Of a stretch of DNA of 64,000 bases, positions 1 to 64,000 are shown in pieces. Where the stretch lies: the NCBI GenBank assembly GCA_965223295.1, contig CBDCWC010000003.1, positions 128,001 to 192,000 on the forward strand, in the 5' to 3' direction. This DNA comes from Nitrospirales bacterium. Its GTDB lineage: Bacteria; Nitrospirota; Nitrospiria; Nitrospirales; UBA8639. A program made the position numbers and the translations under genes. Position 1 is the stretch's first letter. Every line of letters begins with the position of its first letter. Under the pieces are notes generated by a model, which was not told the DNA's origin, made no database searches, and saw only the letters and a program-made list of their open reading frames with translations.

Positions 1-1396
1 CATCCGTCAAATGTTTTTCGCCAGACTCATAGTCTGCAGGAAATAGGTTGAAGCGTCGCCACATTTCATACCATAACGGTACACGATTTAAGATGACCCA
101 CCCCATCACTTGAGTCCCTTGTCGTACATGTTCTTGAGGAGGCCAACTTCGTTTTTCAGAGTCAGGCACGACCCAGAACCGAAATTTCCCATTCGCCGAG
201 GCTGATTGATCCACTACTTGGATCCGGCCATCATATGTTCCAGCCATCAATTCAGGCCAAGCGGGAAGTGGAATGGCGGGGACACCGTGAAACAGTATCC
301 GAACCGAACGCCCTGGGCTTAAGAGAGGAGCATCAATTGAATTTGCCCACATTTCTATGGCCGGGGTCGCCTCGCCAGGAACAATCGTGAACAACAGATC
401 TCCAGGATGAACGATTTCCCCAGGCCCAATCCGCGTCAGACGAACAACGGTCCCATCAACAGGCGCAATAACCCGACTGGCCACTCGCCGCTGAAGAGCA
501 TTCGAGCGAGTCAACTCTAAATCCGCAATCTCTTTTGAAGCTTTAGCAGCCTCACCAAGGGCCGACGCTCGTTGAGACCGTGTCTCTAAGAGACGCTGAA
601 CCAATTCCGCATCAATCTGTTCACGATTATGAGCTAACGCACGTCGAGCTTGTTCCGCTTCACGGAGAGAGGCCTCAGCGGCTTTGACGTCGGCAGCAGC
701 AGCTGTTGCCGACTGAATGGCCAGTTCTAACTCTCGGCGAGAAAGTAACCCTTCGACTTCTAACAGACGTGATCGATCAAGATTTAATTTCGCCGTCTCT
801 TCTGCAACTTTGGCAGCAGCCACCCGTTGTTCGGCACTTTGAACTTTATGCTCAGCTTCAGCAACTCGAGCCTCTGCCGATGTCGTGGCAGCCTGCGTCA
901 ACGTCGACATTTCTTTCAAACGTTCCGCTAAAATATCAGCTCGCTCCAGAGCAGCTTGCCTTCGCTGTTCGAGCGCGTCACGAGATTGATCCAACCGTTC
1001 CAAGAGATCCTGCGCCAAAAATTGGGGGTTAACATCCTCTAGTTCGAGAATCAAATCTCCTTTTTTTACAGACATTCCCTCATTCACATGCCAAGTTCGA
1101 ATACTCCCGTTAATTTGTGCGTGAATTTCTTGTGGCCTTTCTGTGGGAGAATATGCTGAAAGATTTCCTTGAACGGTCACCGTCTGGGTCCAGGGCACAA
1201 AACTCAGTATCACAACAAAAACGATGAACATGATAAGCGCTGAACGGGCCCATATACCTAAAGCTCGAGGAATTTTCACCAAATTTGCCGACTGCAATTT
1301 CCTATGATCAGACAGCGGCAATTCCCCCAAAGACTTGCTTCCTTCATCTGACTCAACCAACCTTGGTGCGTCATGTTCCAAAGTAGAAATATCCAT
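1..1396 (-). CDS. HlyD-family membrane fusion/secretion adaptor (partial, runs off the left edge; missing from the ORF track)
   Basis: Manual translation from ATG 1396: MDISTLEHDAPR..., TM segment ...FVPWTQTVTVQG, lipoyl-like HAQINGSIRTWHVNEG, long coiled coil, VIAPVDGTVVR, C-terminal GWVILNRVPLWYEMWRRFNLFP; no stop found in the segments translated. Confidence 0.88.
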   Translation of the reverse strand, partial: MDISTLEHDAPRLVESDEGSKSLGELPLSDHRKLQSANLVKIPRALGIWARSALIMFIVFVVILSFVPWTQTVTVQGNLSAYSPTERPQEIHAQINGSIRTWHVNEGMSVKKGDLILELEDVNPQFLAQDLLERLDQSRDALEQRRQAALERADILAERLKEMSTLTQAATTSAEARVAEAEHKVQSAEQRVAAAKVAEETAKLNLDRSRLLEVEGLLSRRELELAIQSATAAAADVKAAEASLREAEQARRALAHNREQIDAELVQRLLETRSQRASALGEAAKASKEIADLELTRSNALQRRVASRVIAPVDGTVVRLTRIGPGEIVHPGDLLFTIVPGEATPAIEMWANSIDAPLLSPGRSVRILFHGVPAIPLPAWPELMAGTYDGRIQVVDQSASANGKFRFWVVPDSEKRSWPPQEHVRQGTQVMGWVILNRVPLWYEMWRRFNLFPADYESGEKHLTD

Positions 1397-1537
1397 ATCT
1401 TGTTAAACCTTTTCTTGATATTCAAAAATTCTAAGAATTTTTGGCACATTCATTTCTGTCTTACATGACCATCTCACTTAAAAAATGGCGCACAGATACG
1501 GCAACTTCATTAGTAGTTAATATAACAACTTTTTCAA

Positions 1538-1583
1538 ATAAGACAAATATATAATGCTTACTTGTTTCATTTAATATTTTTAT
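1538..1583 (-). promoter_or_regulatory. LysR-type operator plus sigma70 -35 for the HlyD gene (copy 1 of 3)
   Basis: GACAAAT(1542-1548)-N20-ATTTAATATTTTTAT (T-N11-A box, 1569-1583); minus strand reads TTGTCT-N16-TATATT; divergent from the LysR gene. Confidence 0.6.
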
Positions 1584-1598
1584 GTATATTTTGGAATT

Positions 1599-2498
1599 AT
1601 GAACTGGCTGAACTACCACCATTTACTCTACTTCTGGGTCATTGCTCGCGAAGGTTCAATCAAGAAGGCATGTGAAGTCCTCACCCTATCACAGCCTGCG
1701 CTGAGCGCTCAGCTCCATACCCTAGAAAATACCATTGGTGAGAAGTTATTCACTCGTCTAGGACGAAGACTAGTCCTTACTGAAGTAGGACAGGTCACGT
1801 TTCGCTATGCTGATGAAATCTTTTCCCTGGGCCAGGAATTGACCAACACGTTACAGGGCCGCGAATCATCCCATCCTATCCGTCTCGTTGTGGGGATAGC
1901 TGAAGTGGTCCCGAAAATGGTCGCCTACAAGCTTCTGAAAGTCGCATTCAAGAAATTTGAGCACATTAAGGTCGTATGTTGGGAAGGACGCTTAGAACGG
2001 CTACTTGGAGAACTGGCTCTACATTCGTTGGACATTGTGTTGACTGATGCACCAGTGCCACCTACGGTCAGTATCAAAGCTCATAGTCATTTGCTGGGTG
2101 AAACCCACGTCACGATCTTTGGGACGGAACGTTTAGCTCTTCAATATCGACGAAATTTTCCTCAGTCACTCGATGGCGCACGCTTTCTTTTACCAACAAA
2201 TAACTCTGTTCTCAGACGTGGGATGGAGGAATGGTTTCGCAAGGAACACATTACTCCTCTCATTGTCGGAGAGTTCGAAGATGGAGCAACTATGAAAGCA
2301 TTCGGACAAGAAGGTCATGGACTCTTTCCTGGCTCATCCGTTGTCGCTAAGGAAATTACTCGCCAGTATCAAGTGCGTTCTGTCGGCCATATTCCCGATC
2401 TGACTGAGCGCTTTTACGGCATTACGGTAGAACGTCGCATTCATCATCCAGCGGTATTGGCCATTTCGAAATCTGCGAAAGAATCAGTCTTTATATAG
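1599..2498 (+). CDS. nhaR: NhaR-like LysR transcriptional activator
   Basis: MNWLNYHHLLYFWVIAREGSI N-terminal HTH typical of NhaR; VGEFED and ERRIHHPAV motifs in the effector domain. Confidence 0.88.
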   Translation: MNWLNYHHLLYFWVIAREGSIKKACEVLTLSQPALSAQLHTLENTIGEKLFTRLGRRLVLTEVGQVTFRYADEIFSLGQELTNTLQGRESSHPIRLVVGIAEVVPKMVAYKLLKVAFKKFEHIKVVCWEGRLERLLGELALHSLDIVLTDAPVPPTVSIKAHSHLLGETHVTIFGTERLALQYRRNFPQSLDGARFLLPTNNSVLRRGMEEWFRKEHITPLIVGEFEDGATMKAFGQEGHGLFPGSSVVAKEITRQYQVRSVGHIPDLTERFYGITVERRIHHPAVLAISKSAKESVFI

Positions 2499-2595
2499 CA
2501 CATATGTGTTCTACTAGAGAGCGCCAACAGTGGTTACTGACCCCAATGTTGGCCTGAGCCAGAAATATGCTCCGAAAAAAGAAGGGAGTAATTGT

Positions 2596-3555
2596 ATGAA
2601 CATCTTATTGGCAGTAGATGATTCCCCAGATTCCCAAGCCGCAGCACACTTTCTACAACGAATCCAGTTTCCCGCCAAGTCGACACTCTATCTTCTCCAT
2701 GTCAATCCACTCGATGAATGGCTCCGGCTGGGAACAGCAGGGCGTACCCGACGCATGGTTGAGCAAATCAGCCGTATTCGTTCAGCAGCAGACGCGACGA
2801 TGCGAAACATTCTCAATAAAATGGAGGATACGTTTCGGAGCTCCAATTTGACCGTCCACTCTATCGTGACAGATGGTTCGCCAGGAGCAGAAATTCTGAG
2901 AGCCATAACCAAACATCACATCGACCTCGTAGTCTTGGGAACACGGGGGCTCTCTAAAATTTCGGGAGTGCTGCTTGGAAGCGTAAGTGAGTGGGTCTTG
3001 AATGAAGCACCCTGCTCTGTATTGATCGTTCGGGGAAAGACTCGGCCTAAAAAATCCACAAAAGGTTTGAATATTTTGATTGGCACTGATGGTTCGCTTG
3101 CTGCTCAGGAGGGTATCAAGTTTTTAAACAAGATCGTCATGCCCTCTTCTACAGTGCTTACCATTCTACATGTTGTGAGGAAGAAAGTTCATCAAACAGC
3201 ACAACTACTCACGACAAACCACGCTCAACATACTGAATTTAAAAAATTAGCTGAAGACCTCTTGAAAGCCCGAGGCCGAGAAGGAGTGCAACTGTTAGAA
3301 GCGACAAAAAAGGCCTTAAATCGTCATGAGCTTAAGACTGTTGAGAATCTTGCTTTTGGTCATGAAGCCGAAGAAATTCTCAAAGCTGTCAAACGGACCC
3401 GTGCTGATCTTGTCGTAGTGGGGTCTAGAGGTTTAACAGGGTTGCGACGCCTCCTTTTGGGAAGTGTGGCTCACAAATTGGCTCACCACGCACAATGCTC
3501 TGTTTTGGTGGTAAAACAAATAACCCCGAAAGGCAAAACCGGGACAAAAAGATAA
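2596..3555 (+). CDS. Tandem universal stress protein (two USP domains)
   Basis: Two USP repeats: NILLAVDDS...DLVVLGTRG...LLGSVS...PCSVLIV and NILIGTDGS...DLVVVGSRG...LLGSVA...CSVLVV. Start set at ATG 2596 behind GAAGGGAG. Confidence 0.92.
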   Translation: MNILLAVDDSPDSQAAAHFLQRIQFPAKSTLYLLHVNPLDEWLRLGTAGRTRRMVEQISRIRSAADATMRNILNKMEDTFRSSNLTVHSIVTDGSPGAEILRAITKHHIDLVVLGTRGLSKISGVLLGSVSEWVLNEAPCSVLIVRGKTRPKKSTKGLNILIGTDGSLAAQEGIKFLNKIVMPSSTVLTILHVVRKKVHQTAQLLTTNHAQHTEFKKLAEDLLKARGREGVQLLEATKKALNRHELKTVENLAFGHEAEEILKAVKRTRADLVVVGSRGLTGLRRLLLGSVAHKLAHHAQCSVLVVKQITPKGKTGTKR

Positions 3556-3723
3556 GCCTCATTTTCACATGAAGCATTTTCAAGGCCATTATGATGCTAG
3601 GCAGTTAGGTCTCTAAGAAGACCTATACCTGAGCTTCCTTTGTCAATTGCTAAATACTTCCAGTGTGTTACCCCATTCATTAAACAACTCACACCAAACG
3701 TCTGAATCTAGCCTAAGATAAAC

Positions 3724-4024
3724 GAAAATTCCGTTGGTGAGAAATTATTCACTTGCCGAGGAGGACGAAGACTCGTCTGAAGGGGTCTGTTGAAAAAATC
3801 CGCCAGCGGCGTTTTCGCCCTTTTTCCGTGCTCACGTCATACCAGTATGCTCCGCGCGCAAACATGGCTGCGGCTTTGCTGGGCCTGGCTTCGCCGAAGC
3901 GGCTTCGCGCAGGCGAGCGGATTTTTTTGAACAGACCCGAGGCCTCCAACATGTGACGTCGCAGAGACGAAATGTGGCCATTGATATCATCATTATTCAC
4001 CAGCCCCTGAAGTAGGACAGGTCA
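3724..4024 (+). pseudogene. Short relic of an nhaR-like gene, split by MITE copy 1
   Basis: 3724-3782 plus 4013-4024 align to nhaR 1725-1796 (GAAAAT.CC.TTGGTGAGAA.TTATTCACT...GGACGAAGACT.GTC...TGAAGTAGGACAGGTCA). Confidence 0.75.
3783..4007 (+). mobile_element. MITE copy 1 (225 bp, contains module A)
   Basis: Ends GGGTCTGTTGAA...TTCACCAGCCCC; perfect TSD TGAAG at 3778-3782 and 4008-4012. Confidence 0.9.
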
Positions 4025-4576
4025 AGGCCTGGGCAACGCTTGTTTCAACGCATAAAGCCCAAAGGGCTTAATCAAGAAGCCCTGTGCCCCCTCGTTCAGC
4101 AGGCGTCGAAGAGCTTGGGACTCCATTCCCCCAGACATAACCAATACCGGCATGGTATGCCCCGCCCACCGCAGCTCATTGAGCATGGTGCGCCCATCCA
4201 TCACCGGCATACGTAGGTCCAGTAGAATGGCAGCTATGGAATAGGTGTCCAGGAGCACCAAACCCTCTTGTCCATTCCGAGCCACACACACCTCATAGCC
4301 CCATGACCTAAGAGCCGCTTGCAGCATGGCGGCAAGAGACTGATTATCCTCAACCACCATAATAACAGGAAGAGAGGAGCCGAAACTTCTGGGAAGCCGA
4401 GTCGATTGGAGATCGTCATGGAGTGTATCGATCCTCCGATTTTCTTTACCCTGTAGACCGAATGGCACAAGATGGCTTTTCTGAACCAAGTTGCCCGTTC
4501 GATGGACCGAAGCTGCTGGTTGGCTTTCTACTTGTAATCTTGGTTTCGGTAACAAGAGGGGGTTTTTAACTTCCAT
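4022..4576 (-). CDS. Response regulator receiver protein with N-terminal extension
   Basis: REC motifs VVEDN, ILLDLRMPVMDG, VLVMSG, FLIKP; start ATG 4576 after GAAAGGAGGG. Confidence 0.8.
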   Translation of the reverse strand: MEVKNPLLLPKPRLQVESQPAASVHRTGNLVQKSHLVPFGLQGKENRRIDTLHDDLQSTRLPRSFGSSLPVIMVVEDNQSLAAMLQAALRSWGYEVCVARNGQEGLVLLDTYSIAAILLDLRMPVMDGRTMLNELRWAGHTMPVLVMSGGMESQALRRLLNEGAQGFLIKPFGLYALKQALPRP

Positions 4577-4663
4577 AATGCTTGCCCTCCTTTCTGTCCC
4601 AACTTCTTGTGGCGTCACCCGGTGCCCTCTGCTGCGCCAAAGCACGTATGGTTTCAACAAAAA

Positions 4664-4690
4664 GATAATGCCTCTTAGAAAATGGTCAAG
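4664..4690 (-). promoter_or_regulatory. Candidate heat-shock (sigma32-like) promoter for the REC gene
   Basis: CTTGAC-N15-ATTATC on the minus strand. Confidence 0.55.
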
Positions 4691-4757
4691 TCCTCTAGTC
4701 CATTAGATGACAGACACAGGTATGACCCTGGATGCCGTGGACGGTGGAAAACTAGAA

Positions 4758-4947
4758 GGGCCTGTTGAAAAAAGCCGCCAGCAACGTTCTCGCCATTTTT
4801 CCGTGCTCACGTATTGCCAGTACGCTCCGCGCGCAAAAATGACTGTGGCCTTGCTAGACGACATTTTTGAACAGCCCCAATGTTGTTGATGGCGAACTGC
4901 TTCCAGGCGAAATATGGCCCTTGATATCTTCATTATTCAACACTCCC
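4758..4947 (+). mobile_element. MITE copy 2 (190 bp, basic long form)
   Basis: GGGCCTGTTGAA...TTCAACACTCCC; perfect TSD TAGAA at 4753-4757 and 4948-4952. Confidence 0.9.
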
Positions 4948-5024
4948 TAGAAGGAATAACTCATTTTCCAAGGCACCTATTGGAAGAGCCGGGCATAAAT
5001 GTCAAAAAAAATTTTTTTAATTCT

Positions 5025-5051
5025 CTTCACTTTTTTTGAGAAGAATTTATC
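5025..5051 (+). promoter_or_regulatory. Candidate sigma32-like promoter for hsp20
   Basis: CTTCAC-N15-TTTATC, about 60 nt upstream of the ATG; one mismatch to CTTGAC. Confidence 0.5.
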
Positions 5052-5111
5052 TCCCACACTAGGAAGGGCAGTTACCTAATCAATTTATCAAGCAGAAAGG
5101 AGGTCTCTCAC

Positions 5112-5528
5112 ATGACGTATGCAGCCTATGCACCAATGAATGCACAAATTGACCAATTGTTAAACGACGCAGTTCAGAAATTGTCGGGGTCGGTGTCGAC
5201 TTGGGTCCCGGCCTGTAACGCCTGGGAGGAATCCGATAAATTTTGTATCGAAATGGCCTTACCAGGATGGGCGTCTGATGAAGTCTCGCTACAAGTCGAA
5301 AAGGATACGTTGACTGTCACCGGAAAAAAAGAACGCTCTCCCGATGCTGAAAAGCCTCGACGAGTCTACACCTTACAAGAGGTTGAAACGGGCACCTTTG
5401 TGCGCTCCTTCCGGTTAGCCTCGAACATCGACCATGATCAAACCAAAGCCAGTTTCACCAATGGGATGTTGCTGATTCAATTTCCCAAGAGTGAAAGTGC
5501 GAAACCTCGCCAGATTGCCATCGAGTAA
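5112..5528 (+). CDS. Hsp20/alpha-crystallin small heat-shock protein
   Basis: PACNAWE...EMALPG...LTVTG...GTFVRSFRL...ASFTNGMLLIQFPK...KPRQIAI; strong SD GAAAGGAGG. Confidence 0.93.
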   Translation: MTYAAYAPMNAQIDQLLNDAVQKLSGSVSTWVPACNAWEESDKFCIEMALPGWASDEVSLQVEKDTLTVTGKKERSPDAEKPRRVYTLQEVETGTFVRSFRLASNIDHDQTKASFTNGMLLIQFPKSESAKPRQIAIE

Positions 5529-5552
5529 GGGGGAGGATTTTACCGGTGTCGA

Positions 5553-5584
5553 CCCGGGGCGGTTTTTTTAGGAGCCGCCCCGGG
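5553..5584. terminator. GC-rich hairpin downstream of hsp20
   Basis: CCCGGGGCGG / CCGCCCCGGG stem; no clear poly-U tail. Confidence 0.5.
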
Positions 5585-5844
5585 GTTCGTCCTTTCGCTC
5601 TTAGAATATCGTGTATTCTTGCTTAAAAGGAGTTAAAAGGCTCGGAGTTCATCATGTAGAGAAATCATCTCGTTTCTATAGATGAAAATGGCTCTCACAT
5701 TCAAAAAAAATCAAGGGAAAGATAACCTCTTGTAGAGTTTTCATTGAAGAACCCCTTCAGTAGGTCATCCAGCTTTTCGACTTGAAAGGACCAGGCAAGC
5801 AATCAGCCATGAAGATTCCTATGCGCGATATCTTTTCTTAATTT

Positions 5845-7253
5845 TCAATTATAGAGTTTGTTATAGGCATCGAGGGCCGCAACTTTATAACATTCTGCCA
5901 AAGTGGGATAGTTGAAAACCGTCTTTATAAAATAATCTAATCCTCCACCTAAACCCATCACGGCTTGACCCACATGAATGAGTTCAGTGGCTCCCGTGCC
6001 AATCGCATGCACTCCCAACAGTCGGTGATCATCCCGATGGAATAACATTTTAAACAAGCCGGTATGGTCACCCATGATAGCGCCACGGGCAATCTCCCGG
6101 TAACGAGCGATGCCGGTCTCATACGGCACCTTATTCTGAGTTAAGCGTTGCTCAGTTTTCCCAACCATGGAGAGTTCGGGAATCGAATAGATTCCAATGG
6201 GGAAATACTCGACCATAGGATGGGCGGGACAATCAAACGCATAACAGGCTGCTAATCGTCCCTGCTCAGAGGAGGTGGCCGCTAAACTTGGGTATCCAAT
6301 CACATCGCCAGCTGCATAAATGTACGGCACCGCTGTTTGGAAATGGTCATTGACCGCCAAACGTCCTCGTCCATCAGCCTCTAGACCAACTGCTTTCAAA
6401 TTCAGTGTTTCTGTGGCTCCTAACCGCCCAATGGAGTAGAGCACTAAGTCCGAGAGCAATCGCTTACCTGAGTCGAGCTGGACAACGGCGCGTGTTCGAG
6501 GGCCGGAAGAAATTTCAAGTTGTTCGACGCTTTCACTTAAGCGAAATGTTACATTCTTGTTACGCATCTGATGTATCAATTCATCTACAATTTCTAAATC
6601 AATAAACTCTAGAGGGCGGTCCCGGCTATCGACCACAATCACTTCCACACCTAACTCAGCAAACATGGAAGCATATTCCATCCCGATGACTCCTGCCCCC
6701 ACCACAGTCATTGACTTTGGTAATCGTTTAAGACTCAAGACTCCATCACTATTGATAATCATGGTCCCATCCGTCGGAACTCCTGGAGGGGGAGTGGGAA
6801 TGGTACCGACAGCTATAAGAAACTTGCAGAAGTAATCTGTTGACCTGCAAACTCATCTAGGATGCCAAGGGTGTGGGGACCGAGAAAGGACGCATCCCCT
6901 CGGATCATCTCCACGTCATTTCTCAAGAGCTGATCCTCCAACACCTCCCCCTCATGTCGAATGACTTCTATGACACGGGAAAGAAGAAGGTTGGCTGATG
7001 GACGACTAGTTGAAACTCGTTCTGATTGGGAACGGATACCTGAGCCACGGGAAAAGGCCAAAACCGCTTCTCGAAAGGTCTTACTAGGGATGGTGCCCGT
7101 GTCAAGACAAGTCCCCCCAATCACACGGTTTTTTTCGATGACCGCAACCTTTTTCCCAAGCTTGGCAGCTTGGATTGCGGCCCTCTGCCCAGCCGGGCCG
7201 CTACCGATACAGACGAGATCGAATTGATAGTTGCTCGTCGTAGGGATGATCAT
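5845..7253 (-). pseudogene. sthA: Soluble pyridine nucleotide transhydrogenase (Si-specific), split by a 1-nt frameshift near 6820 (real or sequencing error)
   Basis: N part FDLVCIGSGPAGQRAAIQAAKLG...GGTCLDTGTIPSKTFRE (no CxxxxC disulfide); C part VVGAGVIGMEYASMF...TVFNYPTLAECYKVAALDA. Adding one base at GCAAGTTTCTTATAGCT joins the two frames. Confidence 0.88.
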
Positions 7254-7437
7254 CTTTCTTATTCTGGTTAATGCTTTATGGTGGTTCCCAGCAGCTATCG
7301 ATTCTAACCCCTCATCTGTCAGATCTTTTTCATTCCCATGAGCCCAAATGCTGGACAACGTGAGCTAACAAAACCAATAAAGAAAGGGTCGGTTATCATA
7401 TTTTATAGTTCCCACATTCGAAAATCCCCTCGCATCC

Positions 7438-7836
7438 CTAGCTCCGCTCCTCCATCAAGACGCCATGTCTTGTAGCAGAAGTCTGTATTTTCGCAAGCTC
7501 ATGAGTATGCCAGGTAATTCGCTGACGAAGTGTATTCACTTCTTTCTCCCATCTCCCCTTGAGAGTGTTCCATCCAGATCGCCTAAACCCTTTTGGATCC
7601 AGATAAGGCGTTTGTGTATATCTGTCAATAAGTGTTTCCAGCTTTTGAAGCTCGGGGCTCAACATAGCCAATTTGCCTTCATGTTCTTCAAGTGCGGCAA
7701 CATGGTAGCTCACTGGATCTACCTGTTTAGATTGGGGAAAGCCTTCACCAGAGCCATTGCCATGAGAAATGCACCCTGTCAACGTCAACCCAACTCCCAA
7801 AATCAATCTTGCGAAAAGAGTAGTTCTGGCATTCAT
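7438..7836 (-). CDS. Uncharacterised lipoprotein (PYLDPK family, paralogue of 19888-20328)
   Basis: Lipobox LTG-C, SD GAAAGGAG, helical region with PYLDPKGFRRSGW...ITWH. Confidence 0.75.
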   Translation of the reverse strand: MNARTTLFARLILGVGLTLTGCISHGNGSGEGFPQSKQVDPVSYHVAALEEHEGKLAMLSPELQKLETLIDRYTQTPYLDPKGFRRSGWNTLKGRWEKEVNTLRQRITWHTHELAKIQTSATRHGVLMEERS

Positions 7837-7932
7837 GTTATTCTCCTTTCTTCAATGAGCCTGGGATCCCATAGACATCTTTTCATGTATTTCTATTAAC
7901 CTCTTCTGCCTTACTATAGAGACATTTTTATC

Positions 7933-7978
7933 ATAAGACAAATATATAACTTATCACTATATCATTTAAAATATTTAT
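7933..7978 (-). promoter_or_regulatory. LysR-type operator plus sigma70 promoter (copy 2 of 3)
   Basis: ATAAGACAAATATATAA identical to 1538-1554; box ATTTAAAATATTTAT at 7964-7978; minus strand TTGTCT-N17-TATAGT. Confidence 0.65.
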
Positions 7979-8352
7979 CTTTTCACGATTCTGCCAAACG
8001 TCATTATCCCTACCTTAGGAAATCTCACCTCGATACGACTTCCACATAGCAAGACACTATCGCGCTTCTGCGCGCAGCACCATGTGAGAGGGTTGACTGC
8101 GGACTACTGCAAGGGTCGGAGCTAAATACGTGAGTCCTGAATCAAGCCAGGGCTGTCATTGTCATATTCACGAAGCCGACGCTCACCTTTGAGAAAGAAA
8201 AGCCTACGGCCTAGAATCACACACTGGATTCCCTTGCCCTTAGCGTAAAACTGATTGAAGTCGCACGAATCTGATGCTAGTAGAGCACTCTTTTACTGGA
8301 TACAACCAGTCAATGTGAGGAAGGTACAATCTGTTGTCGTGGACACGTTGCA

Positions 8353-8688
8353 TTAAGATTCTGCTGAATCAAAGTGCTCTTTTCTGAGCACACATGCATC
8401 GATGACAAATATACTACCAGAATGACGTTCTAGAAAGGGCCTCAGACCTGACAGAATCGGATCGACTTTCTCTTCTGGAACGACAGTCAAGACCATTTGC
8501 AAGCTACTCGTGTCGTTAAACATCAAGTGCCCTTCATGAAATCCGCTATGGCCTTTGCCGGATAAATTACTGAAGATGGTATAGCCACTCGCCTTGATTT
8601 GATCGAGCACTTCCGTCACGAAGTTTATGTGCTCGCCATCTACAATGACCTTGATCTCTTTCATCGGATGAAGCTTAATGCTGCTCAT
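8353..8688 (-). CDS. P-II superfamily protein (SbtB-like) associated with DAB
   Basis: MKEIKVIV...SGYTIF.NLSGKGHSG...TVVPEE...HSGSIFV; start ATG 8688 after GAGGAGG. The ORF-track extension lies in a MITE. Confidence 0.85.
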   Translation of the reverse strand: MSSIKLHPMKEIKVIVDGEHINFVTEVLDQIKASGYTIFSNLSGKGHSGFHEGHLMFNDTSSLQMVLTVVPEEKVDPILSGLRPFLERHSGSIFVIDACVLRKEHFDSAES

Positions 8689-8721
8689 GATTGCTTGGTC
8701 CTCCTCAACCTGATGGATTAT

Positions 8722-8843
8722 GAGAATGTTAAAAAAAGCTGCCAGCTTCGTTCTCGCCGTTTTGCCGTGTTCACGTGCAATATCCACGCTCCACGCGTGA
8801 AAGCCAGTGCGGCCTTGCCGGGCAAACTTTTTTGAACATTCCC
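8722..8843 (+). mobile_element. MITE copy 3 (122 bp short form using the inner right end)
   Basis: GAGAATGTTAAAAAAA...TTTTTTGAACATTCCC; perfect TSD ATTAT at 8717-8721 and 8844-8848, overlapping the dabA stop codon. Confidence 0.85.
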
Positions 8844-8844
8844 A

Positions 8845-11800
8845 TTATTGAATGAGTTGCCAATCCCCCTGTGGATCGTGAAAAAAGAACTCTTTGATGG
8901 CCGGATCTAACGCCACGAGATTAATCCATTGATTGCCAATGAGTCGTTTAAGAATATCATGCCGAGAAATGATCGCGCTGATTCGTTCCCGTGGCGCTTC
9001 AATAATAACAAATAATCGCATGGGTTCATGATAGGGCTCTTCTCCGTTGAGAACTGTCTGGACTGGCAGTCCTACACAGAGATCACTTTGAGACCCATAC
9101 ATTACCCCCACGCGACTAACCACATTATGATAGACTTTACTGCCAGCGCCATACACCAAGGGATCCACCGTGGAGAAATAATGTTCCATATTGATCCAAT
9201 TACCAACGATCATCGGCGCGGTCATGATAATTTCTAAATATTTTCCTGTTCGATCTTGCAAATGATCATATGAGTGCAAAAACGTTCGCCCTTCAAGATT
9301 GACTCCTTGCGTCAAGAGACGCCGTCCCACAATAAACGCCGTATGTCGCGAAAGACCCCATTCGGGTCGAACTTGAGACCAATCGATGCTGCGCTGTTTG
9401 GTTCGCTCAGAAGCCTCACGTAAAGACTGGCAGCCTGCCTCGTCAGGAAAGCGGGTTAATCGTTCCATGCTATTTCGGCGAGTGGCTTCTTCCAAGTCAT
9501 GGTGCAATCTCAGTAAATCTTTACGATGCGTGGCTGGGACATCTTCCAGATCAAACAATTCGACTTCGTCAGTGGTGGTGTCGTGTTGGCCTGGAAGGAA
9601 ATGGGTATCAGGAGGAATATGAATGCCTTTCTGTGCCAGAACTTGTCGCACCTGTCCTTTGTTGGCCATGGCCGCAAAGGCTCGAGCATTCGAGACGCCA
9701 TGGTTCCCTCCACAAGCCCCACAATCTAACGCTGATTCATAGGGGTTGTTGTCCGATACACTGCCGTGTGCACAGATTAAGACTAATCTGGAAAATATTT
9801 TGGTAAAACCTAAAGCCCGAAGAGCGGTTTCCACAAAATGCGCCTGCTCGGTTGTCGTGAATCCTGTCTGCGTAATACGATGCATTCGATTGGTGACTGC
9901 GCGTTCGTGCACACCATATTGGCCCCTTAAGCCTTGAATAAATTGCTTGTGGTCAGATTCCGTCCACTGGAGCTTGCTGAGTAATTCCCTGTCTTCATGG
10001 GGATCAAAGGCTATTTGACCCAGTGTCTGCTTGCGAAGTCGTTCGACTTGGTCATGTGAAACGGCATTGCCTTGCCTACCGAATCGTTCAATGAGCATGC
10101 GATAGATCGTCGCACGGTGCTCTGAGGCAACCATTTCCTCTGCCTCCTGGTATGTGAGTTTTTCAACGGTTAACGTTGTTCCAATAGGAATGGAAAACCG
10201 CTCTTTAAACCAGGAGGTGATCCGCTTAAACCATAAGGGACTCAAGGTTTGGCCAAAGAGCCTGAACCCGAAAAACCAGCCAATGGCTTCAACCATGACA
10301 TAAGGAGTAATGACATTCTCTTTCAAATCATGAAGCAGCGTGTGCCCAGTTTTGGCTAACTGTTGTCGTTCAAGAAATTGTTCCGCAGCCTTTCCTTGAT
10401 AGGCGCGTGGAATTTCTTTTACCACATGTTTGGGTTTGAGGAGCACCGGACATTGATCGGTCTCTTGCTCACTGCCAAACGCCTGATAGGAAAGGGGAAC
10501 GCCGAAAAATCCGGCGAACCCAAAGGTCTCATTGCCCCCGACTTCTTCGAAATGTCGACGAAAACCTTCCGACCGAACATCAATGCAGAAAATCCCTTGA
10601 GCCAACGGACGTGATTTAGCGGGTTGCTCCTCTGACTCATCAATTTTTTCGAGTTTCTCAAGATTCGGAGAAAAACGTGGAAGAAAATCCTTGATGTACG
10701 TGAGTTCAAATGCTTTTAACCAAAGCGGACCATGTTGTGACTCTGGAAATTTTGACACCCATTCAAGCAATCCCTCCAAGGCTTGGTTGGAACTGGCGAC
10801 TAACTCTTTGACAGGGCAGTCAAGGGATTTGGCGAGGTGCAACACAATTAAGGCCTTTTGATGAATGTCTTGTTCCCGGCGAATCGATTGCCATGTTTCG
10901 CTGATGTGGACGGCACTATAATCCAGGGCATCAATACGCAAAGGGCGTTCCACGAAAAGCGAAAGACTAAGATCGTTTACAACTTTTTCCGGCAAGCCTG
11001 TGAGCTTCCATTCCTTGTAAAGTCCGTATCCAGTAGGATGACTTTCTAGATAGGAACAAATCGAAGGATACGTTCCTGGGATGCCGAGTTGGCCTTGACA
11101 AGCCAATGCAACCAGCTCTCTTTCATAAAACAAGCGAACCGCGAGGTATTTGACCAGATCGATGCGATTGACATTCTGCCATGGATAATCCAACTGTTCC
11201 GATCGCCATTTGATGAACCCAGCCCATCCTGAGAGCTGGGCCAAATGCATGGTAAAATAATCAATCCACAATTCATGGGGAATGGCCATGCTCTCAAGGC
11301 TTTCGGCGATGGTATCCTCGGGTCGGTTTGGAAGATTTCGAATTTTGGACTGCCATTGTGGAATGCCTAACACCGAGCCAGACCGATCCTCCTGGGCCAA
11401 GACTTTCCATCCGCCATAAAAGGTTTTTTCTCGAAAAGGCATGGGCCAGGGAGCATGTCCTTCATCCAGGAAACCGCCACACCACTTAATGAGCTCTTGG
11501 TTAACAAGGTCTTGAACCGAGGTACTGAGAGTTTGATCGCACCAGGAAGACAATGTGTAGGCCGACGCAAGTTCTTTTTGCTCAATGGCTGCATGGTCAT
11601 TGAAAGAAAACGTGGGCGGTTTCGAATCGAACAGAGCGTCGAGTTTGTTAATAAGCTCAGTGATATCACTATCCCGTTTGGCATTCTGCACGATGGCTGA
11701 AGCTACGTCCGGTGCTGTATAACCAGTTCCAGAAATGAGCATCGTGCGTAAGGCTTCCAGATGGGATATTTTTCGATTGCCGATGGCAACGAGTTGATTT

Positions 11801-12090
11801 TGAACCTGCTCCTTCAAGACCTCATTAATAGCGTCTTGTGTGATGCGGCCTTGTTGGCAGTAGTTCCGGTATTCTTCATTCGATAGATACCCTTTGCCAC
11901 CAAGAAACCTTGTCCCTTGGTTAATGGCCTCATTGAAGGATAGATGTTCTAATCCGTGGAGGGGATTATGGTGAATAAAGGTTTGCATGGGCCAAAAATG
12001 AGAAATGGGCTCACTCGCCAATTTGACGAGCGAGCGAATTTCCATTCGCTGACCTTCTTTTGATTGAACCAGTTCTTTGACTTCAGCCAC
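8845..12090 (-). CDS. dabA: DabA (DUF2309) beta-carbonic-anhydrase-like subunit of the DAB inorganic carbon pump
   Basis: WPMQTFIHHNPLHGLE; Zn-ligand motifs FCIDVRSE, CAHGS, ALDCGACGG; DWSQVRPEWGL, GRTFLHSYD, HEPMRL. Confidence 0.95.
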   Translation of the reverse strand: MAEVKELVQSKEGQRMEIRSLVKLASEPISHFWPMQTFIHHNPLHGLEHLSFNEAINQGTRFLGGKGYLSNEEYRNYCQQGRITQDAINEVLKEQVQNQLVAIGNRKISHLEALRTMLISGTGYTAPDVASAIVQNAKRDSDITELINKLDALFDSKPPTFSFNDHAAIEQKELASAYTLSSWCDQTLSTSVQDLVNQELIKWCGGFLDEGHAPWPMPFREKTFYGGWKVLAQEDRSGSVLGIPQWQSKIRNLPNRPEDTIAESLESMAIPHELWIDYFTMHLAQLSGWAGFIKWRSEQLDYPWQNVNRIDLVKYLAVRLFYERELVALACQGQLGIPGTYPSICSYLESHPTGYGLYKEWKLTGLPEKVVNDLSLSLFVERPLRIDALDYSAVHISETWQSIRREQDIHQKALIVLHLAKSLDCPVKELVASSNQALEGLLEWVSKFPESQHGPLWLKAFELTYIKDFLPRFSPNLEKLEKIDESEEQPAKSRPLAQGIFCIDVRSEGFRRHFEEVGGNETFGFAGFFGVPLSYQAFGSEQETDQCPVLLKPKHVVKEIPRAYQGKAAEQFLERQQLAKTGHTLLHDLKENVITPYVMVEAIGWFFGFRLFGQTLSPLWFKRITSWFKERFSIPIGTTLTVEKLTYQEAEEMVASEHRATIYRMLIERFGRQGNAVSHDQVERLRKQTLGQIAFDPHEDRELLSKLQWTESDHKQFIQGLRGQYGVHERAVTNRMHRITQTGFTTTEQAHFVETALRALGFTKIFSRLVLICAHGSVSDNNPYESALDCGACGGNHGVSNARAFAAMANKGQVRQVLAQKGIHIPPDTHFLPGQHDTTTDEVELFDLEDVPATHRKDLLRLHHDLEEATRRNSMERLTRFPDEAGCQSLREASERTKQRSIDWSQVRPEWGLSRHTAFIVGRRLLTQGVNLEGRTFLHSYDHLQDRTGKYLEIIMTAPMIVGNWINMEHYFSTVDPLVYGAGSKVYHNVVSRVGVMYGSQSDLCVGLPVQTVLNGEEPYHEPMRLFVIIEAPRERISAIISRHDILKRLIGNQWINLVALDPAIKEFFFHDPQGDWQLIQ

Positions 12091-12102
12091 AATCGATACT
12101 CT

Positions 12103-13179
12103 CTAATACAACAGCCCACTATAACCGGCTGCAGCAATGAGTAGAGCAAGAGCGCCGATTTCGCTTCCGGTCAAGTCCGTGTAGGGAATATCCGGTCTGG
12201 CCCTTCCAAAAGCTGTTTGATGCAGCAAGTGTGAAAAATACCAACTACCAAAAGTCCACACAACGAATATGATTACGCAAATGATGATAAGGGAGACATA
12301 TTGACCGTCCATTGTTGGCAAGGCAGGTAACCCTGACAACATTGGAACAATGGGAAGCGCTACAGCGATACTGATCAGAATAATCAATAACACCCCAAGT
12401 CGGGGCATGACCAAGGCTAAGCCTGGCAGGGTTCCTAACGCATGTGAACCAAACCTCTGCTGAATGCAGTGATACGTGAAAAAAAGACCAGTTAAGACCA
12501 AGGCAATGGTTAATCCAAATGGCAGTAACCATTGGGAAAACGTGGAGAACACCGTAGCGATCCCCCACAACATGGATACGTGCGCAATGACAGCGTACGT
12601 GAGTAAGGACCGAACTTGGCTTTGTCCCAAGCATTTGACTGAGGAATACAGCGCACTACCTAAAGCTAACCAGGAAATCGCGGCTAGCATTCCTTCCGAC
12701 AAGAAATTTTGGAGCTCCGTGAGCTCAGCCAATCCAAGAGAAAGGAACACGGTCGTCCATAGACCGGATACTGCTCCATAAGAAGAACTCACGAGTAACG
12801 CGAACGGTATATGGAAAGGAAGGAGTGGCAGGAATGTCACCGTCAGAAACAATCCAGCGTATAGGGCTAAGGAATTTTCCGTGAATGTAGCACCCAGGGT
12901 AAGAAGAATCGCCAGAGCTAGCTGAGCGAGACTGATTGTTTTTAGCGAAGCAGGACAATGAGACTTAAAGAGAGAATACGCTGCAAAGCTAAGAACACCA
13001 ACAAGACAATATCGATTGAAGGGCGAGGGTATCAGCAAAGCTCCAAGCCCCAGTCCAGACACAACAAGAATTTCCACAAGTGTCGTTGACGAAGAATTTG
13101 AACGATGTTGCGCAAGGATTGCGCACAAAGCTGAAAGGATGATTGCACATGAAAGTATGGCAGAAGTTTCTAAAGTCAT
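12103..13179 (-). CDS. Degenerate NuoM/MrpD-like membrane protein in the DAB operon
   Basis: Highly hydrophobic; FLPLLPFH, LLTYAVIAHVSM, LPGLALVMPRL, HQTAFG...DL motifs of the antiporter-like fold. Confidence 0.75.
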   Translation of the reverse strand: MTLETSAILSCAIILSALCAILAQHRSNSSSTTLVEILVVSGLGLGALLIPSPFNRYCLVGVLSFAAYSLFKSHCPASLKTISLAQLALAILLTLGATFTENSLALYAGLFLTVTFLPLLPFHIPFALLVSSSYGAVSGLWTTVFLSLGLAELTELQNFLSEGMLAAISWLALGSALYSSVKCLGQSQVRSLLTYAVIAHVSMLWGIATVFSTFSQWLLPFGLTIALVLTGLFFTYHCIQQRFGSHALGTLPGLALVMPRLGVLLIILISIAVALPIVPMLSGLPALPTMDGQYVSLIIICVIIFVVWTFGSWYFSHLLHQTAFGRARPDIPYTDLTGSEIGALALLIAAAGYSGLLY

Positions 13180-13208
13180 GAGAGTCTCAGTCTAACCCAG
13201 GGCTGCGC

Positions 13209-14903
13209 TTAATACCGATTCCCGATTTTTTGAGCCCATTGAAAGAGTGCGTTCCCCCACTTCATATATATGAGGTCCACATAAAGCCGGTTGCTCAGAA
13301 ACATATACATTTTTTGTTGAATGGCTTGACTCCAGTCTGGATTCAGGATCTTTTGTCCTTTCGCATCGGTATAGCCATAAATCCACCCAAAAAGAATTAA
13401 GACTGTGGCAAGCAACACGAATACATCAAATACCGTTGGATTCAAGGCCGCCGCCACGAAGAAGGCATCTGCAACGCCCGGTTCGGGGTAGAGAAAATGG
13501 GTAAAAAGTTCGCCAGCCCACAAGTACGTAAACCCAATGAGAAATAATGCGGCAATCATTGCGCTGGCCACTTTCCACGAAGCCACGGCATGCAATCGAT
13601 ACAAGCTGAAAATGGCTTGGGAGGCCGTGACCCAACTGAAAAAGAGAAAGATGACTGCCCCGTGGGCATCCTGAAGTGGGACCTCCAACAGATCATGAGC
13701 CACCATCAAAATAATAAAGGGCATGATCAACGTCACAATCAACCCCGTCACCCACGTTGCTTGGGCAGGCAGTCTGGTTGGTTCATGGCTAGAAGAAGCT
13801 GGAAACTTGGGTTCGTAACGAGCGCTATGAATCACATTGCCGGCGCTGAGGAATAGAGAGGCTTTAAAGAGTCCATGAGCAATGAGGTGGAATATGGCAA
13901 GCGCAAAAGCTCCCAGCCCACATTCCATGATCATATAGCCCATTTGACCCATTGTTGAGTATCCGAGGGTTTTCTTAATGTCGTTTTGGACGAGCATCAT
14001 GGATGCACCCAACAGCACGGTCAGCGCACCAATGACAAACACAATATGTAGAGTGTTGGGTGAAAGAGCATAAAGCGGAGCCAGCCGATTGAGAAGGAAT
14101 CCTCCTGCATTGATGATTCCCGCGTGCATAAGGGCCGAGACAGGAGTGGGAGAATCCATAGTATCGGGCAGCCACACATGTAGAGGAAATTGGGACGACT
14201 TGGCGATGGCTCCAACAAAGATCAGCAAGGTAATGACTGAGACGGCACTGACGTTGAAGAGATTTCCTGGCAGAAGCGAAATCACATGAGAGTGTTGTGC
14301 AGCTTGCTCAAAGAGTTCATGAAACTCAAGGGTCCCGAAATATTTGTACGTCAGAAAGATCCCACAAAGAAAGGCGACATCGCCAACGCGATGCACCATA
14401 AAGGTCTTAAACGCATTCTGATAGGCAGGTACATGCGAATAATTAAATGCAAGAATCAGATACAGGGTCCAACTTAAGAGCTGCCAAAACACGAACAACA
14501 TCAGAAGGTTCGGGCTAGAAACCAGCGAAAGAATAACAAAGGTCATGAGACCCAGTAAGGCAAAGAATCGAGCATAGCCAGGATCGCCTTCTAGGTACCG
14601 AACGGAGTACACATGAATAACGGTGCTGACACTCGTGATCAACACCATCATGACGGCCGTTAAACGATCAATCAACATGCCAATCTTCAGGACGGCAGAG
14701 TTTTCAGATCCAAAAGGCCACAACGTGATATGTATGTCACCTACCGTACTCACATAGTAAAGCGTCCACAAAGAAAACAAACATGAGCTCATGATGGCGA
14801 TCACACCAATTTTTGCTACATGAGTGACGATACGGTTCCCAAATGAACCAATGAGAATTCCGGATGAGAGAGGGAAAAGAAGAATAAGAATCGAAATCAT
14901 CAT
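13209..14903 (-). CDS. dabB: DabB (NuoL/ND5-like) membrane subunit
   Basis: IDRLTAVM, HRVGD, AKSSQFPLHVWLPDTMDSPTPVSALMHAG, DIKKTLGYSTMGQMG, HLIAHGLFKASLFL; in the same operon as dabA. Confidence 0.92.
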   Translation of the reverse strand: MMISILILLFPLSSGILIGSFGNRIVTHVAKIGVIAIMSSCLFSLWTLYYVSTVGDIHITLWPFGSENSAVLKIGMLIDRLTAVMMVLITSVSTVIHVYSVRYLEGDPGYARFFALLGLMTFVILSLVSSPNLLMLFVFWQLLSWTLYLILAFNYSHVPAYQNAFKTFMVHRVGDVAFLCGIFLTYKYFGTLEFHELFEQAAQHSHVISLLPGNLFNVSAVSVITLLIFVGAIAKSSQFPLHVWLPDTMDSPTPVSALMHAGIINAGGFLLNRLAPLYALSPNTLHIVFVIGALTVLLGASMMLVQNDIKKTLGYSTMGQMGYMIMECGLGAFALAIFHLIAHGLFKASLFLSAGNVIHSARYEPKFPASSSHEPTRLPAQATWVTGLIVTLIMPFIILMVAHDLLEVPLQDAHGAVIFLFFSWVTASQAIFSLYRLHAVASWKVASAMIAALFLIGFTYLWAGELFTHFLYPEPGVADAFFVAAALNPTVFDVFVLLATVLILFGWIYGYTDAKGQKILNPDWSQAIQQKMYMFLSNRLYVDLIYMKWGNALFQWAQKIGNRY

Positions 14904-15246
14904 GACGTGAATACAAACTTCTGCACGAGGCTCATAGCAAAGATGCCCGCGCGTTCACTACCAACTTTAGTCATAGAGATTTTGATGAAAGTTCTACACT
15001 AATTTATCAAGCATTCCCATGAAGTTACGCAATCTATCTTTAGACCCATGACTTATAGGGCATTGGAGGAAACACCTTTAGTATATTTGGTCCAAGAAAG
15101 TTAGGGGGAAATCTTTCCTGTTTGAGAAGGATGATAAGATATATCTTGATGACGTTGTCGCCTTACGTTGAAGTGGCTTACAAAACCAGTCCACAAAGGT
15201 TTCCGGAATCTCAATTAATTCAATATTGCCAAAATTATCTTCTTAA

Positions 15247-15468
15247 GGGAATATTGAAGAAAGTCGCCAGCGTCGTTCTCATCATTGTTCCGTGCTCATG
15301 TCGTCCCAGTACGCTCCGCGCAAAAATGGTTGTGGCCTTGCCGGACCTGGCTTCGCCGAATCGGCTTCGCGCAGGCGAGCGGACTGTTTTGACCATTCCC
15401 ATCGCATTGAAGTCGCCATGGCTCTGAAGGCCTTTTTGTAACTGGAAAGTGAGTGATGCAACAGTCCC
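15247..15468 (+). mobile_element. MITE copy 4 (222 bp, module A, divergent 3' arm)
   Basis: GGGAATATTGAA...TGCAACAGTCCC; perfect TSD CTTAA at 15242-15246 and 15469-15473. Confidence 0.85.
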
Positions 15469-15544
15469 CTTAAGATCAATCCGATACGAGGTCAGATAAC
15501 ACGACGACACTCCCAGCATAAGCCAGGAGTGTCGTCGTGAATGG

Positions 15545-17059
15545 TTACGGCGTGATGGATAAGAAGATCGTACTTCCGCCTCTTTGAATGAGCAGCAAGA
15601 CACGATCATCGGCATCAAGCTTTTTGGTCAGACGTTGAAAATCTGAGATATCTCTGACAGACTGCCGATTGATTTCTCGAATAATATCGCCTGCACGAAT
15701 CCCTGCACGGCTGGCTGCACTACCAGACTTCACCTCTGTGACTTCAACGCCTTTTTCTCCAGAGGAATACGGCTTAACCGTGATCCCACTCAACACATGC
15801 TTTCCTCGTGCTTCACCACTAGAGGCAAACGTTTCAAGATCTTTGGGCATCTCCGCAATCGTCACGTCCACATTCTGCTCATCTCCATCCCTCAGCACAT
15901 GAATCGTAACTGAACTATTGGGTTGGGTTTCGGCCACCAGTGATCGTAAATGTCGCGAATCTTTGACATCCTGAGAATCATATTTTCGAATAATATCCCC
16001 ACGCTTGAGGCCAGCATCTTCCGCAGGGCTATCATCGACAACATCGCTCACGAGCACTCCGCGTTGATCGGGAGCATCAAACTGCTCTTGTAGATCAGCA
16101 TTAAGATCTTGAATAGACACACCTAACCACCCTCGCACGACTTTGCCGTGCTCGATCAAATTCGTCTGAATGGCCTTGCCCATATGACTAGGGATGGCAA
16201 ACCCAATCCCCATATAGCCTCCAGATCGACTAAAAATCGCGGTATTGATCCCCACTAACTCTCCTTGCAGATTTACTAAGGCTCCACCAGAATTCCCCGG
16301 ATTAATCGCCGCGTCCGTCTGAATGAAATCTTCGTAATCCACAATACCGACATTTGCTCGTCCCACGGCGCTGACAATGCCCATCGTAACCGTTTGGTTC
16401 AAGCCAAAGGGATTGCCAATCGCCATCACAATTTCGCCAACTTCCAACTCCTGTGAGTCTCCCCAGTGCAACACAGGTAGATCATCGGCCTCTATTTTGA
16501 TAAGTGCTAAATCGGTTTTAGGATCAGTGCCAATCACTTCCGCCTCAAACTGCCGTTTATCCGAGAGGGTCACCTGAATCTCATCTCCAGACTCAACCAC
16601 ATGATTATTGGTGATAATGTACCCATCTTTTCTGACAATGACACCTGACCCCGCGCCTTGTTGACGAGGCGAATCTTGGGGTCGAAATCTTTTTTCAAAT
16701 TCCTCTCCAAAGAAACGACGGAAAAACGGATCATCAAAGAACGGTGACTGTCTTAAGTCTTGATTTTTTCCTGAAAATGTTGTGGAGATATTGACGACTG
16801 CCGGACGGGCCTTTTTTGCAACTTGAATAAGAGTGCTATTGCGGGCTTCGATATCACCTTCTCCCCTAAGCAGCGCTCCCGAAAGCAACGGCTTTCCAGA
16901 AGAGGATGTGTCAATACCCTCTGTTTCAGCTCCCTGCGAAAAGCTGAGGTCTCCACTAAGCCCCACCCCCAAAAGTATTCCAACGACAAGGAACCCTACC
17001 CCTACGATGGTCAATAAGATTCCATGCTGCTGCTTGTTGGCTCTTAAGATATTTTTCAT
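15545..17059 (-). CDS. degP: DegP/HtrA (Do-family) serine protease with two PDZ domains
   Basis: GSGVI, TNNHVV, DPKTDLA, FIQTDAAINPGNSGGAL, two PDZ domains; start ATG 17059. Confidence 0.95.
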   Translation of the reverse strand: MKNILRANKQQHGILLTIVGVGFLVVGILLGVGLSGDLSFSQGAETEGIDTSSSGKPLLSGALLRGEGDIEARNSTLIQVAKKARPAVVNISTTFSGKNQDLRQSPFFDDPFFRRFFGEEFEKRFRPQDSPRQQGAGSGVIVRKDGYIITNNHVVESGDEIQVTLSDKRQFEAEVIGTDPKTDLALIKIEADDLPVLHWGDSQELEVGEIVMAIGNPFGLNQTVTMGIVSAVGRANVGIVDYEDFIQTDAAINPGNSGGALVNLQGELVGINTAIFSRSGGYMGIGFAIPSHMGKAIQTNLIEHGKVVRGWLGVSIQDLNADLQEQFDAPDQRGVLVSDVVDDSPAEDAGLKRGDIIRKYDSQDVKDSRHLRSLVAETQPNSSVTIHVLRDGDEQNVDVTIAEMPKDLETFASSGEARGKHVLSGITVKPYSSGEKGVEVTEVKSGSAASRAGIRAGDIIREINRQSVRDISDFQRLTKKLDADDRVLLLIQRGGSTIFLSITP

Positions 17060-17164
17060 AGCTCTCCCTCCCACATGAACCAGTCAGCGTACAACATGAA
17101 CTACCCGCTTACACATCTTTAATCGCGCTGCCACGGAGCCACCACCCGACAAGCATAATTTTCT

Positions 17165-17191
17165 AATAATGTTAAAGGAGAAAAAGTCAAG
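17165..17191 (-). promoter_or_regulatory. Candidate sigma32-like promoter for degP
   Basis: CTTGAC-N15-ATTATT on the minus strand. Confidence 0.6.
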
Positions 17192-17349
17192 CCCCATGCC
17201 GCTGGCCGCCTTTCAGGTAAGGCAATCACCAAATGATTTCGGTGATCGATCGATAAAAGTTCCGACGGAAACCAGCCGAGGAACCTGTTCATAATTGTTC
17301 AATAGATGCCCTCAAAGTACGCCAAGGGGGCGAAGGTTATGGACTAAAT

Positions 17350-17376
17350 CTTGACATCATGGGCAGAGTGTTTAAC
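17350..17376 (+). promoter_or_regulatory. Candidate sigma32-like promoter for yfdX
   Basis: CTTGAC-N15-TTTAAC. Confidence 0.55.
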
Positions 17377-17430
17377 TGAGGGTTAAGAATACAGAATGAC
17401 CAAACTCATCAAAACAGAAAGGAGGAACCC

Positions 17431-18444
17431 ATGAAGATTCAGCATGCTTTCAAAAGTCTAGTGATAGGAGCGTTTATCCTTGGACTCAGCTTTGCCGTAC
17501 ACACATCATGGGCAAAGACAACCTCAAGCCCTATTGCAGTGAACCAGGAAACCACGACAAAAGCAGAAGAAGAAACACAGTCCGTGGAGTCAGAAGTGAC
17601 ATCTAAGGGAAATGAGGAAGTGGCAAAGAAACGTCAGGCATTGGTCAAAGAAGCCCTGACGGCTCTTTCGGAAACCAAGAAAGCGTTGAAAGCGCTCGAA
17701 GATGAGCGGCCCAAGGATGCGCTCACAGCATTGGCGGAAGTCACCGGCCAATTGGAAATCATCGTGTCACGTGACCCCAAACTGGCTTTTGTGCCTATTG
17801 ATATCGATGTCACTTCACATGACATTTATGCTGACCTAGACACGATCAATCGAGCTAAAGAACAAGCTGAAGAATTTCTGAAAAACGGCGACATACAAAA
17901 AGCCAGAGTTCTCCTGTCAGGTCTTGCCAGTGAGCTGGTGATGAGCACAATCAGTCTTCCGCTGGCAACCTATCCTGATGCCATCAAAGCAGTGGTGCCC
18001 TTGATCGATAAAGGAAAAATCGAAGAAGCAAAAGAAGCGTTGCAAGCCGCGTTACAAACCTTGGTGGTGACGAATAAGCTTGCCATCCCTCTGCCTGTGC
18101 TGCGAGCAGAAGCCATGATTCATCAAGCTGAAGAGTTGGCCCAAGATATAGAGACTCCGGAGATCGCAACAGATACGAAAAATCTTGAGGAAACGAACGA
18201 TTCAGCAGCAGAAAATGAAAATGTTCAAAAGGAAGAAATCTTGGCACAACTGCAGAATGCCCGGCAGCAATTACAAATGGCAGAAGCCTTGGGCTATGGC
18301 ATCAAAGAAGATCGCTACCAAGAATTTGAGAACACAATCGAAACCCTTGAGGCAAAGGTTCGGGACAAGGAATCGACAAGTAGCATCTTTGCGTCGCTGA
18401 AACAATCCCTATCCCAATTCAAAGAATTCCTCTTTGATGGATAA
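17431..18444 (+). CDS. YfdX-family periplasmic protein
   Basis: Signal peptide; ALAEVTGQLEIIVSRDPKLA, LASELV...LPLATYPDAIK...EEAKEALQAALQTLVV...IPLPVLRAE, AEALGYG. Confidence 0.82.
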   Translation: MKIQHAFKSLVIGAFILGLSFAVHTSWAKTTSSPIAVNQETTTKAEEETQSVESEVTSKGNEEVAKKRQALVKEALTALSETKKALKALEDERPKDALTALAEVTGQLEIIVSRDPKLAFVPIDIDVTSHDIYADLDTINRAKEQAEEFLKNGDIQKARVLLSGLASELVMSTISLPLATYPDAIKAVVPLIDKGKIEEAKEALQAALQTLVVTNKLAIPLPVLRAEAMIHQAEELAQDIETPEIATDTKNLEETNDSAAENENVQKEEILAQLQNARQQLQMAEALGYGIKEDRYQEFENTIETLEAKVRDKESTSSIFASLKQSLSQFKEFLFDG

Positions 18445-18483
18445 AATGGTGTTTTGTTTCAGAAACGGATAGGCCAAATACAA

Positions 18484-18560
18484 GACAGGGGCGGAAAGTG
18501 ATCGTGCCAACAAATAGCAATGATTATGTTGGAACGCTTTCCGCCCTTGTCCTTTCTCTT
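18484..18560 (+). terminator. Long hairpin downstream of yfdX, terminator-like
   Basis: GACAGGGGCGGAAAG / CTTTCCGCCCTTGTC outer stem, inner CCAACA/TGTTGG, followed by CTTTCTCTT. Confidence 0.5.
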
Positions 18561-18702
18561 GGCATACATCCATCCAGTTTTTAGCATCTGACTAACAAAA
18601 CATTTCTATTCTACAGATCGTTGCTATGCAACAAGATAGGGTCGATACCCCCATCTCTATTCAGACACAAAACTTGTTTCAAATCGTGATGGACATAACA
18701 CG

Positions 18703-19653
18703 ATGGAATGGCTGAACTATCATCATCTACTCTATTTTTGGGTCGTTGCACGAGAAGGCAGTATCAAAAAAGCCTGTGAGGAGCTGCACATCACCCAACC
18801 CACCATCAGCAGTCAATTGCAAGCCTTGGAAGACGCCCTCGGGCACCAACTCTTCATCCGACGCCCTCGCCAGCTCGAGCTGACAGAAGCCGGCCAGGTT
18901 GTTTTTCGCTATGCAGAAGAGATTTTTTCGCTGGGGCAAGAAATGACACACGTACTGAAAGGGCAGTCATCTGACCGGCCTCTTCGGCTGAGAGTTGGTG
19001 TGATTGATTCCCTTCCGAAAATGATTGTCTATGAATTGCTCGAAGCAGCACTAAAAGCTGAGAAGCCAAATCATTTGATATGCGAAGAGGGCAAGCTCGA
19101 ACAGCTTCTTTCCGAGTTAGCCATCCACAAGTTGGACTTGGTTCTTTCCGATATGCCCATTCCTCCAACCATCCATATTCAAGCATACAATCATCTATTA
19201 GGAGAATCGGGAGTTCTTCTATTCGCGACACCTCACTTAGCTAAGACCTACCGCAAAAACTATCCGAAATCTTTGAACACCGCACCCTTATTACTTCCCA
19301 AACCCCATACGATTCTTCGGAAAGATGCCGAGAGTTGGTTGGCGCTGAATGAAATTCACCCCCACGTCGTAGGAGAGTTTGAGGACAGTGCTATGCAAAA
19401 GGCATTTGGACAGGCAGGACTGGGAATTTTTCCTGGGTCGGAAATCATGAAAGAAGAAATTTGTCGCCAATACCAAGTGGAGGTAGTTGGAGAAGTAGAA
19501 AACGTTATCCAACAATTCTATGCCCATACAGTAGACCGACGACTCAAACATCCCGCGATCGTGGCCATCTCTCAATTAGCGAAACATCGAACATTTGTAA
19601 AGAACAGAAAGAAAATTCTCAAAAAAGCAAACCGGACTCACCCGAAAGAGTGA
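18703..19653 (+). CDS. nhaR: Second NhaR-like LysR regulator
   Basis: MEWLNYHHLLYFWVVAREGSI...VVGEFEDSA...DRRLKHPAI. Confidence 0.88.
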   Translation: MEWLNYHHLLYFWVVAREGSIKKACEELHITQPTISSQLQALEDALGHQLFIRRPRQLELTEAGQVVFRYAEEIFSLGQEMTHVLKGQSSDRPLRLRVGVIDSLPKMIVYELLEAALKAEKPNHLICEEGKLEQLLSELAIHKLDLVLSDMPIPPTIHIQAYNHLLGESGVLLFATPHLAKTYRKNYPKSLNTAPLLLPKPHTILRKDAESWLALNEIHPHVVGEFEDSAMQKAFGQAGLGIFPGSEIMKEEICRQYQVEVVGEVENVIQQFYAHTVDRRLKHPAIVAISQLAKHRTFVKNRKKILKKANRTHPKE

Positions 19654-19673
19654 GTCCGGTTCTTGTCGCTCGA

Positions 19674-19808
19674 TTATGCAGCGATTTTTTTCTTGAATGA
19701 GACTGAGCGGAAATTTTCTCTAGGCTCCTCTTGGAAGGAAGCCCATACAGCAGCACCCCACATTCCGCCCATTAATAATAACATGGCAATTGTCGCTTCA
19801 AATAACAT
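19674..19808 (-). CDS. Small single-TM protein (44 aa, ends KKKIAA)
   Basis: SD GAAAGGAGG then MLFEATIAMLLLMGGMWGAAVWASFQEE...; follows the lipoprotein gene on the same strand. Confidence 0.65.
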   Translation of the reverse strand: MLFEATIAMLLLMGGMWGAAVWASFQEEPRENFRSVSFKKKIAA

Positions 19809-19887
19809 GGCCGTTCCTCCTTTCGTTTTACAGTGTTTAGGTTGATGATCCCAGAACCTCACTGGTTGCCTGATTAATAGATTTCCC

Positions 19888-20328
19888 CTATCCTTGATTA
19901 CCGGTCCAAGTCACCGATTTACTTACACTTTCTTTACTTGAAAGCGACTGCTTCTCCCTCAAAGAGTCGAGACTCGCTAACCGGGAGGCTTGGGCACGAT
20001 GCCAGACGACTTTTTCCTGAAGAGTCTCTATCTTGTTGAGGTTTGCCCCCCGGAGAATCTTCAAGCCATCCCGTCGAACATGTTTCGGATCTAAATATGG
20101 TTTCTGGTCAAAACCTGCGACTTTCTGGTCAATTCGAGCCGTCTGTTCTTCTAAGCGCTGAAGGTCTTGCTCAAGCATTTGTGCATAGCTCAGATGGTCC
20201 TCCGCACTGAGAAGAGGCTTCTCAAATGGATCAACAGGCATGACTGAGTTCATAAGTGGCGTCGTAGAACATCCACTGAGTCCGACGAAGAAAAGCCCAA
20301 TGAGGATCAACATTTTCAATCTTTTCAT
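19888..20328 (-). CDS. Uncharacterised lipoprotein (PYLDPK family, paralogue of 7438-7836)
   Basis: Lipobox LSG-C; PYLDPKHVRRDGL...VVWH; SD GAAAGGAGG. Confidence 0.75.
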   Translation of the reverse strand: MKRLKMLILIGLFFVGLSGCSTTPLMNSVMPVDPFEKPLLSAEDHLSYAQMLEQDLQRLEEQTARIDQKVAGFDQKPYLDPKHVRRDGLKILRGANLNKIETLQEKVVWHRAQASRLASLDSLREKQSLSSKESVSKSVTWTGNQG

Positions 20329-20419
20329 CTTGCTCCTCCTTTCTAAAATTCTGTCTAGTTTCTTAAGTCCAGTTTTGTGTTTCTTGTACTACTCTTAACA
20401 TAACGATCAATTGCAAAAT

Positions 20420-20461
20420 GACAAATTGATTTTATTTTCAAAATGGATAGAAAATTTCTAT
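20420..20461 (-). promoter_or_regulatory. LysR-type operator plus sigma70 -35 (copy 3 of 3)
   Basis: GACAAAT-N20-ATAGAAAATTTCTAT (perfect dyad, T-N11-A); minus strand TTGTCA-N16-TATGTT. Confidence 0.6.
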
Positions 20462-20595
20462 GAACTTCCAATCTGGACCTAGAGGGAGCAGGCTCACTCG
20501 CGCACAAATAAGAAGAAATGGGATGGGCTAGGCTGGGGGAACTATCTCGGCGTGAAAACTTATAAATTAAAACAACGAAAGATTTTCTTGAGGGC

Positions 20596-20636
20596 TTGAT
20601 TACCCTCGTATCATCGCAAGATACGAGGGTAATCAA
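20596..20636. terminator. 17-bp stem hairpin downstream of the minus-strand hsp20
   Basis: TTGATTACCCTCGTATC / GATACGAGGGTAATCAA. Confidence 0.65.
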
Positions 20637-20660
20637 ATTCCGACTGGTCAGATAATTCGC

Positions 20661-21197
20661 TTAGCCGATTGTAATTTTTCGTACTGGAGGCTTGGCCTTA
20701 GGATCTTTCGCAATGATAATCGTGAGAACGCCATCCGAAAATTTGGCTTTAACGGTGTTTTCGTCAGCATCAGTGGGCAAAGACAGGATACGCTGAAATG
20801 ATCCGTAAGACCGCTCGATCCGATGATAATGTTTATCATGTTCTTCTTGTTCCTCACGTTTTTCTCCTCGGATGGTCAAGGTGCCATCAATCAACGTCAA
20901 ATCAATATCTTTCTCCTTGACCCCGGGAACCTCTACGGTAATTGTGTAGTCCTTCTGACTTTCCCCGATATCTACCTGCGGCATGAGCAGACTTCCCCAC
21001 CTTTTACGCTCCTGTTTGCGAACAGGCGAAAAAGGAAAGCCCTGAAACGCCCGATCAAACAATGTGTCAAGATCATGGTGCAATCGACTCAGAGGGTGTT
21101 CTCTTGATTGCAACGAATTGTGACCTTGACTCGTGTGTGATTGCTCCTCTTCTTTTTTAAACCAATTCCACGGTGTCAACAGATTTTTGAGTTCCAT
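20661..21197 (-). CDS. Hsp20 small heat-shock protein
   Basis: MELKNLLTPWNWFKKEE; PQVDI.E...VEVPGV...IRGEK...IERSYGSFQRILSLP...FSDGVLTI...RKITI. Confidence 0.95.
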   Translation of the reverse strand: MELKNLLTPWNWFKKEEEQSHTSQGHNSLQSREHPLSRLHHDLDTLFDRAFQGFPFSPVRKQERKRWGSLLMPQVDIGESQKDYTITVEVPGVKEKDIDLTLIDGTLTIRGEKREEQEEHDKHYHRIERSYGSFQRILSLPTDADENTVKAKFSDGVLTIIIAKDPKAKPPVRKITIG

Positions 21198-21301
21198 AAT
21201 GGCAGCCTCCTTTCTTTTGGATTTATCGCCTGAATGTCCTGAGTCCCCTCTTCCTTGATCATTTATTTTTTAGGGGACACGAGCATTGTTCTACCTCTAG
21301 A

Positions 21302-21328
21302 GGTAAGCTCTTTTATGAAAAAATCAAG
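21302..21328 (-). promoter_or_regulatory. Candidate sigma32-like promoter for hsp20
   Basis: CTTGAT-N15-CTTACC on the minus strand. Confidence 0.55.
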
Positions 21329-21341
21329 CTGTGAAGAAACA

Positions 21342-21406
21342 CCTCTGACATGGTACGTCGCAGAGACGAAATGTGGCCGTTGATATCCTCATTATTCAAC
21401 ACTCCC
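21342..21406 (+). mobile_element. MITE copy 5 (partial, 3' arm only)
   Basis: ACATG..ACGTCGCAGAGACGAAATGTGGCC.TTGATATC.TCATTATTCAACACTCCC matches copy 1 at 3943-4007. Confidence 0.8.
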
Positions 21407-21442
21407 AGCATCGAAATGTGCCGCTCTACTTCACAGCCCCCT

Positions 21443-21469
21443 CTTGACTTTTTTTCATTGGGAATTATT
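21443..21469 (+). promoter_or_regulatory. Candidate sigma32-like promoter for the small-protein genes
   Basis: CTTGAC-N15-ATTATT. Confidence 0.6.
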
Positions 21470-21543
21470 ACAAAAAATCATGAAGAGAACAGAAGAACAG
21501 TTGAGAGACCCTGCAGACAACACGATGAAAGGAGGTGAATGCT

Positions 21544-21711
21544 ATGGGTGAATTTATGGAAGGGCTGATGGCCGTCATGGGGATCATGGCGGGCATGATG
21601 GTTGCCATCACCGCACTGTTGGACGGTAACGCTCCACGTAGCGGTCAAGGAGATGAGTCCCGTCATGCGCCCCGTACCATTCGCCCACAACAAGGACGGA
21701 TGGCTGCATAA
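21544..21711 (+). CDS. Small single-TM protein (55 aa, not in ORF track)
   Basis: SD GAAAGGAGGTG; MGEFMEGLMAVMGIMAGMMVAITALLDGNAPRSGQGDESRHAPRTIRPQQGRMAA*. Confidence 0.65.
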   Translation: MGEFMEGLMAVMGIMAGMMVAITALLDGNAPRSGQGDESRHAPRTIRPQQGRMAA

Positions 21712-21800
21712 GACGAAGACGCGGGGCCAGCGCACTCGCAATCTGTCCTCTCAATATTCTCCTATTCCTGGTCAAATCAACTTGAAAGGAGGAATTGATT

Positions 21801-22121
21801 ATGAAAAAGATTCTATTCGTTGCCACAATCGTCATGAGTGTTGTGTTGGTCAGCTCGCTGGCCCTTGGGAGCCCTGCCCTGCTCCCAAAACATCCAGGGT
21901 ACCCAATGGGTGAATTCAAAGATCCTGTTTCGGGAATGCCCACAGCCAATGACCCAGGACAATCAGTGCCTTCACCTGAAGAGGCGATACAATTGGCATC
22001 TCAGTTTCATGATGCCTATGTCGTCAATCAGGTAAAGGAATATCGTCCAAACATCGTGCACGACTTCATGGAGAGTGGAGAGGCAAACCAGACAAACACC
22101 TCTCAGGAAAGTGATAGCTAA
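21801..22121 (+). CDS. Secreted/periplasmic hypothetical protein (HPGYP motif)
   Basis: SD GAAAGGAGG; signal peptide MKKILFVATIV...ALG; PALLPKHPGYPMG...ANDPGQ. Confidence 0.75.
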   Translation: MKKILFVATIVMSVVLVSSLALGSPALLPKHPGYPMGEFKDPVSGMPTANDPGQSVPSPEEAIQLASQFHDAYVVNQVKEYRPNIVHDFMESGEANQTNTSQESDS

Positions 22122-22188
22122 GCATGGAGTCTGAAACGACCACAATCCACCTACTTATCAACAACTAACAGGAATAGGGGAACTCATG

Positions 22189-22221
22189 AAAGAGGGGATC
22201 GGATGATCCCCTCTTTTTTTT
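22189..22221 (+). terminator. Rho-independent terminator
   Basis: AAAGAGGGGATC-GGAT-GATCCCCTC followed by T8. Confidence 0.85.
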
Positions 22222-22231
22222 GCGCTCAAGA

Positions 22232-22258
22232 CTTGACTCATGAATTTTTGAATTTATT
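22232..22258 (+). promoter_or_regulatory. Candidate sigma32-like promoter for the hsp20 pair
   Basis: CTTGAC-N15-TTTATT. Confidence 0.6.
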
Positions 22259-22362
22259 TCTAAGCATAGAGAGGGTATATGAGTGAGACTTTTGGCACAT
22301 AATACGAAGCAAGCTTCAGACCTGAGGAATTCTCATTTCTTACAGAAAAGGAGGGAAAAGTT

Positions 22363-22824
22363 ATGCTGATTCGACGAGTAAAAAGTTGGCCTTTGGAACA
22401 CCAGCTGAATGGACTTTCAGATTTTGATCGGTTACGGCGTGACTTGAGTCAAATCCTCACAACCCCAGGAGGGCAAGTAGGGCTAGATTCACCGGCTGGC
22501 GTGTATCCTTTTCTCAATGTGACCCAGGATCAAGACAATTTCTATGTTCGATCAGAAATTCCGGGGATGACCTTAGATGAGTTAGACGTTTCTGTGACAG
22601 GACGAAATGTGACCATTTCTGGTGAAAGAACGATCCCATCTGAGGAGCAAGAAGTACGCTATCATCGACGGGAACGAGAAGCCGGAAAATTTCGACGGCA
22701 ATTTAACCTGCCCACAGATGTTGAAGCCGAAAAAGTTGAGGCGAAATATCGCCATGGCATGCTCATGATTGTGCTACCCAAAGCAGAAAGTGCAAAGCCG
22801 AGGAAAATCTCTATAAATGGCTGA
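22363..22824 (+). CDS. Hsp20 small heat-shock protein
   Basis: YPFLNV...EIPGM...ISGER...HRRER..GKFRRQFNLP...YRHGML...KPRKISI. Confidence 0.95.
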   Translation: MLIRRVKSWPLEHQLNGLSDFDRLRRDLSQILTTPGGQVGLDSPAGVYPFLNVTQDQDNFYVRSEIPGMTLDELDVSVTGRNVTISGERTIPSEEQEVRYHRREREAGKFRRQFNLPTDVEAEKVEAKYRHGMLMIVLPKAESAKPRKISING

Positions 22825-22878
22825 TGAAGAATTGAACAAGAGCAATATTTTTTTCATACGAAAGAAAGGAGAATAGTC

Positions 22879-23286
22879 ATGGCGGCAGCAACACAAGATA
22901 TTCAAGCTCGAGATAAGCAAGAAGTGCAATCCACGTCAGAACAAACCACACCCGGTCGAGTGTTTTCTCCACTTGTGGATATTTTTGAAGATGATCAGGC
23001 GTTAACAATTGTCGCCGATATGCCGGGAGTCCCATCAGATAATGTCAGCATTGACCTTCAAGAGGATATCCTCACACTCACAGGCGTTCCAACCTTGTCG
23101 GTTCCCGACAACGAGGAAGTCGTCGTGCAGGAGTTTGAAACAGGAAAATACTTTCGACAATTTACACTCTCTGAAGTCATTGATCAGCCAAATATTAAAG
23201 CCAACTTGAATCATGGGGTGCTTCGCGTCACACTTCCAAAAGTTGGCCCCGCCAAACCACGCAAGATTCAGATCACGGAAAACTAA
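22879..23286 (+). CDS. Hsp20 small heat-shock protein
   Basis: PLVDIFE...ADMPGV...YFRQFTL...LNHGVLRVTLPK...KPRKIQI. Confidence 0.95.
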   Translation: MAAATQDIQARDKQEVQSTSEQTTPGRVFSPLVDIFEDDQALTIVADMPGVPSDNVSIDLQEDILTLTGVPTLSVPDNEEVVVQEFETGKYFRQFTLSEVIDQPNIKANLNHGVLRVTLPKVGPAKPRKIQITEN

Positions 23287-23297
23287 GTCTGGCGCAA

Positions 23298-23340
23298 AAA
23301 GAAACGGGAGCTGATTTCGATCAGCTCCCGTTTCTTTATT
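23298..23340. terminator. Bidirectional Rho-independent terminator
   Basis: AAAGAAACGGGAGCTGAT-TTCG-ATCAGCTCCCGTTTCTTT between convergent genes. Confidence 0.88.
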
Positions 23341-23450
23341 TTGGCCAATAGTATTCTCTACTCTCTATGTCTCTCGAAAGGCTTTATGATTTATCAAGTA
23401 TGTCATCTTACACATGGAACCCCGATTAAATATGGCTGAAAAGACAACAT

Positions 23451-23640
23451 GGGTTTGTTGAAAAAAGCCGTCAGCGGCGTTCTCGCCATTGTTCCGTGCT
23501 CACTACTGCCAGTATGCTCCGCACGAAAAAATAGCTACGGCCTTGCTGAACGGACTGTTTTGAACAGACCCGACGTTGTTGATCGCCAAGGGCTTCCTGA
23601 CGAAAGATGGCTTTTGATATCTTCACTATTCAACGCTCCT
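23451..23640 (+). mobile_element. MITE copy 6 (190 bp, decayed)
   Basis: GGGTTTGTTGAA...TTCAACGCTCCT; flanks AACAT and ATCTT (3 of 5 match). Confidence 0.85.
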
Positions 23641-23698
23641 ATCTTAGGCTTCATCGAACATTGTCAGAGAGATGGAATCTAAGTTTCTACAGTTGTCA

Positions 23699-25216
23699 CT
23701 ATATCTTCACAGTCAAGTAGAGCGCGCCTTTTCCACGATGAATAAAGATGAGGGCATCTTTTTCTTGTTCTAAGTGAGACACCACTTTCCTGAAGTCTTT
23801 CTCCGATCGAACCGGTTGACGATTAATTTCGGAAATCACATCGCCCTGAGCCAAGCCAGCTCGTTCAGCATCACTACCTGGCCTCACCTCCATCACCACA
23901 ACACCGTTGACCTCCTCAGTGATTCCTAACTGTTGAGCCATTCGTCCATCCAAATCCTGAACGGCCACACCAGCCAAGGGGCCATCATGATTCATTGAAT
24001 GAGTTCGTGCCACTCGTGTCGGCTGATCTTGTTCACGAATAACTGGATGAAGATTCACCTTTTTTCCTTCTCGCATGACAATCAGAGAAATTTCGTTTCC
24101 CACAACTGTCCCAATCACCTGGCCTTGTAACATCCGTGGATCATCTACAGTTTGACCTTCGTATTCCACAATCACATCGCCACGTTGAATCCCCGCTTGA
24201 TCGGCAGGGCTCCCGGGTATCACATTCGTCACTAAGGCTCCATGTGCATTCTCTAGATTGAATGACTCAGCTAAATCCGACGTCACGGCTTGAATCCCAA
24301 CTCCCAAGTAACCTCGAACTACCGATCCGGTCTTGACGAGACTGCCATAGATAGGTTTGGCCAATTTCGTAGGAACCGCAAACCCTACACCCTGATAGCC
24401 GCCTGTACGAGAGAAAATAGCCGTGTTGATCCCAACAAGTTCCCCTCGAGTATTGACTAAGGCTCCTCCGGAATTCCCTGGGTTAATTGCCGCATCCGTC
24501 TGGATAAAATCTTCGTATTGAGTAATCCCCATCCCGCCACGGCCTAACGCACTCACAATTCCCAAGGTAACCGTGGAATTCAACCCAAAAGGATTACCTA
24601 CTGCCAACACATACTCTCCCACTTTCAGACTGGATGAATCGCCCCATGGGACAAAGGGAAGATCAGAGGCTTCCAATTTAATCACTGCCAGATCGGTTTG
24701 CGGATCAAGCCCCACAACTGTTCCTTGAAATTCCCGTTTATCTGGCAGAGTCACCGTAATCTCTTCAGCATTCTCCACGACATGATTATTGGTTAGGACA
24801 TAGCCATCAGTTGAAACAATGACACCGGAACCAGCACCCTGTCGCTCCGGAAGAGGCATCTCCTTGTGACGAGGTGGATACTGAGGAGTGCCTGGCAACC
24901 CAAAGAACTCCCTCATGGGATCAAATGGCAAACCAGACATAGGAACAGCAGCTTGTTTGCTGACTGTGATATTCACCACTGCGGGTGTCACACGTTGAGC
25001 AATATCCGCAAATCCCCCTTTCTGAAAATACGGGGGATCCGTCGTGCTCATACTCTGATTGGCATGCGCACTATGAGCTAAGGTCGGAACTGAAGTATTC
25101 CAGGAACCAAACAACAAGGCCCCGACAAGAATACCTATCCCTGCCAAACCTAAACTTTTTTGCCATACTGGCCTCAAGTTCCATTGAGCGATAGATTCTT
25201 TTTCGTTCTGCTTCAT
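23699..25216 (-). CDS. degP: Second DegP/HtrA serine protease
   Basis: GSGVI, TNNHVV, QTDAAINPGNSGGAL, two PDZ domains; start ATG 25216 after AAGGAGG. Confidence 0.95.
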   Translation of the reverse strand: MKQNEKESIAQWNLRPVWQKSLGLAGIGILVGALLFGSWNTSVPTLAHSAHANQSMSTTDPPYFQKGGFADIAQRVTPAVVNITVSKQAAVPMSGLPFDPMREFFGLPGTPQYPPRHKEMPLPERQGAGSGVIVSTDGYVLTNNHVVENAEEITVTLPDKREFQGTVVGLDPQTDLAVIKLEASDLPFVPWGDSSSLKVGEYVLAVGNPFGLNSTVTLGIVSALGRGGMGITQYEDFIQTDAAINPGNSGGALVNTRGELVGINTAIFSRTGGYQGVGFAVPTKLAKPIYGSLVKTGSVVRGYLGVGIQAVTSDLAESFNLENAHGALVTNVIPGSPADQAGIQRGDVIVEYEGQTVDDPRMLQGQVIGTVVGNEISLIVMREGKKVNLHPVIREQDQPTRVARTHSMNHDGPLAGVAVQDLDGRMAQQLGITEEVNGVVVMEVRPGSDAERAGLAQGDVISEINRQPVRSEKDFRKVVSHLEQEKDALIFIHRGKGALYLTVKI

Positions 25217-25293
25217 AGATATTCCTCCTTGATGAAAATTAGCTGACAGCATATCTTGTTCTTTCAAGAAGAATACCGCCTCTCTATGATATG

Positions 25294-25313
25294 CAGATTA
25301 AACACAGATTAAA
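25294..25313 (-). promoter_or_regulatory. 11-bp-period direct repeat upstream of the second degP (candidate OmpR/PhoB-family box)
   Basis: CAGATTAAA-CA-CAGATTAAA. Confidence 0.5.
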
Positions 25314-25476
25314 AATTTTTAAGACTGGCGAAGAAAGATGAGAAGGTCTGGTGAATTACGCTAGCGGGAAGGGAGAGATTGCAGGCATGAGACGAGTAGA
25401 GAGCAGCCTGCTAAAGTCTGGCCACCAGAACATAGCTGAATGTTTCCTGGTGGCCGGGGTTCGAGTCTTAATCTTT

Positions 25477-26244
25477 TTACACGACACCAGAGTAGTATCG
25501 GATGACATCAGACACTGATACGACTCCGACAATTCGGCTACTTTCGGTGACAGCTAAATGTCGCGTACTTTTTTCTTTCATCAGACGGACGGCTTCAACA
25601 ATCGGATCACTCGTTTCGATGGTGACCAAGGGTTCCCGCATACAGGTCTTTACCGTGGTCGTTGAAGGATCGGCACCTAAGGCCACGACTTCATGCGTTA
25701 ACTCGGTCTCAGAAATCGATCCGATGTAGTCATCACCACTTTGGACTAGCAGCGACCCAATTTTCCATTTCTGCAAGGCTTGCCCAGCCTCCCGAAGCGT
25801 GGAATCGAGAGAGATAGCACGAACGGATTTTGCCATAAAATCGGAAACACGAGGTCCAGTCTTTTTTGGCCTTCGCGATTCCTTGGCCAACGAAGCCCGG
25901 CGAGCTTCCAAATCAGCAACCGCACTTTCCAGCACACGATGCCGTTGACGAATCGTTTCTCGTTGAGTCTGAGCATTGGCCCCTTCAGGCGCCTCATCCG
26001 TCAAATTCAGAAGGCCAGCCGCTTCGCCCACTTCAGCATATGCATAGGTATCTAAAATTGAGGAAGAACTTCCAAACACGTCGGCCAACAAATCCTCTGC
26101 TACCGTATCAAACTGGTCTAAGGTTTCTGCCGAGGGCTCATTCATTAAATGTTTTTTCAAGACATCCAACTGCTGACGCAAGCGTTGGATGTCCTGATCT
26201 AACGACTGGGCTCGATCAGGTTTCGTGGCCAACTGGGAATCCAT
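25477..26244 (-). CDS. CBS-pair protein with an unrecognised helical N-terminal domain
   Basis: VSDFM...IGSLLV...IGSISETEL...VKTCM...RHLAV...VGVVSVSD. Confidence 0.85.
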   Translation of the reverse strand: MDSQLATKPDRAQSLDQDIQRLRQQLDVLKKHLMNEPSAETLDQFDTVAEDLLADVFGSSSSILDTYAYAEVGEAAGLLNLTDEAPEGANAQTQRETIRQRHRVLESAVADLEARRASLAKESRRPKKTGPRVSDFMAKSVRAISLDSTLREAGQALQKWKIGSLLVQSGDDYIGSISETELTHEVVALGADPSTTTVKTCMREPLVTIETSDPIVEAVRLMKEKSTRHLAVTESSRIVGVVSVSDVIRYYSGVV

Positions 26245-26546
26245 AAAGCCTCCTCTGCTGGAAAGATAAAAAGTTGTTTGATCCTAACCGACCCGAAAAA
26301 GTTGGGCAACCTACCATCAATAGTCGCTCCAATTCAGTACAACATGTTGGCATTTCTCAACCCATCTGACCCTGCCCCCTCACCTTTATCCTCTCCCCCA
26401 AGGAGCGAGAAGATAGGAGAACACCACGACAAGACTCTCCAGAGAGTATCAACGGAAGTTATCTGTGGTAATACGATAGACCCACTCAAGGGAACGAGTG
26501 CGATCGAGCTACGTCATAGAAGAAAACTAATAAACTCTATGGAGTG

Positions 26547-27881
26547 TTAGGGTTCCAATAAACCAGAGAGGAGTGTAGCAAGGCCCAAGAAGCTAAAAAA
26601 TCCCACGACATCGGTGACCGTCGTGAGAACAATCGAAGAAGATTGAGCAGGGTCCTGTTTCATGGCTTTTAACGCAATAGGAATAATGGCTCCGGATAAC
26701 CCTGCAATCACCATCGACACAACCATCGACAATCCGATAATAAGGGTTAGGCCCAACGAACGACTCCAAATCGCAACAGCAAGACAGGCCGTGGCAGAAA
26801 CCGCCAATCCATTCAAAAACGCCACGTATACTTCTTTCCCACTGACACGTAACCATTGAGAAGGTCGAATATCCCGCAACGCAAGCCCCCGAATCACAAC
26901 CGCTAAGGATTGCGCTCCCGTATTGCCGGATTGTCCAGCCACGACAGGGAGTAACACAGCCAGCGCGGTGAATTTCGCAATGGTGCCCTCAAACATTCCC
27001 ACGACAAACGCGGCGAAAAAAGCTGTGACCAAATTCAACTGCAACCACGGCAATCGCTTCCGAACCGAAAACCATACAGGGGACAACGCCCGCTCGTCCT
27101 TATTGGCTCCGACCATGGTCAACAAGTCGGCACTGGCATCTTCCTGACTTGCTTTAATAATATCTTCGTTCCGCACAACCCCTAACAGCCGATTATCCAG
27201 GTCAACCACGGGAATCGTGAAGAAATGGCGTTCACCGAATAGCTCAACAATTTCGTCACGAGGTTCTAGGGGATGGATGGTGGGCAAATCGGGACTCATG
27301 ACGGCTTGCAATTTTTCATCAGGGTCAACGAGCAACAAATCCCGCACGGAGAACTTCCCGACCAGTTTTTGATGGCGATCGATCACATAGACATCATGCA
27401 CATCCTTCTGAGCACGCGACCGCACATGCAGCATTGCATCGCGGACCGTGATTTCTTCCTGTAACACAAAAAATTTCGGATCCATGATGCTGCCAACTGA
27501 CTCTGGCGGATACGTCATATACGATCGAATTTCTTCGGCATACCGCTCCGGCACGCGAAATAAAATGGCGCGCTGGAGATCTTCATCCAACCGTTGAAAC
27601 AGCGTGGCCGCTAGCACAGGCGACATATGCGGAATCACTTGCTTGAGCATATCGGTGGGCATCAAGGAGAGAGCATCAGCCGCGATAGGTGGAGTAATAC
27701 TCGAGAGAAGATTGGCCGAATTTTTCGCGCTCGTTCCCTGCAAGACCCGCAAGATATCTGCAGCGGGATAGGCTTCTAATATTCGAGCCGCATCCTGATG
27801 ATGCTTATGAAAAAAAGCTTCATTTAAGATATGGGTTCCGCTTCGCCGAACTGCGGTCGTGTCAACGGCAGGGTTACTCAT
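26547..27881 (-). CDS. mgtE: Magnesium transporter MgtE
   Basis: MgtE-N, CBS pair, TM domain with KRLPWL, PVVAGQSGNTGAQS, QDPAQSS...TTVTDVVGF. Confidence 0.93.
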   Translation of the reverse strand: MSNPAVDTTAVRRSGTHILNEAFFHKHHQDAARILEAYPAADILRVLQGTSAKNSANLLSSITPPIAADALSLMPTDMLKQVIPHMSPVLAATLFQRLDEDLQRAILFRVPERYAEEIRSYMTYPPESVGSIMDPKFFVLQEEITVRDAMLHVRSRAQKDVHDVYVIDRHQKLVGKFSVRDLLLVDPDEKLQAVMSPDLPTIHPLEPRDEIVELFGERHFFTIPVVDLDNRLLGVVRNEDIIKASQEDASADLLTMVGANKDERALSPVWFSVRKRLPWLQLNLVTAFFAAFVVGMFEGTIAKFTALAVLLPVVAGQSGNTGAQSLAVVIRGLALRDIRPSQWLRVSGKEVYVAFLNGLAVSATACLAVAIWSRSLGLTLIIGLSMVVSMVIAGLSGAIIPIALKAMKQDPAQSSSIVLTTVTDVVGFFSFLGLATLLSGLLEP

Positions 27882-28714
27882 TAGACATTCTTCCGTTCAT
27901 GAAGCGTCTGGGCAACATCGGTCATTAATCGAATCCCAGTGATGGAATAGGCTTCCCATAGTTGCATCAGCGAGTCGCTTACAGTCCCGAGGGGCGCCTT
28001 CCCTTCGACATCTTTTTCAATCCGGCGCAGCATACGATACCGCAAAGCTCCAAAAAACGTTCCCCACCGATCCACGACTGGCAGGGTATGAAACCGGCTC
28101 CATTCTGGATGTTTGATGATTTCCTCTAGGTTTGCTTCGGCAGACAATGTGGTGATTTGGCTTTCCATCAGCGTTCCCACTAAATGCGCAGTGGTATTCA
28201 CCAACAATTGTCTGAGCGTCACCACGCCTTCTAATTTACCGTCGCGATCAATGACATAAATATAATACATGGCTTTCTGCCCATAGGTTCGAATCCGGGA
28301 GAGCGCTTCATCCACCGGAATATCAGGTGGAAGCGTAAAGACCTGGGGATCAGCCAAACTTCCAGCCGTATTAGGAGAATACCGCAAGGCCCGGCGGAGC
28401 GTCGCCCCCATGGAATTATCCAAGCCTTCTAAAATGTCAAAACGAGTTGTCTCATCGAACTGACGTAGAATACCAATGGCTGATGTGGCATTCATCACCC
28501 CTAAGACCTTTGCGCTGAGCTCTTTGGGCAGTTCTTCCAAAATTTTGGCCGTCGATACGGGCAAGCTATGCTCTAAAACGTTGGCAATTTCTTCAGCATC
28601 TAAAACAGCTAAAAGTGCGCCAGCTTCCTGCGGGCCCAAGGATTCAAGGTGTTTGGCCGCTTCGACGGGATGGGCATGAAAATATCCCAGGGTGAGGTGA
28701 TGTTCGAGTTCCAT
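27881..28714 (-). CDS. Soluble MgtE-N plus CBS protein lacking the TM domain
   Basis: MgtE-N-like helical repeats, LRYSPNTAGSL, YYIYVIDRDGKLEGVVTLRQLL, LPVVD; stop overlaps the mgtE start. Confidence 0.85.
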   Translation of the reverse strand: MELEHHLTLGYFHAHPVEAAKHLESLGPQEAGALLAVLDAEEIANVLEHSLPVSTAKILEELPKELSAKVLGVMNATSAIGILRQFDETTRFDILEGLDNSMGATLRRALRYSPNTAGSLADPQVFTLPPDIPVDEALSRIRTYGQKAMYYIYVIDRDGKLEGVVTLRQLLVNTTAHLVGTLMESQITTLSAEANLEEIIKHPEWSRFHTLPVVDRWGTFFGALRYRMLRRIEKDVEGKAPLGTVSDSLMQLWEAYSITGIRLMTDVAQTLHERKNV

Positions 28715-28716
28715 AC

Positions 28717-29565
28717 TTATTGTTCCGGATGCGTGATCACCGCAGTAGACTCAGAAAACTGGGAAGCCGGAATGATCACTCTCCCTTCTTTCGTTTCCAA
28801 CACGACTGAAATCGGGGTAATCGACACAACCGTCCCTTGGGTGTCTCCGACCTTCACCGCCATTCCAACCCGGACAACAGATCCCAAATAATGAGCCGCA
28901 ATTAAATTGGCGACCGCACTGCGGGAACCCAGACCAAAAGACAGGGCTGCGCCACCAATAAGCCCAGCCAACAAAATCACAATTGTGCTATTGAGCAATT
29001 CCGTATCGATCCCTAACGCATCAATAGCCGTCACCACGATGAGTAAGACCACAGCAACATAAACAGCTTGCGCCACCATGGTGCCATGTGTGATACCTGC
29101 CGAACTGCAGGTCATGGTAATGAGTTCCCTCACAAAATTGGCCGCAATCAATCCCAGAATCAGCACTAAGACGGCAATGCCTACCTTGGGGATATAATGG
29201 GCAATGCCGGTCAACGCATCAGACACCATAGATAAACCTAGAGTGTCGGATGCCTTAATCAAAAACACTAGAAAGATAATCCAAAATCCAATCAAGCCAA
29301 GAATTTCGGAAGATTTCTGCTTCGTTCCAGACCGCTCTAACAACGTTTGAATGGCTGTGCGGCTGAGTAGCCGATCAAACCCCATCAACTGCAGCAAGCG
29401 TATGGCAGCAATGGACACGACTCTCGCGAGAAAATACCCAAACCCCAGCAACATCAGCGCCAAAATAATGGCCGGCAAAAAATCTAGAATTTGATTAAGG
29501 CTCGCGGTGACCGCTTCCACCAGCCCTTCCCACCACCCGGCCAATGTCACACCTTTTTCTTCCAT
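28717..29565 (-). CDS. MscS-related small-conductance mechanosensitive channel family (TM-helix repeat, CmpX-like)
   Basis: Repeated FLPAIILA / YIPKVGIA segments; ALSFGLGSRSAVANLIA; short beta domain VGMAVKVGDTQGTV. Confidence 0.8.
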   Translation of the reverse strand: MEEKGVTLAGWWEGLVEAVTASLNQILDFLPAIILALMLLGFGYFLARVVSIAAIRLLQLMGFDRLLSRTAIQTLLERSGTKQKSSEILGLIGFWIIFLVFLIKASDTLGLSMVSDALTGIAHYIPKVGIAVLVLILGLIAANFVRELITMTCSSAGITHGTMVAQAVYVAVVLLIVVTAIDALGIDTELLNSTIVILLAGLIGGAALSFGLGSRSAVANLIAAHYLGSVVRVGMAVKVGDTQGTVVSITPISVVLETKEGRVIIPASQFSESTAVITHPEQ

Positions 29566-29695
29566 GAGAATAAGAACCCTTGTCTATCGAGTGCCTTAGA
29601 ACAATGCCACTAATAATTGTGACCTGATGTTTTTACCCCATGTCTCATCATAGTCTCCTGCTTAGTATGCCGCAACAGGCTTATGGAATTAGCAA

Positions 29696-29892
29696 GAGTC
29701 TGTTGAAAAAAGCCACCGCCTACTCCGCCGGAGTAACTCAGTAGGTTACGAAGGCCGGGAGCGGCGTTCCCTGCCTTCGCCGAAGCGGCTTCGCGCAGGA
29801 GAGCGGACTTTTTGAACAGACCCAGCGCTGTTGATCGCTAAGGGTGTGATGGCGAAATATGGCCTTTGATATCCTCATTATTCAACACTCCC
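29696..29892 (+). mobile_element. MITE copy 7 (197 bp, modules A and B, central deletion)
   Basis: GAGTCTGTTGAA...TTCAACACTCCC; perfect TSD AGCAA at 29691-29695 and 29893-29897. Confidence 0.9.
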
Positions 29893-29942
29893 AGCAATCA
29901 TTTTCGCGATGAGCCTTAGCATGTCTTTAGAAAAGAACAGAC

Positions 29943-32225
29943 TCAACACAACGACGCATTCTCATTTCGACGCACAGCAGAAACCCGTCGCCGCCGTTCC
30001 TTCAAGATCACTTGAGAAAAGTCCTTGACGTCTGGAGCTTTGAGCCATGTTGTCAAATCCCTGGTCAATCTTAAACGCCACGAGGGATACGCAGAATCTG
30101 ATGCCCCAGGTAAATTTGGCGTATCCAGCTCACCCAACAAATCTTCCAATTGAACCATCAGTAAACGTGAAGGAGCTCGCGCGATAAACTGATACACCAA
30201 TTTCATCTGCTCATGGGAAAGACTGGACGGAAGTGCATCGGATCCTACCAACCCATTTCGATACAAGGCTTCCCATAACGCATATCGGTCTGCTTTTCGA
30301 GTCTCAAGATCTCGTGTCCAGTCTTCTTCTAACGGGTAGAGCTTCGCCTCCGCCTTCACGCCGATATCGCGTCCAGCCCAATATCCCTTAAGCGTGGGAA
30401 GATCATGTGTTGTGACTGCCGCCAGTGCCTGTGCCGGAAATTGAGAAGGTGCATGAAACGCTCCATGACGATCCCGCTCAAAAAATAACAATCGATAGGA
30501 AAGAATTCCTGCCTCTTCCAATTTCCCTCGAATAACAGGTGTGACCGTCCCTAAATCTTCACCAACCACCATCACCTTATGACGAACACTTTCTAAGGCT
30601 AGCACCGCTAACATTTCATCCACGTAGGTTTTGACATACAGACCTTCAAGCCCACTCTTCCCGAACGGAATCCAAAGCATGCGAAACAATCCCAGCGCAT
30701 GATCAATGCGCAAAACCCCGCCATGCCTCATGTTTTGGCTGAGCGTTTGACGAAAAAAATCATACTGATGCTTTCGCAGCACATGAGGATTTGGAGCCAG
30801 CAACCCCCAGTTTTGCCCTTGCAGGTTAAACGAATCTGGCGGCGCGCCAATGGTGGCATCCTGTCCCAATTGTTCTATAAAGTTCCAGGCATCCGCTCCA
30901 TCAGGGTGAACACCCACCGGCAAGTCATGATAGAGCCCTAAGCAGAGCGATGCCTTCTGTGCCACTTGATCCAATCGAGTCAACTGTAACTCACACAACC
31001 ATTGCACATAATAAAAATAGTAAAGGCGATCGGTATGCTCATGTTTAAATCGCTCAACGGCGGAAGAGGTTGACGCTTGAAATTCTCGAGGCCATTGCCG
31101 CCATGACGCACCTTGGAAATATTCACGGAGGCACTGGTACGTACAAAAATTCATTAAGTAAGAAGGACTTTGTTTAACAAATCGAAGAAATGATCGAGCA
31201 CGCGGCGTCCCTGCTTTAAGATGAATCCGCTTAAAAACGCGATACATATCTTCCAGAACTGACAGCTTTACATGCTCAACCGCGTCATAGTCTACGAGAC
31301 GGCTGGACCGCAGAGCCTTCAACAACCCTTGAAACTTCTTTGTCTTGGCCATGCGTTGCAATTTTGCTGAGGCACGAAATTCGGCTACTTGCTCCAAATT
31401 TAAATACAACGGATTCCAACAGAGTCGACTGGACGGCGAGTACGGACTTCGGAGGCCCGGGGTTAAACTATGAAGCGGCTGTAGACCAATCGTCGACGCT
31501 TTCAACGTTTTCCCGGCCGTTTTCATGATGCGTTCCAAATCGCGAAAATCCCCAATGCCCCAATTATCGCAAGAACGCACACCATAGAGTTGTACCCCAA
31601 TTCCCCATGCCTTCTTTGACTGTCGAGGAAGATAACAGCGCCGGGGAGCCGCAATCACAAAACTCTGCACTTCCAACAGACGAGACCCAAGACTGATGGC
31701 AAGGTGTAGTTCGTAATATCCTAAACGAAGGCGCTCGTGCACACTGACCTGAATTCGCACATAGCGAAAACCTCGAATCTGATTTTCTTCAAGCAAGACA
31801 CAGGACGATCCTTTCACACGAAAGGATCGAACTTTCCCTTGTTCATCTTTCAGACCACATTGGAGTGAGATAGTCTCAAAAGCCTCATTTCCTAACGGAA
31901 GCGCCAGCGTAAAGCACAAGGGAGTACGCGCTTCTACATAGTGCAAGAGCACGGGCTCGATTACTTGAGTCCACTGTTTTTCTTGAATGCATACCCACTC
32001 CCGGTGAATATCTGCATCAGAAACAACGTGAATACCTAACGCCCGCAATATGCTGTGAATGTCATCATCCTTGGCCTGATGCCGCTGTTCCCTTCCATCC
32101 ACATAATCACATTCCACACCAACGGCCTCTGCTAGTCGGCGCAAATCATTATCTGAAGAAATCATCTGGCAATTCTGAGCAGATTCAGAATGACTCGTCT
32201 TTCTTTCTGCGACTTCAACCATCAT
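29943..32225 (-). CDS. malQ: 4-alpha-glucanotransferase (GH77)
   Basis: WGIGDFRDL, SPYSPSSR, YHDLPVG, GAPPDSFN..GQNWG, RIDHALG, GEDLG, TTHDLPT. Confidence 0.95.
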   Translation of the reverse strand: MMVEVAERKTSHSESAQNCQMISSDNDLRRLAEAVGVECDYVDGREQRHQAKDDDIHSILRALGIHVVSDADIHREWVCIQEKQWTQVIEPVLLHYVEARTPLCFTLALPLGNEAFETISLQCGLKDEQGKVRSFRVKGSSCVLLEENQIRGFRYVRIQVSVHERLRLGYYELHLAISLGSRLLEVQSFVIAAPRRCYLPRQSKKAWGIGVQLYGVRSCDNWGIGDFRDLERIMKTAGKTLKASTIGLQPLHSLTPGLRSPYSPSSRLCWNPLYLNLEQVAEFRASAKLQRMAKTKKFQGLLKALRSSRLVDYDAVEHVKLSVLEDMYRVFKRIHLKAGTPRARSFLRFVKQSPSYLMNFCTYQCLREYFQGASWRQWPREFQASTSSAVERFKHEHTDRLYYFYYVQWLCELQLTRLDQVAQKASLCLGLYHDLPVGVHPDGADAWNFIEQLGQDATIGAPPDSFNLQGQNWGLLAPNPHVLRKHQYDFFRQTLSQNMRHGGVLRIDHALGLFRMLWIPFGKSGLEGLYVKTYVDEMLAVLALESVRHKVMVVGEDLGTVTPVIRGKLEEAGILSYRLLFFERDRHGAFHAPSQFPAQALAAVTTHDLPTLKGYWAGRDIGVKAEAKLYPLEEDWTRDLETRKADRYALWEALYRNGLVGSDALPSSLSHEQMKLVYQFIARAPSRLLMVQLEDLLGELDTPNLPGASDSAYPSWRLRLTRDLTTWLKAPDVKDFSQVILKERRRRVSAVRRNENASLC

Positions 32226-32634
32226 AGAGTTGTGAATGAATTAGGAGAGAGGGTGGGGGATGAAATCCTACTCCTAAATTCCAGAAAAATAACAGGATTT
32301 ACAAGTTTTACACTCTTTTGAGATACCATAAATAGGACGTTAGGGCAAGAAAAAACCCTTACACAGTTACCAGAGTATTATTTCAAGCTTCACAAGGAAC
32401 TTAATCACCATGGCGGACAAGAAAACTGACCAAGATGTAGATACTCTTACGCCTCAGAAACATCATTCTGGCTGCCATAGCAAACCGACATATTCTACTA
32501 GTCCCAATTGGTCATTGGTAAAAATGTGTCATTCGTTTTACAATAACCTAGAAGAAAACATTGCAACCCAAACTTCACGGAACACCAACATCCACGAAAA
32601 TTCTGGCAAATCACTTTAACAACAAGGAGGCATT

Positions 32635-32871
32635 ATGGATTCAGATACACGAGTCATCCTTTGCGGAGGGTTAGCACTAGTCACCGGCATTTTATTAGGA
32701 ACAGGGCTAGGCCTCTTAATGGCCCCACAAACGGGCCGACGAACACGCAGACAAATTAAAAACTACATCCACGACACGACCGACCGTATGAACGACATGG
32801 CGGGAGAAACCAAAGACCGAATGTCCGAATTCATGGACAAAGGCAAACGCTTCGTCGAAGACCGGATTTAA
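32635..32871 (+). CDS. YtxH-domain protein
   Basis: GILLGTGLGLLMAPQTGRRTRRQI; SD AAGGAGG. Confidence 0.85.
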   Translation: MDSDTRVILCGGLALVTGILLGTGLGLLMAPQTGRRTRRQIKNYIHDTTDRMNDMAGETKDRMSEFMDKGKRFVEDRI

Positions 32872-32940
32872 CACAGAATAGGATGCTTATATCTTAACAG
32901 CAGCGCCATCGCTACAAATGTAGTATGGCGCTCTTTATCA

Positions 32941-32978
32941 GGGGTCAGACTCGAATTAATTAATTCGAGTCTGACCCC
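32941..32978. repeat. Perfect 38-bp REP-like palindrome (copy 1)
   Basis: GGGGTCAGACTCGAATTAATTAATTCGAGTCTGACCCC equals its own reverse complement. Confidence 0.9.
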
Positions 32979-33005
32979 TAAATTAAAAAGTTATTCATGC
33001 GCGCG

Positions 33006-35129
33006 TTAAGCACGCAGGCGCATGAGGGCCATGGCGCGGCCTTCGACTTCATAGATCTTCCCGCCTCGCCAGGTTTTTGGAATATTCTTATCATTAGTCG
33101 TCGCCGTATCAAAGACCCATTCCCACGCGACACCCTTTTTATGAGCAGGCAAGGTAAACGTCACAGGCTCATGATAGGCATTAAGTAATAATAAAAACGA
33201 ATCATCAATAATCGGATTCCCGAGTTCATCCATTTCTTCAATGGCGTCACCAGCCAATCGAATCCCTAACGTTAACAGACCTTTGTCCCAATCTTCTTCG
33301 GTCATTTCTTTGCCATCGCTGCCAAACCAGGCTATATCTTTGACTTCAGAATCTTTAATCTGTTTGCCTTGAAAAAATCGCCGCCGATGAAACACGGGAT
33401 GTTCCTTTTTTATAGCAATCAGCTGTTTCACAAATTCCAAAAGTTCAAGTTGCGTCTTCGTCAGATTCCAATCAAACCAGCTAATATCATTATCTTGGCA
33501 ATAGGCGTTATTGTTGCCTCCCTGTGTGCGCCCAATCTCATCTCCCCCACAAATCATGGGCACGCCTTGAGATAACAATAAGGTTGCGAAAAAATTCCGC
33601 TTTTGACGATCCCGCAATTGCTGGATGGCAGGATCGTCTGTTGGCCCTTCCGCCCCGCAATTCCAACTATCATTGTCATCTGTGCCATCCCGGTTGCCTT
33701 CTTGATTCGCGTCATTATGCTTCTGGTCATAGGACACTAAATCCGTGAGGGTAAATCCATCATGCGCGGTCACAAAGTTAATACTGGCATAGGGTTGCCG
33801 CCCACTTCGGCCATAGAGATCACTACTCCCGGCCAACCGCGAAGCAAACTCCCCGAGCAACCCGCTGCCGCCTTTCCAAAATCCTCGAACCACATCCCGG
33901 TATTTTCCGTTCCATTCGGCCCACCCCGGCGGAAAATTCCCGACTTGATAGCCCCCCTCGCCTAAATCCCAGGGTTCAGCAATAAGTTTCACTTGAGACA
34001 AAATTGGGTCTTGATGAATAATATCGAAAAAAGCACTCAGCCGATCCACATCATGAAGCTCACGCGCTAATGTCGAAGCCAAGTCGAAACGAAACCCATC
34101 GACGTGCATATCACAAACCCAATAGCGCAAACTATCCATAATCATCTGCAAGGTTCTGGGATGTCTCACATTAAGCGTATTGCCGCATCCTGTGTAATCC
34201 ATGTAGTAGCGGGGATCATCTGGCGACAACCGGTAATAGGCCGCATTATCAATGCCCCTAAAAGACAGGGTAGGGCCGAGATGATTCCCTTCGCCCGTAT
34301 GGTTATACACCACATCTAAGATCACTTCGATGCCCGCGCTATGCAGTGTTTTGACCATTGTCTTAAACTCATATACTTTCCGGCCTTCCCGCGGAAAGGC
34401 TGAGTATCGAATATCGGGTGCAAAGTACCCGATGGAGTTATATCCCCAATAATTGTTGAGCCCCTTTTCTACGAGGAATTGATCATTTACAAAATGGTGT
34501 ACGGGTAGGAGCTCGACCGCCGTCACACCTAGTGATTGCAAATGGGCAATCATTGGAGGAGAAGCCAATCCTTCATAGGTCCCTCGAAGGCGTTCAGGCA
34601 CATCGGGATGATTCATCGTAAAGCCTCTGACATGCACTTCATAAATCACCGTCTGCGCCCATGGGATTTGTAGCAACCGGTCATTCCCCCAAGAAAAAGA
34701 CTGATCAACAACCATACACTTAGGCACATTGCCCGCATTGTTCCGTTCATCTATGGATAAATCCGCGTCGGATTGTCCTATTTGATAGCCAAACATGGCA
34801 TCCGACCATTTCACCGTGCCCGTAATCGCTTTGGCATAAGGATCAATGAGGAGCTTGTATGGATTAAAACGATGCCCAGCGGATGGATCATACGGGCCAT
34901 GCACGCGATAGCCATATAAATGTCCCGGCCTGACTTCCGGAAGATAGACATGCCACACCAAATCCGTACATTCTTCCATGGGTAAACGAACGGTCTCCCG
35001 CTGTTGATGTTCGGAATCAAACAAACAGAGGTCTACACCTGTGGCGTTTTCCGAGAACAACGCAAAATTCACGCCTTCACCATCCCACGTTGCCCCCAAA
35101 GGATACGGACGTCCCGGCCGTTGTCTCAT
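33006..35129 (-). CDS. glgX: Glycogen debranching enzyme (isoamylase, GH13)
   Basis: [61 protein letters not shown]; start ATG 35129. Confidence 0.96.
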
Positions 35130-35317
35130 CGCGATTGCTCCTTCACCATTCAAACGCCACAGGGCACTCACTTCACCATTCCGTGCCCATCAAACTTCAA
35201 GCCTACCCTGCATTGTTACGGTAACAGGCTCTCCCGATACAAGAAAGACCTAAAACAATTCTCTGCTCAATATTTTTCGCATGCCCACCGTGACGTACAA
35301 GAAAAGCATGCTAGAAT

Positions 35318-35508
35318 GGGGCTGTTGAAAAAAGCCACCAGCGGCGTTCTCGCCATTTTTCCGTGCTCACGTAATACTAGTACGCTCCGCGCGCAGAATT
35401 GGCTGCGGCCTTGCTGGACGGACTTTTTTGAACCGCTCCAAAGCTTTTGGTATCCGATATAATCCTGAGCAAATTTGCCTCTGACGTTTTGTATTATTCA
35501 ACACTCCA
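35318..35508 (+). mobile_element. MITE copy 8 (191 bp)
   Basis: GGGGCTGTTGAA...TTCAACACTCCA; flanks AGAAT and ACAAT (1 mismatch). Confidence 0.88.
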
Positions 35509-35562
35509 ACAATAATTCTTCCACGTTAACGAAAAATCTCTCTAAAACATTCTTTGAAAGTC

Positions 35563-37458
35563 ATGCCACGTCGAACCACTCCACCTCTCTCGTCTTCCCC
35601 ACGCAACCCACCGCTCGGGGCCGTCGTCACCGGCCCGTCACAGGTCACCTTCCGAGCCTGGGCTCCGTGGGTGAAAACACTTTCGGTAAAAATTTTGGGC
35701 CATCAACCGGAAGTCGTGACGATGCAGCCTCAACCTTACGGGTATTGTGAGACAACTGTAGCCAACATTGGCGCAGGGACTCGCTACCAATATCTTCTCC
35801 ATGAAAAACTTACCCGACCAGACCCAGCCTCTCGCTTTCAACCTGAAGGGGTACATGGCCCCTCAGAGGTTGTCGATCCTTCGGCTTTTCCCTGGACCGA
35901 CCACGCATGGAAAGGGCTGCCGCTCTCGGACTACATCATCTATGAACTCCATCCTGGCACCTTCACCAAATCCGGGACCTTTGACGGCATCATTCCCCTC
36001 TTACCTTATTTACGCGATACCGTCGGTATCACCGCGATTGAACTCATGCCCATTGCCCAATTTCCAGGATCCAGGAATTGGGGCTATGACGGCACCTATC
36101 TGTTCGCTCCGCAAAATAGTTATGGCGGGCCACAAGAACTCCATCGCCTGATCAACGCCTGCCATTCGGCAGGACTCGCGGTAGTCTTGGATGTGGTCTA
36201 TAACCATCTCGGGCCCGAAGGCAACTACTGGGGAGACTTTGGCCCCTTTTTCACAGATCACTATCGTACTCCATGGGGTAGCGCCATCAACTACGATGGG
36301 CCGCATAGTGACGCTGTGCGAGATTTTATCATTTCCAATGCCGTGTATTGGACACGCGACTTCCATATTGATGCCCTTCGACTGGATGCCATCCATGGCA
36401 TCTACGATGCCAGTGCCTCGCATATCCTGAAAGACCTAACCAGCGCCGTTCATGCCGCGGCCAAACAAGAAGACCGATCCGTATGGGTTATCGCCGAAAG
36501 TGATTGGAACGACAGCAAACTCATCACGCCCCCATCAAAAAGTGGCCTTGGCCTAGATGCTCAATGGAACGACGACTTCCACCATGCGCTCCATGCAGCA
36601 ATGACCGGCGAGCGAAACGGCTACTATCAGGATTTTGGCTCACTCGATCATGTGGCCACGGCCTTTCGGAAACATTTTGTGATCTCTGGACACTACTCTC
36701 ATCATCGGCACCGCCGTCATGGCAATTCTGCGGCACACCTGTCGCCTGAAAAATTTGTCGTGTTTACACAAAACCATGACCAAATCGGCAACCGTGCGCA
36801 GGGGGACCGGCTTTCAACGCTCATCCCAATGGCCGCGCAACAAGTGGCCATCGCATCGGTGCTGCTTTCTCCGTTTATCCCACTTCTGTTCATGGGCGAA
36901 GAATATGGAGAACAGGCTCCGTTTCAGTATTTTATTGACCATGGCGATCTGGGTTTAATAGAAGCCGTCCGGAAAGGCCGGTTAGCCGAATTCAAACCCT
37001 TTGGCTGGAAAAACATCCCTGATCCTTATGATGTGGCGACGTTTGATGCTTCTCGCCTCACTCCACTCGACAGCCATACTGAAACACACCAACGCATGGC
37101 AGCTTGGACCTCTAAGCTTATCGCCTTACGAAAACAACATGCGTCGTTAGACACCGGAGTCAAAGGCCATCAGCTCCGCGTCTGGGTCAATCCGTCCAAA
37201 ACCATCCTTACCCTCTACCGAAAAAACCCCGAAGCCGAAGCCATGCTGCTCATCCTGGGATTCAACGACCAGCCCACTTTACTCACACTTTCCCAACCCA
37301 AAGGCCAATGGTCTCTCTTGTTAGACAACAGCCACCCCGACTTTGTTGAATCCATCAAAGACCCAACAACGCAAGCTCTAAAAGAAATAGATCTGACCTC
37401 GGGCAAACAAGCCTTCACCCTTCCCTCTTTCTCTGCCTGGATCTACACACAAGCCTAG
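35563..37458 (+). CDS. treZ: Malto-oligosyltrehalose trehalohydrolase
   Basis: PDPASRFQPEGVHGPS, RNWGYDG, DVVYNHLGPEGNY, LRLDAIH, QNHDQIGNRAQGDRL. Confidence 0.95.
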   Translation: MPRRTTPPLSSSPRNPPLGAVVTGPSQVTFRAWAPWVKTLSVKILGHQPEVVTMQPQPYGYCETTVANIGAGTRYQYLLHEKLTRPDPASRFQPEGVHGPSEVVDPSAFPWTDHAWKGLPLSDYIIYELHPGTFTKSGTFDGIIPLLPYLRDTVGITAIELMPIAQFPGSRNWGYDGTYLFAPQNSYGGPQELHRLINACHSAGLAVVLDVVYNHLGPEGNYWGDFGPFFTDHYRTPWGSAINYDGPHSDAVRDFIISNAVYWTRDFHIDALRLDAIHGIYDASASHILKDLTSAVHAAAKQEDRSVWVIAESDWNDSKLITPPSKSGLGLDAQWNDDFHHALHAAMTGERNGYYQDFGSLDHVATAFRKHFVISGHYSHHRHRRHGNSAAHLSPEKFVVFTQNHDQIGNRAQGDRLSTLIPMAAQQVAIASVLLSPFIPLLFMGEEYGEQAPFQYFIDHGDLGLIEAVRKGRLAEFKPFGWKNIPDPYDVATFDASRLTPLDSHTETHQRMAAWTSKLIALRKQHASLDTGVKGHQLRVWVNPSKTILTLYRKNPEAEAMLLILGFNDQPTLLTLSQPKGQWSLLLDNSHPDFVESIKDPTTQALKEIDLTSGKQAFTLPSFSAWIYTQA

Positions 37459-37474
37459 ACTCGCTGAAGTAGAT

Positions 37475-38020
37475 ACCCACGGGCTTACGCCGCGTGGCAC
37501 TTAAAGTTCAAATTCAAGTTGAAGCTGCCCTTTGTCCACTCGTTCTTGATGCTCCACGTACCGCCGGATTACGGCCTCACTCAACCCCACCGTCGAAGAG
37601 AAAAATCCCGGAGACCACAACACTGCTCCCCAGTACGTCCGCTTCAGTTCGGGATATCGAAGTCCCAGTTGTCGACTCAAATTGGCTTTCATCTTGCCCA
37701 CAATACTCGAGACTGCATATTTCGGAGGGATCACCACCACCATGTGAATATGGTTAATCTGCACACTCCATTGCTGGACCTCTACCTCAGGATGAAAAGG
37801 TTGAATCTGAGGTAATTGCTCCTGGACAAAGAGTTTGATTGCCCCCGCAAAATGCGCCGACGATACTTGGGAATCCACACCACATGATAGTGGTGCTGAT
37901 AGGCCCCATGGCCACTGAGGCGAACTTCCATGCGCCATAATCATCAAAAATCCCTCATGTGGCAAGGAGCCCCCCGCTTCCAGCGGGGAGCGCTTTCACC
38001 CACAGGCTCACGCCGCGTGG
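37475..38020 (-). mobile_element. IS200/IS605-family element (tnpA only)
   Basis: Related hairpins ACCCACGGGCTTACGCCGCGTGG (37475-37497) and ACCCACAGGCTCACGCCGCGTGG (37998-38020) in direct orientation around a Y1 transposase; exact ends uncertain. Confidence 0.85.
37501..37931 (-). pseudogene. tnpA: IS200-family HUH/Y1 transposase with a frameshift in a G5 run
   Basis: ATG 37931 gives MEVRLSGHGAYQHHYHVVWIPKYRRRILRG; the frame shifts at 37842-37846 to AIKLF...NHIHM (HUH)...KMKANLS...LWSPGFFSSTVG...IRRYVEHQ. Confidence 0.88.
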
Positions 38021-38035
38021 TCCTCCGCGCTAACT

Positions 38036-38236
38036 TTGATAGCGGGACGGAAACTGGACCAGCTTGACTCAGTCATTGCCATGAAGGAACGACGCATTCC
38101 TTTAGGAAATCGCCTAGAAGCATTAACTGGCACTCGAAGAAATCAACACTGCATTCGAATCAACCAACAATATCGTATTTGTTTTGTTTGGACGAATGCT
38201 GGACCAGAACAGGCTAAAATAGTTGACTATCATTAA
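38036..38236 (+). pseudogene. higB: HigB (RelE-like) toxin, 5'-truncated at the IS end
   Basis: RKLDQLDS...GNRLEALTG.R..QHCIRINQQYRICF.W...IVDYH is the C-terminal part of HigB; the N-terminus is absent. Confidence 0.82.
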
Positions 38237-38251
38237 TGTCCACCCCAGGAG

Positions 38252-38569
38252 TTGGTCATGATACGCATTCCCACTCATCATCCTCCCACTCATCCTAGGG
38301 AAATGTTATTAGAAGAATTTCTGGAACCGATGGAATTAACTCAACGTGATTTAGCAAATGCCATTCATGTCCCTTATCAACGCATTAATGAAATCATCAA
38401 TGAACGACGAGGCATCACACCGAGTACAGCACTAAGATTAGCGAAATTTTTTGATATGTCCGCTGATTTTTGGATGAATGTCCAGTTGCGTTGGGACTTA
38501 TATCATGCTCAACATGCTGAAGAGAAAAACCTCCAGACCATCGATTCATATTCCCCCGCTGCCAGATAG
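38252..38569 (+). CDS. higA: HigA antitoxin (Xre HTH)
   Basis: PTHP.EMLLEEFLEPM.LTQ.DLA.AI.VPYQRINEIIN.RRGITPSTALRLAKFF.MSADFWMN.Q. Confidence 0.9.
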   Translation: MVMIRIPTHHPPTHPREMLLEEFLEPMELTQRDLANAIHVPYQRINEIINERRGITPSTALRLAKFFDMSADFWMNVQLRWDLYHAQHAEEKNLQTIDSYSPAAR

Positions 38570-38600
38570 CAAGCTAAGACAGAAACCCTTCTAACAATTT

Positions 38601-38843
38601 TATCGAAAAAACCTAAACGCAAAAGCTCTGCTGCTCATCCTAGAATTCAATAACCAACCTACCCCCCTCACACTTTCCCAACCGAAAGGCCAAGGGTCTC
38701 TCCTCCTAGACAACAACCGACCCGACTTTGTTGAATCCAAAAGCAACACAACCACAAATGCCCCTGTCTCACTGGACCTAAATTCGGTCAAACAAACCAT
38801 CACATTCGAGGCCTACAAAGCACTGGTCTACACACACAAGTGA
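38601..38843 (+). pseudogene. Diverged orphan copy of the treZ 3' end (80 codons plus stop)
   Basis: Colinear without indels with treZ 37216-37458; 48 of 80 aa identical by manual count; no start codon. Confidence 0.88.
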
Positions 38844-38865
38844 GACATCGCCATGCTTTGACTAA

Positions 38866-38903
38866 GGGGTCAGACTCGAATTAAATAACTCGAGTCTGAC
38901 CCC
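38866..38903. repeat. 38-bp REP-like palindrome (copy 2)
   Basis: GGGGTCAGACTCGAATTAAATAACTCGAGTCTGACCCC, 2 differences from copy 1. Confidence 0.9.
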
Positions 38904-38920
38904 TAATACTATTCAAACTT

Positions 38921-41125
38921 TCAAAGAGGCTTAAAGAAGATCACGCTGAGGGGGGGAAGAGTTACGAGGAGAGAGAAGGGTTGATCGTGCCAGGGTATGG
39001 GATCAGCCTGAACTTGGCCACCATTACCCATATTGCTCCCCCCATAGATTTCTGAGTCACTATTCAGCAATTCCTGATAAGACCCACCACGAGGGACACC
39101 CATGCGATATTTCTCTCGCGGAACCGGCGTGAAATTACAGGCACACACGACACAATCTGCCTGATCCTTCGAATAGCGGATATAGGTCAGAGTGGAATGA
39201 TCGCTATCGTGTAGATCAATCCATTGAAACCCTTGCCAGTCAAAATCCACTTGGTACAGCGCGGGCTCTGATTGATACAGCCGATTCAGATCAGCAACAT
39301 ATTGTTGCAAGCCGCGGTGCGGGGCATACTCCAACAAATGCCACTGCAGGCTATCATCATGATTCCACTCCCACCACTGCCCGAACTCAGCTCCCATAAA
39401 GAGCATCTTTTTCCCGGGATGGCCCCACATATGACCATAGAGCGCTCGGAGATTGGCAAATCGTTGCCAATCATCTCCTGGCATTTTATCTAAAAGCGCC
39501 TTCTTCCCATGCACAACCTCATCATGCGACAGCACGAGGACAAAATTTTCGGTAAAGGCATACATCAACCCAAACGTCACTTTGTTTTGATGATACTTTC
39601 GATGAACTGGATCCAGACTGAAGTACTCTAAGGTATCGTGCATCCACCCCATATTCCATTTATACGAAAAGCCTAAACCGCCGACATAGGTTGGCCTGGA
39701 GATTCCCGGCCATGCCGTTGATTCCTCGGCGATCATGAGAATACCCGGATGCTCTTGATGAACCATCACATTTAATTCCTTGATAAATTCCACAGCTTCT
39801 AAATTTTCATTCCCACCATGCTGGTTGGGCAACCACTCCCCATCTTTACGCGCATAGTCCAGATACAGCATGGAGGCCACGGCATCCACGCGCAGGCCAT
39901 CAATGTGATACCGGTCAAACCAGCTTAACGCACTATTAATGAGAAAATTTTTGACTTCGGTGCGGCCATAATTAAAGATGCGGCTTTTCCATTCCGGATG
40001 CCAGCCCATTCGCGGATCAGCATGGTCATACAGATGCGTGCCGTCAAAAAAGGCCAACCCATGGGGGTCATCCGGAAAATGTGCCGGCGCCCAATCCATA
40101 ATCACACCAATACCAGCTTGATGACAGGCATCCACAAAATCCATAAAGTCATCCGGTGTCCCAAATCTGCTGGTAGGCGCAAAATATCCCGTAGCTTGAT
40201 AGCCCCAAGACCCATCAAACGGATGCTCCACAATGGGCATAAGCTCAATGTGAGTAAAGCCCATTTCTTTCACATAAGGCACCAAGTCCTGGGCTAACTC
40301 CTTATAGGTCATCCACCGACTATCCTCTTCAACTACCCGTCTCCAGGAACCAAGATGCACCTCGTAGATTGAGAGCGGCTTCTGGAGTGGATCGGCATGC
40401 TTTCGCGCTTCCATCCACATTTCGTCGTTCCACTGATGCCCCGAAACATCATAGACACGCGAAGCTGTTTTGGGACGCAGCTCCGCAGCTGTGGCATAGG
40501 GATCGGCTTTGGTAAATGGCGCCCCCCCACCTTGCGGTAAAATTTCGTATTTATAGAGTTCCCCTTCTTGAATTTCAGGAATAAATAATTCCCAGATCCC
40601 AACGCTTCCACGACTCCGCATTGGATGCCGCCGCCCATCCCATTGATTCATTTCTCCTACCACGCTTACGCGTTGAGCATTAGGAGCCCACACCGCAAAA
40701 TTCACACCTTTGACACCTTGATGTGTACAAGGATGCGCCCCTAATTTCTCATAGGCTTGATACAGTTTCCCTTCCCCAAACAGATGCAAATCAAATTCTG
40801 ATAAGACTGGGGTAAAGGCATAGGGATCATGCTGCTGAACAATATTGCCTTGGATCGTGGTGATTCGAAATTGATAGGAAGGATCTAATGTGGGTCCCGG
40901 AAAGACTGCTTCAAACAGTCCATCCGAGGCCACTAACGTCATGGGCAATGGCTTCGACGATTCTGAAGAGGGAAGACACGCCACTTTGGCCGCGTCGGGA
41001 AGAAACGCACGAATCCGAATATGCTCGGAATCCCCTTGGCGTTCTGGATGGGGGCCCAGCACAGAAAAAGGATCCCATTCCTGGGCTGTCAGGACTCGTT
41101 GAAGCTGTTCAGGGGTCACAGGCAT
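38921..41125 (-). CDS. glgB: 1,4-alpha-glucan branching enzyme
   Basis: DPFSVLGPH, FAVWAPNA, IYEVHLGSW, GSWGYQ, GLRVDAVASMLYLDY, AEESTAW, LSHDEVVHGK. Start ATG 41125 (TTG 41131 is an alternative). Confidence 0.96.
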   Translation of the reverse strand: MPVTPEQLQRVLTAQEWDPFSVLGPHPERQGDSEHIRIRAFLPDAAKVACLPSSESSKPLPMTLVASDGLFEAVFPGPTLDPSYQFRITTIQGNIVQQHDPYAFTPVLSEFDLHLFGEGKLYQAYEKLGAHPCTHQGVKGVNFAVWAPNAQRVSVVGEMNQWDGRRHPMRSRGSVGIWELFIPEIQEGELYKYEILPQGGGAPFTKADPYATAAELRPKTASRVYDVSGHQWNDEMWMEARKHADPLQKPLSIYEVHLGSWRRVVEEDSRWMTYKELAQDLVPYVKEMGFTHIELMPIVEHPFDGSWGYQATGYFAPTSRFGTPDDFMDFVDACHQAGIGVIMDWAPAHFPDDPHGLAFFDGTHLYDHADPRMGWHPEWKSRIFNYGRTEVKNFLINSALSWFDRYHIDGLRVDAVASMLYLDYARKDGEWLPNQHGGNENLEAVEFIKELNVMVHQEHPGILMIAEESTAWPGISRPTYVGGLGFSYKWNMGWMHDTLEYFSLDPVHRKYHQNKVTFGLMYAFTENFVLVLSHDEVVHGKKALLDKMPGDDWQRFANLRALYGHMWGHPGKKMLFMGAEFGQWWEWNHDDSLQWHLLEYAPHRGLQQYVADLNRLYQSEPALYQVDFDWQGFQWIDLHDSDHSTLTYIRYSKDQADCVVCACNFTPVPREKYRMGVPRGGSYQELLNSDSEIYGGSNMGNGGQVQADPIPWHDQPFSLLVTLPPLSVIFFKPL

Positions 41126-41180
41126 TGCCAACCGTAATCTTCTATGTTAACTAGAAAGAGTCTAACAAATTTGCCAGCTT

Positions 41181-41513
41181 ATGTATTCTGTACTTATCAC
41201 ATTTCTACTCGTCTTATTTTTTGCCGTTGCCTTTTCTTTGCAAAATTCAGAACCCATTATCCTGAATTTTTTTTCCTGGACCTTTCAAGGGTCTCTCGTC
41301 GTGGTGCTGCTCACAGCATTGGCCTGTGGAGTGTTGCTGAGTATGGTGGCGTCCGTACCCTCGTTTATCAAGAAAAGCCGCCTGATTACCAAACAACAAA
41401 AAACCATCACGGAATTGGAACAGAAACTGGCTCAACAAACTGCCGACCCAGAACCAGAAGCTGTGATCGTGCCTCTCCCTGAGTATGAAAAAAGCCCAAC
41501 CCAAACGCCGTAA
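41181..41513 (+). CDS. LapA-domain (DUF1049-like) membrane protein
   Basis: AVAFSLQNSEPIILNFFSWTFQGSL..., two TM helices and a coiled tail. Confidence 0.8.
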   Translation: MYSVLITFLLVLFFAVAFSLQNSEPIILNFFSWTFQGSLVVVLLTALACGVLLSMVASVPSFIKKSRLITKQQKTITELEQKLAQQTADPEPEAVIVPLPEYEKSPTQTP

Positions 41514-42774
41514 AACGGTTCCGGCTGAACGAACACCACAAAAAGTCTTGGCCATGATTATGGCCGGAGGCAAAGGTGAACGCCTCATGCCCTTAACCGA
41601 ACAGCGCAGCAAGCCCTCGGTGCCCTTTGCCGGCAACTATCGCATTGCTGATTTTGTGTTAAGTAATTTCATTAATTCGGGCATTCAGGCCATGTATGTA
41701 CTCGTACAATATCGCTCGCAGTCCCTCATCGAACATCTCCGGAGAGCCTGGCGTTTTAGCGGACCGAATCGACAAGCCTTTATCACTGTCGTGCCTCCAC
41801 AAATGAAGGGCCGAGGGAAATGGTATGAAGGAACCGCCGACGCCGTCTATCAGAATATCAATCTTATTCACGATTTTGCACCAGGCCTTGTTGCCGTGTT
41901 CGGCGCTGATCATATTTACCGCATGGATCTCCGACAAATGATCCAGTTTCATCTGGACAAACAAGCTGAAGTGACCGTGGCCGCACTCCCCGTTCCAATT
42001 CAGGCCGCGAAAGGTTTTGGCATTATTGAAGCCAACTCCGATCATCAAATTGTCGGCTTCGAAGAAAAACCGCCTGAACCCAAACCCATGCCCAGCAATC
42101 CAGAAATGTCGTATAGCTCAATGGGGAATTATATTTTTAATGCCGAGACCTTAGTCCAAATTTTAGAAAAGGATGCCAGCCAAGCTGGAACGCATGATTT
42201 TGGGCGTGACATTATTCCTTCGCTTATCAAATCACATCGAGTGTTAGCCTACGACTTTCTGGAAAATGCGGTCCCTGGCATCCATCCCTATGAAGAATGG
42301 GGCTATTGGCGGGACGTCGGCACGATGGAGGCCTATTGGCAGGCAAATATGGACGTTTTAGGGGAAGCGCCAATTTTCGATTTACGCAATGTGAATTGGC
42401 CCATTACCACGGATGCGTTAACCGATCCGGTAGCCAGCATGGTGCGCTCACGCATGGATGATGCCATGGTCGGCCAGGGCAGCCTTGTCATCGATAGTAC
42501 CATCACCCGATCAATCATTGGGCGGAATGTGCGCATTGGTGAAGGCTGTTCAATTAACGAATCAATCATTCTTGATGGAACCGTCATCGGGCGAAAGAGT
42601 CAACTGCATCGTTGTATCATTGATCGGTATAACGTCATTGAATCGGGAACAATCTTGGGTCGTCCCAAAGAGCGTGAAGGCAAGCGAATGACTGGGAAAC
42701 TTGGGCTCACCACTCTCTCTCGTGGACAATCCTATGGAGGTCGTGCAATTTCATCCTCGCCTGCTTCCACGTGA
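41485..42774 (+). CDS. glgC: Glucose-1-phosphate adenylyltransferase
   Basis: MAGGKGERLMPLT..RSKPSVPFAG.YRI.DF, WYEGTADAVYQN, ADHIYRMD, FEEKP, YWRDVGT. Confidence 0.96.
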   Translation: MKKAQPKRRKTVPAERTPQKVLAMIMAGGKGERLMPLTEQRSKPSVPFAGNYRIADFVLSNFINSGIQAMYVLVQYRSQSLIEHLRRAWRFSGPNRQAFITVVPPQMKGRGKWYEGTADAVYQNINLIHDFAPGLVAVFGADHIYRMDLRQMIQFHLDKQAEVTVAALPVPIQAAKGFGIIEANSDHQIVGFEEKPPEPKPMPSNPEMSYSSMGNYIFNAETLVQILEKDASQAGTHDFGRDIIPSLIKSHRVLAYDFLENAVPGIHPYEEWGYWRDVGTMEAYWQANMDVLGEAPIFDLRNVNWPITTDALTDPVASMVRSRMDDAMVGQGSLVIDSTITRSIIGRNVRIGEGCSINESIILDGTVIGRKSQLHRCIIDRYNVIESGTILGRPKEREGKRMTGKLGLTTLSRGQSYGGRAISSSPAST

Positions 42775-42784
42775 TCAACCGATC

Positions 42785-45691
42785 ATGTCAACCCATTCCG
42801 TGCGCATTCCACTCTCAACGTATCGTTTACAATTTAACCGTTCATTTACGTTTTTAGACGCAGCACGTCTTATTCCCTACCTTCATCAACTAGGCATCAC
42901 AGACTGCTATGCTTCTCCGTATTTGAAAGCGGTACCGGGAAGCTCTCATGGCTACGATGTCATAGACCCCACCGTCCTCAATCCTGAAGTCGGCACCGAA
43001 GCTGACTATGCTGTGTTGGTTGCCGCCCTTCAAAAACATGGCATGGGACAACTTTTGGATGTCGTTCCGAACCACATGGGCATTGCGGCGTCGGCCAATA
43101 TGTGGTGGCAGGATGTCTTAGAAAACGGCCCTTCCTCACATTATGCGACATTTTTTGACATTGATTGGACTCCAGTCCAACCTGAACTCAGGAATACCGT
43201 TCTCTTGCCGATTTTAGGCGATCAATACGGCATTGTCCTAGAAAATCAGGAAATTGTTCTCTGCTATGAAGATGGTCAACTTTTTCTCCAATACTATGAA
43301 CATCACCTTCCCTTAGATCCTTCCACATGGCCTCTCGTGCTAAACTTCCGCCAAGACAATCTCCTTGCCACCTTTGATGCCTCATCGCCACCTCTTCAAG
43401 AATTTCAAAGTATTGTCACCGCGCTCTCCCATTTACCTCAACGCACGGAAACGGATCCCAACAGAATTGCTGAACGTTACCGTGAAAAAGATGTCATTCG
43501 CCGTCGACTCGCCACCGTGATCACAGAAAGTACAACGCTGCATCATTTTCTTCAGGACAATCTCCAGCAACTCAACGGCCGCAAACATGCTCCCCGCAGC
43601 TTTGACCGCTTGGATGAATTGGTCTCTAGCCAAGCCTACCGATTGGCCTATTGGCGTGTAGCGGGAGAAGAAATTAATTACCGCCGGTTTTTTGACATTA
43701 ATCAATTAGCTGCGATTCGCATGGAGCAGCCAGCAGTCTTTCTCAAGGCGCAGCAAAAGATCTTTGACCTTGTCAGTTCAGGCGCTGTAACGGGTTTACG
43801 AATTGACCATGTGGATGGACTCTATGATCCACAAGACTATCTGACTCAATGGCAAAACTGGGCTACTCGACAGTTTCAATCCACACCTGACTCTAAAGGG
43901 CGAAGCATTTACTTGTTAGTTGAAAAAATTTTAGGAGCAGAGGAACATTTAAATCCCAATTGGCCTATTTACGGGACCACCGGTTATACCTTTCTCTCTC
44001 TGCTTAACCAACTGTTCGTTCAAACTTCCCATCAGCGCCAAATGGAACAAATCTATACTCGCTTTACCCAACCTCTCTTTCACTACGATGATCTTGTCTA
44101 TCACTGCAAAAAACTGATTATGACCAGTTCCATGGCTGGAGAAATCAATGCTCTGGCACATGAACTCAACGGGCTTTCTGAGCAGAATCGCCGTTCCCGG
44201 GACTTCACACTCAATAGCTTAATCTATGCCATTCGAGAAATCATCGCCTGCTTTCCGGTCTATCGCACCTATATTCGGCCAGATGCTAAGGAAGCGATTT
44301 CCGACCAAGATCGTGCCTATATTGGTCGAGCAGTGGCTCGCGCCAAACGCCGAAACCCTGCGTTGAGCAAGTTGATCTTTGACTTTGTTCGTGACTTGCT
44401 CATGAACGTTCCACAAGAATCTTCTCATTTAGCATGGGATACCATTCGTCCCTTTATCATGAAATTCCAACAAACCACGAGTCCCGTTACAGCCAAAGGC
44501 GTAGAAGATACGGCGTTTTACCAGTACAACCGCTTGACCTCCCTTAATGAAGTCGGTGGAGAGCCTCAACACTTTGGCGTCTCTCTTTCAACCTTTCATC
44601 AGCAGATGCAGCACCGGGCTGAACATTGGCCTTGCAGCTTATCGTCCACTTCAACACATGACACCAAACGCAGTGAAGACGTTCGCGCTCGGATCAATGT
44701 GCTCTCTGAAATTCCTACAGAATGGCGGAACCACCTGCGTACATGGACCCGCCTGAATAAAAAGGCCAGACAACGGTTTGATGAACAACCAGTCCCCAGC
44801 CGCAATGAAGAATATCTTATCTATCAAACATTGCTCGGTGCCTGGCCCATGGATCCATTATCGGATGAAACTCATGCGCTCTTCTTAGCACGGATCCAAG
44901 CCTACATGGTCAAAGCTCTCCGTGAAGCCAAAGTCACCAGCAGTTGGCTGAATCCTGATGAAGCGTATGAGGAGGCCGTCTTAAAATTCCTTGAGCGAAT
45001 TCTCTCGCCCACGCCGGCCAATGCATTTTTGGAAGATTTTCTGCCATTTCAACAACGTATCTCAGGCTATGGCATTTTGAATTCACTGGCCCAAGTATTC
45101 ATCAAGACCGTAGCGCCTGGCGTTCCTGACTTGTACCAAGGCACCGAACTCTGGACGCTCACCTTAGTCGACCCGGATAACCGAAATCCGGTGGACTATG
45201 CAAGCCACGAAAAACGTCTGGCAGAATTACAAGACCTCCAACAGAAACTACCACCCATCGATCTCATTCAGTTCCTCGTTCAACATGCCGATAATGGCCT
45301 AATTAAAATGTACCTCACCACAACTATCCTCCATTATCGCCAACAACATCCCTCCCTCTTCTTAAAGGGTTCGTATCAGCCATTAGACGCTCATGGAGAA
45401 AGGGAACAACATATATGTGGGTTTCTTCGACGGGAGGGCGCCAACGCCTGTCTAGTTATTGTGCCAAGATTTTTCACACAGTTAACTCCCAATCCCTCAA
45501 ATTTTCCAGTTGGGAAATCGGTTTGGGGCCAAACTGGGATTTCCCTCCCTTCAGATTTCGCGATACGATCATTTAGAAATCTCTTTACCCAAGAAATAGT
45601 GACTCCACAAAAAGATTCAGACGTGGTAGAATTAGATATGGCCACGTTGTTTTCACATTTCCCTTTCGCCCTATTGGAGCCTCTTGCATGA
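42785..45691 (+). CDS. treY: Malto-oligosyltrehalose synthase
   Basis: STYRLQF, GSSHGYDV, DVVPNHMG, NYRRFFDIN, GLRIDHVDGL, AKGVEDTAFY, STHDTKRSEDVRAR, LVDPDNR. Confidence 0.96.
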   Translation: MSTHSVRIPLSTYRLQFNRSFTFLDAARLIPYLHQLGITDCYASPYLKAVPGSSHGYDVIDPTVLNPEVGTEADYAVLVAALQKHGMGQLLDVVPNHMGIAASANMWWQDVLENGPSSHYATFFDIDWTPVQPELRNTVLLPILGDQYGIVLENQEIVLCYEDGQLFLQYYEHHLPLDPSTWPLVLNFRQDNLLATFDASSPPLQEFQSIVTALSHLPQRTETDPNRIAERYREKDVIRRRLATVITESTTLHHFLQDNLQQLNGRKHAPRSFDRLDELVSSQAYRLAYWRVAGEEINYRRFFDINQLAAIRMEQPAVFLKAQQKIFDLVSSGAVTGLRIDHVDGLYDPQDYLTQWQNWATRQFQSTPDSKGRSIYLLVEKILGAEEHLNPNWPIYGTTGYTFLSLLNQLFVQTSHQRQMEQIYTRFTQPLFHYDDLVYHCKKLIMTSSMAGEINALAHELNGLSEQNRRSRDFTLNSLIYAIREIIACFPVYRTYIRPDAKEAISDQDRAYIGRAVARAKRRNPALSKLIFDFVRDLLMNVPQESSHLAWDTIRPFIMKFQQTTSPVTAKGVEDTAFYQYNRLTSLNEVGGEPQHFGVSLSTFHQQMQHRAEHWPCSLSSTSTHDTKRSEDVRARINVLSEIPTEWRNHLRTWTRLNKKARQRFDEQPVPSRNEEYLIYQTLLGAWPMDPLSDETHALFLARIQAYMVKALREAKVTSSWLNPDEAYEEAVLKFLERILSPTPANAFLEDFLPFQQRISGYGILNSLAQVFIKTVAPGVPDLYQGTELWTLTLVDPDNRNPVDYASHEKRLAELQDLQQKLPPIDLIQFLVQHADNGLIKMYLTTTILHYRQQHPSLFLKGSYQPLDAHGEREQHICGFLRREGANACLVIVPRFFTQLTPNPSNFPVGKSVWGQTGISLPSDFAIRSFRNLFTQEIVTPQKDSDVVELDMATLFSHFPFALLEPLA

Positions 45692-45948
45692 CTGTTACCA
45701 ATCTCAACACGGTTCGCGCAGCAGATGATGAATCTATGGCTGATCACTCCATGCCATCAGGAGAATTAGGCTGGGAGGGCCATGTCCATGTTTCCGACGA
45801 AGTTCCCTTGTGGCAACGAGTCCTGGACACATTCCCTGAACTTCGAACCGGGCTTTCCTACAGTTTAATTTTTGCCTCTGGCGTCTGCTTAGGGGGGGCA
45901 ATTATGGCCGCAATGGCAACATCTAAAAACAATCAACGCAATTCATAA
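45688..45948 (+). CDS. Hypothetical protein with a C-terminal TM helix
   Basis: ATGA overlap with the treY stop; hydrophobic C-terminus. Confidence 0.6.
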   Translation: MTVTNLNTVRAADDESMADHSMPSGELGWEGHVHVSDEVPLWQRVLDTFPELRTGLSYSLIFASGVCLGGAIMAAMATSKNNQRNS

Positions 45949-45970
45949 CGTTCTAACATTCAGAAGGAGC

Positions 45971-46294
45971 ATGACGATGAACGATTATAATAATCAGAGC
46001 GATTCAAGCTGGGTCAACAGTTTTGTCTTCATTGCTGGATTTTTGTTAGGCGCAGGAGCCGCTATCATGTTGACACCTGAATCAGGCACACAACTTCGTC
46101 ACCGTGTCGCCCGTGGTGCCAGAACCGCACAAGATGAATTTTCGGATATGGCTTCACAAACAAAAGAAGCTATGCATAATTGGTCCGAGGAAGCCAAAGA
46201 AACCATGAAGCAAGCCGCTAACCGTGTCAATTCGGCCGTCGATGCCACAAAACAGGCCGTAAAAACCGCAAAGCAAGAAACCTTTGATGACTAA
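45971..46294 (+). CDS. YtxH-domain protein
   Basis: FIAGFLLGAGAAIMLTPESGTQLR followed by a helical tail. Confidence 0.85.
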   Translation: MTMNDYNNQSDSSWVNSFVFIAGFLLGAGAAIMLTPESGTQLRHRVARGARTAQDEFSDMASQTKEAMHNWSEEAKETMKQAANRVNSAVDATKQAVKTAKQETFDD

Positions 46295-46516
46295 AGATTG
46301 AGCGATTTTCCACAACCACAACAAATCCAATGGCTTTTGGGGCCGTGGGACATACCTCTATTCTCAGCTCTAGGCTGCTCTCCTCTTAATCTATCGCCAG
46401 GTTGTAAAAACTCATTTGGAAGATAGACCCACAATCCCTCTGTGGGACAGCATTACCTTCTGATCACAAGTCGTCATTATCTTGTTCCTTTATAAAAATC
46501 ATGCGACACTAAAGAG

Positions 46517-47473
46517 ATGCCGGCACCCAACGCAGGAACTTCCCCCCTCACCTCTCGCCTCAAACTTGGGCTTGTCTTAAATGGCATCATCATCTTGGCA
46601 GAATTTATTGGCGGCTATTGGACGAATAGCCTGGGACTTATCAGTGACGCCAGCCATAATCTTATCGATCAAGGGGCGCTCTTATTAGCTTTCTACGCCC
46701 ATCTTTTATCTAATCGTCCTGCCACAGAAAACCGCACATTTGGTTACCACCGTGCAGGCACCATTGCCGCATTCCTGAATAGCCTCACCCTTCTCATTAC
46801 TGGGTTAATCATTGCAGGATTTGCGCTTTACCGCATCTTCACTCCCCTCGAGCATATTCCTGGTCTATGGGTCATGAGCATTGCCGGAATCAGCATGATC
46901 GCAAATTTTGGCGTGGCATGGTTACTGCGGCAAGGCGCAAAAAACGATCTAAATATTCGTGGTGCCTTCCTTCACATGATGATGGATGCCTGGATGTCGA
47001 TCGGCGTGATTCTTTGTGGACTAGGAATCGCCCTCACGCAACTCACGATTCTGGATCCCCTCATCAGCTTAGTGCTGGTAATCGTCATTATCAAAGGAAG
47101 TTTGCCACTTTTTCGAGAATCGCTGGATATTTTGTTGGAATCCACCCCACCTCATCTGAATACTTCAACAATTGTCACCAGTCTTGAAGCAATTCCTGGC
47201 GTCAAAAAAGTGCATGATCTCCATATCTGGTCCGTCGAACCAAGAATCATCATGCTCACCTGCCATGTTTTGGCAGATACAGAAACGGTCCAAGACAAAG
47301 ATCAACTCCTGCAACCCATCCAAACTCTTCTGTCCACGCAATTCGGCATTCACCATCTGACCATCCAACTAGAAACTGAATGTCCCGAAACCCATGACCT
47401 CCACTGCAACCTCAACCACCTCACTCAAGACCCTGCAGAAGAACCCGCCTTTCCCCATGCCCACCATCACTAA
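46517..47473 (+). CDS. Cation diffusion facilitator (CzcD/ZitB-like) metal exporter
   Basis: SDASHNLID, TFGYHR, LNIRGAFLHMMMD, LDPLIS, VHDLHIW, HLTIQLE, His-rich tail. Confidence 0.93.
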   Translation: MPAPNAGTSPLTSRLKLGLVLNGIIILAEFIGGYWTNSLGLISDASHNLIDQGALLLAFYAHLLSNRPATENRTFGYHRAGTIAAFLNSLTLLITGLIIAGFALYRIFTPLEHIPGLWVMSIAGISMIANFGVAWLLRQGAKNDLNIRGAFLHMMMDAWMSIGVILCGLGIALTQLTILDPLISLVLVIVIIKGSLPLFRESLDILLESTPPHLNTSTIVTSLEAIPGVKKVHDLHIWSVEPRIIMLTCHVLADTETVQDKDQLLQPIQTLLSTQFGIHHLTIQLETECPETHDLHCNLNHLTQDPAEEPAFPHAHHH

Positions 47474-47560
47474 AATAGTTATTTGAGAAATTTCATAAAC
47501 TTAGAACGAACCTTTACGAGTGTAAGCCCATAGGAGTTAATTGGGTCGTATTCCTCTTCA

Positions 47561-47748
47561 GGGACTGTTGAATAATGACGATATCAAAGGCCATATTTCG
47601 CCAGGAAGCCCTTAGTGATCAGCAGCGTCTGGTCGTAAAAAAGTCCGTCCAGCAAGGCCGCAGCCATTTTTGCGCGCGGAGCGTACTAGTCCTACGTGAG
47701 CATGGAAAAAGGGCAAGAACGCCGCTGGCGGTTTTTTTCAACACACCC
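47561..47748 (-). mobile_element. MITE copy 9 (188 bp, reverse)
   Basis: GGGACTGTTGAATAAT...TTCAACACACCC; perfect TSD CTTCA at 47556-47560 and 47749-47753. Confidence 0.9.
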
Positions 47749-47848
47749 CTTCAAGAACCTTGGCTACCAAAGCTTGAACTTCAAGAGAAATTAATGATTC
47801 AATTCATTTCTGTCTTGTTTTGTCTTGTCCATCGAAGGAAACCCTTAC

Positions 47849-48820
47849 ATGCAATATGTACATCTCGGGCGATCCGGACTCAAGGTCAGCCGTCTCTGTT
47901 TGGGCACGATGAACTTCGGGCCGTTGACGTCAGAAGCTGAGAGCTTTGCCATCATGGACAGAGCGTTGGAGCTGGGAATCAATTTTTATGATACGGCAGA
48001 TGTTTATGGCTGGGAATTGGGAGAAGGCATTACTGAACACATTCTTGGACGGTGGTTTGCTCAAGGCGGAAGCCGGCGTGAAAAAGTGGTGTTGGCGACC
48101 AAAGTGTTTGGGCGCATGGGCGAATGGCCAAATCAATCTCGGCTCTCCGCGTTGCATATCAAACGGGCCTGCGAAGACAGTCTACGCCGATTGCAGACAG
48201 ATTATATTGATCTCTATCAAATGCATCATGTTGATCGGGATTCTCCATGGGAAGAAATCTGGCAAGCCATGGAACAGCTCGTGCGTGAAGGTAAGGTCTT
48301 GTATGTGGGGAGCAGTAATTTTGCAGGCTGGCATCTGGCTCAAGCCCAAGAATTGGCACAACAACGCCATTTTTTAGGATTGGTGTCCGAACAAAGCCTG
48401 TATAACCTGAATGACCGCATGATTGAGTTGGAAGTCATTCCAGCTTGCGAAGCCTATGGCATCGGTCTCATTCCCTGGAGCCCTGTAGCACGAGGGCTTT
48501 TGGCAGGAGCTCTTGAACCCGCCACAAGCGGACGAAGAGCGGATGAAGACTTACAAAAAACTATCGAGGCATGTCGTCCACAATTAGAAACGTATGAACA
48601 ACTCTGTCGTGAATCAGGGGAACAGCCCGCACATATCGCCCTTGCATGGTTGCTTCATCAAAAAGCGGTCACGGCACCCATCATCGGACCACGAACGCTA
48701 GACCAATTGAATGGCACCATACGAGCGACGGAAATCTCGCTTTCTAAAGATCAGCTGAAGCGCCTGGATGAAACTTTTCCGGGCCCCGGTGGCCCCGCCC
48801 CCGAAGCCTACGCCTGGTAA
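47849..48820 (+). CDS. Aldo/keto reductase
   Basis: LGRSGLKVSRLCLGTM, DTADVYG, LATKV, SLRRLQTDYIDLYQMH, IPWSP. Confidence 0.95.
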   Translation: MQYVHLGRSGLKVSRLCLGTMNFGPLTSEAESFAIMDRALELGINFYDTADVYGWELGEGITEHILGRWFAQGGSRREKVVLATKVFGRMGEWPNQSRLSALHIKRACEDSLRRLQTDYIDLYQMHHVDRDSPWEEIWQAMEQLVREGKVLYVGSSNFAGWHLAQAQELAQQRHFLGLVSEQSLYNLNDRMIELEVIPACEAYGIGLIPWSPVARGLLAGALEPATSGRRADEDLQKTIEACRPQLETYEQLCRESGEQPAHIALAWLLHQKAVTAPIIGPRTLDQLNGTIRATEISLSKDQLKRLDETFPGPGGPAPEAYAW

Positions 48821-49159
48821 ACTCTCTCCCAATACTCCTTCAATAAAATATCATTTTTCTTTCCCGACATTTTCTATCAGAAATCCATCTTGTTTTTTTG
48901 AAGTTCACTCAACCTTATAGTTTTCTGCAAACCTTTCTGCTTACCTCTTAACATTAGTTAAAAATTTTCTCATACTCGTGGCTGAGCAAGCGAGCGAAAC
49001 CGATAGAACAATCAGATACAGTAGTTGACATATTGTTGAAATAGTTTTCAAAACTTTGACGACGGTAGTCTGCTGAATTTTGCCTCACTGCAACGTAAAT
49101 TCCTTACAACTCAATGAGTTGCCCTCTTATGCATGTTATGTAAACCCCTCTCTTCATGT

Positions 49160-49176
49160 TTGGCATACTAGTTGCT
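49160..49176 (+). promoter_or_regulatory. Sigma54 (-24/-12) promoter
   Basis: TTGGCATACTAGTTGCT (GG-N10-GC), about 70 nt before the ATG at 49249. Confidence 0.7.
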
Positions 49177-49248
49177 GTCTCATAAACACAAGACATTCGG
49201 ACAAAGCTAAAAGGTCGCAACATCGGACCTTAAGCCAAGGAGGGCACG

Positions 49249-49656
49249 ATGAAACATTCACTTTTTACTCAAGCCATCGCAATCGGATTAGCTCTTGTGT
49301 TTATTAATGGAGAAATGGTGCAGGCCGAAACGCCTCCCCCTGAACCGGAAGAGGCATACTTAGTCAATGAAGACGTGAATATTATCACCGGTCTGTATAC
49401 ACGAGAATATTCGCTTCACCAAGACGGAAAAGTGGATTATAAGACCGCTCGGCAAATCATCATTTCAGAATACAACAAATACTGGAATTCAGTTGTCGAA
49501 ACGAAAGAATTCCCCTTGTTTTACTGGCATGATGCAAAACGAGATGGTAGCTGGAAGATGTATGTAGATCAACAAGTAGAAGGGTGCATCTGTGATATTA
49601 TTCCCTATCAAGTAAAGACTGAAGAACAAATTGCCCATGACGATCCTTTTGAATGA
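49249..49656 (+). CDS. Secreted hypothetical protein
   Basis: SD AAGGAGG; signal peptide ending VQA; acidic/aromatic mature part with a CxC motif. Confidence 0.75.
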   Translation: MKHSLFTQAIAIGLALVFINGEMVQAETPPPEPEEAYLVNEDVNIITGLYTREYSLHQDGKVDYKTARQIIISEYNKYWNSVVETKEFPLFYWHDAKRDGSWKMYVDQQVEGCICDIIPYQVKTEEQIAHDDPFE

Positions 49657-49799
49657 TTGCCTCATATCATGATTTGCCATCTAAGAAAGATAAATGCAAC
49701 TCCCCGGAATTAATCTAAGGAGTTGCTTGACATATATCCACATCGCTACTCACTCTACTCACAAAAAAATAGGCCCGATGAGGAAACTCCGCAGCAATA

Positions 49800-49818
49800 A
49801 AAGGTTCCTGACACCTTT
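49800..49818. repeat. Short REP-like hairpin
   Basis: AAAGGT-TCCTGAC-ACCTTT just downstream of metX; shares the CTGAC core with the 38-bp palindromes. Confidence 0.4.
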
Positions 49819-49832
49819 AATATGTATGTTAC

Positions 49833-51626
49833 TTAGCGGGTGAGCGCAACGACGGCGATGTCAGCATTCAAGTTGGGATCATCAACGATCTCTTCACCCG
49901 TACTGGAATTGAAGTAGATGGCTTCCAGGATGCGGATTTTGCGTTTTGAGCAAAGTTCTTGAAAATCAAGGATCGACGGAAACCGCCGATTCGGTGTATC
50001 GTGCCACTCGTAAGCATACAGCCCCTCTTCCTTGGGTAATCGTCCTTCCAGCATGAATGTTTTGCGCATGGGCGCATAGGCGAAGTTCGGAAAACTCACG
50101 ATTCCCCGTCTTCCGATACGCACAACTTCATCGAGAACACCTGCTACATCAACAATTGATTGTACGGTTTGGGACAAGAGCGCCACATCAAAACTCAGAT
50201 CTGGTATTGCCGTAAGCCCATGATCCAGGTCGGCATGGAGAACCGGAAGCCCAAGTTCGATACAACGCACAACGTGACCCTGGTCCCGTTCAACACCAAG
50301 AAGAGGGCCATATCCTTTGTCTCGTAGTATCGAAAGAAGCTCTCCGTTCCCGGACCCAAGATCCACAACACTCGCCTGCTTAGGCATCAAACGAAGGATC
50401 ATGTCATAGTCGAGGCGTTCCGCAAAAAAGATGCTTGTTGGTTCATCAACGCGGGTGCTGGCAGCAACAGTAGCGTTCGTCACCATGTCGTCGCCTGCAA
50501 GGAACGCACGGATCATGCGACCGCCATCTTTCATGGTATCCATTAGGAGAAAAGAATCGTGGCCAGCAGGGCTTTCTATTTCACAACTGCTCACCGACTT
50601 GGACTGCGCTACAAGGACATCCACGAGCTGTCGCGAAGCCGAGGCCGGATATAGCCAATCACTCGAGAAACTGATAAAAAGCCAGCGGCATGTCGAAGGG
50701 ACAAAGGACTTTGCTAGTTTTTGGTCGTTATCGCCCAGATCAAAGAGATCCATTGCTGTAGAAAGCGTCAGGTAGCTATTGGCATCAAAACGCTCCACAA
50801 AACGATCGCCTTGATGTGCCAGATAGGAACCTACCGAAAAGGTACTCTCAAAGGCGGAATCAACGGTTCGGGGCTGTAAACGAGTCGGGTCAAATTTGGC
50901 CCGCATTGACTCATCGGAAAGATACGTGATGTGCGCCAACATGCGGGCTAGAGCGAGCCCTCCTTCAGGAGCTGGCCCGTCATAGTATTGACCTCCAGCA
51001 AAATTCGGATCATGACGAATGGCATTGCGCCCGACAACATCAAAGGCAATTCCTTGCGAACTCAACCGAGCCGAAGCCGCGAGCACGATACTCGACCTCA
51101 CCACATCGGGGTGCTCAACGGCCCAAGTCAACACCTGCAGCCCTCCAAGCGAACCACCGATTACTGAGCGAAGCTGCGACACTCCCAGGTGGGCGATAAG
51201 GCGATACTGTACCGTCACCATGTCCCGCACTGTAATGACAGGAAACTCCGCGCCGTAGGGTCGGCCACTCTCTGGACTTACAAAGTTCGGCCCCGTTGTC
51301 CCCCGACAACCACCAAGCACGTTCGAACAAATCACGAAATACCGATCCGTATCAATCGGCTTACCCGGCCCAACTAAAATTTCCCACCAGCCAGGGTTAT
51401 CGCTCTCATCATGTCGAGCAACATGCGAATCCCCGCTCAAAGCATGGCAAATGAGGACAGCGTTACTCTGCTTTGCATCAAGAGTACCCCATGCCTCGTA
51501 ACACACCGTGACTTGCTCGAGCCGGTCGCCATTCTCGAGCTCCAGTGGCTTGGGCAAAACCCACGTCTTGGCATGTCTAAGAGGCGAACCGTATTGCTGA
51601 GGATCCGAACTTCGCGGAAGACTCAC
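49833..51626 (-). CDS. metX: Homoserine O-acetyltransferase fused to a MetW methyltransferase-like domain
   Basis: CHALSGD, GGSLGG nucleophile elbow, FDANSY, SDWLY, GHDSFL; C-terminal RLDY...VVDLGSGNG...SQTVQ...IVSFPNFAY...WHDTPN (MetW). Confidence 0.92.
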   Translation of the reverse strand: MSLPRSSDPQQYGSPLRHAKTWVLPKPLELENGDRLEQVTVCYEAWGTLDAKQSNAVLICHALSGDSHVARHDESDNPGWWEILVGPGKPIDTDRYFVICSNVLGGCRGTTGPNFVSPESGRPYGAEFPVITVRDMVTVQYRLIAHLGVSQLRSVIGGSLGGLQVLTWAVEHPDVVRSSIVLAASARLSSQGIAFDVVGRNAIRHDPNFAGGQYYDGPAPEGGLALARMLAHITYLSDESMRAKFDPTRLQPRTVDSAFESTFSVGSYLAHQGDRFVERFDANSYLTLSTAMDLFDLGDNDQKLAKSFVPSTCRWLFISFSSDWLYPASASRQLVDVLVAQSKSVSSCEIESPAGHDSFLLMDTMKDGGRMIRAFLAGDDMVTNATVAASTRVDEPTSIFFAERLDYDMILRLMPKQASVVDLGSGNGELLSILRDKGYGPLLGVERDQGHVVRCIELGLPVLHADLDHGLTAIPDLSFDVALLSQTVQSIVDVAGVLDEVVRIGRRGIVSFPNFAYAPMRKTFMLEGRLPKEEGLYAYEWHDTPNRRFPSILDFQELCSKRKIRILEAIYFNSSTGEEIVDDPNLNADIAVVALTR

Positions 51627-51653
51627 ACTATTGCCTTTGAGATCTAGCGTCGC

Positions 51654-52955
51654 CTAGCGACTTGCCTGCAGCGCTTGCTCTAGATCCGCGATGATGTCAG
51701 CAGCATCTTCGATCCCAACGGAGACGCGGATGTACCCTAGCGTGACGCCTGCTTTCACTTGTTCTGCGACCGTAAGTTGCTGGTGAGTCGTTGAGGCGGG
51801 ATGGATCACGAGTGTTTTCGCATCGCCAATATTGGCAAGGTGGCTCGCCAGCTTGACGTTATCGATAAACGTTTTCCCTGCCCGTTCGCCACCTTGAATG
51901 CCAAATCCAAGAATAGCCCCGGCACCGGCGGGCAAATATTTCTTAGCAACCTGATGATGAGAATGGCTCTCAAGGCCAGGATAGTTAACCCACTCGACGA
52001 GTTCGTGTCCTTCGAGAAATTTTGCGACCGCCAAAGCATTTTCACAGTGACGCGGCATTCGTAAATGCAACGTCTCAAGTCCCTGGAGAGTCAGAAAAGA
52101 GGCAAAAGGGCTCATGGCCGCACCGGTATCACGCAGCCAATGCGTCCGCATATGCAAGATATACGCAATATTGCCCATCGGGCGTAGAGCTTCTTCGAAG
52201 ACGGTGCCGTGGTACGAAGGTGAAGGTGCACAGAATTCCGGCCAACGCTTTGGATCATCAGCCCATGGAAAATTCGCACTATCAACAACCGCACCACCAA
52301 CATGTACACCATGTCCACCAATGAATTTGGTGGTCGAATAGACAACGATATCAACTCCATGCTCAATCGGCCGCAGGAGCATCGGCGTCATGACCGTGTT
52401 ATCACAGATCGTGGGAAGATGGAGTGCATGCGCGGCATCCGTAACCTTTTTGAAATCAGGAACATCGTTTTTCGGATTACCCATGCTCTCGAAGAACACA
52501 CAGCGAGTGTTCTCATCTGCGAGTTCAGCAATCTGCTCGGGTTGATCCGACTCAAAGAACCGGACTTCAATCCCAAGATTTTTGAGCGTCGTCGTAAACA
52601 GGGTCCATGTCCCACCGTACAGACCCGTAGAGGAAAGAAAGTTCTGGCCTGAATGGCAAATTGTCAGTAAGGCCGCCATAGTTGCGGACTGGCCAGATGC
52701 AAAGCTTAAGGCCGCCGCGCCACCGTCCATGGCAGCCAAGCGCTTTTCAAGCACATCGTTAGTCGGATTCATAATCCGGCTGTACACATTCCCAAACTCT
52801 GACAAGGCGAATAAACTTGCCGCATGATCAGTATCATTAAATACATAGGAAGTTGTCGCGTAGATCGGAACGGCACGTGCATTCGTCGTCGGATCAGGTT
52901 CCTGTCCCGCATGAACCGCCTTCGTGCCAAGACCGTGAGGGGTGCTTTCACTCAT
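51654..52955 (-). CDS. metY: O-acetylhomoserine aminocarboxypropyltransferase (sulfhydrylase)
   Basis: ARAVPIYATTSYVF, YSRIMNPT, YSTTKFIGGHG (PLP lysine), LANIGDAKTLVIHPASTTHQQL. Confidence 0.95.
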   Translation of the reverse strand: MSESTPHGLGTKAVHAGQEPDPTTNARAVPIYATTSYVFNDTDHAASLFALSEFGNVYSRIMNPTNDVLEKRLAAMDGGAAALSFASGQSATMAALLTICHSGQNFLSSTGLYGGTWTLFTTTLKNLGIEVRFFESDQPEQIAELADENTRCVFFESMGNPKNDVPDFKKVTDAAHALHLPTICDNTVMTPMLLRPIEHGVDIVVYSTTKFIGGHGVHVGGAVVDSANFPWADDPKRWPEFCAPSPSYHGTVFEEALRPMGNIAYILHMRTHWLRDTGAAMSPFASFLTLQGLETLHLRMPRHCENALAVAKFLEGHELVEWVNYPGLESHSHHQVAKKYLPAGAGAILGFGIQGGERAGKTFIDNVKLASHLANIGDAKTLVIHPASTTHQQLTVAEQVKAGVTLGYIRVSVGIEDAADIIADLEQALQASR

Positions 52956-53137
52956 TTCTTCGCTCCAATCATTTTGAGATGAGGAATAGATAAAAAGCCG
53001 AGTGTAAGTGGGCAGCAAAGTACCAAAGGATTCACAGAAGGGTCAATGAATCATCTGAGAGTTGGCTTGCATCGTGAGGATTTCCTCTAAGAGAGCACTT
53101 TTGATAGCAGAAAACTACAGATTCTAGCCGTAAAAAT

Positions 53138-56100
53138 CTACTCTAGCAAAAACTCAAAATCTTTTTGCGTTAATCCCGCTCCGCCTCCTTTATGAGATGC
53201 GCCTTCTAATACGGCATTATAGAGTTCCATTTTTTGCTGTTTAAGAGCCATCATCTTTTCTTCAATGGTGTGTCGCATGAGCAATCGCATAATCGAGACT
53301 TTTTGTTTTTGCCCAATACGATGGGCGCGATCTGAGGCTTGATTTTCAACGGCGGGATTCCACCACGGGTCTAAATGAAAGACATAGGAGGCTTTTGTCA
53401 GATTTAACCCCTGCCCCCCAGCTTTGAGGCTGAGTAAAAAGACCATGGCCTTATGACTCTCCTGAAATTCCTGTACGATTTTTTTGCGCGTAGGTGTGGG
53501 CGTTGAGCCGTCCAGCCGCACATAGGGAATATGATGCGCCTGAAATTCCTGTTCAACGAGATCTAAATACGAGGTAAATTGAGAAAACACCAAGGCGCTA
53601 TGTCCCTCATCCATGAGTTCTTCTAATCGCTCCACCACACAGCCCAATTTGGGAGAAGTATCCGTACTATCTTGTTGAATAAGGCGAGGTGAGAGACAGA
53701 TTTGACGCAATTTCAAGATAGCGGTTAGCGCAATAATTCTGGCTTGTGAAGCCGTTTTCGTACGATACGCCGATGCAATCGTCGAACGGATAGTGGCCAC
53801 GGTCTGTTGGTAGAGCGATTTCTGGCGATCCGTCAGTTCTAGATAGATATCTGTTTCGATTTTTTGAGGCAGCTCTTTCAGTATTTGGGATTTTGTGCGC
53901 CGGAGCACGAACGGTTTCGTCCGCTGCATAATCGTTCTCAGTAACTCAGGAGATGGCGCCTTCAATTTTCCTTTGAGACTCTCATACTCACCCAACAAAC
54001 CCGGTACACATAAATCCATCAGGGAATAATATTCGCCGACATGGTTCTCTAATGGAGTCCCGGTCATCACACATTTAAAATACCCTTTGAGGCGTCGCGC
54101 GGCGCCAGTTGTCCCGGCTAGAATATTTTTGACAGCCTGCGCTTCATCAAAGAAAATGACGTGAAACATCTGTTGTTCAAGAATGACAATATCTCGTCGG
54201 ACCAATCCATAGGTAGTCAGCACCACATCTGCATGGGCAAAATCTGTCTGGCGTTCTTTTCCTACATAATGGTGAATATTGAAATTGGGATAGAACCGAG
54301 TCATCTCTTGTTCCCAATTAAAGAGTAAACTTGGGGGCAACACCACTAAATGCGGTCCCAGCTGTTGACTTGGAGATTCAATGACACCCTCATGGATCCC
54401 CGCTAGCAAACTAATAGCTTGGATGGTTTTTCCTAATCCCATATCATCAGCTAAGCACGCCCCTAAACGATGCTGGTACAAAAACCCTAACCAGCGGTAT
54501 CCTTCTTGTTGATAGGGACGCAGCTTAGCCTGTAGCTTTTTGGGCAAGGGTCGGCGATCAATCCGCTCAAAATTCAGAAGACGGTCAACTAAGGCTTCAT
54601 CCTCAGGTGAGAGAGTAATTTTGACTCCCCGCTTACGCAATGCGACCCAATCCAAGATCTGCAGTTTAGGAACTTGTACGACGACAGGCTTCCCTTCATG
54701 TGACTTCTTGGGTAGTTTCGAGGAAGAGAGTGCAGTTAATGTTCGCAAGATTTCTTGCGTATCTTGATCCACAATACGCACCTGTCCATCGACTTCCATG
54801 ATACCCCCTCGATCCAGAATCGTCTGAATCTCGTGGGCTTCGAGACGAACACCGTCACACATGATTTCAGGGCGCAATTCGAACCAATCAATAGTCGGCG
54901 GACGGCTTGCATCAACGGAACAATCCCAGTCTCCTGTCGACACGGGCTTATCCTGGAAAAATAGTTCAATACCGGCTTCGGCAGTTTTTGCGTAACATTC
55001 AGGCAACCCCGCATACAGAGCCTCTTGAGACAGTGACATGACATCATGCGAAATCATGTTTTCAAAGATGGGCAGGCCCCAAATTTCGTAGGGAATGCGA
55101 TATAACAAGGCTTCCTTTGCCCAATCATTTGGGATCACACACCATTGACCGTCGTGAACAAGCAAGCGCAGGGACTCTTCTAGAAGTGGCACTGAAAAAA
55201 AGTTGAGCAATTCTTCCGCTTCCGCTTTGATACGAAAAGGGCCAAACTCTTCTTGGCGTAGACAGGCTTTGATCAGCCTCTTTCCGGCAGCCGACGTTTT
55301 CGCTCGACAGAGTTGAAAAAACGTGTCATAGAGCGCGGCTCGCCGTTTTTTGGATCGCAATCCACTGGAAACCGATAAGCCTCGCTCAACAACCAGATAG
55401 AAACTGAAAATTTGTTCGCTCGTCGCACCGAAACCTTCGCCTTGCCAGCATTCTGCCACCAAGGATGCGGCATTGGTTTCCAGAAGAGGCTCATCCACCA
55501 GCCAGGCTTCAGGCATCACCGTCAAACGATTTCGTTGAGGTTTAGGAATTTCGGTTCCATCAGTTTGAATCAGGTCGACCTCTCGTCCCTCAATCTTGAA
55601 TTGCACAGCTCCTAGGAGATGAGATAGATCTTTTTTAGGAAGATCAATTTGCAATTGGGCAAAGTTTCTTACCGGAATGGTCAACATCGGACGTAGGTCC
55701 CTGGCTTCCCCTTCATTCCATTGCACTGATGAAGCCGCCATCTTCCTTACACTTTTGTTCCTTGAAATGCCTCGAGGCATTTCACTTCTTTCATTGACCT
55801 GTTCGGCTAACATGTCATAGAGAACCCATCCCAACTCGTTATCCACTGGGGCCAACTTACCAGCACCCAGATCCACAACCATCCCTAGAAACAACTGAGC
55901 CTGCTCCTGAGCAACACCAAATCGAAAACTACGAGCGGCTACTGTGACATTACCTTTGCTTACATCCAATTCCGTTTTAATGATATAGGTCATCGAGGGC
56001 GCCCACTCCACTAACGTGCGCCCATGCATATCCTCAAAATAGAGAGGGAAAGCCTGCCCGTGGTGTTTCAGGAAATCCCGCAAAGCCTCCTGAACTGACC

Positions 56101-56665
56101 AAGCCGGATCCTGGGTTGCGCGCAGCAAGACAGCCAACTCGGTGGGCATGCCTAAAAACGTCTGACACACATTCCCATGATTGGTGATCGCAATGAAACC
56201 TTTCCCAAGGCGATCAACTAAATTGACTTCAAAACGCGGAATGACACGGGCAGTCTTTGATCCGGAGTGAGATGGCAACGAACCTTGCAATAACTGCTGC
56301 GAAAGCTCTTCTTGGCGAGATTTTCTGGCATTTGCTACTGGGAAAGCATCCGGCACGAGTAAATTGACCGTCGTCAACAAGGCACAAATCACATGTTTGC
56401 ACTGCGTTGAAGCCGTCCATGCGTGGCATCGGCAAGAATAGGCCAATTTCCCCTTTTGAACTAGAAACGTCACGGCATAATATTTTGATCCTCGCACCGA
56501 CGCAGCGAGGATCGTTCGCGAACGGTTCCAACTATACGACTCTAACCGGCCCTGAACGTAGTAGTCATAACCACGAAGCACAAAGGCTTTGGGAGCCAAA
56601 AAATAAATATGATTGGGAGAGAGGGCTTTAAGATGTTCGAGAACACCTGAGGGTTCTAGGGCCAT
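53138..56665 (-). CDS. SWIM zinc finger plus SNF2-family helicase/ATPase
   Basis: CRC...CKH SWIM motif; LRPYQ, LADDMGLGKT, DEAQ, TGTPLEN, LRRTK, FSQF, SLKAGGQGLNL, DPWWNPAVENQASDRAHRIGQ. Confidence 0.95.
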   Translation of the reverse strand: MALEPSGVLEHLKALSPNHIYFLAPKAFVLRGYDYYVQGRLESYSWNRSRTILAASVRGSKYYAVTFLVQKGKLAYSCRCHAWTASTQCKHVICALLTTVNLLVPDAFPVANARKSRQEELSQQLLQGSLPSHSGSKTARVIPRFEVNLVDRLGKGFIAITNHGNVCQTFLGMPTELAVLLRATQDPAWSVQEALRDFLKHHGQAFPLYFEDMHGRTLVEWAPSMTYIIKTELDVSKGNVTVAARSFRFGVAQEQAQLFLGMVVDLGAGKLAPVDNELGWVLYDMLAEQVNERSEMPRGISRNKSVRKMAASSVQWNEGEARDLRPMLTIPVRNFAQLQIDLPKKDLSHLLGAVQFKIEGREVDLIQTDGTEIPKPQRNRLTVMPEAWLVDEPLLETNAASLVAECWQGEGFGATSEQIFSFYLVVERGLSVSSGLRSKKRRAALYDTFFQLCRAKTSAAGKRLIKACLRQEEFGPFRIKAEAEELLNFFSVPLLEESLRLLVHDGQWCVIPNDWAKEALLYRIPYEIWGLPIFENMISHDVMSLSQEALYAGLPECYAKTAEAGIELFFQDKPVSTGDWDCSVDASRPPTIDWFELRPEIMCDGVRLEAHEIQTILDRGGIMEVDGQVRIVDQDTQEILRTLTALSSSKLPKKSHEGKPVVVQVPKLQILDWVALRKRGVKITLSPEDEALVDRLLNFERIDRRPLPKKLQAKLRPYQQEGYRWLGFLYQHRLGACLADDMGLGKTIQAISLLAGIHEGVIESPSQQLGPHLVVLPPSLLFNWEQEMTRFYPNFNIHHYVGKERQTDFAHADVVLTTYGLVRRDIVILEQQMFHVIFFDEAQAVKNILAGTTGAARRLKGYFKCVMTGTPLENHVGEYYSLMDLCVPGLLGEYESLKGKLKAPSPELLRTIMQRTKPFVLRRTKSQILKELPQKIETDIYLELTDRQKSLYQQTVATIRSTIASAYRTKTASQARIIALTAILKLRQICLSPRLIQQDSTDTSPKLGCVVERLEELMDEGHSALVFSQFTSYLDLVEQEFQAHHIPYVRLDGSTPTPTRKKIVQEFQESHKAMVFLLSLKAGGQGLNLTKASYVFHLDPWWNPAVENQASDRAHRIGQKQKVSIMRLLMRHTIEEKMMALKQQKMELYNAVLEGASHKGGGAGLTQKDFEFLLE

Positions 56666-56998
56666 TGACTGTCAGCTATCCGTCCTTTAGCCATAGAATA
56701 TTCGTGATGCCGCAAGAAAAAAACTGTTCTCACGCATAAAAAAAGTCAGGCAGAAATGTCTGCCACCGCATAAGAGGAATGAGACACAAATTCACAAACG
56801 ACGCGACCAAGTTTTCATGACAAGGTTCTGTCAGAATACGGCAAAGGATTGAGAAATGGAGAGACAGCTCCACAATGTTTTGCTCAAACAAGGTATAGTA
56901 CCATCGCTACCCGTGGATGGTCATCTTCTAGAGGCAACAGAAGAAGTGCGGGAAGAGCGCTAGAAACGAGAACAACGATTAGAGGAATAGATTAAACG

Positions 56999-57775
56999 CT
57001 ATTGAAGATCTTGGACTACAACGGTCCCTTGCATAGAACCAAGATGCAGATCGCAGTGATAGGGAAACACGCCAGCCTCCTTGAATACATGCTCGAACCT
57101 CTGCCCAGGTTTGTTGACCGTGAGTCCACTATTAAACACTTGCCCCCCACCGGAACAATCATTCACACGGCAAGCCCCGCTCGTCACACTATGCGGTTCT
57201 TGAGCACCATCTGCATACACCCACACGATTTTTTCATCTGGCTGGATGGTCACTTCTGAGGGTACAAAGAAAGTCGGGGCTCGAAAAACCACTACGACGG
57301 CACCAATGGTTTCTGACGCCAGTCCCTCCTTGAAAGAAGTCGGAGCACGGGGTTCCCGAGCTATGGACAAAAATTCATCCTGCGCTGGATCAATCTCACA
57401 TGTTTTGCCTTCAGCAGCCTTCACCACAACAGCATCCACATGATCGTAGACCGCATGGGAGACTAAGCCCAACAAAAGGCCATCGTCTTTCACAATGTTC
57501 ATGACAACCGTATCACTTTGCCCCTTGGTTTCCTGAACTTGCAAGAGGCAATGTTCAGAGTTCAACTTCCACGTCAATTCTACAAAAAATGGATGGCCCA
57601 CTTCGTTTTTGTCAACGAGCACGATCTCTGCTCCAGATTCTAAATCCAAGCCAAAATCTAAGACCATATCACCAACTTCCCAGCCTATTGTAGCATGTAC
57701 CGTGACTGGAACTATCGACATCACGACGCAAAGGATTGTTTTCGTGATACCATGCTGGAGACCCATTTTCCTCAT
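56999..57775 (-). CDS. Secreted protein with a C-terminal cupredoxin (plastocyanin/azurin-like) domain
   Basis: Signal peptide; FVPSEVTI, PHSVT, YHCDLHLGSMQGTVVV (H/C/H/M type-1 Cu ligands). Confidence 0.85.
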   Translation of the reverse strand: MRKMGLQHGITKTILCVVMSIVPVTVHATIGWEVGDMVLDFGLDLESGAEIVLVDKNEVGHPFFVELTWKLNSEHCLLQVQETKGQSDTVVMNIVKDDGLLLGLVSHAVYDHVDAVVVKAAEGKTCEIDPAQDEFLSIAREPRAPTSFKEGLASETIGAVVVVFRAPTFFVPSEVTIQPDEKIVWVYADGAQEPHSVTSGACRVNDCSGGGQVFNSGLTVNKPGQRFEHVFKEAGVFPYHCDLHLGSMQGTVVVQDLQ

Positions 57776-57895
57776 AACTTATTTCTTAAAAAGTGATAGG
57801 TCAATCTCACTTCCGACCCGTACTATACTGATGAGCGATCACAGATCAAACCGGCAGTCTTAATAGATAAAACCTGAAGAGAGAAGAACGTACGT

Positions 57896-58456
57896 TTAAA
57901 ATCCAATCCCAATACCGACACCACCGCCGACACCGCCACCTATGCCTCCTCCACCAAATATACCATAGCGCGGGCCGGGAGATGCGGGTTGGTTGATTTC
58001 AGCTTCCGGCCAAACATGTAAATGTTTGACCTGCAAGGTTGGATAGCGATATTCCATCTCATCAAGATTGGCACTCGTGACGCCTGAGATTTCACCCACA
58101 AGCGTCACCCGGGTACTGGCAGGAAGAGTTGCAGGATCCAGAAAAGCTGATTCTAACGCGAGAAATCGGCCTTCCGAAGTCGTCCGATCAAGAACAGGTT
58201 CTTGCGAATCATCTAACGGGAGATGCAAGATTTCAAGCCGGGTCCCATTAGCAAGACGTTTCGCAGAAAGCACTTCGCCTCCCAAAAGTACCACAGAACC
58301 TTGATGGACAGTTGGGTCCTCAAGAATTTCTGGAAAAGTTAGGGCTGGATCAATAACCTCTTTGAAGCTCTCAGGGACGACATCTGGACCAGACGCACAG
58401 CCAGCTCCAAACAGCAAAAGAACACTTAACAGCAATCCAAACATGTGAGTATGCAT
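57896..58456 (-). CDS. Slp-family outer-membrane lipoprotein
   Basis: Lipobox GAG-C; LGGEVL, GRFLA...FLDPA, YRYP...LHVW; Gly-rich tail. Confidence 0.88.
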   Translation of the reverse strand: MHTHMFGLLLSVLLLFGAGCASGPDVVPESFKEVIDPALTFPEILEDPTVHQGSVVLLGGEVLSAKRLANGTRLEILHLPLDDSQEPVLDRTTSEGRFLALESAFLDPATLPASTRVTLVGEISGVTSANLDEMEYRYPTLQVKHLHVWPEAEINQPASPGPRYGIFGGGGIGGGVGGGVGIGIGF

Positions 58457-58582
58457 GAAAAGCCCTATTAGATCTGAGAAACTCTGGCCTCAGCACGATT
58501 CCCGTCAGAGACGAAGAAATCTATAAAAACAAGAGAAAATAAATGGAAAGAAACGAAAAGCTTAGATGAGGCAACTAACTCT

Positions 58583-58771
58583 TCAGTAAAGAGGCGCTTG
58601 AGGGCCAGGCCGTAATCCCACCAAATCTGGGTCTTCTCCATCGAGAACAGGACGCATTTCTTGGCTTTCAGCTTTCCGTTGCTCCCGACGAGCTTCTTTG
58701 TCTTGTTGCTTCATTCTTTTCATCATCTCCCGATTACGTTTGGCTTGAGTCACCTTGGCTGGGCGTCCCAT
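58583..58771 (-). CDS. Small basic hypothetical protein
   Basis: SD GAAAGGAGGT; KRNRE...KQQDK...RK and EDPDL.GL.PGPQ. Confidence 0.7.
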   Translation of the reverse strand: MGRPAKVTQAKRNREMMKRMKQQDKEARREQRKAESQEMRPVLDGEDPDLVGLRPGPQAPLY

Positions 58772-58963
58772 ATGTGACCTCCTTTCGTGAGTAAATCTTT
58801 AACGCATAGGCTTGTCTCTCAAAAAAGAGAAGTAACCACTACAGAAGAAAACCCTAATGTTTTCAATATAATCTTCCCAAAATAAACGCCTCAGACTAAC
58901 ACCCTCCTGAAGGGGAGTCAAATTGTCAAGATGTTGTGGGACAAGGAACTTTCATCACAGCTT

Positions 58964-59151
58964 GAGACGGTTGAATAATGATGATATCAGCGGCCACATC
59001 TAGTTTCTAAGACTTAACATGTAAGAGGCCTCGGTCTGTTCAAAAAAGTCCGCTCGCCTGCGCGAAGCCGCTTTCAGCCTTCGTAGCTACTGCGGCGAAG
59101 GAAACCCGGCGAAGGCAGGGAACGCAGCTGGCGGTTTTTTTCAACAGACCC
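58964..59151 (-). mobile_element. MITE copy 10 (188 bp, reverse; module B nested in module A)
   Basis: GAGACGGTTGAATAAT...TTCAACAGACCC; flanks AGCTT and AGTTT (1 mismatch). Confidence 0.88.
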
Positions 59152-59187
59152 AGTTTTCAAAACCACCATCTCAAGCATATCCCAACG

Positions 59188-59787
59188 TCACAGCTCCACT
59201 TCTTCACCTTTCGGAACCCATTCTTTGGCTAACCGCTTGGCGTCTTGAATCTGATCAGGGCGCAAGGCTTTCTCCAGAAAATCCAAAGCCAACACCGCCG
59301 GCTCTACACCCTGTTGAGCAGAAAGATACGCCCATTTATAGGCTTCAACCACATTTTTCTCGATGCCTTCACCTTCAAAATACATGAGCCCCAAATGATT
59401 TTGCGCTCCACCATTTCCTTGTTCCGCTGAGCGACGAAACCAGCGTAACGCCTCTTTATAATTTTGCTGCACTCCCAAACCTTGTCGGTACATCGCCCCC
59501 AGATTGTTTTGCGCCCTCGCGTGGCCCTGGTCTGCGGCTAATCGATACCAGTGATGCGCTTGTTCAAAATTCTGAGTCACTCCTTGCCCATACCGATACA
59601 TATATCCCAGCATGTTTTGTGCTTCGGCATTGCCACGTCCCGCCAAGGGCCGCCATTCTTCAAGAGCTCTTTCAAAATCTCCCTGCAGGTAGGCTTCTTC
59701 GCCAGCCAGAAAATTTCCCCATGCTGGAAGCGCCGTGACTACAAACCATAGAAGAAGAATGACCTTCACGTATCTCAGATATTTCAT
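59188..59787 (-). CDS. Sel1-like repeat protein (secreted)
   Basis: Three AQN.LG.MY..G.GV repeats; signal peptide. Confidence 0.93.
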   Translation of the reverse strand: MKYLRYVKVILLLWFVVTALPAWGNFLAGEEAYLQGDFERALEEWRPLAGRGNAEAQNMLGYMYRYGQGVTQNFEQAHHWYRLAADQGHARAQNNLGAMYRQGLGVQQNYKEALRWFRRSAEQGNGGAQNHLGLMYFEGEGIEKNVVEAYKWAYLSAQQGVEPAVLALDFLEKALRPDQIQDAKRLAKEWVPKGEEVEL

Positions 59788-59974
59788 ACGTCCTCTTGTC
59801 AGCTTCACCTCAAGTTCTCCCAACTCAGAGATACAACTGTTTTGGCGTCAGAATAACATCGTGTCCACTCTTATCAAACCGCAGCGCTGGATAATACTTC
59901 CAACATAAGGACTCTTATGTATTCTATCATAGTTCAGCATCAACACCGATACACATCAGAGTCAGTCCACCTGA

Positions 59975-61798
59975 CTACGATCTCCCAGAATAGGCTTGGC
60001 GATTCTCCTCAAGCTCGGCCCATCGGATATAAAGCTGTTCTAACTCCTGCTCCGTTTGCCTTAACGCTTCATAGACTTCTTGAAGGCGTAGATGATTCGC
60101 GGCAATCATTGGATCGTCTATCGTCGCACGACAAGCCGCACATTCCTCTTCAACTTGGAGAATACGTGCTTCCATCCCATCATATTCCCGTTGTTCCTTA
60201 AACGAAAGCTTCTTGGGCTTTGGCTCCCGTGGATCTCCATTGCCTCTAGTGGAAGAAGAGGTCTTTTGCTTCAAAGGAGTGTGCTGAGCGTTCAACCACG
60301 CCTCCCATTGAGCATATGTAGCGAAACTCCCAGACGCTCCCTTCCCATCGAGCCCAATAAATTCCGTACAGACTTTTTCCATCATGTAACGGTCGTGCGT
60401 AACTAAAATCAGCGCGCCGGGAAACTCCTTAAAACTTTCCTCAAGAGTCTCCCGGGTTTGAATATCCAAATCGTTTGTTGGCTCATCGACAATGAGTACG
60501 TCAGCGGGCGTTAACATAAATCGAGCTACCACGGCACGAGCTTGCTCGCCACCAGACAATAGCTTCACCGGCAACTCTAATTGTTCTGGTTGAAAACCGA
60601 ACCGCTTGGCCCAACCGGCTATATGAATAGTCTGTCCTCGATAGGTGACCGTATGGCCTGTATCCGAAAGTGCCCGTCGCAATGTCATCTTGAGATCCAA
60701 TTGTTCACGATTTTGATCAAAATAGACGACTTGTAGATGCTCGGCATATTTGACCGTCCCCTCATCGGGATCCAATTCTTTTGCTAACAGTTTGAGAAGT
60801 GTTGATTTGCCTGAGCCGTTATGGCCTAAGACTCCCAGGGCTTTACCTGGAGAAAGCATCACCTTAAGATTTTGAACGATACGGTGCGAACCGAATGCTT
60901 TTCGAAGTCCGGTGACTTCAATAAGCTGCCGGGTTTGTCGGCCTAAACCGACAAAATCTATTGCGACCTTCTGTTGACGTAAACGTGTGGCGGTTTCAGC
61001 TAATTCATTCTGTAAGGCATGGGCGGTCTCCACGCGATACTTAGCTTTCGTCGTCCGCGCCTTCGGACCCTGACGCAACCAGGCTTCTTCACGCCGAACT
61101 TTACCTGCCAAGGCTTGCGCCTGTTGCTCCTGTGTCTCGTGAAAGGCATCTCGTTTTTCCAAAAAATGTGAATATGTTCCCTCTACAGCGAAAAGACCTT
61201 CCACGTACCGACTATGTAGCTCTACCACTTTTCTTACGGTGCGATTTAAGAACCATCGATCATGACTGACGAGCGCCCACGCCCATGGAGCTTGCACGAG
61301 TAATTGCTCTAACCACTGCAGGCTGTCCAGGTCGAGATGATTTGTGGGTTCATCTAACAACATAACATCCGGATCCTGCATCAAGCCGCACGCAATCGCT
61401 AAACGTTTTTTCAATCCTCCTGACAAGGGACCGATCGGTTGGGCAATATCATCAAATCCAATACGCCCTGCGATTTCGTATATGCGAGCCTGGACTTCAT
61501 TGTCTGACAGACCAGAAGCGCGGACGCTCTGCTGCAGCACCGCACCCACTGTCATACCATCTGCAAACTCGTTGGCCTGAGGCACATAGACGACACGCAA
61601 ATGCTGGCGCCGTGTGACCTGCCCTTCATCCGGAGCTTCAAGCCCTGCAAAAATTTTTAAAAATGTGGATTTACCTGCCCCATTCGGACCAATAATCCCT
61701 ACCCGATCGTTCTCAGCAATCCCAAACGTGACGCCATGAAATAACTGTTGAGCCCCGAATGATTTTTGAATTTGTTGAGCGTAAATCAATGCCGACAT
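59975..61798 (-). CDS. ABC-F ATPase (Uup-like)
   Basis: Two ABC domains (GPNGAGKST, LSGG, LDEPTNHLD; GHNGSGKST, DEPTNDLD), PKARTTKAKYR linker, KLSFKEQRE C-terminal domain. Confidence 0.92.
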   Translation of the reverse strand: MSALIYAQQIQKSFGAQQLFHGVTFGIAENDRVGIIGPNGAGKSTFLKIFAGLEAPDEGQVTRRQHLRVVYVPQANEFADGMTVGAVLQQSVRASGLSDNEVQARIYEIAGRIGFDDIAQPIGPLSGGLKKRLAIACGLMQDPDVMLLDEPTNHLDLDSLQWLEQLLVQAPWAWALVSHDRWFLNRTVRKVVELHSRYVEGLFAVEGTYSHFLEKRDAFHETQEQQAQALAGKVRREEAWLRQGPKARTTKAKYRVETAHALQNELAETATRLRQQKVAIDFVGLGRQTRQLIEVTGLRKAFGSHRIVQNLKVMLSPGKALGVLGHNGSGKSTLLKLLAKELDPDEGTVKYAEHLQVVYFDQNREQLDLKMTLRRALSDTGHTVTYRGQTIHIAGWAKRFGFQPEQLELPVKLLSGGEQARAVVARFMLTPADVLIVDEPTNDLDIQTRETLEESFKEFPGALILVTHDRYMMEKVCTEFIGLDGKGASGSFATYAQWEAWLNAQHTPLKQKTSSSTRGNGDPREPKPKKLSFKEQREYDGMEARILQVEEECAACRATIDDPMIAANHLRLQEVYEALRQTEQELEQLYIRWAELEENRQAYSGRS

Positions 61799-61853
61799 AC
61801 TCGTTTCAACCCAGAACCTTCCCGAGAGACAAGATATTTTTCTGTTCCTCTTT

Positions 61854-62077
61854 GGGAGTGTTGAATAATGAAGTTATCAAAGGCCATATTTCTCCAGGAA
61901 GCCGTTCGACATCAACCACATCGGGACGGTTCAAAAATGTCGTCCAGCAAGGCCACAGCCATTCCCGGCCTTCGTAGCTCACTTCGGCGGAGTAGGCTTT
62001 GCGCGCGGAGCGTACTGGCACTACGTGAGCACGGGAAAAGGGCGAGAACGCTGCTGGCGGATTTTTTCAACAGGCCC
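61854..62077 (-). mobile_element. MITE copy 11 (224 bp, reverse, module B)
   Basis: GGGAGTGTTGAATAAT...TTCAACAGGCCC; perfect TSD TCTTT at 61849-61853 and 62078-62082. Confidence 0.9.
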
Positions 62078-62143
62078 TCTTTCTTTTTAGCCCTCCTCTT
62101 CCAGTACAATGGAGCAAACAGGTTCCATCAATGAGGTAACCGC

Positions 62144-62719
62144 ATGGGTATTGTTCTCTCCGAAGGTACAACCAGCTTTCACGTTCCCTATGGCCCGGCC
62201 ATCACTGATGGGAGCCTTGACGCTCGCTTTATTGATGTCAAAACCAACCCACAAATGATTCCCATACTGCCGCCCTGCATCGGATGGCCGGAAACACAGG
62301 AGCTGCTCACGCAGATCAACAAGCCACAGTCACCCTTTATGAGCCTGGCTGCCGATCAAAGTTATGCAAAAGGGCCTGACCCTAACCAACCTGTGATTTT
62401 GGTCTCGTTCGTGAGCCTCTGCTTTACCGAAATTTCACACAACGCCAAAGATTTACTCTCTGATCTCGTCACCTTCCTCCAAAAGCAAATGGATAATCTC
62501 CTACAAGACGTAAGCACCATACTTGATCATACCTTGGATTTGGAAATCATCTTAGAAATCCAACCCACGCAATTCCACCACCATCAAATTGAAGGTTGGA
62601 GCTTAACTGTCATGATGGTGTCTTCTGGACAAGACCATCATGCCGTTCGTGACACCTGGGGCTATGGCATCGCTGCCCTTATAGATGGGTTAAAGGCCTA
62701 TGGACCACAAGACAGCTGA
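62144..62719 (+). CDS. Hypothetical protein
   Basis: 191-aa ORF with SD GAGG, filling the gap between the MITE and a convergent gene. Confidence 0.7.
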   Translation: MGIVLSEGTTSFHVPYGPAITDGSLDARFIDVKTNPQMIPILPPCIGWPETQELLTQINKPQSPFMSLAADQSYAKGPDPNQPVILVSFVSLCFTEISHNAKDLLSDLVTFLQKQMDNLLQDVSTILDHTLDLEIILEIQPTQFHHHQIEGWSLTVMMVSSGQDHHAVRDTWGYGIAALIDGLKAYGPQDS

Positions 62720-62754
62720 GGCATTTCCACCTTCGTACGCGCTTTAATCCCACA

Positions 62755-63960
62755 TCACAACTCCGGCACCAGCGGCCAATGCAGCCGTTGAAGAATTCGA
62801 TTCCAAAAACTTTGGTAGGTTTCCTTTCCTTGTAACATGGCACAATATCGCTGAAGCACACGATGATAAGCACCGGGAAAACGTTGACCGGCCCAACGAT
62901 GCATCGATTGTGGCAGACCATACACAATCTTTCCCAATCGATCAGCCACACGAAATTCCGGCCCCAGTTCATCCTCCACAGCAACTTCATATTCGCTCAA
63001 CTGATGTGCAGCTGGATTGCGCCTCACCTGTGCTACCGTTTTCGCAGCCAATTGTCCTGACCAAACGGCATAATAAATACCCTCACCTAACAATGGATCA
63101 ACTAAATGCCCCGCATCCCCGACCAGCATGGCGCAACCATTGACGAGTTGACCGGACCAACCCGTGCCCTTTCGTAAAAGATGCGAAGTGGCAAGAGGAA
63201 GCGGATGTCCTAAGGGAGTGGAAATCTTCAAACCGGCTAAAGTCTGTTGTCGTTGAGTAAAATATTGAAAACTCTGTTTTGGGCGTTGAGTCCCCTTCAC
63301 AAATTCACCAAGACCCACTGAAAATCCATCTCGTTTTGGGAATATCCACCCGTAGCCTTTCTTGGCCGCTTGCAAACTAATCACAGCGACTGGCGGCTCT
63401 TGAGACGCATGCAGACTCGCTCCTTGCACTTCGCTTTCTAAAGCAGGAATAGTCCGCTGAGCTCGTCTCCCAAAACATTGTTGCGCAACGGTACTCATGA
63501 CACCATCAGCCCCAATGACCACACGGCCTCGATAACACCCCAACTCCGTACTTACTTCAACACCATCGCTCCCATTGACAATCTTTCCTACTGATTCTGC
63601 TTCATGAATTTCTGTGCCTGCTTGACGAGCTTTTTCGAGCAACCAATGATCAAAACGCGAGCGCATGACCATATAAGCAATGGGCTTCGATGATTCGATC
63701 AGAAAGGGTTCTGGAGTGCCACAGGCAAATTGCACGCGATAGACTGTTTTTTCTACAACGCTATGAAAATCTGCAGGAAGAACTCTCGCAATCCTGGCTG
63801 AAAGCCCACCTCCGCAGACTTTGTAACGGGGGTGCATCTGTTTATCAAACGCCAGCACAGAAAACCCCCGTTGACTCAACTCCAACGCAGCCGAAGCCCC
63901 GGCAGGCCCCATACCCACAACAATGACATCATACCGCTTGGGAAAAACTGCCACAGTCAT
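62755..63960 (-). CDS. Geranylgeranyl reductase family FAD-dependent oxidoreductase
   Basis: DVIVVGMGPAG, PRYKVCGGG, RSRFD, IGADG, GYGWIFPK, VGDAGHLVDPLLGEGIYYA. Confidence 0.93.
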   Translation of the reverse strand: MTVAVFPKRYDVIVVGMGPAGASAALELSQRGFSVLAFDKQMHPRYKVCGGGLSARIARVLPADFHSVVEKTVYRVQFACGTPEPFLIESSKPIAYMVMRSRFDHWLLEKARQAGTEIHEAESVGKIVNGSDGVEVSTELGCYRGRVVIGADGVMSTVAQQCFGRRAQRTIPALESEVQGASLHASQEPPVAVISLQAAKKGYGWIFPKRDGFSVGLGEFVKGTQRPKQSFQYFTQRQQTLAGLKISTPLGHPLPLATSHLLRKGTGWSGQLVNGCAMLVGDAGHLVDPLLGEGIYYAVWSGQLAAKTVAQVRRNPAAHQLSEYEVAVEDELGPEFRVADRLGKIVYGLPQSMHRWAGQRFPGAYHRVLQRYCAMLQGKETYQSFWNRILQRLHWPLVPEL

Positions 63961-64000
63961 TAAAGACCCCTATGCTCTGTCATGTATCTCACTTATGAGA

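Follow-up and report, generated by a model that had tools for sequence, protein, structure and literature searches.

The question raised by this locus is how modules of a few tens of nucleotides came to lie inside the copies of a larger repeat, and inside one another, and whether they still move on their own. The window analysed is a 64,000-nt stretch of a contig from a Nitrospirales bacterium (CBDCWC010000003.1, positions 128,001–192,000), and all coordinates below are those of the window. The host repeat is a noncoding MITE of ~200 nt, present in ~250–300 copies in the 3.78 Mb genome, and consists of a 122-nt foldback followed by a tail of ~75 nt (~70–75 nt in the window example). Its outer inverted repeats are GGGNCTGTTGAA... 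on the left and ...TTCAACASTCCC on the right, and the end of the foldback is a third, internal copy of the inverted repeat. With the ends placed by end HMMs, which gave 247 end-defined elements in the genome, a 5-bp target duplication was found at 39 of the 69 elements with both ends placeable (0.1 expected). The host element has two features of a MITE, terminal inverted repeats and a target duplication; when the 122-nt foldback alone was taken as the unit, no target duplication was found. The tail matches are consistent with this build, with 211 of 256 directly adjoining one of the 247 paired MITE elements. Four pairs of MITE ends lie 0.9–4 kb apart in the genome, and a profile search for the Tn3-family transposase (PF01526) found no member of that family in the genome. 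The covariance models of Rfam 15 gave no match in the window at the gathering score and none at E ≤ 1 in four module-bearing loci. The copies and tails in the window are the following.

3779–3945, + strand: copy 1, a foldback with module A (CCTGGC...GGCGAG) at 3884–3917, after position 109
3943–4007 and 4883–4947: further tails
4754–4889, + strand: copy 2, an uninterrupted foldback with empty sites
8717–8846, + strand: copy 3, an uninterrupted foldback
15243–15408, + strand: copy 4, a foldback with module A at 15346–15379 (position 109)
21342–21406: a tail without an adjoining MITE foldback match at E ≤ 0.01
23446–23582, + strand: an uninterrupted MITE foldback
29690–29825, + strand: copy 7, centre-deleted, with modules B and A
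29828–29892, + strand: an example of a tail after the foldback, ending in the outer right inverted repeat (...TTCAACACTCCC)
35313–35449, + strand: copy 8, an uninterrupted foldback
47561–47635, 58964–59038 and 61854–61928, − strand: tails
47620–47752, − strand: copy 9, an uninterrupted foldback
59026–59156, − strand: copy 10, centre-deleted, with a 67-nt composite
61912–62081, − strand: copy 11, an otherwise intact foldback with a 34-nt B at 61964–61997, after position 88

The coordinates and sequences that the original prediction gave for modules and copies were all correct on re-check. It distinguished two insert types; modules A and B are indeed real, but further modules, C (23 nt) and D (26 nt), exist. 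Module A (34 nt, with ends CCTGCC...GGCAGG) lies after MITE model positions 40 and 109/110, and module C after positions 103 and 114/115, while module D lies inside A. Module B (33–42 nt) occupies the three sites proposed for it, after position 30, after position 88 and inside A. Nesting is up to three deep, with B-like or D inserts within A within the MITE, so that the proposed three-tier nest is borne out. Compared with the empty copies, among which 2, 8 and 9 had rightly been named as uninterrupted, the modules are true inserts without target duplication, as claimed: the junctions are seamless (at most 1 nt of ambiguity), and the base that follows each B is an A, again as described. An indel of at least 8 nt is present in 62 of the 247 end-defined elements, and the inserts fall at few positions only.

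The arrangement of copies 7 and 10 suggests how their centres were lost. Copy 7 runs from the left end to position 30, through B (42 nt, 29718–29759), positions 31–40 and a recombinant A (29770–29803), to the right end from position 110; this A has a left end of the position-40 type and a right end of the position-110 type. The composite of copy 10 (59053–59119) is an A with a nested 33-nt B-like insert at 59074–59106, joined to the MITE at position 40 on the left and at position 110 on the right. The central MITE segment is therefore gone from both copies, as had been noted. The further claim that A sits at the same position in copies 1, 4, 7 and 10 holds for the right junction; on the left, A joins the MITE at 109/110 in copies 1 and 4 but at position 40 in copies 7 and 10. 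The latter two are best read as the result of a deletion, by recombination between A at position 40 and A at position 109/110. Among 308 clusters, A lies directly between two MITE ends in at least 18 (L A R in ten, L B A R in five and B A R in three) and flanks the core on both sides in none. Hybrids, by row count, comprise ~8 of B at position 30 with nested B and one of B at position 30 with B at position 88. No cluster has the full set of modules.

Such deletions between repeated modules, which clearly occur, would also suit a history in which the original MITE carried all of the modules and the empty copies arose by repeated module loss. The presence of A at position 40 in divergent MITE relatives from other Nitrospirota can be read in the same way. 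Precise loss, however, requires flanking direct repeats, and none are present; 185 of the 247 elements lack any indel of at least 8 nt, no element has the full set, and other phyla have A by itself within unrelated repeats, 11 copies being empty and one filled. We consider an ancestral long form of this kind improbable.

The modules differ in their predicted folding. A, which is made of alternating GCTTCGC/GCGAAGC-like words, has 14 predicted pairs and a z-score of −1.8 against shuffled sequences, while the folds of B (z of +1.0 and +1.3) and C (z of +0.8) are no better than those of shuffles. Both A and B had been described as hairpins; this stands for A and fails for B, and among A, B and C only A is predicted to be a hairpin. 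For the MITE itself, the predicted fold leaves positions 40, 103 and 109 unpaired. A pairing of B at position 30 with A at position 110 across the foldback was considered and is absent from the predicted folds.

The genome-wide distribution was assessed with nhmmer at E ≤ 0.01, counting a match as in or beside the host repeat if it lay within 150 nt of a MITE match. All 58 matches to A, all 25 to B and 13 of the 14 to C were so placed, in agreement with the earlier remark that no modules were noticed outside MITEs. The E-values of the module HMMs over the 3.78 Mb genome, down to 4 × 10⁻¹⁰ for A and 9 × 10⁻¹³ for B, together with this confinement show that the modules are not chance similarities. 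Of the proposed preference for MITEs, the confinement is thus real, but targeting does not follow from it, as hitch-hiking accounts for the confinement at least as well.

At each of the 48 left junctions of A the flank is a variant either of GCGTTC (29) or of GCTGGA (19), and the module variants are tied to the site: A starts with CCTGCC in 13 of 22 copies after the modal flank GCGTTC and with CCTGGC in ten of 13 copies after GCTGGA, and it ends with GGCAGG in six of seven copies before TCGCCA and with GGCGAG in 21 of 27 before CGGACT. The few fixed sites and the site-tied variants indicate that most copies here were spread by the MITE and by recombination rather than by free hopping. Together with forms that recur across species, they leave the ongoing independent insertion in this genome, which the original prediction had put forward, without support. 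Its suggestion that A goes back to a single insertion came close, although no fewer than two founder sites must be assumed. The same data bear on a version in which the modules are still mobile, MITEs are the preferred niche and a trans-acting enzyme (of HUH/Y1 type or other) fills matching empty MITE sites seamlessly. A free intermediate that could choose either site should give mixed variants, yet there is almost no mixing of the variants at positions 40 and 110, and ~60 copies of A use only two sites. Active homing of this kind does agree with the seamless junctions without duplication and with the three sites of B, two of which (position 30 and nested in A) can be read with a common 3′ flank, AGCGGC, a hint of sequence-directed insertion.

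Further points in its favour come from the MITE backbones. Module carriers are not clustered on the backbone tree, where the 18 carriers of A at position 110 take 18 changes and the 13 carriers of A at position 40 take 12, whereas eight of 12 control backbone columns do cluster on the same tree; no backbone column marking the module carriers was found. Descent from a single module-bearing master copy does not predict this scatter, which requires frequent exchange among copies, homing to one site again and again, or a star-like burst. The modules have also diverged about half as much as their backbones (5.6% versus 10.0%, p = 9 × 10⁻⁷). Later arrival of the module, or constraint on it, fits this difference better than pure hitch-hiking, although divergence is as low as 6.9% in the best-kept 34 nt of the backbone. 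Both the scattered carriers and the lower divergence count towards active homing.

Comparison with relatives places the arrangements beyond this genome. Other species share the forms with A at position 40, with A at position 110 and with a deleted centre, and all five matches in another genus have B at the homologue of position 88; that architectures are common to several species argues against active homing. The exact core of A is present in 19 of 33 genomes of the genus and absent from the closest species genome (G063, ~83% identity), while the position-110 variant is abundant in the present genome; this abundance and the patchy core were counted in favour of passenger spread. G063 is without the whole of copies 10 and 11 (the spacing between flanking matches is 59 nt there versus 265 nt here for copy 10, and 24 versus 253 nt for copy 11), and the module state is therefore not comparable at these two loci. 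This lineage yielded no orthologous pair of filled and empty module sites, so that direct observation is lacking both for passenger spread and for active insertion. Public reads from two studies match 0.89 (X1) and 0.82 (X2) of the sampled words, and 0.36–0.43 for X4–X7. The contigs X1, X2 and X4–X7 stop at MITEs, the pieces of X1 ending at 59030 and 61958 and restarting at 59150 and 62049. Read joints that skip 34 nt at 61963–61998 have sides of only 19–35 nt and may derive from paralogous copies.

Evidence that A is a unit in its own right comes from other phyla. The core of A occurs at no fewer than 124 loci, in at least seven phyla. Of the 121 loci that were analysed, 79 are not in the MITE context of the Nitrospirota, and both canonical ends are present at 72 of those 79. 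In other phyla A keeps its 34-nt boundaries while sitting in unrelated hairpin repeats, frequently within the loop. A deltaproteobacterial genome, G067, has 11 empty copies of the hairpin CACCCTCACCCTCCCC-loop-GGGGGAGGGG and one that is filled with exactly the 34 nt. The flanks of A pair at −8 kcal/mol or better at 27% of the loci analysed, compared with 5% when the partners are permuted. In 71 distinct flank pairs, C precedes the insert 56 times, and C or T follows it 68 times. Judged by these sequence boundaries, A is a discrete, self-contained insert. The 23-nt C is likewise found unchanged, without the MITE, in other phyla, and at one deltaproteobacterial locus it lies beside an inverted C-like copy; the pattern of B was not found in five distant genomes. 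One locus with the A core is in a viral contig, which gives no sign of phage carriage. A literature search found neither the sequence words of A or C nor a paper joining repetitive extragenic palindromes with nested insertion into hairpin loops, and among the matches listed for Nitrospira and miniature inverted-repeat elements none was relevant by title or opening of the abstract.

These distant copies weigh heavily against an origin of the modules within the MITE, by template switching or by hairpin-driven duplication of its own sequence. The alternating words of A and the resemblance of the A/B core GCCGCCAGCGGCGTTC to the left arm of the MITE, CGCCGGAGCGGCTTC (positions 25–40), would suit such an origin, but the likeness is short, GC-rich and seen by eye only. 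The identical 34-nt A and 23-nt C in phyla without the MITE largely refute it for A and C, and overall we regard it as most improbable. The distant loci do lend some support to active homing, through the C^Y flanks and loop preference of A and the empty and filled sites in G067. None of the five Y1_Tnp loci of the present genome, however, has a module match (E ≤ 1) within 3 kb, and in four distant A-bearing genomes one of 20 has a module in ~1.5 kb on either side. The proposed link to HUH/Y1 enzymes accordingly finds no backing, and active homing as a whole seems doubtful to us.

The explanation that we favour, with a probability of roughly 55%, is that the MITE family is modular, with the modules as optional cassettes that derive from a few old, seamless insertions of very small, REP-like micro-elements and are now mainly passengers. 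For each pair of module and site, a single founder event would have placed the module in single-stranded DNA or an extruded hairpin, probably with a preference for unpaired sites and for a C^Y junction; the inserting enzyme might be an HUH-type nuclease, a suggestion that is as yet unsupported. Module-bearing MITEs would then have been copied by MITE transposition, and homologous exchange (gene conversion) may have carried modules from copy to copy. Where an element had two modules of a kind, these could recombine with loss of the intervening DNA, giving short forms such as copies 7 and 10. A bolder account, which we hold only tentatively, is that A and C are micro-transposons far below MITE size, which a putative widespread enzyme inserts seamlessly at the unpaired spots of hairpins (C^Y) in seven or more phyla. 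On this account the micro-transposons would have their niche in MITEs and REP-like hairpins, the Nitrospira-type MITE being one heavily colonized host.

If a 34-nt hairpin does enter unrelated repeats in many phyla without duplication, then mobile DNA can be far smaller than a MITE, and there must be an insertion activity that has gone unrecognized. For annotation, the modules account for a class of GC-rich 'mosaic' intergenic repeats. In this genome, they suggest a MITE family that diversifies through the gain of cassettes, their exchange among copies and deletion between repeated cassettes.

Several known systems share part of this behaviour. The pneumococcal BOX element is built from modules A, B and C, and ERIC elements carry internal inserts. 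Correia elements occur in 155- and 107-bp forms (Delihas 2008; PMC2229807). BOX, ERIC and Correia elements resemble the present family in being hairpin-forming MITEs in which certain internal segments, each at a set place, are optional and internal deletion gives rise to shorter forms. They differ in that the optional segments here belong to repeat families of other phyla and hosts, and nest three deep.

The REP, BIME and REPIN elements are associated with RAYT (TnpA-REP) transposases (Bertels & Rainey 2011; PMC3116915). The likeness lies in short GC-rich units, palindromic by prediction in the case of A, in mosaic arrangements and in the absence of target duplication, and extends to the C beside an inverted C-like copy at the deltaproteobacterial locus. 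Unlike REP/RAYT systems, the Y1_Tnp loci searched here gave no cognate Y1 (RAYT) gene flanked by modules; B and C are not predicted hairpins, and the modules are never free-standing in this genome. REP elements carry a GTAG/CTAC tetranucleotide, which A lacks. PATEs derived from IS200/IS605 need a different hairpin at each end and, 5′ of the insertion point, a target of 4–5 nt. Like the modules, PATEs insert seamlessly, leave no target duplication and are structured elements that probably act as single strands. Unlike PATEs, A is a single 34-nt predicted hairpin without TnpA association; neither a fixed 4–5-nt target nor a pair of end hairpins was found at its flanks, where only the C^Y preference (C at −1 and C/T at +1) stands out.

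The closest parallel is the set of small dispersed repeats SDR1–8 of Nostoc punctiforme and relatives, reportedly described by Elhai et al. in 2008. SDRs are dispersed repeats of ~20–40 nt that occur within other repeats and within one another, and to our knowledge no enzyme is known for them. In sequence they are presumably unrelated to the present modules. They have been reported only in Nostocaceae (PMC5861425), whereas A is spread over at least seven phyla; most copies here, unlike SDRs, keep to fixed sites within a single MITE. Very small modules nested in other repeats and in each other, as with B-like or D inserts in A in the MITE, are nevertheless common to both. Taken together, the modules are real nested micro-elements of the kind described for the cyanobacterial SDRs, and the behaviour of the 34-nt A is that of a mobile DNA unit among the smallest on record.

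The MITE that hosts the modules was traced through the genome with a profile made from 161 uninterrupted copies. At a threshold of E ≤ 0.01 this profile matches 287 loci in the 3.78 Mb genome (47% G+C, three contigs), and profiles of the two ends define 247 elements with both ends paired, leaving 55 ends unpaired. The 122-nt unit is predicted, as DNA, to form a long foldback (−37 kcal/mol). A conserved tail of about 70–75 nt has 256 matches genome-wide, of which 211 directly adjoin one of these paired elements, and it terminates in an inverted copy of the MITE left end. A 5-bp duplication surrounds the foldback and tail together in 39 of the 69 cases in which both ends could be placed (0.1 expected). 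The host is therefore a MITE of about 200 nt in which the terminal repeat is present a third time, internally, and the 122-nt foldback is only its left part. No Tn3-family transposase was found in the genome. All 24 sampled genomes of the genus contain matches to the family, and records with the same repeat carry the labels Nitrospira or Nitrospirales. In the closest species genome (G063; ∼83% identity), copies 10 and 11 of the window are wholly absent.

Columns that are predicted to pair co-vary across 232 foldbacks aligned genome-wide (r2 of 0.86 for columns 13/126 and of 0.2–0.35 for 27/111, 29/108, 28/110, 45/92 and 62/74), which suggests that the hairpin is maintained through selection or a symmetrising repair process. 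A solitary tail lies at 21342–21406, with no adjacent foldback match at E ≤ 0.01. MITEs in G310, a genome from another genus of the same family, carry cassettes that are absent from the window (loci L162, L165, L168, L170 and L172), among them an insert of about 45 nt near the MITE centre (GCCTGACCTTCGGGCTC...) and, at position 40, a diverged insert resembling A.

The nesting of short modules within these MITEs is real and is richer than first described. The coordinates and module sequences of the original prediction all match the window sequence, and the three uninterrupted copies that it used as empty sites are indeed intact.

Modules, uninterrupted MITE copies and tails in the window
3884–3917: module A, 34 nt
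15346–15379: module A, 34 nt
29718–29759: module B, 42 nt (copy 7)
29770–29803: module A (copy 7)
59053–59119, minus strand: 67-nt composite (copy 10), an A interrupted by a 33-nt B-like insert at 59074–59106
61964–61997, minus strand: module B, 34 nt (copy 11)
4754–4889, 35313–35449, 47620–47752: uninterrupted MITE copies (empty sites)
3943–4007, 4883–4947, 29828–29892, 47561–47635, 58964–59038, 61854–61928: tails

When the 247 elements were aligned to the profile, 62 had an indel of at least 8 nt and the other 185 had none. Inserts of this size are confined to few positions of the MITE model.

Module inventory of the genome
A, 34 nt: after 40 and after 109/110
B, 42 nt: after 30
B, 34 nt: after 88
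B-like, 33 nt: within A
C, 23–24 nt: after 103, with a C-like form after 114/115
D, 26 nt: within A

As had been predicted, the insertions are made without target duplication: none was found at any module junction in the aligned elements genome-wide, and the junction ambiguity is at most 1 nt (4 nt for D). The statement that the modules do not occur outside MITEs also holds genome-wide, since 58 of 58 profile matches to A, 25 of 25 to B and 13 of 14 to C lie within 150 nt of a MITE match at E ≤ 0.01. Their description as hairpins is borne out by prediction for A (14 pairs, z of −1.8) but not for B (z of +1.0 and +1.3), and likewise not for C (z of +0.8). By eye, A and B have a common core of about 18 nt. 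In the predicted foldback, sites 40 and 103 lie on opposite sides of one internal loop, site 109 is a bulge and sites 30, 88 and 114 are in stems. The 42-nt B at 29718–29759 (position 30) corresponds to the 33-nt B that loci L164 and L161 of other genomes have at this position, plus nine central bases (AACTCGATG-like); these could reflect either an additional small insertion or an expanded loop.

The behaviour of the modules within this genome is that of optional cassettes with fixed sites. Two flanks and their variants, at position 40 (29) and position 109 (19), account for all 48 left junctions of A, and with few exceptions the ends of A follow the site (CCTGCC/GGCAGG at 40 and CCTGGC/GGCGAG at 109/110). 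These site-tied variants speak against a free intermediate choosing either site, as the variants would then mix. Other species share these architectures, with A at 40, with A at 110 or with the MITE centre deleted. B occupies the homologue of position 88 in five of five matches in another genus, and the 33-nt B is at position 30 in two further genomes. Of 308 clusters, none carries A both left and right of the core, and in at least 18 A stands directly between the two ends; copies 7 and 10 of the window are of this type (left junction 40, right junction 110). By a manual count of rows, B at 30 has also formed hybrids: about eight elements combine it with nested B, and one combines it with B at 88. 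Among genomes of the genus that are ≥90% complete, 19 of 33 contain the exact A core, with 21 copies here and none in G063, and the abundance of A is lineage-specific. Taken together, the two A sites, the site-tied variants, the shared architectures, the recombinants and the lineage-specific abundance point to a few founder insertions. The modules would subsequently have been copied along with the MITE, exchanged between MITE copies and lost via deletion between like modules, such that their spread in this genome was mainly with the host, reshuffled by recombination.

Several results are at odds with simple descent. Module carriers do not cluster on the MITE backbone tree (18 changes for 18 carriers of A at 110, 12 for 13 of A at 40, six for six of B at 30 and eight for eight of C at 103); as a control, eight of 12 polymorphic backbone columns cluster when excluded from tree building. 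Apart from a junction base beside C, no column of the backbone distinguishes the carriers, and B at 30 occurs in all four combinations with A at 40 and likewise with A at 110. The modules diverge by 5.6%, compared with 10.0% for the surrounding backbones (p = 9 × 10−7) and 6.9% for the best-conserved 34-nt backbone stretch. To account for these results, copies would have to exchange with one another often, modules would have to home repeatedly to one and the same site, or the modules would have to be under constraint.

Beyond this lineage A is a discrete insert. A 26-nt core pattern, for which we estimate (rather than take from a tool) about 0.02 chance matches in the collection, was found at at least 124 loci. 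By record label, the matches listed include at least 42 loci in Nitrospirota, 22 in Thermodesulfobacteriota, 38 in three unranked 'delta proteobacterium' label groups together, ten in Myxococcota, five in Pseudomonadota, three in Bacteroidota and two each in Zixibacteria and Nitrospinota. Among the matches listed, 79 of the 121 loci analysed are outside the Nitrospirota MITE context and 72 of these 79 have both ends CCTGCC and GGCAGG; the flanks of these 72 are unrelated and derive from several other repeat families. The base preceding A is C in 56 of 71 distinct flank pairs and that following it is C or T in 68 of 71, and the flanks pair mutually at −8 kcal/mol or better at 27% of loci versus 5% for permuted partners, again among the matches listed. 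In the deltaproteobacterial genome G067, the hairpin CACCCTCACCCTCCCC-CGTCGAA-GGGGGAGGGG and its close variants are empty 11 times and filled once, with exactly 34 nt of A between ...CTCCCC and CGTCGAA....

Matches to the C core number 54 in G067, five in G070 and two in G066, with none to reversed-pattern controls. At one locus an identical 23-nt C adjoins an inverted C-like copy and an A. B was found only in the family of the window (four of 301 genomes of the phylum) and in none of five distant genomes. At deeper timescales, at least A is an independent micro-element that enters other hairpin repeats seamlessly across phyla, and C is probably another. The intergenic DNA of G067 (L149–L159; labelled Deltaproteobacteria) is a side-by-side mosaic of many tiny GC-rich units, including A, C, C-like inverted partners and CCCTC/GAGGG hairpins.

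Mechanistically, an HUH nuclease would be a reasonable agent for inserting DNA seamlessly into single-stranded hairpins; the suggestion nevertheless finds no support here. The genome has five Y1_Tnp loci, one of them in the window.

Y1 locus of the window
37504–37965, minus strand: IS200-like Y1 transposase gene
38036–38566: adjoining HigB-like/HTH pair

This frame matches only positions 39–121 of the 121-position Y1_Tnp model; the start of the model is matched weakly and separately. Y1 or RAYT genes flanked by the modules, as the original prediction envisaged, were not encountered in this genome: none of the five loci has a module match (E ≤ 1) closer than 3 kb. In four distant A-bearing genomes, A is in the fetched flanks of one of 20 Y1 loci, and five other Y1 loci of that genome with an equal match score have no A in theirs. 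The Y1 gene and the HigB-like/HTH pair form a cassette (37216–38803) between two 155-nt direct repeats (37216–37370 and 38601–38755; 78% identical), which are copies of the 3′ end of a GH13 alpha-amylase-family gene. A near-perfect palindrome of about 40 nt, unrelated to the modules, is present in two copies at 32936–32987 and 38857–38908 (AGGGGTCAGACTCGAATTAA...TTCGAGTCTGACCCCT).

The modules have no match in Rfam, and sequence words of A or C do not appear in the literature searched. REP/REPIN–RAYT systems, PATEs and modular MITEs such as BOX, ERIC and Correia have single features only in common with the modules. The small dispersed repeats described from Nostocaceae (Elhai et al., 2008) appear to come closest.
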